Below, piece after piece: positions 1 through 35,781 of a stretch of DNA of 35,781 bases. The stretch lies in the sequence record DRR723986_2438, one strand, 5' to 3'. A program made the position numbers and the translations under genes. Positions within the stretch are counted from its first letter, which is position 1. Each line of letters starts with the position of its first letter. The notes under the pieces were generated by a model. That model made no database searches. It was not told the origin of the DNA and worked only from the letters and a program-made list of their open reading frames with translations.

Positions 1-23
1 TCACTGCGCCATACACAGTGGGC

Positions 24-32
24 GTTGTGCTT
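24..32 (+). repeat. attC-like R' core (GTTGTGCTT), right end of an element running off the window
   Basis: GTTGTGCTT at 24-32 is the exact reverse complement of AAGCACAAC at 971-979, on the other side of the DUF6090-like gene. Confidence 0.55.
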
Positions 33-42
33 CATTATGACC

Positions 43-143
43 AATCACTGACCAGTGATTAAATTCTTTCGATTATCGAAACTAAATTTTGCGAAGCAAA
101 ATCAAATGTCCGGTGGACATTTGGCTGAGATAGCCGCTAGCGG
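43..143. repeat. Cluster of six short inverted repeats (REP/MITE-like)
   Basis: AATCACTG-ac-CAGTGATT (43-60), TTTCGAT-t-ATCGAAA (67-81), ATTTTGC-gaa-GCAAAAT (86-102), CAAATGTCC-ggt-GGACATTTG (103-123), GGCT-gagat-AGCC (123-135), CCGCTAGCGG (134-143). Confidence 0.6.
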
Positions 144-163
144 AATAATTAAAAACACTTTCC

Positions 164-835
164 ATGATTAAGTTCTTTAGACACATACGCAAGCAATTAC
201 TCACAGAAAACAAAACTGGTAAGTATTTTAAATATGCCATCGGTGAAATCACCCTTGTTGTAATTGAAATTTTAATTGCTCTTGGAATAAATAATTGGAA
301 TGAGAATAGAAAATATAAAAGTATAGAGAAGGATTTACTTAATACTATAACTGAAAACTTGAAGTTAGATTCTTTATCATTTAGTAAAAACCTTCGCAGG
401 TTGGGAACTATAGATAGCTTGCATAACCAGCTTTACAATATTGGCGTACTTGGAGCAACTGACATAGAAATAAAACATCCAAGTGCTATAAGGTCCATAA
501 TACTATATGCGCCAATTGGAAAAGAGAATGATCCGTTTGTTGCAGATAAAATAAAGAATACTAAAGTACGACAGGAAATTATTAAATACTTTATAAGTGT
601 AGATAACATTGATGAGTCTTTAGACCAACTAAAAGAAATAGTTGGAAATCAAATACGAGGTTATTTGCGTCAAAAGGAAGCTCACAATTTGTCCTTTACT
701 TTCGGAAACAATGGCGAAACTGTAAATAAAACATTGCTTATCGAAATATCAAAAGAACCACAATTTCAACAATTGCTATTTGAATCAAACATAAAAACAA
801 AAGAAGTTGCTTATTTCATTTACCTTGCTTTGTAG
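164..835 (+). CDS. DUF6090-like membrane-anchored protein, possibly truncated by a premature TAG
   Basis: N-terminus MIKFFRHIRKQLL..KYFKYAIGEI.LVVI.ILIAL.INNWNE is typical of this Flavobacteriaceae family; frame stays open past TAG 833-835 to TAA 887-889. Confidence 0.7.
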   Translation: MIKFFRHIRKQLLTENKTGKYFKYAIGEITLVVIEILIALGINNWNENRKYKSIEKDLLNTITENLKLDSLSFSKNLRRLGTIDSLHNQLYNIGVLGATDIEIKHPSAIRSIILYAPIGKENDPFVADKIKNTKVRQEIIKYFISVDNIDESLDQLKEIVGNQIRGYLRQKEAHNLSFTFGNNGETVNKTLLIEISKEPQFQQLLFESNIKTKEVAYFIYLAL

Positions 836-970
836 CAGAATTCCATTCTGCAAAATGTTATTCGTAGAGAAATTATGAATAACTATTAAAATGACGAAAC
901 CATAACTGGTTAGATATAAAGGATTTATTACTATAAAAATAACGAAATTGAAGAACAAAAAAAATAGCTA

Positions 971-1020
971 AAGCACAACAATGTATAACCGCAACTGACG
1001 GTTATACGAGACCGTTGTTT
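971..1020 (+). repeat. Compact attC-like site
   Basis: GCACAAC (973-979) ... GTATAACCG-caactga-CGGTTATAC (983-1007) ... GTTGTTT (1014-1020): AAC/GTT ends around an inner hairpin. Confidence 0.55.
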
Positions 1021-1228
1021 TTAATTATAACTCACCACCAACCAATGATAAAATACTTTAGGAGAATATAGTAAAAATATATATTAAGGATTTTAAAAGA
1101 GAAATTAGTTCTGATATTTTGGCTTTGTATAAGAAAATATCAAGCAATAAAAGATTGATTCTAAATGTAAATTCGATACTAACCACTCTCGCTACTAAAA
1201 ATAAACTCACTAAAGAGGAAAACCAGCC

Positions 1229-2452
1229 CTACTCCTCTCGTAATAAACTTGATATAAAATGCTCAAAATCTGTCGTAAATTCAGTATACTTTTCACCTGT
1301 TGCAGGTCCATTAAAGCCTGTATGTATTTTTCTAACTTGTCCAGATTTATCTATAAAAATTGATGTTGGATAAGATAAAACATGGTTGAGCATTGGCAAT
1401 TTTTCTTGTGCTTTTTCCTTATCAGAACCACCATACTGTGCTAGAAGAATTGGATATTCTATGTTTAGTTTATCTCGTAATCTAGCGATTCTATTAAATG
1501 CCACCTCTTCTGTTTTAGCATACTCAAAAGCTAAGGCTATAATTTCAAATCCCTTATCTTTATTAGCCTCATAGAATTTGGTATAATATTTACTTTCATC
1601 AAGGCAGTTTGGACACCACGTGCCCATTATTTGTACCACTATAACTTTGTTATTAAATCGTTCATCATTTAAGGACACCTTAGTACCATTTTCATCAGCA
1701 AAAGAAAACGTGAAACTGTCATATCCTTTTTTTAAATATGTAAGATCTTCCGCACTTGGTAATTCGTATTTAGGATTACGTTTAGCAACAAAAGGTTCTT
1801 TCCAATGGTTACCAGAATAGAACATACCTTCTAGGGTAGAATCTGATACTTTCGCTGTAAATAAAAAAGCGTGTGCACCATCAAAGGTTGACAGCTTCAT
1901 TTCATCACCTTCCATAACACCTTCGAGATAACGATAATCACCAGTAGTAGTTCTAAATGTACCTGTAACTTTACCTCCTACCTGTTTAAAAATTCCTTTT
2001 GCAATATATTCGTCCTCTGCAATGCCTTTACTAAAAACTGTTTCCCAGACTCCAGAAACATCTTTAGTTGGCTCATTTTGAGGACTAAATCTATTATTTT
2101 CGTGCCCTTCAGCTCTAAAAGGAACCCTTCTATCTCTATCAGGACTTATGTAATATCCATTCAAAATTTCCTCATTACTTATTTTTGCAACAATAAACTC
2201 TTCAAATACAGGTAAGTAGATGTAAACGGAATCATTTTCATATGTAACCTCATTTACCTCAATAACTTCTTCAGCATTAAATATTTTGAGTTTGTCTTTA
2301 GATTCTACTTCAAAAACAAAAGGTATGTTTTGCTCATCTTGTATGGGCAACCAAGCTTTGTAAGTCCCTGGTTCTAAGTATTTATTTTTTACTTCATTTT
2401 TACAGGAAAAAAGGGTGATAACTACTATTATACAAGACAAAAAATATCTCAT
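1229..2452 (-). CDS. TlpA/peroxiredoxin-family disulfide reductase lipoprotein
   Basis: C-terminal thioredoxin fold with WCPNC and YPTSIFIDKSG; start moved to ATG 2452 because MRYFLSCIIVVITLFSC is a lipoprotein signal peptide. Confidence 0.85.
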   Translation of the reverse strand: MRYFLSCIIVVITLFSCKNEVKNKYLEPGTYKAWLPIQDEQNIPFVFEVESKDKLKIFNAEEVIEVNEVTYENDSVYIYLPVFEEFIVAKISNEEILNGYYISPDRDRRVPFRAEGHENNRFSPQNEPTKDVSGVWETVFSKGIAEDEYIAKGIFKQVGGKVTGTFRTTTGDYRYLEGVMEGDEMKLSTFDGAHAFLFTAKVSDSTLEGMFYSGNHWKEPFVAKRNPKYELPSAEDLTYLKKGYDSFTFSFADENGTKVSLNDERFNNKVIVVQIMGTWCPNCLDESKYYTKFYEANKDKGFEIIALAFEYAKTEEVAFNRIARLRDKLNIEYPILLAQYGGSDKEKAQEKLPMLNHVLSYPTSIFIDKSGQVRKIHTGFNGPATGEKYTEFTTDFEHFISSLLREE

Positions 2453-2542
2453 GGCTTTTAATGGTTTTAATATTATTCGAAATAACAATAATATCCTTAC
2501 ATAAAAAAGCATATTCAAATTTCATTAGCGTACAAGTATTAT

Positions 2543-2550
2543 TATCTTTG
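2543..2550 (+). promoter_or_regulatory. Bacteroidota -7 element for pheT
   Basis: TATCTTTG matches TAnnTTTG, 21 nt upstream of the ATG. Confidence 0.65.
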
Positions 2551-2571
2551 TGCCTTCATTAAATTAACCGC

Positions 2572-4998
2572 ATGAAGATTTCATACAACTGGCTAAAACA
2601 GTTTATAAAGGTAGATTGGGACGCTGAGAAAACTGCTGAATTACTCACCGATCTTGGCCTTGAAATAGAGGGAATAGAACGCTACGAATCTGTAAAAGGT
2701 GGCTTAGAAGGTATTGTTGTTGGCGAAGTATTAACTTGCGAGCAGCACCCAAATGCAGACCGATTAAAGGTAACGACAGTTAATATAGGTGGTGATGCAC
2801 CTTTACAAATTGTATGTGGTGCTCCTAATGTAGCGAAGGGTCAAAAAGTACCAGTAGCAACGATTGGTGCGACTTTATACACTGCTGAAGGCGAAGCTTG
2901 GAAAATAAAGAAAGGTAAAATCCGTGGTGAAGAAAGTCACGGAATGATTTGTGCCGAAAATGAGTTAGGCCTTGGTGAATCTCATGACGGCATTATGATT
3001 TTAGATGCAGATTTAAAAGTTGGCACTGCTGCTGCAGAGATTTTTGATATTGAGAATGATGATGTTTTTGAGATAGGATTAACGCCGAACCGCGCTGATG
3101 CAATGAGTCATCATGGTGTTGCACGCGATTTAAAAGCAGGCCTAATACAAAAAGAGGTTGCTTTAGAATTAATTACACCTTCTGTAAGTGCGTTTCATGT
3201 AGATGCCAGATCCTTAAAAGTAGATGTAGAAGTTAAGGATAAAGAAAAGTGTCCTAGATATTGTGGTGTCACAATTTCTGGAGTAAAAGTTGAGGCATCT
3301 CCAAGCTGGTTACAACACCGTTTAAAATCTATTGGCTTATCTCCAATAAATAACATTGTAGATATTACTAATTATGTACTACATGAATTAGGTCAGCCTC
3401 TACATGCTTTTGATGCGAATAAAATTTCAGGCAATAAAATTGAAGTTAAGACCTGTAAGGCAGGTACTAAATTCACAACGTTAGATGAAGGAGTTCGCGA
3501 ATTGCACAAAGATGATTTAATGATTTGTGATGCTAAAAAACCACTGTGTATAGCAGGTGTATTTGGTGGCATAGATTCCGGAGTTACAGAAGGTACAACA
3601 AATATATTTTTAGAAAGTGCCTATTTTAATCCGGTTACAGTCAGAAAAACGGCAAAACGTCATGGTTTAAATACAGATGCCTCATTTAGATTTGAGCGTG
3701 GTATTGACCCTAATATTACGGAGTATGCACTTAAGCGTGCTGCACTTTTAATAACTGAAATTGCTGGTGGTGAAATAACTAGTGATGTTTCTGATGCTTA
3801 CCCAAATAAGATTGAAGATTTTCAGGTACGGTTGAGTTTTGATAATGCTAAGAAGTTGATTGGGGAAGAGATCCCAAGAGAAACTATAAAAAGCATTTTA
3901 ACATCTTTAGATATTAAAGTTAATAATGTTACTGAGGCCGGATTAGGCTTAACAGTTCCAGCCTATCGTAATGATGTACAACGTGAAGCAGATATAATAG
4001 AGGAAATACTAAGAGTATATGGTTATAATAATGTTGGCACTACCGAAAAGCTAAACGCTTCAATCTCAAACTCTTCACGATTTGAGGACTATAAATTACA
4101 AAACGTTATTGGCAACCAATTAGCTGCTCAAGGATTTTTTGAAATTATGGCTAATTCCTTAACTACACCAAAATATGTTGAGTTAAGTGACCAACTAAAT
4201 TCAGATCATAATGTATTAATTATCAATCCTTTGAGTAATGACCTAGAAGCAATGCGTCAATCGTTACTTTTTTCTGGATTAGAAGCTGTTTCTCACAATA
4301 TCAACCGTAAGCGAAATGACTTAAAACTCTTTGAATTTGGTAAAACATATCATCAGTATTCCGAAGAGCGCGAAGAACATAAACATTTATCATTATTTGT
4401 AACAGGTAATAAAAATGAAGAACGCTGGAATTCTTCGGCTACACCTAGTGATTTTTTCTATTTAAAGGGCACCATTGAAACCATTTTAGAACGCTTAGGT
4501 TTAAACCGCTTAAAGTCTGCTCCTACCAAGTCTGATGTTGTTAGTGAAGGAATGAGTCTTTCTTTAGGTAAGAAAAAATTAGTCGACTTTGGATTGGTGA
4601 AAAAATCGATACTGAAGCATTTTGGAATTTCCCAAATTGTTTTGTTTGCAGATTTTAACTGGGACAATGTTTTAGAAATGGCAAAGCATAATAAAATTAA
4701 ATTCACAGCAATTCCTAAATATCCAGAAGTACGAAGGGATTTTGCATTATTATTAGACAATGCTGTGTCTTTTGATGAAATCTATACAATCGCCAAACAG
4801 ACTGAAAAGCAACTGCTTAAAAATGTGAACTTATTTGATGTTTATGAAGGTAAAAAATTACCTGCAGGCAAAAAGAGCTATGCAGTAAGTTTTACATTAC
4901 AAGACGAAAACAAAACATTGACAGATAAGCAGATTGATAAGATAATGTCCAAGTTACAATCTAATTTTGAAACTAAGCTTGGTGCGGAATTGAGATAG
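2572..4998 (+). CDS. pheT: Phenylalanine--tRNA ligase beta subunit
   Basis: 808 aa; MKISYNWLK start, HPNADRL, IVCGAPNV, LTPNRAD, ASFRFERG, C-terminal FDX-ACB (RDFALL..FDVYEG..KKSYA). Confidence 0.98.
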   Translation: MKISYNWLKQFIKVDWDAEKTAELLTDLGLEIEGIERYESVKGGLEGIVVGEVLTCEQHPNADRLKVTTVNIGGDAPLQIVCGAPNVAKGQKVPVATIGATLYTAEGEAWKIKKGKIRGEESHGMICAENELGLGESHDGIMILDADLKVGTAAAEIFDIENDDVFEIGLTPNRADAMSHHGVARDLKAGLIQKEVALELITPSVSAFHVDARSLKVDVEVKDKEKCPRYCGVTISGVKVEASPSWLQHRLKSIGLSPINNIVDITNYVLHELGQPLHAFDANKISGNKIEVKTCKAGTKFTTLDEGVRELHKDDLMICDAKKPLCIAGVFGGIDSGVTEGTTNIFLESAYFNPVTVRKTAKRHGLNTDASFRFERGIDPNITEYALKRAALLITEIAGGEITSDVSDAYPNKIEDFQVRLSFDNAKKLIGEEIPRETIKSILTSLDIKVNNVTEAGLGLTVPAYRNDVQREADIIEEILRVYGYNNVGTTEKLNASISNSSRFEDYKLQNVIGNQLAAQGFFEIMANSLTTPKYVELSDQLNSDHNVLIINPLSNDLEAMRQSLLFSGLEAVSHNINRKRNDLKLFEFGKTYHQYSEEREEHKHLSLFVTGNKNEERWNSSATPSDFFYLKGTIETILERLGLNRLKSAPTKSDVVSEGMSLSLGKKKLVDFGLVKKSILKHFGISQIVLFADFNWDNVLEMAKHNKIKFTAIPKYPEVRRDFALLLDNAVSFDEIYTIAKQTEKQLLKNVNLFDVYEGKKLPAGKKSYAVSFTLQDENKTLTDKQIDKIMSKLQSNFETKLGAELR

Positions 4999-5025
4999 AT
5001 TAAATTATTCTAATAAAAATTTAGG

Positions 5026-5727
5026 TTAGGATTGGTCCCATTTTAACTCAAATGATTTAAAGCTAGTTATTATATAAGCAATCAGTGCATATAAAAACAC
5101 GACAGATCCTGACATTTCAAGTAATTCTTCAACGGTATAAATTAAAGCATACTCAATATTATTTTCACCATGGACTTCCGCATGCATACCACTTAATGCT
5201 TCCATAACAACTGCACCAGAAATAAATAATACCGCAGCCAGAATAAACAACTTAAGAATTGGCTTTGGTAAACGCATCAAAAATTTAAAATAGGCAACAG
5301 CTACAATTATTGTAGCTAATATGTAAGGAATAAACCACGCGAAATATAATATTCCCGAGGTATTAAAAAGTGCCTCCATTGGTCCTCTTAACTGCTCATG
5401 TATCTGAATCATTTCATCTAGAGACAAAAAGATAAAAATTATTGCCATACCATACCAATGCCAAAATTTCATACCAATTGCTCTGTACCTGCAACCTATT
5501 AAGGCTAATAAAACTCCATTTAGCAAAAGAATTAACGAAGAAAAATAAGTGGGCAAGTTTGCTTCTAGATTAAAGTCAAAAAGCTTGATAAATAATCGCG
5601 TCGTTTTAACTTCCATTCCAGCTGAATAGAACCGTAAATATAGTCCTACCAAATTACCTATTAATAAAAATACTATTGCAATAAAAAGATTACGTAAAAT
5701 CCTAGTTCTATTTAAACTAAACTTCAT
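5026..5727 (-). CDS. Integral membrane protein of unknown function (~6-7 TM)
   Basis: Hydrophobic segments with conserved-looking EANLPT, SLDE..QIHE and EELLEM motifs; -7 element TACATTTG at 5806-5799. Confidence 0.75.
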   Translation of the reverse strand: MKFSLNRTRILRNLFIAIVFLLIGNLVGLYLRFYSAGMEVKTTRLFIKLFDFNLEANLPTYFSSLILLLNGVLLALIGCRYRAIGMKFWHWYGMAIIFIFLSLDEMIQIHEQLRGPMEALFNTSGILYFAWFIPYILATIIVAVAYFKFLMRLPKPILKLFILAAVLFISGAVVMEALSGMHAEVHGENNIEYALIYTVEELLEMSGSVVFLYALIAYIITSFKSFELKWDQS

Positions 5728-5988
5728 TTAGGAAATTATAACAAGACAACGTAAGGGTATTATTGCCTGAGATTGATTATCAATTGATTCGCTATTGGCA
5801 AATGTAAGATTAAAATTTAATTAGACTAAAGATTACTTCTCAATTTCTAAAATTTTCGATTAAAAGAAAAAATTCGTTTGTAAAACACACTTCAATATGC
5901 TACAAAATAATTGTTATAAACATTATCATTTATTTAATATATGATGGACTAATTATTTTTAAATTTATGCACTCAAATATATATCAAT

Positions 5989-6489
5989 ATGGCAAATGTA
6001 ACATTAGGTGGTACACCTGTAGAAACCAGTGGCAACTTACCATCTGTAGGCAGTAAGGCACAAGATTTTAAATTAACTGACATAGAATTAAAAAACAAAA
6101 CAAATTTAGATTTCAATGGATCTAGATTAGTATTAAATATTTTCCCAAGTGTAGATACAGGTACTTGTGCTCAATCTATTAGAACATTTAATGAAAAAGC
6201 TAGCGCATTAGACAACACTAAAGTTTTATGTATTTCTAAAGATTTACCTTTTGCAATGGCAAGATTTTGTGGTGCTGAGGGAATTGAAAATGTTGTTAGC
6301 CTTTCAGATTATAAAACTGGTGATTTTGGTAATGACTACGGCTTAACATTTACTACAGGCGCTTTTGAAACACTTTTATCGCGTTGCATAGTGGTTATTG
6401 ATACAGATGGTACTGTTTTACATACTGAACAAGTAGGTGAAATTGCAGATGAACCTAATTATGATGCTGCTTTAGCTAGTCTATCTTAA
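5989..6489 (+). CDS. tpx: Thiol peroxidase (atypical 2-Cys peroxiredoxin)
   Basis: LNIFPSVDTGTCA, ISKDLPFAMARFCGAEG, EPNYDAAL. Confidence 0.96.
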   Translation: MANVTLGGTPVETSGNLPSVGSKAQDFKLTDIELKNKTNLDFNGSRLVLNIFPSVDTGTCAQSIRTFNEKASALDNTKVLCISKDLPFAMARFCGAEGIENVVSLSDYKTGDFGNDYGLTFTTGAFETLLSRCIVVIDTDGTVLHTEQVGEIADEPNYDAALASLS

Positions 6490-6492
6490 TTG

Positions 6493-6864
6493 ATGCACAA
6501 CGACAAAGATTCATTTATTATTAATCGACTTAAAAGTGTTGGCTATGCCTTCAAAGGTATGCTCATACTTATTAAGACAGAAGCCAGTATTAAAATTCAG
6601 GTTGTAATCGCTATTGTAGTAACTATTGCAGGTTTTTATTACGATATATCCAACACCGAATGGATTGTTCAAATTGCAATGATTGGCTTGGTGATGAGTA
6701 TAGAAGGAGTGAACACAGCAATTGAATATATTGCAGATTTTATTCATCCAGATCATCATCCCAAAATAGGTTTAATAAAAGATATTGCTGCAGGAGCAGT
6801 ATTTATTGCATCTGTAGTTGCGGTAATAATTGCCGCCATTATTTATTTTCCTAAACTTTTTTGA
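6493..6864 (+). CDS. dgkA: Diacylglycerol/undecaprenol kinase (prokaryotic DAGK family)
   Basis: YAFKG, EGVNTAIE, KDIAAGAV motifs; three TM helices. Confidence 0.9.
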   Translation: MHNDKDSFIINRLKSVGYAFKGMLILIKTEASIKIQVVIAIVVTIAGFYYDISNTEWIVQIAMIGLVMSIEGVNTAIEYIADFIHPDHHPKIGLIKDIAAGAVFIASVVAVIIAAIIYFPKLF

Positions 6865-6941
6865 TACCAAAACAATAAGACTAAACGTTACATATGTGTA
6901 TTTTTGTTTAACACATAAATAAGTAGCACACTATACAAAGG

Positions 6942-7706
6942 ATGAAGTTTTTAGTTGCCCTATATTCTTGTTTGATTTTTAGTATTTACCACACTTTAAA
7001 ATTTGAGGTTGAGGCTAATAACAATAATTTCAATGATATTTTAAGAGACTTGAATATTGAAAACGAAACGCTTTCCAAAGCGTTTGTTTTAGGTAAATTC
7101 AATTACAAAAAAGATTCAACCTTTGTAAAAATTGATGCAATCTATACGACTAAGACAATTTATCTAAAAAAGGAGGTTGCTAGAGCATTTATTGCCATGT
7201 CTGACGCAGCAAAAAATGATTTTATTGAATTAAAAATTTTATCTGGCACTCGTAATTATTATGAACAAAAAGCCATCTGGGAACGCAAATGGTCTAGATA
7301 TGAAACTTTAGATAAAATTAATAAAGCAAAAAAAATATTAGAATATTCATCAATGCCAAGTTCATCGAGGCACCATTGGGGCACTGATATAGACTTAAAT
7401 AGTTTAAATAATTCGTATTTTAACACCGGAAAAGGCAAAGCCACCTATAATTGGCTAATAACGCATGCAAATCAATATGGATTTTATCAGGTTTATACCA
7501 GTAAATTAAACGGTAGAACAGGATATAATGAAGAGAAATGGCATTGGTCCTATTTACCATTAGCAAGTAAATATTTAAAATTTTATAATAAGAATGTTGA
7601 TGTTAGTGATATTAATGGATTTAAAGGCTCTGAGATGGCAGGTGAGCTTTCAATAATTGAGGATTTTGTTAATGGTATTTCACAAAAAGCAAAGCGTTAT
7701 AAATAA
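6942..7706 (+). CDS. M15 family D-Ala-D-Ala carboxypeptidase (VanY-like)
   Basis: SGTRNYYEQ, SRHHWGTDIDL and EKWHW zinc-binding motifs; N-terminal signal/anchor. Confidence 0.9.
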   Translation: MKFLVALYSCLIFSIYHTLKFEVEANNNNFNDILRDLNIENETLSKAFVLGKFNYKKDSTFVKIDAIYTTKTIYLKKEVARAFIAMSDAAKNDFIELKILSGTRNYYEQKAIWERKWSRYETLDKINKAKKILEYSSMPSSSRHHWGTDIDLNSLNNSYFNTGKGKATYNWLITHANQYGFYQVYTSKLNGRTGYNEEKWHWSYLPLASKYLKFYNKNVDVSDINGFKGSEMAGELSIIEDFVNGISQKAKRYK

Positions 7707-7735
7707 TAATTGATTTTCGTTATTTCGAAAGATTT

Positions 7736-10153
7736 ATGGCAAAAAAAACCACGAAGAAAAAAAGTACAACTAAAACTAAATCGAAAGCGAAGCGCCAAAA
7801 GCTTTCTTTTAAATTATCGAGCCAGCAAAAATTAATTTTTGGTAGTTTGTTCATAATCCTTGGTGTACTTCTGTTTATATCATTTTTATCTTTTGTCTTT
7901 ACAGGTAAAGAAGACCAAAGTATATTAAGCAACTTCCCTGAACGATCTGATGAATATAAGAACTGGGCTAGTCAGGTTGGTGCTTGGGTTAGTGAATTCT
8001 TCATTGCAAAAGGATTTGGAATTCCGTCATTTATTTTCTCAGGATTACTTTTTCTTTCAGGTATTTATGTGACATTAGATCTAAAAAAGGATAAACTAAC
8101 AAAACATTGGATTTGGGGAACACTTATTGCTATTTGGCTCTCTGTTTTATTTGGATTTTTTACCCATAAATATGATTTACTAGGCGGAACTATTGGGTAT
8201 GAAATGAACCATTTCTTTCAAGATTATATAGGTAAAATTGGTACTATATTTTTATTGATATTTGGTTTAATAACATATCTCGCCGTTAGATTAAAAGTTA
8301 CAGGCGATACTTTTGTAAGCCTATTTAAACGCGCCAAAAAAGACATAAAGAGCGATTTACAACATCAAGAGACAAAAGATCAAACTACAGTGGTTATTGA
8401 TAATAGCTTAACTGAAGAAGCAGAGGCAATAAAGTCTGCATTTGAGGTACCCTTAGAAAAACCAAAACCAACAATAAGTAATCATTCAAAGCCAGATACC
8501 AAAATTGAGGATCTTAAAATGGAAGTGGCTGAGAAGCCTAAAGAAGCTACTATTGATGTTCCAGAACTAAAGGTAGAAGTTGAGAAAATTGAAGAAGAAA
8601 AATCAGAAACCGATAATCTTGCTGACAAACTTGTAGAGGATTTTGGTCAATTTGATCCTACTTTAGAATTAGGAAATTATCAATTTCCACCATTAGATCT
8701 GCTAAAAAAATATGATAACGAAGGCATCTCTATAGACCAGGAAGAACTTGAAGAAAATAAAAATAGAATTGTTGAAACATTAAGTAATTACAAAATTGGT
8801 ATTTCGAGCATAAAAGCAACTATTGGCCCAACAGTAACTTTATATGAAATTGTCCCGGAAGCTGGTATTAGAATTTCAAAAATTAAAAATCTTGAGGATG
8901 ATATTGCATTGTCATTGGCTGCATTAGGTATTCGTATTATTGCACCAATACCTGGAAAAGGTACAATAGGTATAGAAGTACCAAATAAAAAAGCAACTAT
9001 TGTGTCTATGCGTTCTGTAATTGCGTCGCAGAAATTTCAACAATCAAAAATGCAATTACCAATAGCATTTGGTAAAACTATTAGCAATGAAACTTTTGTT
9101 GTAGATTTAGCTAAGATGCCTCATTTGCTTATGGCTGGTGCCACAGGACAAGGAAAATCGGTAGGATTAAATGCTGTACTTACTTCCTTGCTCTACAAAA
9201 AACATCCTGCAGAAGTTAAATTTGTTTTAGTAGACCCTAAAAAGGTTGAGCTCACTTTATTTAATAAGATAGAACGTCATTATTTGGCAAAACTCCCAGA
9301 TAGTGAAGACGCGATTATTACAGATAATACAAAAGTGATTAATACTTTGAATTCATTGTGTATTGAGATGGATAATCGTTATGAAATGCTTAAGAATGCG
9401 TTTTGTAGAAACATTGCAGAGTATAATGCAAAGTTTAAAGCGAGAAAATTAAACCCTAATGATGGTCATAAATTTCTACCATATATTGTTTTGGTAGTCG
9501 ATGAATTTGCAGATTTAATAATGACTGCTGGTAAAGAGGTTGAAACACCAATAGCAAGATTAGCACAACTTGCACGTGCTATTGGTATACATTTAATAAT
9601 CGCCACTCAACGTCCATCTGTTAACGTGATTACTGGTATTATCAAAGCTAATTTCCCGGCAAGAATAGCATTTAGAGTAACCAGTAAGATAGATTCTCGT
9701 ACTATTTTAGATGGCTCTGGTGCAGATCAATTAATTGGTCGTGGTGATATGCTTTATACCCAAGGTAATGATTTAATTAGATTGCAATGTGCTTTTGTAG
9801 ATACTCCAGAAGTTGAAAAAATAACAGAATTTATTGGCTCTCAGAAAGCTTATCCAGATGCCCATTTATTACCAGAATATGTTGGTGAAGAAGGTGGCAC
9901 AAATCTTGATATTGATATATCAGACAGAGATAAATTATTTAGAGAAGCCGCAGAAATTATAGTTACAGCACAGCAAGGTTCGGCATCTTTATTGCAACGT
10001 AAACTAAAACTAGGATATAACAGAGCTGGTAGAATTATAGATCAATTAGAAGCTGCAGGAATTGTAGGTTCTTTTGAAGGCAGTAAAGCCAGACAAGTAT
10101 TAGTACCAGATTTGGTAGCTTTAGATCAATTATTAGAAAACGAAAAACAATAG
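7736..10153 (+). CDS. ftsK: DNA translocase FtsK
   Basis: N-terminal 4TM region, PHLLMAGATGQGKS Walker A, VVDEFADL, ATQRPS, gamma domain LQRKLKLGYNRAGR. Confidence 0.97.
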   Translation: MAKKTTKKKSTTKTKSKAKRQKLSFKLSSQQKLIFGSLFIILGVLLFISFLSFVFTGKEDQSILSNFPERSDEYKNWASQVGAWVSEFFIAKGFGIPSFIFSGLLFLSGIYVTLDLKKDKLTKHWIWGTLIAIWLSVLFGFFTHKYDLLGGTIGYEMNHFFQDYIGKIGTIFLLIFGLITYLAVRLKVTGDTFVSLFKRAKKDIKSDLQHQETKDQTTVVIDNSLTEEAEAIKSAFEVPLEKPKPTISNHSKPDTKIEDLKMEVAEKPKEATIDVPELKVEVEKIEEEKSETDNLADKLVEDFGQFDPTLELGNYQFPPLDLLKKYDNEGISIDQEELEENKNRIVETLSNYKIGISSIKATIGPTVTLYEIVPEAGIRISKIKNLEDDIALSLAALGIRIIAPIPGKGTIGIEVPNKKATIVSMRSVIASQKFQQSKMQLPIAFGKTISNETFVVDLAKMPHLLMAGATGQGKSVGLNAVLTSLLYKKHPAEVKFVLVDPKKVELTLFNKIERHYLAKLPDSEDAIITDNTKVINTLNSLCIEMDNRYEMLKNAFCRNIAEYNAKFKARKLNPNDGHKFLPYIVLVVDEFADLIMTAGKEVETPIARLAQLARAIGIHLIIATQRPSVNVITGIIKANFPARIAFRVTSKIDSRTILDGSGADQLIGRGDMLYTQGNDLIRLQCAFVDTPEVEKITEFIGSQKAYPDAHLLPEYVGEEGGTNLDIDISDRDKLFREAAEIIVTAQQGSASLLQRKLKLGYNRAGRIIDQLEAAGIVGSFEGSKARQVLVPDLVALDQLLENEKQ

Positions 10154-10170
10154 ATAAAAGATTTTTATAA

Positions 10171-10812
10171 ATGAAACGATTAGTAATTATAACATTTTTA
10201 GCATTAGGAAGTATTGGGTTCGCTCAAAATGATGCAAAAGCTGAAGCACTTTTAAATGAAGTGAGCACTAAAATTAAAAGTTATAAAAACATAAGTTTAG
10301 ACTTTAAGTACGAACTTAATAATGTTAGTGAAAACATAAATCAAGAAACCAGAGGCGACGTTGTTATTGAAGGTGAAAAGTACAAACTAAATATATTAGG
10401 AGTTACCAGAATCTTTGATGGCAAAACATTATATACCATTAGTCCTGAAGATGAGGAAGTAACCATTTCTTCTGATAATACAGAAGATGAAGGAACTATT
10501 ACACCAAGTAAAATGCTTTCATTTTATGAAGACGGATATACTTTTAAAATGGATATTATTCAGAATGTAAAAGGTCGTAAAATACAATATGTAAAGCTAA
10601 ATCCTATAGACACCAATTCTGAGATAAAACTCATATTACTAGGTATTGACGCTACTACTAAGCACATTTATAACTTAATTGAAGTTGGTAAAAACGGAAC
10701 AAAAACAACATTAACTGTTAATTCTTTTAAAACCGACGAACCTATTTCAGAAACCTTATTTACATTTGACGAGACTAAGTATAGTGATTACTATATTAAC
10801 AAAATCGATTAA
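10171..10812 (+). CDS. lolA: Outer-membrane lipoprotein carrier LolA-family protein
   Basis: Signal peptide, FDGKTLYT..EDEEVTI motif, C-terminal FTFD; usual position downstream of ftsK. Confidence 0.8.
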   Translation: MKRLVIITFLALGSIGFAQNDAKAEALLNEVSTKIKSYKNISLDFKYELNNVSENINQETRGDVVIEGEKYKLNILGVTRIFDGKTLYTISPEDEEVTISSDNTEDEGTITPSKMLSFYEDGYTFKMDIIQNVKGRKIQYVKLNPIDTNSEIKLILLGIDATTKHIYNLIEVGKNGTKTTLTVNSFKTDEPISETLFTFDETKYSDYYINKID

Positions 10813-10818
10813 GGTTTA

Positions 10819-12804
10819 ATGAAAATATTAGATAGGTACATACTTATCACATTCTTAAGGACGTTTTTTAGCGTTTTTATTATATTCATGTTCATTTTTG
10901 TACTTCAGGGTGTCTGGTTGTATATATCAGAGTTGGCAGGTAAAGATTTAGATATTTCTGTAACCGCCAAATTCATTCTGTATTATATTCCAAAATTAAT
11001 TCCATTAGTAGTACCACTTACGGTTTTATTATCCTCAATAATGGTATTTGGAAATTTTGCAGAGAACTATGAGTTCGCTGCCATGAAATCTACAGGTATC
11101 TCATTACAGCGCGCTATGCGAAGTTTGAGTGTATTTATTATAGTTCTCGGTTTTGCTTGCTTCTTCTTTGCAAATAATGTCATTCCTTGGGGAGAATATG
11201 AATTTTACAATTTAAGACGAAATATTGCTAAAGTAAAGCCTGCATTAGCCATTGCTGAAGGACAGTTCAATGAAATTGGTAATATAAATATAAAGGTAGA
11301 TAAAAAAACAGGTGATAGAGGTCAATATCTAGAAGGAGTAATTATCCACGAAAAAAGTAGATCTGGAAGAACAGGTAATTATAAAGTTATTGCGTCAGAA
11401 AAAGGTGAACTAATTAGTAGTGAAGAATCTAATATTTTACAGCTCGAGCTGATTAATGGAAACTATTACGAAGAAATAGTAGATAAGGATGTTCGTAAAA
11501 ACATAAACAAGCCACATGCTCAAAGTTTTTTTGATAGTTATATTATCAATGTTGATCTAGAAATTCTTAATGATGAAGATTTGGATGAACGTAATTATAA
11601 AGGCCGTCATAACATGCTAGATGTAGACCAGCTCAATTACACTATCGATAGTTTAAGAATAAAGCAAAACGAAGATAATATGGCTTTAGCCAACACATTA
11701 TATAATCGTTCTACTTTTTCCGCATTAAATTTAAATATAGAGCCTGTAAAAAAGGATACTACTATAACCAGTGATGTACTAGATTTCTTTGATACAAAAA
11801 GTAAAGTTCAGATTTTAAACCTGGCTATTAACTCAACAAATAGTACAAGACAAATACTCGATTCTAATAAGAAGACCTTTGATAAAAAGGCCGTTCATCT
11901 AAACAAGCATATTAATGCACTACATAAAAAATTTGTTTTAGGTTTTGCATGTATTATTTTATTCTTTGTTGGTGCACCACTTGGAGCTCTAATTCGTAAA
12001 GGAGGACTTGGGTTGCCTATGGTCATTGCAATTGTCCTATTTTTAACATATCATTTCTTTGGTATTTTTGCAGAGAATAGCGCAGAAAAAGGAACTTTTA
12101 GTCCAATAATTGGAGCTTGGTTATCTACAGCAGTAATGTTACCACTAAGTATATACCTTAGCACAAGAGCCACAAATGACAGAGGTGTATTTCAATTTGA
12201 TGCTATATTGGTTCCTCTTAGAAATATGTTTGCCTCTAAGAAAAGGGTTATGCTTTCAGAAAGTGATACCAAAGCTTATAATTACTATAAAAAATACGCT
12301 GTTGAAGAATTAGTTGATATTATTAAAAGTCAGGATGAATATGCTTTAGATAAAAAACCAAAAGAAATTGCACTTCATAATTTATTAAATAGAAATATAA
12401 CTCTAGAAAACTTAAAGAGTTATGGTCTTCAAATACCTGATAACCTTATTAAAGCGAAGACTCTTCTTAAAGATTACAAAGATTATTCTAAAACGAGTTT
12501 AGTGAGTTTTTGTATAGGAGTTATTCTCTTGATATTACACTTTGTTTTTCTAAATAACAAACTACCTGAAGTTGCCGAAGCATCTCTAAGTTTAAGCATT
12601 ATCTCTTTTATATTTTTTGCAATTTATATAGTAGTTGATGCCTACGTATATTCCAAATTTTACAAAACCATTCAGCAGGAGAAAAAACGTATTAACCCAA
12701 TATTACTAATAGTAACATTACCTATTTATCCATTAAAATACATTGTACTGCGTAACAGAATAGATCAAGACTTCTATGTCAGTTGCTTTCAGAACATAAA
12801 ATAA
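10819..12804 (+). CDS. LptF/LptG family permease with C-terminal extension
   Basis: MKILDRYI start, ENYEFAAMKSTGISL, GAPLGALIRKGG. Confidence 0.9.
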   Translation: MKILDRYILITFLRTFFSVFIIFMFIFVLQGVWLYISELAGKDLDISVTAKFILYYIPKLIPLVVPLTVLLSSIMVFGNFAENYEFAAMKSTGISLQRAMRSLSVFIIVLGFACFFFANNVIPWGEYEFYNLRRNIAKVKPALAIAEGQFNEIGNINIKVDKKTGDRGQYLEGVIIHEKSRSGRTGNYKVIASEKGELISSEESNILQLELINGNYYEEIVDKDVRKNINKPHAQSFFDSYIINVDLEILNDEDLDERNYKGRHNMLDVDQLNYTIDSLRIKQNEDNMALANTLYNRSTFSALNLNIEPVKKDTTITSDVLDFFDTKSKVQILNLAINSTNSTRQILDSNKKTFDKKAVHLNKHINALHKKFVLGFACIILFFVGAPLGALIRKGGLGLPMVIAIVLFLTYHFFGIFAENSAEKGTFSPIIGAWLSTAVMLPLSIYLSTRATNDRGVFQFDAILVPLRNMFASKKRVMLSESDTKAYNYYKKYAVEELVDIIKSQDEYALDKKPKEIALHNLLNRNITLENLKSYGLQIPDNLIKAKTLLKDYKDYSKTSLVSFCIGVILLILHFVFLNNKLPEVAEASLSLSIISFIFFAIYIVVDAYVYSKFYKTIQQEKKRINPILLIVTLPIYPLKYIVLRNRIDQDFYVSCFQNIK

Positions 12805-12807
12805 GCG

Positions 12808-12815
12808 TATCTTTG
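12808..12815 (+). promoter_or_regulatory. Bacteroidota -7 element for ribB
   Basis: TATCTTTG, 18 nt upstream of the ATG. Confidence 0.6.
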
Positions 12816-12833
12816 TAAGGTAAAAATGATGTT

Positions 12834-13982
12834 ATGACTAAAGGTACCTTAAAATCACAGACTAAACTAAATACAATAGAAGAAGCCATAGAAGACATCC
12901 GTCAAGGCAAGATTATCATTGTTGTAGATGATGAGAATAGGGAAAATGAAGGTGACTTTTTAGCAGCGGCAGAAAAGGTGACGCCAGAGATGATAAATTT
13001 TATGGCCACACATGGTCGCGGTCTTATTTGTGCACCTCTTACCGAACATCGTTGTGATGACTTAGAACTTAACATGATGGTCAGAAACAACACTGACCCA
13101 ATGGAAACAGCTTTTACGGTTTCTGTTGATTTACGTGGTAATGGTGTAAGTACTGGAATTTCTGCAAGTGATAGAGCTAAAACCATTAAGGCTTTGGTTA
13201 ATAAGGAAACAAAGTCTTTTGAACTTGCAAGACCTGGTCATATCTTTCCTTTAGTTGCCAAAGAAGGTGGTGTCTTAAGACGTACAGGACATACTGAAGC
13301 TGCCATAGATTTTGCCAGATTAGCTGGTTTTGAACCTGCCGGTGTTATTGTTGAAATAATGAATGAAGATGGCACAATGGCGCGATTACCAGAACTTATG
13401 GAAGTGGCAAAGAAATTTGATTTAAAGATTGTCTCTATTGAAGATTTAGTGGCTTACAGAATGGAGTATGATTCTTTAATTGAAAAGAAAGAAGACTTTA
13501 ATATCGAAACAAGATTTGGTAATTTTAGACTGAGAGCATACTTGCAAACTACTAATAATCAGGTGCATATCGCTCTTACAAAAGGTAATTTGAAATCTGA
13601 CGAACCTGTTTTAACCCGTGTTAACTCTTCATTAGTTAATAATGATATTTTAGGAACCTTAACTAATAATGCAGATAAAAAGTTAGACGATATGTTTAAC
13701 GTTATTAATAAAGCAGGAAAAGGTGCTATAATATTTATTAATCAGCAAGCTGAATCTATGAATCTTCTGACACGTTTAAGTATTCTTAAAGAGGATCAAA
13801 TAGAAGGAAAATTGGTTAAAGCACCTAGTATTGGTATGGACACTAAAGACTTTGGTATTGGCGCGCAAATTCTGCACGATTTAAAAATTAGTAAGCTAAC
13901 TCTTATTTCTAACAGCCTTCAGACCAAGCGAGTTGGTATGATTGGATATGGTTTAGAAATTGTAGATTATGTTAATTATTAA
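12834..13982 (+). CDS. ribB: 3,4-dihydroxy-2-butanone-4-phosphate synthase fused to a degenerate GTP cyclohydrolase II domain
   Basis: VDDENRENEGD, RPGHIFPL, RRTGHTEA; C-terminal GCH II-like part lacks the Zn-binding Cys residues. Confidence 0.93.
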   Translation: MTKGTLKSQTKLNTIEEAIEDIRQGKIIIVVDDENRENEGDFLAAAEKVTPEMINFMATHGRGLICAPLTEHRCDDLELNMMVRNNTDPMETAFTVSVDLRGNGVSTGISASDRAKTIKALVNKETKSFELARPGHIFPLVAKEGGVLRRTGHTEAAIDFARLAGFEPAGVIVEIMNEDGTMARLPELMEVAKKFDLKIVSIEDLVAYRMEYDSLIEKKEDFNIETRFGNFRLRAYLQTTNNQVHIALTKGNLKSDEPVLTRVNSSLVNNDILGTLTNNADKKLDDMFNVINKAGKGAIIFINQQAESMNLLTRLSILKEDQIEGKLVKAPSIGMDTKDFGIGAQILHDLKISKLTLISNSLQTKRVGMIGYGLEIVDYVNY

Positions 13983-15535
13983 TTAACAATCACTTTTTTT
14001 GTAACGACATTATTTCCAGAGAATATCTTTAGATAATAGATACCTGAATTACAGTCTGAAACATTAATACGTTTAGAGTTATTCTTTTGTATTACTAATT
14101 GCCCTAATGCATTAAAAAGTTCTACTTTATCAATCACTTCATTTGTTATAATTGAAATTTTATCAGAAGCCGGATTTGGATAAACTCCAATGTTTTCTGA
14201 TGAAACCTCTGTAGTACTTAAATTATTCTGATATACTCTAACATAATCAATAACCATACTACTTTCAATGAAATTAGGGTCAATATCTCCAGCAACACCA
14301 CCCATTGCAACATTTAATAATAAATATTGATCAGCATCAAATGGCCATGTATCGGCATTTTTGTTTGCAGGATTATACGTATAGAATCCCACTCCATCTA
14401 TTAAAAATGTAATTTGATTTGGTGACCAATTCATAGAATATACATGGAAATTATTTGCTACATTATTTAAAATATACGATTGGTAATTTTCTGTTGCTCC
14501 AAAACTAGATGGTGTGTGTAGAGCACTACTCACATGATTAGTAGCTCCTAAGCCATGTTCCATAATATCTATTTCACCACAAGCTGGCCAACCCGTTGTA
14601 CCGAAACCTTGGGATTCCCAGTATGCTCCACTTTCGGTAATATTTTTTCCTAAGGTCCAAATTGCAGGCCATGTACCATCACCAAAGGGTAATTTTGCCC
14701 TTACATCTACTCTACCATAATTAAACGCGAATTTAGAATTTAATCGTGCTGAGGTGTAATTTAACGTTACATTATCTTGTGTGAAATTTTCAGCTTTAGC
14801 CACAATATTTAAATATCCATTTTCAACAAATGAATTATCCAATCTATCTGTATAATGTTGTTGTTCTCCATTAAACCACTGACCACCATTTGGACCAGCT
14901 GTTTGGTGATACCATTTAGAACCATCTATGGCTTGTGGTGTCGTGCTATCAAATTCATCTGACCAAACCAAATCAGTATAAATAACATCCAACTCATTTG
15001 GGTCTCCAGGATCTGACCCATCGTCAATATCATCTATAAGGTAGGTACCTGATTGCGCTACACCGCCATCAATAAATATTACCAAACGCGAATAACTACC
15101 TGTGGCATTTACAGGAGTGCCTACTCCACTTAATGTAGCATTAGCAAAATCAAAAAGAATATCATTATCCCAACCCGAAGCTGAAGCTGTTTGCTGTACT
15201 TCAACATCTGGATCAGTACCATTTTCTAATTTTAGTAGAATTGTATGAAGGTTAGGATCGAATTGATAAAAATCTAAAGTTATTTGTTGCTCTACGCTTA
15301 AATCTAAAGGTTGATTTAAATCTATATAAAATCCTTGCCATATATCTGTACCATCGTTAAAAAACTGACCAACTTCATCATTAGGGTTTTGCGGATCTAC
15401 TGTTAAAGCAAAACCACTACCAGCAAAAGCAATAAATTGATCTTGTGTATCAGAAAAATCAATAGGCAAGTTTTGCGTATTTGACATCTGAAAAATGAGA
15501 ACAAAAATAAAAGTGGCTAAGTAATTTAATTTCAT
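13979..15535 (-). CDS. GH16 beta-glucanase (laminarinase-like) with T9SS type A sorting domain
   Basis: Signal peptide, WSDEF, YTSARL, WPAIW, GEIDIME catalytic motif, DYVRVYQ, C-terminal VYPNPA...GIYYLKI...KKVIVN. Confidence 0.93.
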   Translation of the reverse strand: MKLNYLATFIFVLIFQMSNTQNLPIDFSDTQDQFIAFAGSGFALTVDPQNPNDEVGQFFNDGTDIWQGFYIDLNQPLDLSVEQQITLDFYQFDPNLHTILLKLENGTDPDVEVQQTASASGWDNDILFDFANATLSGVGTPVNATGSYSRLVIFIDGGVAQSGTYLIDDIDDGSDPGDPNELDVIYTDLVWSDEFDSTTPQAIDGSKWYHQTAGPNGGQWFNGEQQHYTDRLDNSFVENGYLNIVAKAENFTQDNVTLNYTSARLNSKFAFNYGRVDVRAKLPFGDGTWPAIWTLGKNITESGAYWESQGFGTTGWPACGEIDIMEHGLGATNHVSSALHTPSSFGATENYQSYILNNVANNFHVYSMNWSPNQITFLIDGVGFYTYNPANKNADTWPFDADQYLLLNVAMGGVAGDIDPNFIESSMVIDYVRVYQNNLSTTEVSSENIGVYPNPASDKISIITNEVIDKVELFNALGQLVIQKNNSKRINVSDCNSGIYYLKIFSGNNVVTKKVIVN

Positions 15536-15628
15536 AGATGATATTTTTTGATAAATCTACGAATCATTTACGTATTTGAAGAAATTGAGACCTATACACT
15601 AACAATACAAGAAAGCTTAAATCAATTA

Positions 15629-16825
15629 TTACTTACAAATTGAAGTTATACAAGCCACCATTTTCTTGGCTCTTTCCTTAACTTCATCCTCAGACCAAGA
15701 AAGTTTTATTAAACAAGATATATTTCTACCAATATAATGATCTGACTGCGTGAATTCTTTTGTTCTAAGTTCAGACAAGGCTGTTTTAATCTCAGACGAT
15801 AGAGGATATAATGATTTTGCTTCTTTTAAATGATGCCATTTTCGGATATAATGCCAATTGTTATCATAATAATTCCAGCAAACGTCAATACCATTTTCTT
15901 TAAATGCTTTAGACACTTTGCGTGCAATATATAATTCTGGTAAAAAGAAATTTAAAAATGAATAACTCTCTTCGCCACCTTCTGGTACTGTTCTAAAATT
16001 TACTTCTGGTATTTGCTCTAATGCCTCTCTTAAAATAGTGTAATTCTTTTTCTGAATAGAAATAAACTCTGGTAATCGCCTTACTTGAGCCAAACCTACA
16101 GCTGCATTCAATTCAGAAATTCTAAAATTATAACCTAAAAATGGATGAGTTTCTGCTCCTCTATCATTACCAATATGATCGTGTCCATGGTCGCTATAAT
16201 GATCTGCATTTATATAATAATCTTTATTATTTGTAACTACCGCTCCACCTTCACCACAAGTTATTGTTTTTACAAAATCAAAAGAAAAACAACCTAGATC
16301 AGCAATACTTCCTAATGGCTTTCCTTTATAAGTACCACCAATGGCCTGACAAGCATCTTCAACAAAAAGAAGATTATACTTTGCACATATCGCTTTTAGC
16401 GCATCCATATGTCCCATACTACCGCACATCTGCACAATCATTACTGCCTTTGTTCTGGGCGTAATTGCCGATTCTACCGCATTAGGATCTAATGTCAGTG
16501 TATCATCGATATCAACAAGTACAGGAATTGCTCCTAGCATCATGATAGCTTCAAAGCTAGCTACAAAAGTGAATGTAGGCATTATAACCTCATCACCTGC
16601 ACCAACACCAGCCGACGCTAGTGCTACAGATACTGCAGCGGTTCCACTAGAAACTAATTGTACGTGATTACTTTTAAACGTTTTTGAGAGTTGAGACTCT
16701 AGCTGTTTAGCTTTCCAATGGCCTTTGCGCATACCATCAAAACCGTAACGCATCAACACACCATTATCTAATACATCGTTAACTTCTTTGCGTTCTAAAT
16801 CACTAAACAACTCAAATCCTGGCAT
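15629..16825 (-). CDS. kdnA: DegT/DnrJ-family PLP aminotransferase, KdnA-like (Kdo8N transaminase)
   Basis: SSGTAA, EDACQA, SFDFVKTITCGEGG (PLP Lys); MPGFELF start, SDHGHDHIG.DRGAE.HP and NNWHY match Shewanella KdnA as I recall it. Confidence 0.75.
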   Translation of the reverse strand: MPGFELFSDLERKEVNDVLDNGVLMRYGFDGMRKGHWKAKQLESQLSKTFKSNHVQLVSSGTAAVSVALASAGVGAGDEVIMPTFTFVASFEAIMMLGAIPVLVDIDDTLTLDPNAVESAITPRTKAVMIVQMCGSMGHMDALKAICAKYNLLFVEDACQAIGGTYKGKPLGSIADLGCFSFDFVKTITCGEGGAVVTNNKDYYINADHYSDHGHDHIGNDRGAETHPFLGYNFRISELNAAVGLAQVRRLPEFISIQKKNYTILREALEQIPEVNFRTVPEGGEESYSFLNFFLPELYIARKVSKAFKENGIDVCWNYYDNNWHYIRKWHHLKEAKSLYPLSSEIKTALSELRTKEFTQSDHYIGRNISCLIKLSWSEDEVKERAKKMVACITSICK

Positions 16826-16899
16826 AAAATAGTCTTAAAAAAATAATGAAATTTGAATAACAAATATAAGGCATTTCGAATTCTATTTCAGAAAATCAA

Positions 16900-17529
16900 T
16901 TATAATTCTATAACTGTTTCAGAAACAGATTTTCTAACTTTTTTAAAGTTAGCAAACATATCGTCTTCTGCTCTATAACCAACAGGTAATAGTAAAACGG
17001 AATTTAGACCATGTAAGTCTAAATTAAGCGCTTTGTCAATTTCCTTTGGTATAAAACCTTCCATTGGACAACTATCTATACCTTCCACAGCACATACTGT
17101 CATTAAGTTGCCTAAAGCAATATATGCTTGTTTTGTTGCCCAATTTATTTTTGTTTCTTCTGGCATGGCCTCAATTGTAGACATTAATTGTGATTTAAAG
17201 GGCTCTAATACGTTTTCTGGCGTATTTCGAATCTCTTTAACCGTGTCAAAATGTTCATTAACGTCTTCTTCATCAATCTCATTTTGTATACACAAAACTA
17301 ATAAGTGAGATGCATCTGCCACCTGTCGTTGCCCATAAGCGTGCTTTACTAATTGCTCTCTTAGTGATTGGTCCTTTACCACTACCATTTTTAAGGTTTG
17401 TAAACCATATGATAATGCAGTAAGATTAAAAGCCTCTTTTAGTAGATTCAATTTTTCTTCTGGTAGTATTTTAGACGCATCAAATTTTTTTGTTGCGTAT
17501 CTCCATTGTAATTTTTCTATAATAGACAT
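16900..17529 (-). CDS. NAD(P)H-dependent nitroreductase-family flavoprotein
   Basis: WRYATKKFD, QAYIALG, IDSCPMEGF, VGYR; start at ATG 17529 because a TATTTTTG -7 element (17552-17545) overlaps the longer TTG start. Confidence 0.92.
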   Translation of the reverse strand: MSIIEKLQWRYATKKFDASKILPEEKLNLLKEAFNLTALSYGLQTLKMVVVKDQSLREQLVKHAYGQRQVADASHLLVLCIQNEIDEEDVNEHFDTVKEIRNTPENVLEPFKSQLMSTIEAMPEETKINWATKQAYIALGNLMTVCAVEGIDSCPMEGFIPKEIDKALNLDLHGLNSVLLLPVGYRAEDDMFANFKKVRKSVSETVIEL

Positions 17530-17616
17530 TCTCTTTTTTTTTTGCAAAAATACGGAATAATGGCTTGGATTTATTTTCGCAGTAGTAATTTACATTTGTT
17601 TTAACAGCAAAACATT

Positions 17617-17660
17617 ATGACAGTTATCATAGTTATTATTAACTTTCTATAGTATTTTAC
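17617..17660 (+). promoter_or_regulatory. FNR-like box + -7 element (usp 17680)
   Basis: aTGAcagttaTCAt (TGA at 17618), 23 nt, TATTTTAC (17653-17660). Confidence 0.75.
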
Positions 17661-17679
17661 GTAGATAAATGTTACTTAT

Positions 17680-18513
17680 ATGAAAAATATTCTTCTACTT
17701 ACAGAATTTTCAGATAACTCAATAAATGCTATACACTATGCCTTAAAATTGTTTAGTGGTGATTCTTGTAATTTCTTTGTATTGCATGTAGAGACAGCTA
17801 ACGCTTATTTAAGTGATGACTTAATGGCTGCAGGAAATCAAAGTATTTATGATTCGTTAGTTAAAAAACCTAAAGACAAATTAGCACACCTTACAACTCA
17901 ACTGAAACGAAAAGCAGAACAAGAAGACTTTAATATTGAAATGCTGATTGATCACGATGGTTTTATTGATGCCATTAAACAAGTAACTAAGGCCAAAGAA
18001 ATTGAACTCATTGTTATGGGTACTAATGGTGTCACCGGAGCTAAAGAGGTTGTGTTTGGAAGTAACACTATTAATGTGATACGAAAAGTTGATTGTCCAA
18101 CTCTTGTTATACCCGAAGCTTTTGAATATCAAAATCCGGAGCAAATATTATTACCTCTAGATTTTCAAGACGCTTTAGATAGTGATGCATTCCATAATGT
18201 ATTAGATTATGTAAAAAACTTTGGCAAAAAACTTCATCTTGTTAGGATTAACTCAGATATAGAGGATTCTAAAGAATCCCAAAAGGATGAAACACAAATA
18301 AATATATCCTTAGATAATTTAGACCATGAATATCATATGGTTAACAATATACCAATGCCTCATGTAGTAGACTCTTATGTACAAATTAATAACATAGATT
18401 TAATAACACTATTAGTACAAAGAGAAAGTCTATTTGAGCGATTTTTTATTGGCTCAACAACCTCTAAAATTAGTAATAAACTAAGAGTTCCACTACTCGT
18501 CTTTCACTCCTAA
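17680..18513 (+). CDS. Universal stress protein (tandem USP domains)
   Basis: MKNILLLTEFSDNS, MGTNG-x9-GSNT, CPTLVIP. Confidence 0.93.
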   Translation: MKNILLLTEFSDNSINAIHYALKLFSGDSCNFFVLHVETANAYLSDDLMAAGNQSIYDSLVKKPKDKLAHLTTQLKRKAEQEDFNIEMLIDHDGFIDAIKQVTKAKEIELIVMGTNGVTGAKEVVFGSNTINVIRKVDCPTLVIPEAFEYQNPEQILLPLDFQDALDSDAFHNVLDYVKNFGKKLHLVRINSDIEDSKESQKDETQINISLDNLDHEYHMVNNIPMPHVVDSYVQINNIDLITLLVQRESLFERFFIGSTTSKISNKLRVPLLVFHS

Positions 18514-18608
18514 ATTTATAGGATTCTAAAAAAATAGAACTCAAAAGCGAGCGGAATAGAAATTGGTAACTAAACATTGATACTGTTTTTTAAACAAATA
18601 ATCATAAT

Positions 18609-19271
18609 TTAGTCAAGTTCTTCTTCAATAGGCTCTAGTGCCTTAATATTTAATAAGTGTTGTTCTTCTAATACCGCGATAATTAACGTCACATAATCCC
18701 TTACCGTGGATTCTATAGATTGAGGGTCTACAATATCTACATAGCTTTTCCACAACAACTCTCTATCTTTTGTAGGACAAATACAGTACATACTCGTTTC
18801 AGCATGATATACCTTATATTCTTCATAATACTCTGGATTGTAAAACACATCCTGGTAACGAAGGTAATCTTCTTTAAATCTAACGAATGTCTCATCATAC
18901 ACATCAAAGTTTTTAGTGTATGCGATTTTGTCTTCAATACCAATAACCTTAGAAAACATAACCGTATCAAACCCGTCATTAATCAGGTCTTTTTCCAATT
19001 TCAACAAATCATCCTCCGTTAACTTTTCGGTTTTAAATGAAGGTTTAAAATAGGCAATACTCGTATGTACCTCAGCACCTCTCATCTCTAATTGCTCTTT
19101 CAGCTTATCTTCATATTTTTGTCTCGCTGCAATATTTGATGTTAACCCAACAACTAAAATTTTGGATGGTGCATAGGTATCTATGTCTGGGTTTTTCCAT
19201 TGATTGATAAGCTTTGTAGATGCACAACTTACCAGTAAAAAAGCCAGTAATAATGCAAATGTGTATTTCAT
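18609..19271 (-). CDS. Hypothetical lipoprotein
   Basis: LLVSC lipobox; 220 aa ORF co-oriented with upstream genes. Confidence 0.8.
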   Translation of the reverse strand: MKYTFALLLAFLLVSCASTKLINQWKNPDIDTYAPSKILVVGLTSNIAARQKYEDKLKEQLEMRGAEVHTSIAYFKPSFKTEKLTEDDLLKLEKDLINDGFDTVMFSKVIGIEDKIAYTKNFDVYDETFVRFKEDYLRYQDVFYNPEYYEEYKVYHAETSMYCICPTKDRELLWKSYVDIVDPQSIESTVRDYVTLIIAVLEEQHLLNIKALEPIEEELD

Positions 19272-19281
19272 GGTATTGTAG

Positions 19282-19731
19282 CTATTCCTTGCTTATGAGG
19301 TGTTTTTGTTTGCTCTCTTTCATTACAACTTTTATTAAATCGAAAAGTTTCATTTTTAGTGTTTGGTTTCGTTTCTTAAACTCACTTATAAGCTCTATTA
19401 AATTTCGATGTTCATTTCTATAGGCTGTTTCTTCCTCAATTTCATCAATGCCATCTAGCATAATTGTTAATTCTCTTTCGTGCGATTTTACAGCATTAAT
19501 CAAAGTCTGTGTTTGCTTTACAATTTTTGTTAGCTTTTCAATTAATTTTTTACTGACTTCAAAATGCTTATTATCTAGGATTTGAAGTGTATAAGATCTA
19601 ATTAGGTCTTCAAAAAATAGTTGTTCTTCTTTACAAAATTCTAATTCGGATAACCATTTTTTAGACTCATAGTGCATTTCATCTGCACTTAACCATTCGG
19701 TATGCTTTGCGTTAGTATGTATTGTTTTCAT
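19282..19731 (-). CDS. Hypothetical alpha-helical protein
   Basis: 149 aa, charged helical pattern, W.SELEF..EE..FF motif, several His/Glu. Confidence 0.8.
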   Translation of the reverse strand: MKTIHTNAKHTEWLSADEMHYESKKWLSELEFCKEEQLFFEDLIRSYTLQILDNKHFEVSKKLIEKLTKIVKQTQTLINAVKSHERELTIMLDGIDEIEEETAYRNEHRNLIELISEFKKRNQTLKMKLFDLIKVVMKESKQKHLISKE

Positions 19732-19743
19732 GGTAATAAATTT

Positions 19744-19784
19744 AAAAAAGCAGAGTACATACCTTTAACCATGCACTCTGCTTT
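19744..19784 (-). terminator. Intrinsic terminator downstream of hsp20
   Basis: Minus strand AAAGCAGAGTGCAT-10nt-ATGTACTCTGCTTTTTT; the mismatch is a G-U pair only on the minus strand. Confidence 0.8.
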
Positions 19785-19798
19785 GATTAATTGAATTT

Positions 19799-20251
19799 TT
19801 ACATCACCTCAATTACTTTTTTAGGCTGTTCTTTTGCTTCTTCTTTTTTAAGAAGATTTAACTTAAGAATACCATTTTTGTAGGTTGCTTTAACTTCCTG
19901 ATCTGTGTTTACCGTTTTAGGTAATGCTAATGATCTTTTAAATGAATTGTAACTGAACTCTTTACGTGTGTAATCTTCCTCTTTTTCTTCAAGTTCTTGT
20001 TTTTTCTCACCACAAACATTAAGAATATTATCATCTATGGTTACTTCAAAATCTTTTTTAGAAAAACCAGGAGCTGCAAATTCAATTTCAAAATCATTCT
20101 CATGTTCTTTAACATTCATCGCAGGCATTAAGCTATCTTCTTCAAAAAAGTCATTGTTAAAAAAATCGTCGCTGCTTAAAAAACTTTTTAAGCTGTCATT
20201 TGTCCATGATGGAAACAAACGTTTTCTGTTGTTAAATTTAATTAGTGACAT
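19799..20251 (-). CDS. Hsp20/alpha-crystallin small heat shock protein
   Basis: PAMNVKE, APGFSKKDF, EFSYNSFKRSLALP, ATYKNGILKL. Confidence 0.96.
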   Translation of the reverse strand: MSLIKFNNRKRLFPSWTNDSLKSFLSSDDFFNNDFFEEDSLMPAMNVKEHENDFEIEFAAPGFSKKDFEVTIDDNILNVCGEKKQELEEKEEDYTRKEFSYNSFKRSLALPKTVNTDQEVKATYKNGILKLNLLKKEEAKEQPKKVIEVM

Positions 20252-20292
20252 TGTTTTAAATTTTTGTTGTTAAACTTCATTGTTCAATATCC

Positions 20293-20336
20293 CTAATTTA
20301 CTGACAGTGTGTGTATTTTGAAATGATATTAATCAG
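20293..20336 (-). promoter_or_regulatory. FNR-like box + -7 element (hsp20)
   Basis: cTGAttaataTCAt (20335-20324), 23 nt, TAAATTAG (20300-20293). Confidence 0.8.
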
Positions 20337-20357
20337 TTTAGCAATTGCATTATACTT

Positions 20358-21731
20358 TTAAATCACTAATTTATCAACATCCGTTAGCTTCGGAATTTTT
20401 ACATGCCAACCATAGGTATCCTTAATCTTTACTCTAAAAGCATCTAAGGCTATAGGCTCACCGTGAATTAAATAGACCGTCTCTGGTATATTCTTAATAT
20501 TTGACATCCAATTGAGTAAATCTTCTTGATCGGCATGTGCCGATAAACTTTCAATATTCTTAATAGTAGCTTTAACGGGATAGTATTTACCAAAAAACCG
20601 TATTTCGTGTGCTCCCTCTTGCAATAGCCTACCTCTTGTTCCTTCAGCTTGATAACCAACTAACAAAACCGTAGTTGAAGGTTCATCAATAAGTTGCTTT
20701 AAGTATGTGAGGACGCGTCCACCTGTAACCATACCGCTACCTGCAATCACAATTTTAGAGCGTTTATCATCTATGGTTTCCCATGTTTCTCTATAGGATT
20801 CTACAATATTAACGTGATCACACATGGCATAATACTCTTCTGTAGATAATTTGTGCCATTTGGGAAATCGTTTAAAAACTTCTAAAACATTGTGGCCCAT
20901 TGGGCTATCTATAAAAATTGGAATGTCAGGAATTTTACGTTTTTTATAGAGCTGCCAAAGGATATACATTAATGTTTGCAAGCGCTCTACAGCAAAACTT
21001 GGTATAATTAAATTACCTCTTTTATGAATGGTTTCATTTATAATTTCAGTTAACACCTCTTCTACATCTTCATCTGGGTGCAACTTATTACCATAAGTAC
21101 TTTCTACAAATAAAAAATCTGCCCATTCTGGTGTTTTGGGATCATTTAGTAGATAATCATTTCGTCTACCTATATCTCCAGAAAAAACAAGTCTCTTACC
21201 GTTTATATCTAGTTCAATAAAAGTTGCTCCAATAATATGACCATTATACTGAAATCTATAAGATATATGATCAGACAAATGCACCCATTTACCTTCAATT
21301 TCTGCATGAAATAGTTTAATGGTATCTTCAGCTTCTTTTATAGTATAAAAAGGTAATGCAAGCTTGTGCCTGGTGTATTTTTCTCTATTAGCTTTTTCTG
21401 CTTCTTCCTCGTGTATTTTAGCACTATCATTAAGAATAATCTTGGCAATAGCCAATGTAGGTGAAGTTCCTATAATTTTTCCCCTAAAACCTTGTTTAAA
21501 TAGCCTTGGTAAATAGCCTACATGATCTAAATGACCATGTGTTAAAAGCACCACATCTATTGCTTTTACATCTATAGGAAGATTGACCCAATTTAGTTCT
21601 CGCAGCTCTTTAAGACCTTGAAACATACCGCAATCAATAAGTATATTCTTCTCGGATGTTTCAATTAAAAATTTTGAACCTGTGACAACACCAGACGCTC
21701 CTAAAAAATTGACTTTTATAAAATTATCCAT
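20358..21731 (-). CDS. MBL-fold beta-CASP ribonuclease
   Basis: LIDCGMFQG, THGHLDH, GHIIG, FSGDIG, VESTYG, SAHAD. Confidence 0.93.
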   Translation of the reverse strand: MDNFIKVNFLGASGVVTGSKFLIETSEKNILIDCGMFQGLKELRELNWVNLPIDVKAIDVVLLTHGHLDHVGYLPRLFKQGFRGKIIGTSPTLAIAKIILNDSAKIHEEEAEKANREKYTRHKLALPFYTIKEAEDTIKLFHAEIEGKWVHLSDHISYRFQYNGHIIGATFIELDINGKRLVFSGDIGRRNDYLLNDPKTPEWADFLFVESTYGNKLHPDEDVEEVLTEIINETIHKRGNLIIPSFAVERLQTLMYILWQLYKKRKIPDIPIFIDSPMGHNVLEVFKRFPKWHKLSTEEYYAMCDHVNIVESYRETWETIDDKRSKIVIAGSGMVTGGRVLTYLKQLIDEPSTTVLLVGYQAEGTRGRLLQEGAHEIRFFGKYYPVKATIKNIESLSAHADQEDLLNWMSNIKNIPETVYLIHGEPIALDAFRVKIKDTYGWHVKIPKLTDVDKLVI

Positions 21732-21733
21732 GA

Positions 21734-22585
21734 CTAATGATTTTGTATAGCACAGAGTTGTGATATTTCTTTTAATATCTTTTCTTTTCTTACTTCTGAG
21801 ACTCCTAAATGGTCTAAATAGAATTTATCATGTATCAATTCTCGGCATAGCACTACATTTCTACTTAATAAAAACTGCTTTTCTCTTGCTGTAAGAAGTG
21901 TAGAGACAGTTATTGGATATAAACCAAGTCGGTCTATTCTATCCTTTAAAGCATTGTTTTCTGGATAATCCCAGCTAAGCAAATAAAGGCCGCAACAATT
22001 ACTGTATTGTATAGCATCTTCGGTAAATCTTGTATTAGTAACAACCCATCCTTGAATTAACGATGTTCCATTTTTAGGATTTGTATTCCAATATGCTTTT
22101 ACATCTTCGTAACGAGAATTAATATATAATGGCACTTTAACATTACAATTGATGCCCTGCTCACCATGAAATTTACACTCAACTATTGTAGTTTCTTCAT
22201 CTTTGTGTGCCACGACGTCAATTTCGTGAGTGACACACTTACCTTGTAATACAGACCCTATACTTACCTTGTAGCCTGAATATTTTAAAATAGCACCTAC
22301 GAAGCGTTCAAAAGGAAAACCAGTTGGTCCCAGCTCATAAATAGCCTTCTTTAGTTTATACTTTGAGGCAAAGTAACTCTTCTTTTTTTTAAGCAAAGCA
22401 AATGCCCTATTATAAATTTCTTTTGTTGTAATACCTTGATAGAGCTCATCTCTTACCTTGTCAATAATTTGATCTACAGTCTGTTTATCTGCACCAGTGC
22501 GTTTTAATGATGCTCGTAGCTTGGTAAGTGAAAATTTAACGCGTTCACCTGATGATTTTGTAATATCAAAATTTTCATTTTCCAT
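21734..22585 (-). CDS. ATP-cone domain + Mrr-like PD-(D/E)xK nuclease-fold protein
   Basis: ITKSSGERVKFS..KL..SL (ATP cone); GFPFERFV, EIDVVA...VECKFH, VVTNTRFT; ATG start at 22585. Confidence 0.85.
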   Translation of the reverse strand: MENENFDITKSSGERVKFSLTKLRASLKRTGADKQTVDQIIDKVRDELYQGITTKEIYNRAFALLKKKKSYFASKYKLKKAIYELGPTGFPFERFVGAILKYSGYKVSIGSVLQGKCVTHEIDVVAHKDEETTIVECKFHGEQGINCNVKVPLYINSRYEDVKAYWNTNPKNGTSLIQGWVVTNTRFTEDAIQYSNCCGLYLLSWDYPENNALKDRIDRLGLYPITVSTLLTAREKQFLLSRNVVLCRELIHDKFYLDHLGVSEVRKEKILKEISQLCAIQNH

Positions 22586-22598
22586 AACTCTTGATTTT

Positions 22599-22635
22599 AA
22601 AAAAACTGCCAAAACAAAATTTATTCTGGCAGTTT
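22599..22635 (-). terminator. Intrinsic terminator-like hairpin inside the operon
   Basis: Minus strand AAACTGCCAGAAT...GTTTTGGCAGTTTTTTT with G-U pairs and a U tract. Confidence 0.7.
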
Positions 22636-22664
22636 CAAACTAACTAATAAAAATTGTTGAAGAA

Positions 22665-23072
22665 TTAACTCAACTTAAAGTAATCTCTCACCCAAGCTTT
22701 TATTTGATTATCTGTCATGCTATCAGCTTTAACCACGTCTTTAACCTTGGATGCGAGTGCTCCGTAATTGGATTTTAGTTCTTTATTAAACTTTTGATTT
22801 GTGCTTGCTGGTCCAAAAATCACCAATGCATCTGTATCATTTATTTTATCTGCTACGTCTTTAAAATATTGCTTAAGTTGATGTTTTTCACGCTCCAGAT
22901 ATTTACTGTCTTTTATAACATCTTGTGGTCCACTTTTAAACCGTTGGCCAGATCCGCCTTTAGCCTTGTAATACTTCATATCAGATGTTATAGTTAAAAA
23001 TTCTTCAACACCATTATCTATATGGATTATATGTGCTTTGTCTTTGTCTATCCAGACTCCTGTATATTTCAT
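22665..23072 (-). CDS. Small protein resembling a stand-alone baeRF/aeRF1-like (host-attachment-like) domain
   Basis: GVWIDKDKAHII beta strand, Gly-rich loop, YFKDVADKI helix, LVIFGPA motif; fold assignment is by eye. Confidence 0.6.
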   Translation of the reverse strand: MKYTGVWIDKDKAHIIHIDNGVEEFLTITSDMKYYKAKGGSGQRFKSGPQDVIKDSKYLEREKHQLKQYFKDVADKINDTDALVIFGPASTNQKFNKELKSNYGALASKVKDVVKADSMTDNQIKAWVRDYFKLS

Positions 23073-23084
23073 GATGATATATTT

Positions 23085-23939
23085 TTAGTTTCTTAAATCG
23101 TGCATTGCTAAAATTGGAACATTTAAATGAAATGAAATTTCCTTCACCAATGGGCTCGTAAGAATGCTACCAAAAAACGTATGTTTTCTATTAATAAAAG
23201 CTACCATATCACTGTCTCTACTTTCAACAAAAAGGTTTACCGCAGTTATCACTGAGTTATTAGAAAGTGTGTGGAATTTATATTTGGTGTCTTGTAAAAT
23301 TTCTTCCAAAAGCTCTTTACTCTCTTTTTGGTTATCGTCTAATTGTTCTTGTTCTTTTACATATAGTACAATTATATCAGCATCACTTTTTTTAGCAATA
23401 TCAGTAAGATAAATTAGCTCTCTTCTTTTGTAGTAGGTTTTAAATCCTGTAGGAAAAACAATCTCCTTTGGTAATTTTAATTCTGCTTTTTGTGGCACCA
23501 CAATTACTGGACAGTTACGTACTTTTTCCATGACATAAATTGCTGTACTACCAAAAGCCGTTGATCTTGAGTAAGTTTCGCCTTTGGTGCCCATAATTAT
23601 CATTTCAATATCTTTTTTATCTACTACAAGCTTAATGGCATCTATGGTATTATTGAACATTGAGATGGTCTTAAATTGATGTTTGGCATCACTTTTTTCT
23701 CTTAATATAAGTTTCTCTAAAACCTTAGCAAGTCCATTTTCTGAATCCCATTTTTTGGTTTCATACAGTTCACTACCAGGTTCTAAATTCATTAAACTTT
23801 CCATAACCTTGCCTGTAACAGAAAACACGTTTAGTATATAAAAATCAGTGGCCTGATCTTTATATAATTCTGTGGCATAATTAATGGCATGCCAAGCATT
23901 ATCTGAAAAATCTGTAGGTAATAAAACTTTATGTCTCAT
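23085..23939 (-). CDS. Universal stress protein
   Basis: VLLPTDFSDNA, MGTKG-x9-GST, CPVIVVP. Confidence 0.93.
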   Translation of the reverse strand: MRHKVLLPTDFSDNAWHAINYATELYKDQATDFYILNVFSVTGKVMESLMNLEPGSELYETKKWDSENGLAKVLEKLILREKSDAKHQFKTISMFNNTIDAIKLVVDKKDIEMIIMGTKGETYSRSTAFGSTAIYVMEKVRNCPVIVVPQKAELKLPKEIVFPTGFKTYYKRRELIYLTDIAKKSDADIIVLYVKEQEQLDDNQKESKELLEEILQDTKYKFHTLSNNSVITAVNLFVESRDSDMVAFINRKHTFFGSILTSPLVKEISFHLNVPILAMHDLRN

Positions 23940-23969
23940 GATATTAGATTTTAATATTATTTAGGTTAA

Positions 23970-24806
23970 CTACTCCTCTATTGATGGAATAACAAAAAAT
24001 GGCACGGTTGCATGAAAGCCTAATTTCTTAATGACAGGTTCACTTATAATACTTTCCATGAAACTGTGCTCATAATTAATCATAACCAAAATATTAATAT
24101 GAAGCTCATTAATAAAATCAATGATAGCACTTGATTTGTTGGTATAATCTGGCATCCAATGAAATGTGTGCGGATAATTCTCTAGGTACGTTTTTAGCAT
24201 CGCCAAATTATAGTTTTGTATATGACTCAAGTTTTTTTCTTCATTAATATGTAGCACTCTTATCTTTGAATTGTATAAGTTCGCTAATTCTTTCAGGGGC
24301 AACAATTCTTCACCATAAAACCTATTAAAATCTGTAGGGAAAGCAATTTGCTTAGGCTCTTCATATTCGTATTCATTAGGAATTAAGAGAATTGGGCAAG
24401 TTTTAATATGTTTAATAATTTTCACCGTATTACTACCAAAAAATATTTCTTTTGCTCCGGTAGCACCTTTGGTACCCATTACAATAAAATCAATATTATG
24501 CCTATTGATGGCTCTCTCAATGGCCTCATCCATGGCATTGACACTTAAAATAATATCAAACTCATGATTTGCATTGGCATCTGCTGTTTCTGCCATTTGT
24601 TTAAGTTCTATAAGCTCATTTTTAGCCTGATCTACCATAATATTCAATAATTTGTTTGAAAAATTAGACATTGTAGAAGCCTTCATTTTTGTAGAGTGTA
24701 GAAAATAGAAATTACATTCCTCATCGGCGTAAAGCTTTAAGGCATATACTGCTGCGCACCACGCATTGTCAGAAAAATCCGTTGGTATTAGTATATTTTT
24801 TCTCAT
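23970..24806 (-). CDS. Universal stress protein
   Basis: ILIPTDFSDNA, MGTKG-x9-GSNT, CPILLIP. Confidence 0.93.
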   Translation of the reverse strand: MRKNILIPTDFSDNAWCAAVYALKLYADEECNFYFLHSTKMKASTMSNFSNKLLNIMVDQAKNELIELKQMAETADANANHEFDIILSVNAMDEAIERAINRHNIDFIVMGTKGATGAKEIFFGSNTVKIIKHIKTCPILLIPNEYEYEEPKQIAFPTDFNRFYGEELLPLKELANLYNSKIRVLHINEEKNLSHIQNYNLAMLKTYLENYPHTFHWMPDYTNKSSAIIDFINELHINILVMINYEHSFMESIISEPVIKKLGFHATVPFFVIPSIEE

Positions 24807-24829
24807 GGCTAAAATCTTTAATTATAGTA

Positions 24830-24873
24830 GAAATTTAAGACTAACATTTAGCGTATGAAATGATATTAATCAG
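24830..24873 (-). promoter_or_regulatory. FNR-like box + -7 element (usp 24806 operon)
   Basis: cTGAttaataTCAt (24872-24861), 23 nt, TAAATTTC (24837-24830). Confidence 0.8.
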
Positions 24874-24877
24874 TGTA

Positions 24878-25723
24878 CTACTTTAGTTTTGAAGGAATTA
24901 CCAAGAACGGAACATTTAGGTTAAAACCTATTTGTCGGATGGTTGATTTAAAGAATAAGTTTTCAAAAAATGAATGTTTATTGTTAATCATCACCAATAA
25001 ATTAATACGTGCTTTCATTTGAAATTGGGTAATCGCCTCGGGAATATTTTGATTCTTAACTTTGTGAAACAAGTGTGCTATTGTTTTAAAATAGTTTTCA
25101 AGTTTACCTTTATTATCTTTTTGTTTTTCAGACAAACCTTCTCCATAATACACATGTAAAATATTAACACGAATATTATACAAATTTGCAATATCTATGA
25201 TAGGTTGCACGTGCTGGTCTTTAAATTCTACCTCGTAATCCGAAGGAAATAACAACTCATGTGGAGTTTCAAAATTAAAATCACTTGGAACTGCAATTAC
25301 AGGACATTTGGCTTTATTAAGCACATGTACGGTATTAGAACCAAATAGTACTTCCTTTACTCCAGATGCGCCTTTTGCACCCATGATAATAAGATCCATG
25401 GAGTTGCCATCGTACAAGTCATTAATCTCAGCTGTTAGTGTGTTAAATGAAGATATTTTAGCAAAGACGTGGTTAGAATTAGGAAACTCTGATTCTATGC
25501 GTTCCACTAAATCATTTAATTTTTTCTTTGAAGTTTCTTTAACAGCTTCCATAACCTGAAGTTGTGGAGAACTGGCTTGCATATACTCAAACTGATATAT
25601 GATAGGAGTATACGTGTTTAACAGTGTAAATGTACATTTCTCATTCTTAAACAACTGTAATCCATATTTTATAGCATTCCAGGAATTATCAGAAAAATCC
25701 GTTGGTAATAATACTCTTTTCAT
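24878..25723 (-). CDS. Universal stress protein
   Basis: VLLPTDFSDNS, MGAKG-x9-GSNT, CPVIAVP. Confidence 0.93.
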   Translation of the reverse strand: MKRVLLPTDFSDNSWNAIKYGLQLFKNEKCTFTLLNTYTPIIYQFEYMQASSPQLQVMEAVKETSKKKLNDLVERIESEFPNSNHVFAKISSFNTLTAEINDLYDGNSMDLIIMGAKGASGVKEVLFGSNTVHVLNKAKCPVIAVPSDFNFETPHELLFPSDYEVEFKDQHVQPIIDIANLYNIRVNILHVYYGEGLSEKQKDNKGKLENYFKTIAHLFHKVKNQNIPEAITQFQMKARINLLVMINNKHSFFENLFFKSTIRQIGFNLNVPFLVIPSKLK

Positions 25724-25734
25724 AGTCGTTAATT

Positions 25735-26592
25735 TTAAGTTATCTGATAGCGTCTTATATTTTGTAATGCCAGAAATGGTATATCTATATTAAGGCCTAC
25801 TTTATCAATTTTAGACTCAAATAATAAATTTTCTAAAAATGAGTGCCTTGTATTTACCATTACTAACATGTCTATCTCATTTTCTTTTATGTATGTATAA
25901 ATAGCATTTGTAAAACTCTTATCATTAATAGTCTTAAAATTGAGTTGATTTTTACATAATTCCTCTTGTATAAATGCTTTATTATCTTCTTGTCTCAGTG
26001 AGAGTTTACCAGTTTTAGATATGTAAAGTACATCTACGATGGCTCTGTATGGAGCTGCTAATTCGCATAATAACTTCAACTCCCTTCTGTTATAAGGAAT
26101 TAAATAATTGGTTGCAAACAGAATATGTCTTGGTTGTATGCCTTTGAAATTTTCTGGAATAGCCAATACAGGACACTGTACATATTTTAAAACCTGAAGC
26201 GTATGACTACCAAAAGTTAATTTTCTGTCATTAGTTTCACCACGAGTACCCATTACTATGATATCTATATTTTCTTCGTCCACAATTCTATCTGCTTCGT
26301 CAATTAGCATACTATTAGAAGATACTATATTATAAGTGTGTCTTGGATTTGGAGATATTTTTTTTATTTCTTTTAGAATGCTCTCTAAATTTATTTGAGA
26401 TCTATTACCAATAATCTTAGTAACCTCATCTAAAGTTTCGCGCGTCAATAAATCATCGTCTTGATAAATTTCGTCTTGGTAAGCATGCATAATAAAGAAT
26501 TTACTCTTGTCATATTTAAACAACTCTAAAGCATATTTAAGTGCATTCATTGCATTATCTGAAAAATCTGTAGGCACTAATATTTTTCTCAT
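25735..26592 (-). CDS. Universal stress protein
   Basis: ILVPTDFSDNA, MGTRG-x9-GSHT, CPVLAIP. Confidence 0.93.
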   Translation of the reverse strand: MRKILVPTDFSDNAMNALKYALELFKYDKSKFFIMHAYQDEIYQDDDLLTRETLDEVTKIIGNRSQINLESILKEIKKISPNPRHTYNIVSSNSMLIDEADRIVDEENIDIIVMGTRGETNDRKLTFGSHTLQVLKYVQCPVLAIPENFKGIQPRHILFATNYLIPYNRRELKLLCELAAPYRAIVDVLYISKTGKLSLRQEDNKAFIQEELCKNQLNFKTINDKSFTNAIYTYIKENEIDMLVMVNTRHSFLENLLFESKIDKVGLNIDIPFLALQNIRRYQIT

Positions 26593-26614
26593 GACATTGT
26601 ATTTTCTATTGTTT

Positions 26615-26658
26615 TAAAAATACATCTCAATTATCAGTTAAACTATGATAAATATCAG
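26615..26658 (-). promoter_or_regulatory. FNR-like box + -7 element (usp 26592)
   Basis: cTGAtatttaTCAt (26657-26646), 23 nt, TATTTTTA (26622-26615). Confidence 0.8.
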
Positions 26659-26700
26659 ATGCCGCGATATTTAGAATTAAATTCAGCAAGTTTTTTAGAT

Positions 26701-26734
26701 AAAAAAAGAAGCCAAACTAGCGTTTGGCTTCTTT
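26701..26734 (-). terminator. Intrinsic terminator
   Basis: Perfect 13-bp stem AAAGAAGCCAAAC-gcta-GTTTGGCTTCTTT running into T7 on the minus strand. Confidence 0.88.
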
Positions 26735-26793
26735 CAAAAATTAACTGCAAAACTAATAGAAAACCCCCATTTTCAAATAGTCATACTAAATGC
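26701..26793 (-). ncRNA. Candidate small RNA (~93 nt; 5' end estimated)
   Basis: Own FNR-like box and perfect TACATTTG -7 upstream, strong terminator downstream, only 3- and 5-codon ATG ORFs between. Confidence 0.6.
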
Positions 26794-26798
26794 TAACT

Positions 26799-26842
26799 CA
26801 AATGTATGTAGACATTCACATTTTTAAAATGATATTTATCAT
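26799..26842 (-). promoter_or_regulatory. FNR-like box + -7 element (candidate sRNA)
   Basis: aTGAtaaataTCAt (26841-26830), 23 nt, TACATTTG (26806-26799). Confidence 0.8.
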
Positions 26843-26856
26843 TTTCACTGAGATTC

Positions 26857-27243
26857 TTACATTAAAACTATACCATAAGCCATATTTAGTAAGTATATAC
26901 CTATAAAAAATAATAGCATATAAATCACCTGTACCAGCTTAACATTAACCACCTCTAACCAATTAACCGTGCGCGTTGGTAACACAAATAGGGCTAAACC
27001 AATAAATAAGGAGAACCAACCAATTAAAGTTATAATGAGTTTATAATTGAGTTCCCAGATATTATGAAACAATACATTTAACAACCCAATACTAATGGCT
27101 ATAAATGCAGAAATGATTAAGAATTTTTCATCTTTTAAATCATTAAAAATCTGTTTTATTCGCTTTGGGTTTAGACTAAGAATTAAGAAAAAGATAATGA
27201 GATACCAGCCCCAAAACTTGGCTAAAAAAATTGAATTATCCAT
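26857..27243 (-). CDS. Small 4-TM membrane protein of unknown function
   Basis: 128 aa hydrophobic ORF with HNIW motif; overlaps the usp stop by 8 nt (translational coupling). Confidence 0.8.
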   Translation of the reverse strand: MDNSIFLAKFWGWYLIIFFLILSLNPKRIKQIFNDLKDEKFLIISAFIAISIGLLNVLFHNIWELNYKLIITLIGWFSLFIGLALFVLPTRTVNWLEVVNVKLVQVIYMLLFFIGIYLLNMAYGIVLM

Positions 27244-28096
27244 AATATTTATTTTTTTCGTGTAAGACTAAAAAAGGTACATCTGTATGATAACTTATCT
27301 TTTCAACTTTAGAATGAAACAATATTTGTTGAAAGTAATTGAGGTTCTTTGCTACCATACATATTAAATCCGTATTTCTGCTCTCAACAAAACACTGCAC
27401 GGCATCTTCTACTTTTTTATTAGTGAGGTAATGAAAACTAAATTTGTCATGCATAAAATAATCTTCCAATAGCTCTTTATTTTTAAGCTGATCTTTATTT
27501 AAATCTGTTTTGTTTTTATTAATATGAACTATTCTCAACGATGAGTTAAAACGATCCATAATATCTGATATTGGCAATAAAACCTGAAGGTTATGAGAAA
27601 GCGAAAAGTCTGTTGGAAAGGCTATTTCTTCAGGTTTCTTAAACGCAGCATTTTCTGGAATTGCTAAAGTGTTACATTTTACCTTGGTAATTATATCTGC
27701 GGTATTCGTCCCTAAAATAATTTTTTCTAATCCTGATGCTCCCTTGGTCCCCATAACAATACAATCTATTTGCTTCTCATGCACAACATTGCGAATAGAC
27801 TCTATAAAAAAACTATAATCAGTTAGGGTATAAAAATGATAATGATGATTATTGAGCTTTAATTTTGAAATACGCTTTAACAGCTCTCGCAATTTTTGTT
27901 TTGTAGGTTTTACATAGACATCTTCAATCACTCCGCCGTTTAAGACTAAAGGAGAATCATTTGCAACTAGATTATTAAGTCTAATGACATGTAATACATA
28001 AAAATTGTATTCTTGATTTTCAAAAAAATGGATAGCGTATTTAATAGCGTTCCATGAATTTTCTGAAAAATCAGTAGGTAGTAATATATTTTTCAT
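27236..28096 (-). CDS. Universal stress protein
   Basis: ILLPTDFSENS, MGTKG-x9-GTNT, CNTLAIP. Confidence 0.93.
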   Translation of the reverse strand: MKNILLPTDFSENSWNAIKYAIHFFENQEYNFYVLHVIRLNNLVANDSPLVLNGGVIEDVYVKPTKQKLRELLKRISKLKLNNHHYHFYTLTDYSFFIESIRNVVHEKQIDCIVMGTKGASGLEKIILGTNTADIITKVKCNTLAIPENAAFKKPEEIAFPTDFSLSHNLQVLLPISDIMDRFNSSLRIVHINKNKTDLNKDQLKNKELLEDYFMHDKFSFHYLTNKKVEDAVQCFVESRNTDLICMVAKNLNYFQQILFHSKVEKISYHTDVPFLVLHEKNKYYG

Positions 28097-28117
28097 CGAA
28101 CAACTTCTTTAAAGTAA

Positions 28118-28161
28118 CAAATTTATTGGTATCATTACAATTTGAAAATGATATCGGTCAC
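28118..28161 (-). promoter_or_regulatory. FNR-like box + -7 element (usp 28096)
   Basis: gTGAccgataTCAt (28160-28149), 23 nt, TAAATTTG (28125-28118). Confidence 0.8.
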
Positions 28162-28182
28162 TTTGAGCTTGTTAACATTCAT

Positions 28183-29232
28183 TTAGTCCATTTGTTTCAA
28201 TCTTTCTAAATCCATAACCTTAATATTTCTACCATCAGACTTTATGATGCCTTCTTTTTTAAATGTTGTGAGCGCTCTAATTAAAGTTTCTGTGGCTATC
28301 CCTGCAACACTAGCTAAATCGCTTCGATATATTTTTATAGGATCTTCTGGTTTTCGGTTTATTTTTTCGGCAAATTTTAAAATAGTTGCTGCGGTTTTCT
28401 TATTGACGGAACCATAAGCCATCTCTAACAACTGATTTTTAATACCTAATAAGTCATCAGACAACAACTGAATCAGTTCCATAGCAACTTTGTGATTTTG
28501 GTCTAAAATTCTATTGAACTCAATTGTAGAAAGACCAAGCAATTCAACATCTTCAATCGCTGTAGCCGTTTCTTTGTGTGGTTGATTATTTGTAAAAGAC
28601 GTATACCCAAAAAGGTCATCCTCTTTGTAAAGTGCCGTGACTAATTCTTTACCTTGCTCGTCGATTTTATAGCATTTTACAGCACCCTTATTTATTAAAT
28701 AAATATAATTTGAATGATCACCTTCTCTATAAATTACCTGATCTTTATCATAATTTAATTCAACGCCATTATCATCGAAGAAATTTTTTAAATCATTTAG
28801 AGTACGTAGTTCATTATGGTCTGTTTTACTTAAACTAGCAACACCTCTATATTCTTTTAAAATTGATGCTTTTGCAAGACGACTTTCTATAGCGCTGATT
28901 AATTCATCTTCTGTAAAAGGCTTCGTAATGTAATCATCGGCTCCTAAATCCATTCCTTTTCTTACATCCCTATGCTCAGTCTTTGCCGATAAAAATATAA
29001 ATGGAATGTATTTTGTACTCGAGTTTTTAGATAACACTTTAAGGGTTTCATAGCCATCTACTTCTGGCATCATGATATCACAGACAATAATATCTGGCAT
29101 ACTCTTTTTAGCTAAAGGTATACCTGTTTTTCCATTGGATGCTGTAATTACACGATAGCCCGAGATTTCAAGAAGTTCGGCTGTATTCTCTCTTAAAACT
29201 ATATCATCTTCTATAAGTAATATCGTTGTCAT
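28183..29232 (-). CDS. Response regulator: REC + cNMP-binding-like + Crp/Fnr HTH
   Basis: LLIEDD, IVCDIMMP, DYITKPF (REC); IYREGD..IYLINKGAVK (cNMP fold); RSDLASVAGIATETLIRAL (HTH_Crp). Confidence 0.93.
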   Translation of the reverse strand: MTTILLIEDDIVLRENTAELLEISGYRVITASNGKTGIPLAKKSMPDIIVCDIMMPEVDGYETLKVLSKNSSTKYIPFIFLSAKTEHRDVRKGMDLGADDYITKPFTEDELISAIESRLAKASILKEYRGVASLSKTDHNELRTLNDLKNFFDDNGVELNYDKDQVIYREGDHSNYIYLINKGAVKCYKIDEQGKELVTALYKEDDLFGYTSFTNNQPHKETATAIEDVELLGLSTIEFNRILDQNHKVAMELIQLLSDDLLGIKNQLLEMAYGSVNKKTAATILKFAEKINRKPEDPIKIYRSDLASVAGIATETLIRALTTFKKEGIIKSDGRNIKVMDLERLKQMD

Positions 29233-31109
29233 TGCTTCGCTGTATTTGGAATTGTTATAGTAAAGGTTGTCCCTTGATTTTCTATACTCTCAAAAGAAAT
29301 TGTACCACCCAAGTTTTCTAAATGGTATTTCGCAATATTTAGTCCTATACCTGTACCTTGCGTATTTATAGCATTTTCGGCTCTAAAGTAACGTTCAAAA
29401 ATACTTTTCTGATCATGGATTGGTATACCTATACCATTATCTTTTACGGCAAGGGTTGTGGCTTGTTTTGCTGAGCGCACATCAATGTCAATAATGGCAT
29501 ACTCCGGCGAATACTTAATCGCATTATTCACTAAATTAGTTAAGATTAAACCCAATACTTTTTCATCTTGATATAAAGAAATATCATCCATATTATCTGG
29601 ATAATTTATCTTTTGACCTTCCTTTAATACCATATTGGCATTGTATAGTACTTCGTCGAGTACTTTACTCAGTTTAAAATTACTGTAGGTATAATTTAAA
29701 TCTCCCGATTCGAGTTTTTCAAGCGATAGAAAATCATTTAAAATATTATTTAGATAATATACCTTATCTGAAATAGTTTTAATATGCTTATCTCGCTTTA
29801 TCTGATCCTCTGTAAACTTGTATTTACTCAATAGTACAGAGGAGGTTAAGATACCACTTAATGGTGTTTTAAATTCATGAGACACTAGAGATAAAAATTT
29901 AGTTTTAAGTTCATTGAGGTCTTTTTCTTTAGACAAGGCTACCTTTAACTGCGTTGTGCGCTCTTCAACCTTTTTCTCTAATTTTTCCGTATAATTTTTA
30001 CGTTCAGTAATATCTAAAATAATAGCAACAAATACATCTTTTTCATCTAAACTAGAAAGTTGTAAATGCACCTCTACAGGGTAAGAGGAACCATCTTTAC
30101 GCACGTGTGAGGACTCAAATTCAATTTTTTCAACATTTTGCTTTAATAGAGTGTCTAAAATATTTCTAAAATGTACTTCGTTTTCTTTAGGTTTAACATC
30201 AAGAGGGGTCATTTTCTTTAACTCTAGTAGGCTATATCCTATATTTTTCTGTGCACCATAGTTCACATTAATAAAATTTAAGGTTTGGGCATCAAACACA
30301 TAGATTTCATTTAAAGATTCATGGAAAATAGTGGCTAGATGGTTACGCTCTGCCTCGGCCTTTTTTCTTTTAGTAACATCATTTTGTATCCCAATAAAGT
30401 GGGTTATAATACCTTTTTCATTAATAATTGGCATAATGTATAAGTCATTCCAAAACAGTGAGCCATCTTTCTTATAATTGCGTAAAGTGACTTGGCAACT
30501 TTCGCCTTTTTTTATCGCTTCTCTTAGCACCTCAAGAGGTTTCTGGTCTCTGTCTTTGCCTTGTAGAAATCTACAATTATGGTTAAGAATTTCTTTTTTG
30601 GAATAGCCCGTTAGACGCTGAAAAGCAGCATTAAAATATATGATAGGATTATCTGGCTTCAAAGCATCTGTAATAATAATACCATTACTGGCGGACTGAA
30701 GCGCACTACTCTTGAGCATTGAATTTTTCTCGTTTTCCTTTAACTGAGAAATATCTTTGACTAGTGCCATCACGTAAGTCTTATTATAGATAGAGAATGG
30801 GTTTAATTCTACTTCTATATCAATAACATCACCTGTTTTTTTAAGTCCATAAATATCTGAGGCTTCACCCATACTTCGTTTTCGTCGCTCTTTAGAGAAA
30901 TCCTCAAAATATTTGGTGTGATTTTTTCTATAGTGTTGAGGAATAAGAATACTGAGATCTTTATGAAGCAATTCTGTTTTATTATAACCAAATATATGTT
31001 CAGCAATAGAGTTTACCTCCATAATCTGCTGATGGTCATCAACAATAATTACACCTTCAGAAATAGATTCTAATAGTATATTAAATATTTCTTGATCCTG
31101 TTGAAGCAT
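29229..31109 (-). CDS. Sensor histidine kinase with PAS (FixL-like), LOV and PAS domains
   Basis: PAS1 LSILIPQHYRKNH; LOV NHNCRFLQ; PAS3; HisKA SHEFKTPL; HATPase NAIKYS, DNGIGI, GTGIGL. Confidence 0.93.
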   Translation of the reverse strand: MLQQDQEIFNILLESISEGVIIVDDHQQIMEVNSIAEHIFGYNKTELLHKDLSILIPQHYRKNHTKYFEDFSKERRKRSMGEASDIYGLKKTGDVIDIEVELNPFSIYNKTYVMALVKDISQLKENEKNSMLKSSALQSASNGIIITDALKPDNPIIYFNAAFQRLTGYSKKEILNHNCRFLQGKDRDQKPLEVLREAIKKGESCQVTLRNYKKDGSLFWNDLYIMPIINEKGIITHFIGIQNDVTKRKKAEAERNHLATIFHESLNEIYVFDAQTLNFINVNYGAQKNIGYSLLELKKMTPLDVKPKENEVHFRNILDTLLKQNVEKIEFESSHVRKDGSSYPVEVHLQLSSLDEKDVFVAIILDITERKNYTEKLEKKVEERTTQLKVALSKEKDLNELKTKFLSLVSHEFKTPLSGILTSSVLLSKYKFTEDQIKRDKHIKTISDKVYYLNNILNDFLSLEKLESGDLNYTYSNFKLSKVLDEVLYNANMVLKEGQKINYPDNMDDISLYQDEKVLGLILTNLVNNAIKYSPEYAIIDIDVRSAKQATTLAVKDNGIGIPIHDQKSIFERYFRAENAINTQGTGIGLNIAKYHLENLGGTISFESIENQGTTFTITIPNTAKQ

Positions 31110-31172
31110 TGCTAATTAATTGTAATTACAGTAGTCAAATAGACCTTTAAATTATGAGTAGTTTATTAGCTT

Positions 31173-31246
31173 TAAAGGTACAATAATTCTGTGGTTATTT
31201 TTCTGATTTATGTCATAAATTAAGATTGAAATTCCTTGTATTTTTA
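31173..31246. promoter_or_regulatory. Bidirectional promoter with one central FNR-like box
   Basis: TGAtttatgTCA (31204-31215); TACCTTTA on minus (31180-31173) and TATTTTTA on plus (31239-31246), each 23 nt from the box. Confidence 0.78.
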
Positions 31247-31264
31247 AGGCTAAATGTATCTGTT

Positions 31265-31675
31265 TTGAATAGTCATATACCATCACGAATTCAATTCTAC
31301 CAAAACCTTGGTAAACTTTTCTATGCCTTTGCTGCTATAGATAATGAAGTGAGAAAAGAAGAATTAAAGAAGCTGATACAAATTGTAAACACAAAATGGA
31401 TAATTGTAAAGGATTTTGACAAAACTGCCAGTAATGCTATTATTAACACCTTTAAATGGTTATATAATGATAATGAATACAATGCAGAATTATGTTACAA
31501 GAGTTTTTTACAATATTTAGATAAAAATAGATCTCTTTTTAATGAAAACATTAATTCTTTAATTATTAAAACAGCTACTGAAATAACCGCAAGTTTCTCG
31601 GGTCAGAATAAATCTGAAGTGATTTTACTTGCAAAACTTAGTTTAGAACTAAAAAAACACAATGATGAAACATAG
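31265..31675 (+). CDS. Hypothetical protein, TerB-like helical fold
   Basis: LFYAFAAIDNEVRKEE motif; start uncertain, TTG 31265 chosen because TTG 31226 lies upstream of the -7 element. Confidence 0.65.
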   Translation: MNSHIPSRIQFYQNLGKLFYAFAAIDNEVRKEELKKLIQIVNTKWIIVKDFDKTASNAIINTFKWLYNDNEYNAELCYKSFLQYLDKNRSLFNENINSLIIKTATEITASFSGQNKSEVILLAKLSLELKKHNDET

Positions 31676-31961
31676 TTTTAATTCCATAATTAATTCAGAA
31701 ACACCTGTCTTGGTTGACTTTTTTGCCGATTGGTGTGGTCCATGTAAAATGTTAGCTCCTATACTAAAACAGGTGAAAGATGAGCTAGGTGAATCGGTGA
31801 AAATTGTGAAGATTGACGTTGATAAAAATCAACAACTAGCTGCAAAATATCAAGTCAGAGGTGTCCCTACAATGCTCTTATTTAAAAATGGCAAACAAGT
31901 CTGGAGACAATCTGGAGTATTACAAAAAAATGATATTATAAATGTTATTCAATCAAATTGA
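31662..31961 (+). CDS. trxA: Thioredoxin
   Basis: VDFFADWCGPCK, VRGVPT. Confidence 0.95.
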   Translation: MMKHSFNSIINSETPVLVDFFADWCGPCKMLAPILKQVKDELGESVKIVKIDVDKNQQLAAKYQVRGVPTMLLFKNGKQVWRQSGVLQKNDIINVIQSN

Positions 31962-32010
31962 TTAGGGTAAATTAACCCCTATATCAATACCAGAAATTAT
32001 TTACCCAGGT

Positions 32011-32054
32011 CTGACCAATATCATTTCAAGGGAATATTAGCTATACTACTTTTG
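32011..32054 (+). promoter_or_regulatory. FNR-like box + -7 element (WG-repeat/ABC exporter operon)
   Basis: cTGAccaataTCAt (32012-32023), 23 nt, TACTTTTG (32047-32054). Confidence 0.8.
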
Positions 32055-32081
32055 ATGCAATAATCCATAAATGATAATAGC

Positions 32082-32702
32082 ATGAAAAGAGTCATAGTTT
32101 TAATATTAGTTATTGCGATACTACCTTTTTACAGTTACGCACAGAATATAGACGACATTGATTATATCTCCCCATTCTATGATGGTGTGGCTGCAATTAA
32201 AAAAGATAATCAGTGGGCATTTATGAATAACAACGGAGATATTATGGTTGCCTTCAGAAATGATTTAGTTATAATAAAAACAGAAGACGGTAGTTATCCT
32301 ATTTTTTATAATGGTAGATGTCTAATAGAGGAACAAAAGGATGGTATCACCTACTTTGGGTATATAGATATTACAGGAACTACCATTATAAAACCAAGAT
32401 TTTTAAATGCCACCAATTTTAGTGATGGTAAAGCATTAGCCTTAGAGTTAATTAAGCAAGAAGTCGGTAAAAATGATGCTCTAGATAAAAACATTGTGTA
32501 TTACAACTATGTTGAAGTTGTTATTGACACCAGCGGTGAAATTAAAAACTATATTAATCCTAAAGGTACAAATGTAGTTTTAGACAAAAAGTTTTTAAGA
32601 AAACCACCAAAAATTTTATCTAGACGAATTTCAGATCATCTTGTAGCAAGAAAAGATAAAAATGGCAAATGGTACATTATAAAATTAAATCATACTGAAT
32701 GA
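32082..32702 (+). CDS. Secreted WG-repeat-like protein
   Basis: Signal peptide; FYDGVAAIK...WAFMNNNG and FGYIDITG..IIKPRF..ATNFSDG repeats. Confidence 0.8.
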   Translation: MKRVIVLILVIAILPFYSYAQNIDDIDYISPFYDGVAAIKKDNQWAFMNNNGDIMVAFRNDLVIIKTEDGSYPIFYNGRCLIEEQKDGITYFGYIDITGTTIIKPRFLNATNFSDGKALALELIKQEVGKNDALDKNIVYYNYVEVVIDTSGEIKNYINPKGTNVVLDKKFLRKPPKILSRRISDHLVARKDKNGKWYIIKLNHTE

Positions 32703-33778
32703 AGAGACTCCTAACATTCTTAATTGGTCTTTTACTTTTAACTTGCTCAGACAACACAAATAAAATCTTACCTGTAGAGCGCAGCTTAACGGAGTCTGTT
32801 TATTCCTCTGCAACTGTGCAACCCGATAGCTTATATCAAGTTTATGCCATAGTTGCAGGAATTATAGAGAACAATTTAGTTGAAGAAGGCTCATTGGTTT
32901 CAGAAGGGCAATCCTTAATTCAAATTATTAACAATACACCAGAATTAAACACTCAAAATGCCAAATATGCATTAGAGTTAGCGAAAGAAAATTACAATGG
33001 TAGTGCAACGATATTGGAAAGTATCGAAGACGAGATGGCATCAGCAAGATTAAAATATAAAAACGACTCTACTAACTACTTTAGACAACGTAATCTTTGG
33101 AAACAACAAATTGGCTCTAAAGCCGAATATGATACCAAAAAATTAAATTACGAGTTATCCCAAAATAATTTAAAACTATTAGAGAGTAAGTACAAAAGAA
33201 CCAAAAATGAACTACTTAAGGCAGTGAAGCAAGCACAAAACAATTATAAAACCTCGCTAATTACAACAAAGGATTATACGGTTAACAGCAAGATTAACGG
33301 TAAAGTATATGCGCTTTATAAAGAACCAGGCGAAATTGTTAATACCATGGAACCATTAGCCGCAATAGGAAGTAAACGCAATTTTATAATTGAATTATTA
33401 GTCGATGAAGTTGATATTGTTAAAATTAGTTTAGGTCAAGACGTACTGATTACTTTAGATGCCTATAAAAATCAAGTCTTTAAAGGAAAAACATCAATGA
33501 TATATCCTCAAAAAGATGAACGAAATCAAACCTTTTTAGTCGAGGCTGTTTTTGAAAAACCTCCAAATGTTTTGTATCCAGGATTATCTGGTGAAGCCAA
33601 TATTATTATTGCGAAAAAGGAACATGTATTAACCATTCCTAAATCTTATGTTATTGATGGTTCTATGGTTAAAACTGATGAAGGCTTAACACCTATTACT
33701 ACCGGACTCGAAAATATGGAATTTATCGAAGTCCTTTCGGGTATTAATAAAGACACCTACCTCTACAACCCTGAATAA
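32699..33778 (+). CDS. Efflux periplasmic adaptor subunit (MacA/HlyD-like), probable lipoprotein
   Basis: LLLTC lipobox-like, VEEG..V..GQ.L lipoyl motif, coiled coil, VDEVDI..I..GQ, LYPGLS. Confidence 0.88.
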   Translation: MKRLLTFLIGLLLLTCSDNTNKILPVERSLTESVYSSATVQPDSLYQVYAIVAGIIENNLVEEGSLVSEGQSLIQIINNTPELNTQNAKYALELAKENYNGSATILESIEDEMASARLKYKNDSTNYFRQRNLWKQQIGSKAEYDTKKLNYELSQNNLKLLESKYKRTKNELLKAVKQAQNNYKTSLITTKDYTVNSKINGKVYALYKEPGEIVNTMEPLAAIGSKRNFIIELLVDEVDIVKISLGQDVLITLDAYKNQVFKGKTSMIYPQKDERNQTFLVEAVFEKPPNVLYPGLSGEANIIIAKKEHVLTIPKSYVIDGSMVKTDEGLTPITTGLENMEFIEVLSGINKDTYLYNPE

Positions 33779-35040
33779 TGACCAATTGGAGCGTTATATT
33801 AAACATAGCCAAAACCCATTTGCTGACAAAAATTAAGCAAACCTCAATAGCTGCTTTAGGGGTAACTTTTGGGATTGGGTCTTACATTACATTGGTCTGT
33901 TTTATGACCGGTTTAAACGCCATGCTCGATGATTTAATATTAAATCAGACACCACACATCCATGTTTACAACGAAATTGCTCCATCAAAACAACAACCTA
34001 TATCACTAATAGACCAAATCGAAAACAGTTTTAACGTCGTACATTCTATTAAACCAAAACTCAGCCAGAAAAAAATTCATAATGCCTTACCGATTATCGA
34101 TTATTTAGAAGCTAACAATATTGTGCGAGGTGCCCTTCCTCAAATAAAAACTCAAATCTTCTATATCGCTGGTTCTATTGAAATAGGTGGCAATCTTACA
34201 GGTATTAATCCTGTTGACGAAGCTAAGCTCTTTAATATGAGCGACTATATCGTTGAAGGTTCTGCAGAGGCACTACAAAATACAGATAATGGAATACTAT
34301 TAGGTATCGGTATGGCAAAAAAAATGGCTCTAAATATTGGTGATCGGGTTCAGGTAAGTCCTATAAATGGGGGCATATTTTCATTAAAAATAGTCGGGTT
34401 TTATCAAAGTGGTATTGCAGATTTAGACGCTATTCAAAGTTTTGCCAACATTAAAACGGTTCAGCGTATTTTGGGCAAAGCCAATAATTATATCACCGAC
34501 ATTAATGTAAAATTATATGATATTGAACAAGCCGTAGCACTGGCAAAAAAGATAGAATCGCAATTTAATCTCACAGCCATTGATATTAAGGCCGCAAATG
34601 CACAGTTTGATACAGGAACAACCATTCGAAATCTCATTACCTATGCCGTTTCAATAACTTTGCTCATTGTAGCAGGTTTTGGCATTTACAATATTCTCAA
34701 TATGCTTATTTATGAAAAAATGAATGACATTGCCATATTAAAAGCTACTGGATTTTCTGGCAAGGACGTGCAACTCATTTTTATGAGCCAGGCTATGATT
34801 ATTGGTTTTGTTGGTGGTGTTTTAGGATTGCTGATTGGTTTTGGATTGGCCAGTTTAATTGATACGATTCCTTTTCAAACAGAAGCCTTACCAACTGTAG
34901 AAACGTATCCAATAAATATGAATCCCTTATTTTTTGTCATTGGGTTTACATTCGCCATGATTTCAACCTTTTTAGCAGGCTATTTACCCTCTAAAAAAGC
35001 AAAAAAGATAGATCCTGTAAAAATTATAAGAGGTCAGTAA
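33778..35040 (+). CDS. ABC transporter permease (MacB/LolC-E family)
   Basis: N-terminal TM, periplasmic domain, EKMNDIAILKATGFS, PSKKAKKIDPV. Confidence 0.92.
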   Translation: MTNWSVILNIAKTHLLTKIKQTSIAALGVTFGIGSYITLVCFMTGLNAMLDDLILNQTPHIHVYNEIAPSKQQPISLIDQIENSFNVVHSIKPKLSQKKIHNALPIIDYLEANNIVRGALPQIKTQIFYIAGSIEIGGNLTGINPVDEAKLFNMSDYIVEGSAEALQNTDNGILLGIGMAKKMALNIGDRVQVSPINGGIFSLKIVGFYQSGIADLDAIQSFANIKTVQRILGKANNYITDINVKLYDIEQAVALAKKIESQFNLTAIDIKAANAQFDTGTTIRNLITYAVSITLLIVAGFGIYNILNMLIYEKMNDIAILKATGFSGKDVQLIFMSQAMIIGFVGGVLGLLIGFGLASLIDTIPFQTEALPTVETYPINMNPLFFVIGFTFAMISTFLAGYLPSKKAKKIDPVKIIRGQ

Positions 35041-35041
35041 T

Positions 35042-35716
35042 ATGAGTATCGTTTTAGAAGCAAAACATATCAACAAATATTTTAAAAAACCTCTGCTTTT
35101 TCATGTGCTTAAAGACATCAACTTTAGCGTTAATCAAGGAGAATTTGCCTCTATTATGGGAAAATCTGGGTGCGGAAAGTCTACCCTACTCTATATTCTT
35201 TCGACAATGGATACCGATTATGAAGGGGAATTATATCTCAATAATCAACTTATATCGAGACAAGATAAACAGCATTTATCTTACCTGCGAAATAAGCATA
35301 TTGGCTTTGTCTTTCAGTTTCACTATTTATTGTCGGAGTTTACCGTTTTAGAAAATGTCATGCTTCCTGCTAAAAAACTAGCGGAGAAATCACTAAAAGA
35401 GATTGAACACGATGCCATGGACAAATTGAAAATGCTTCATATAGACCATTTAGCTAAAAAAAGAGCATCACAAGTTTCAGGAGGAGAAAAACAACGTGTA
35501 GCTATAGCTCGAGCTCTTATCAATAATCCTTCGATAATTATGGGAGATGAGCCAACTGGTAATTTAGATAGCCATAATGCCGAAAATGTATTCAATATCT
35601 TTAAACAGTTAAGTGACGATAAAGGATTATCCCTTCTGATAGTAACACATGATGAAGATTTCGCGAAAAAGACAGACAGAATCATACAGATGGAGGACGG
35701 CAGAATTCTTTTGTAA
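35042..35716 (+). CDS. ABC transporter ATP-binding protein (LolD/MacB-like)
   Basis: GKSGCGKST, GFVFQFHYLL, SGGEKQR, DEPTGNLD, VTHD. Confidence 0.95.
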   Translation: MSIVLEAKHINKYFKKPLLFHVLKDINFSVNQGEFASIMGKSGCGKSTLLYILSTMDTDYEGELYLNNQLISRQDKQHLSYLRNKHIGFVFQFHYLLSEFTVLENVMLPAKKLAEKSLKEIEHDAMDKLKMLHIDHLAKKRASQVSGGEKQRVAIARALINNPSIIMGDEPTGNLDSHNAENVFNIFKQLSDDKGLSLLIVTHDEDFAKKTDRIIQMEDGRILL

Positions 35717-35727
35717 GCATTCCTATA

Positions 35728-35771
35728 ATGATATAAATCATTTCTAATGACGCCTTTAAAGGCTAATTTTA
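35728..35771 (+). promoter_or_regulatory. FNR-like box + -7 element for the next gene beyond the window
   Basis: aTGAtataaaTCAt (35729-35740), 23 nt, TAATTTTA (35764-35771). Confidence 0.75.
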
Positions 35772-35781
35772 GACTATAATT

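Follow-up and report, generated by a model that had tools for sequence, protein, structure and literature searches.

Features of the locus

The window, that is the whole stretch of 35,781 nt that was analysed, has a GC content of 32%. Its right part contains a REC-cNMP-HTH_Crp response regulator gene, a histidine kinase gene and nine intergenic TGA-N6-TCA boxes, most of which face genes such as usp and hsp20 (Table 1). Judging from the short gaps between genes, the operon behind the box at 24861 probably extends from usp to hypothetical, ATP-cone/Mrr and beta-CASP genes. The usp gene 24878-25723 is probably also under the promoter at 26646, and the HlyD/MacB-type ABC exporter genes probably under the one at 32012. 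No target gene is seen for the box at 35729, as it points out of the window.

Table 1. Predicted box promoters, regulatory genes and candidate RNA in the window (N23, 23 nt between box and -7 element).
Feature	Coordinates	Strand	Remark
Box 17618-17629 + N23 + -7 element 17653-17660	17618..17660	+	predicted promoter of usp gene 17680-18513
Box 20324-20335 + N23 + -7 element 20293-20300	20293..20335	-	predicted promoter of hsp20 (19799-20251)
Box 24861-24872 + N23 + -7 element	24830..24872	-	predicted promoter of usp 23970-24806
Box 26646-26657 + N23 + -7 element	26615..26657	-	predicted promoter of usp 25735-26592
Candidate non-coding RNA, ~95 nt, behind box 26830	26698..26794	-	13-bp hairpin and U run at end
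Terminator hairpin arms of candidate RNA	26705-26717 and 26722-26734	-	
Box 26830-26841 + N23 + perfect TAnnTTTG	26799..26841	-	terminator hairpin comes before any gene
Box 28149-28160 + N23 + perfect TAnnTTTG	28118..28160	-	predicted promoter of usp 27236-28096 and a 128-aa gene
REC-cNMP-HTH_Crp response regulator	28183..29232	-	349 aa
Histidine kinase	29229..31109	-	626 aa
Single box 31204-31215 between divergent genes	31173..31246	both	N23 element on both sides; plus side, predicted promoter of hypothetical gene + thioredoxin
Box 32012-32023 + N23 + perfect TAnnTTTG	32012..32054	+	predicted promoter of WG-repeat gene
Box 35729-35740 + N23 + -7 element	35729..35771	+	target gene beyond window

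The body of the candidate RNA behind the box at 26830 is nearly identical in the related locus L068, and the promoter spacer has diverged. Rfam gave no match for the candidate RNA, and the scan of 17500-35781 gave one match (E 0.91), which we took as chance. Among the contigs listed for RNA runs X1-X3 and for run X4, none covers the candidate in RNA. Relatives have tandem hairpin-ended units of ~180 nt at the same locus.

Boxes and spacing

Re-scanning the window gave 25 TGA-N6-TCA matches, and the intergenic ones are exactly the nine boxes of the preliminary description, all at the positions given there. It had also reported the absence of boxes from 1-17500, which agrees with 0 boxes in 1222 intergenic nt left of 17547. 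To the right of this position there are 9 boxes in 1240 intergenic nt, versus 0.35 expected (mean of 2000 dinucleotide shuffles, maximum 4), and chance is excluded as the origin of the boxes.

A TAnnTT element at N23 had been described for all ten promoter orientations, and it is present in each of them. The eleventh gene-facing orientation (17618 minus, facing a nitroreductase gene) had been left out and lacks TAnnTT at N23, so the tally is 10/11. None of the other spacings between 10 and 35 occurs in more than one of the ten, and among the remaining 40 orientations one has TAnnTT at N23 (34341, inside a CDS; Fisher p ~1e-9). The perfect TAnnTTTG octamers are three as described, at 26830, 28149 and 32012.

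As proposed in the preliminary description, relatives were scanned for the box followed by N23 and TAnnTT, using 80 related loci. These loci have 472 intergenic boxes with the N6 spacer, compared with 24-61 for other spacer lengths. The spacing rule is kept, with 372/492 at N23 versus 3 at N22 and 7 at N24. The consensus is (A/C)TGAY-N4-RTCAT; in the 381 N23 promoters of relatives, base -48 is C in 202 and A in 152, and base -35 is T in 362. TAnnTT at N23 is missing from 134 of the 509 gene-facing boxes, 25 of which are one-base near misses, and 25 boxes in 20 loci are two-sided. The arrangement is found at homologues of the same genes: hsp20 (15/16) and usp (165/198) near the regulator, the hypothetical gene with thioredoxin (43/44) and the WG-repeat gene (10/12).

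No peak at N40-65, where class I sites were looked for, was seen in the 80 loci. TTG at the -33 position occurs in only 1% of the activated (N23) promoters, a contrast that is uninformative because TTG is not enriched either in 140 box-free TAnnTTTG controls. In 24 distant REC-Crp loci (L140-L163, ~1.5 kb flanks; regulator ORF found by script in all but 2), N23 was not enriched, with 4/52 orientations versus 5 at N24.

Start sites and oxygen limitation in F. psychrophilum

Rows of the published F. psychrophilum start-site table were found with 24 literal 12-mers, 12 of which had no row, and by gene-name search. In this table TAnnTTTG lies at -12 to -5, and TA at -12 plus N23 places the box at -47..-36. 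The mapped starts agree with the box centre near -41/-42 that had been predicted: in four of the six box+N23 promoters found it is -41.5 exactly, and in the other two -40.5 and -38.5. All six rise under oxygen limitation, by 1.9-6.3 log2, and for two boxes located within the core promoter the change is -1.3 log2. Box position relative to mapped starts and low-oxygen induction are shown by the published data of this relative, and the reading of the boxes as putative activator sites of class II with their centre at -41.5 is supported. The published study assigned these start sites to sigma-A. The F. psychrophilum annotation contains neither a response regulator nor a Crp/Fnr gene that matches the REC-Crp fusion in size.

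Regulators and kinase

The resident regulator has the DIMM phospho-site motif. PF00027 and PF13545 were above cut-off, corresponding to a cNMP-binding fold and an HTH_Crp whose recognition helix (ATETLIR) has E..R, and among solved structures FNR is its best relative (E 4e-16). The N-terminal Cys cluster and central Cys of the Fe-S FNR type are absent from this protein; CxxC, third Cys and central Cys are present in L109-L111, and L112 is without the third Cys. Of 80 REC-Crp proteins, 67 retain the helix ATE[ST]LIR, and ATE-[ST]-x-IR is common to the REC-Crp/Fnr fusion and the Cys-cluster Fnr. In relatives the Fnr gene is flanked by cco/hem targets. Other Crp paralogues exist, among which L113 has a related helix.

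The kinase contains a DosP/FixL-like PAS domain, a LOV domain (NCRFLQ), a third PAS, HisKA and HATPase. The first PAS matched DosP and FixL best, and its His, aligned with that of DosP, is presumably the heme ligand. The kinase adjoins the fusion in 77/80 loci, with the His motif in 72/77 and LOV, counted from the NCRFL motif, in 8/77. We infer heme and oxygen sensing by this kinase, as well as the direction of phosphorylation.

An N23 promoter facing the kinase (31204 minus) had been counted in the preliminary description, but it is conserved in just 2 of 54 relatives. The box lies N9-12 from the kinase element in 25 of them and N24-25 in 11, and in the window this side has G after TCA, where T stands in nearly all N23 promoters of relatives. 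That the kinase operon is positively autoregulated was rejected as a general rule.

Regulon and co-occurrence with regulators

The genome-wide tests were run on relatives' genomes rather than on that of the window's own organism. The island had been called a whole regulon, which does not hold, as relatives carry 18-54 sites genome-wide versus 1-8 in the control. In G001 the majority of sites is off the island, and targets include HemN, PFOR, PflB, Pta, PPDK, PckA and HPF. What the window holds is only a section of a hypoxia regulon that extends over the genome (hemN, PFOR, pflB, pta).

In 201 Flavobacteriaceae genomes, scored with one query per regulator and counted without relatedness correction, the median number of sites is highest where both regulators occur (36), lower with REC-Crp alone (20.5) or Fnr alone (15.5) and lowest where both are absent (4); the control median is 3 for Fnr-only genomes and 3 for those with both. 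Strains that have both include Winogradskyella litoriviva and Mariniflexile fucanivorans. An excess of at least 8 sites was found in 57/57 genomes with both regulators, 42/42 REC-only, 51/74 Fnr-only and 2/28 with neither, so that strong excess is missing in 23 of the 74 Fnr-only genomes. The phylum-wide trend is the same, with 520 sites versus 252 in the control for genomes with neither regulator. At the level of sequence, the boxes, their spacing, conservation, targets and co-occurrence with regulators can be regarded as shown.

Which protein reads the box

The resident REC-Crp/Fnr had been proposed as the protein that binds the box. This part stands: it is very likely a binder because all 42 genomes with only this regulator are in excess. 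Exclusivity is not supported, given the Fnr-only genomes and F. psychrophilum, and the box is probably common to REC-Crp/Fnr and Cys-type Fnr. We consider it quite likely that the boxes are the Bacteroidota FNR/FixK box, marking a class II-activated low-oxygen regulon read by both proteins. A Crp/Fnr-type dimer on a box 23 nt before the sigma-A -7 element would recruit RNA polymerase where the -7 is weak and a -33 TTG is lacking, and the boxes would mark the low-oxygen regulon genome-wide. The neighbouring heme-PAS kinase would switch the resident fusion, and the Cys-cluster Fnr, encoded near hemN/cbb3 genes as known from relatives, would read the same boxes. Binding by either regulator and the sigma contacts are what we infer from these patterns.

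It is improbable that the box is a private operator of the resident regulator and the island its regulon. Boxes do cluster around the regulator, as seen from the 472 in 80 loci and from the usp and hsp20 homologues near it, and REC-only genomes are always in excess. But the median in Fnr-only genomes is 15.5 sites (control, 3), G001 sites are mostly off the island, and box promoters of F. psychrophilum are induced without an annotated fusion-sized regulator. Equally improbable is a Cys-type Fnr, or a third Crp/Fnr paralogue, as sole reader, with the fusion binding elsewhere or repressing. The cco/hem targets beside the Fnr gene, the other paralogues including L113, and the usual overlap of box and kinase promoter in relatives, with a repression-type geometry (N9-12 in 25/54), would fit this; against it, 20.5 sites is the median of the 42 genomes that have REC-Crp without an Fnr hit, site numbers are additive where both regulators occur (36), and the recognition helix is kept in most REC-Crp proteins. 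Very improbable are chance in AT-rich DNA and an alternative sigma factor with box and N23 element as its bipartite promoter: the spacing is rigid like a sigma-factor spacer, but the upstream element is palindromic and usable both ways, the box tracks with Crp/Fnr genes, repression accompanies boxes inside the core promoter, the start sites were given to sigma-A, and shuffles exclude chance.

Comparison with known systems

FNR binds TTGAT-N4-ATCAA, and class II activation centres near -41.5. The 23-nt spacing, described before as a precise activator-promoter grammar, is the E. coli class II geometry and no new grammar. Like E. coli FNR sites of this class, the boxes are dyads with a TGA-N6-TCA core centred at -41.5, with low-oxygen activation, repression from sites that overlap the core promoter, and pflB and a possible sRNA among the targets. 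They differ in the outer bases (TTGA...TCAA in 0/381 sites), the recognition helix (ExxIR here, ExxSR in E. coli FNR) and the Bacteroidota -7 element of the core promoter. PMC3688515 gives 19 of 23 directly activated E. coli promoters at -41.5 +/-4; our spacing, measured to the -7 element, seems tighter than this spread around the start site, and the two measures are not the same.

The likeness of the box regulon to the mycobacterial dormancy regulon is in targets only. There, as would be the case here, a heme sensor kinase (DosS/DosT) turns on many Usp proteins together with a small heat-shock protein, CBS proteins and a ribosome hibernation factor, but DosR is a LuxR-type regulator with an unrelated site.

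In rhizobia, according to PMC4999443, the Fe-S sensor FnrN and FixK, the Crp/Fnr protein controlled by the heme kinase system FixLJ, bind almost identical sites and regulate cco and hemN, which is matched with the two regulators on one box proposed here. Unlike in FixLJ-FixK, there is no FixJ tier here because receiver and Crp/Fnr module form one fusion protein; within the locus no separate FixJ tier was found next to the kinase, where the fusion stands in 77/80 loci. The phylum and the box consensus also differ, and the kinase here sometimes has LOV. HcpR2 of Bacteroides/Porphyromonas is a Crp/Fnr-family protein of Bacteroidota too (PMC1274295); it differs in predicted motif (GTAAC-N4-GTTAC), regulon (mostly hcp alone) and signal (nitrosative stress).

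Meaning for flavobacteria

Flavobacteria play a major part in polysaccharide degradation on marine particles, and some of them are pathogens of fish. Our literature search found no description of the box and no described oxygen-response regulator or operator for flavobacteria. The mechanism class itself is textbook, and class II geometry would carry over to the divergent Bacteroidota sigma-A. More tentatively, there may be one hypoxia regulon with three inputs, namely Fe-S Fnr, the heme-PAS kinase through the one-step REC-Crp fusion, and blue light (LOV, in some lineages including this one), which would also drive undescribed non-coding RNAs, of ~95 nt here and as tandem ~180-nt hairpin units in relatives.

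The nine-promoter box of a marine flavobacterium appears to be a family-wide low-oxygen switch. The motif box-N23-TAnnTT is so specific that a genome's putative low-oxygen regulon can be listed from its sequence without other data (with both regulators, median 36 hits versus 3 in the control), and the system would offer a direct test of two oxygen sensors sharing one regulon.

Boxes in the window and in related loci

At a window GC content of 32%, 25 matches to TGA-N6-TCA were present, of which 9/25 were intergenic. The nine intergenic boxes of the preliminary description were all recovered, and they lie in the 1240 nt of intergenic DNA right of 17547, where 2000 shuffles averaged 0.35 boxes and never exceeded 4. 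As described, the left part had none (1222 intergenic nt scanned). Spacer lengths 0 to 10 other than N6 gave no match in the right-hand intergenic DNA. The genes behind the boxes are six Usp genes, hsp20, a beta-CASP hydrolase, thioredoxin and an ABC exporter, and the boxes surround the REC-cNMP-HTH_Crp fusion regulator (REC-Crp) and its kinase.

The spacing to the -7 element had been called invariant. TAnnTT started exactly 23 nt past TCA (N23) in 10/10 named orientations, with other spacings from 10 to 35 scoring at most 1, and in 1/40 of the remaining orientations. But the minus orientation of 17618, facing the nitroreductase gene, had been left out and lacks the element, so the fair count is 10/11.

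The rule held in related loci (80 Flavobacteriaceae, best 80 of 576 confirmed), which contain 472 intergenic N6 boxes and 24-61 for each other spacer length. TAnnTT was at N23 in 372/492 assessable gene-facing strict boxes, with N22 = 3, N24 = 7 and no class I peak; 134/509 gene-facing boxes lacked the N23 element, 25 of them near misses. Homologous promoters carried box and N23 in front of usp (165/198), hsp20 (15/16), the 31226 gene (43/44), the WG gene (10/12) and thioredoxin (8/11). The consensus was (A/C)TGAY-N4-RTCAT. The E. coli FNR form TTGA..TCAA was found in 0/381 flavobacterial sites; perfect TAnnTTTG was at only 149/381.

Published start sites of F. psychrophilum

In the part of the F. 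psychrophilum start-site map used here (PMC9723704), TAnnTTTG occupies -12 to -5. With N23 spacing the box therefore spans -47..-36 and is centred at -41.5. This agrees with the predicted -41/-42 and corresponds to where E. coli FNR sits at class II promoters in the consulted part of PMC3688515. Querying the map by gene name and with 24 literal 12-mers retrieved ten start-site rows with a box, and log2 changes from control to oxygen limitation were computed here from the two replicates. All six N23 promoters among these rows rose: ccoI (+5.2; -7 begins GA), ccoS (+5.0), cytochrome c551 (+3.8), metallo-beta-lactamase (+2.4), peroxiredoxin (+6.3) and a hypothetical gene (+1.9). Their box centres were at -41.5 (four), -40.5 and -38.5. 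In this relative, the map supports a function of box and N23. Two promoters have the box within their core, one belonging to a PAS gene and one to the Crp/Fnr gene that diverges from ccoI, and both fell by 1.3; a row without TA at N23 gave +0.9, and a non-sigma-A 5' end with a box -0.7. In the same comparison of control and oxygen limitation, about 526/4109 features change in either direction.

No fusion-sized gene (~1050 bp) was among the 18 'response regulator' rows or the three Crp/Fnr rows (627, 678, 681 bp) retrieved, so by annotation F. psychrophilum uses the box without the fusion. The 681-bp gene, from size and position only, is presumably its Cys-Fnr.

Proteins proposed to read the box

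The Crp part of the resident regulator matched FNR best (helix ETLIR vs ETISR), and its helix GIATE[ST]LIR is kept in 67 of the best 80 loci. Five related genomes each encode, in addition, a Crp/Fnr protein of ~226 aa (Cys-Fnr) that has CxxC near its N-terminus and GTATESAIR as its helix. Among 201 Flavobacteriaceae genomes, with absence meaning not found with one query each, raw median site counts ignoring kinship (reversed-pattern control in brackets) were 36 (3) with both regulators (n=57), 20.5 (2) with REC-Crp only (n=42), 15.5 (3) with Fnr only (n=74) and 4 (1.5) with neither (n=28). The 'neither' genomes are smaller, but those of 2.6 Mb or more (n=12) show 4 vs 4 control. An excess of at least 8 was found in 57/57, 42/42, 51/74 and 2/28, respectively. 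Given the REC-Crp-only genomes, the resident regulator very likely reads the box, but the box as its exclusive operator is not supported. Either protein appears sufficient, with apparently additive effects, judging from genome counts. Rhizobial FnrN and FixK likewise share one box in the part of PMC4999443 covered, as proposed here for flavobacteria.

In a phylum sample (251 genomes, 8 shared with the family sample left out), raw medians ignoring kinship were 21.5 with both (n=4), 6.5 with REC-Crp only (n=24), 11 with Fnr only (n=28) and 2 with neither (n=187). In the last group the sum of 520 sites still exceeds the control of 252, so there may be a contribution from Crp/Fnr proteins that are diverged or of another kind.

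Second or third REC-Crp paralogues (41-53% identity) occur in the related genomes G004 (L113), G045, G055, G056, G193 and others; G004 additionally encodes a Cys-rich Crp/Fnr protein whose helix is GTTEEQVIR.

Kinase and its promoter

The kinase adjoins REC-Crp in 77 of the best 80 loci. Its PAS domain 1 matched DosP and FixL best with the His aligned, and the His motif is in 72/77 adjacent kinases. The LOV Cys motif is in 8/77, so some lineages may integrate oxygen with blue light. The N23 orientation proposed toward the kinase is not general: it was present in only 2/54 relatives, and 25/54 had the repression-type spacing N9-12, which suggests negative autoregulation of the kinase.

Regulon extent

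The window had been taken for a whole regulon, but box-N23-TAnnTT occurs 18-54 times in each of the five related genomes (reversed pattern 1-8); the few copies inside CDSs are probably background. In the related genome G001, first downstream genes include those for HemN, pyruvate:ferredoxin oxidoreductase, a 2-oxoacid oxidoreductase, PflB, Pta, PPDK, PckA, methylmalonyl-CoA epimerase and HPF; each of these proteins passes its NCBIfam cut-off. None of 30 MBL (beta-CASP) homologues in relatives has its own box, 28 being without an upstream gap. Translation of the 31226 gene probably begins at an in-frame TTG near 31265.

Candidate non-coding RNAs

The gene-free segment behind the 26830 box is short and closes in a strong hairpin; the segment has a fold z of -5.2, mostly due to the terminator. 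Its body is nearly identical in the closest relative (L068), with a diverged promoter spacer; it is a candidate hypoxia-induced sRNA. At the same locus in other relatives, box and N23 are followed, ~12-17 nt past the -7 element, by A(C/T)GTTC(T/C)TT, which we take to be boxA-like, and by one to four non-coding units of ~180 nt, each closing in a conserved GAAACAGGAAG hairpin, a possible ncRNA array. The exact hairpin occurs in 12/201 genomes, all with the REC-Crp gene; such units are absent from the window.

Features in the window and in related loci (L handles)
Feature	Location	Strand	Description
Candidate sRNA	window 26698-26794; counterpart L068:12392-12537	-	predicted to be driven by 26830 box
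Same-locus units	L078:12575-13370; L008:12430-13050; L027:11560-11995; L011; L079; L169		possible ncRNA array
GCTATTAAT(CA) motif	L078:12487-12500; also L032, L015, L008, L027, L079		recurs just ahead of terminator hairpins in predicted short box-driven transcripts
LOV domain	window 30354-30720	-	photoactive Cys motif; second PAS of kinase, between heme-type PAS and third PAS
N23/N9-12 overlap	L006, L012, L013, L016, L019, L020, L025, L026, L029; L037-L077 group		box before kinase predicted to activate divergent gene (N23) and overlap kinase-side TAnnTT at N9-12
31226 gene	window 31226-31675	+	listed TTG start overlaps predicted promoter
Beta-CASP metallo-hydrolase	window 20358-22612	-	paired with ATP-cone/Mrr-like protein inside stress island
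Presumed CcoS	L096:10561-10746		no family match for protein

Proposed mechanism and novelty

Under low oxygen, Fe-S Fnr would turn active, and the heme-PAS kinase would probably phosphorylate the fusion receiver, by analogy with FixL. Either dimer would bind at -41.5 and recruit sigma-A polymerase to weak promoters; where the site overlaps a core, the same bound dimer would repress the divergent promoter. The binding, heme and sigma contacts are what we infer.

We found no description of the box or regulon in flavobacteria in the literature, subscription papers and regulon databases being outside the search. The box is not described in the parts covered of PMC3590769, PMC1274295, PMC13370916, PMC8510549 and bioRxiv 10.1101/172254; 'FNR' and 'Crp' are absent from the main text of PMC9723704, whose SI Appendix might mention the motif. 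This analysis adds the evidence for sharing with Cys-Fnr, the comparison with start sites mapped in F. psychrophilum and their response to hypoxia, the failing kinase-side orientation and the non-coding RNA candidates. From its predicted targets, the box set appears to be an anaerobiosis regulon with the window as its stress-protein island, and the system is a real, apparently undescribed variant of a textbook mechanism.
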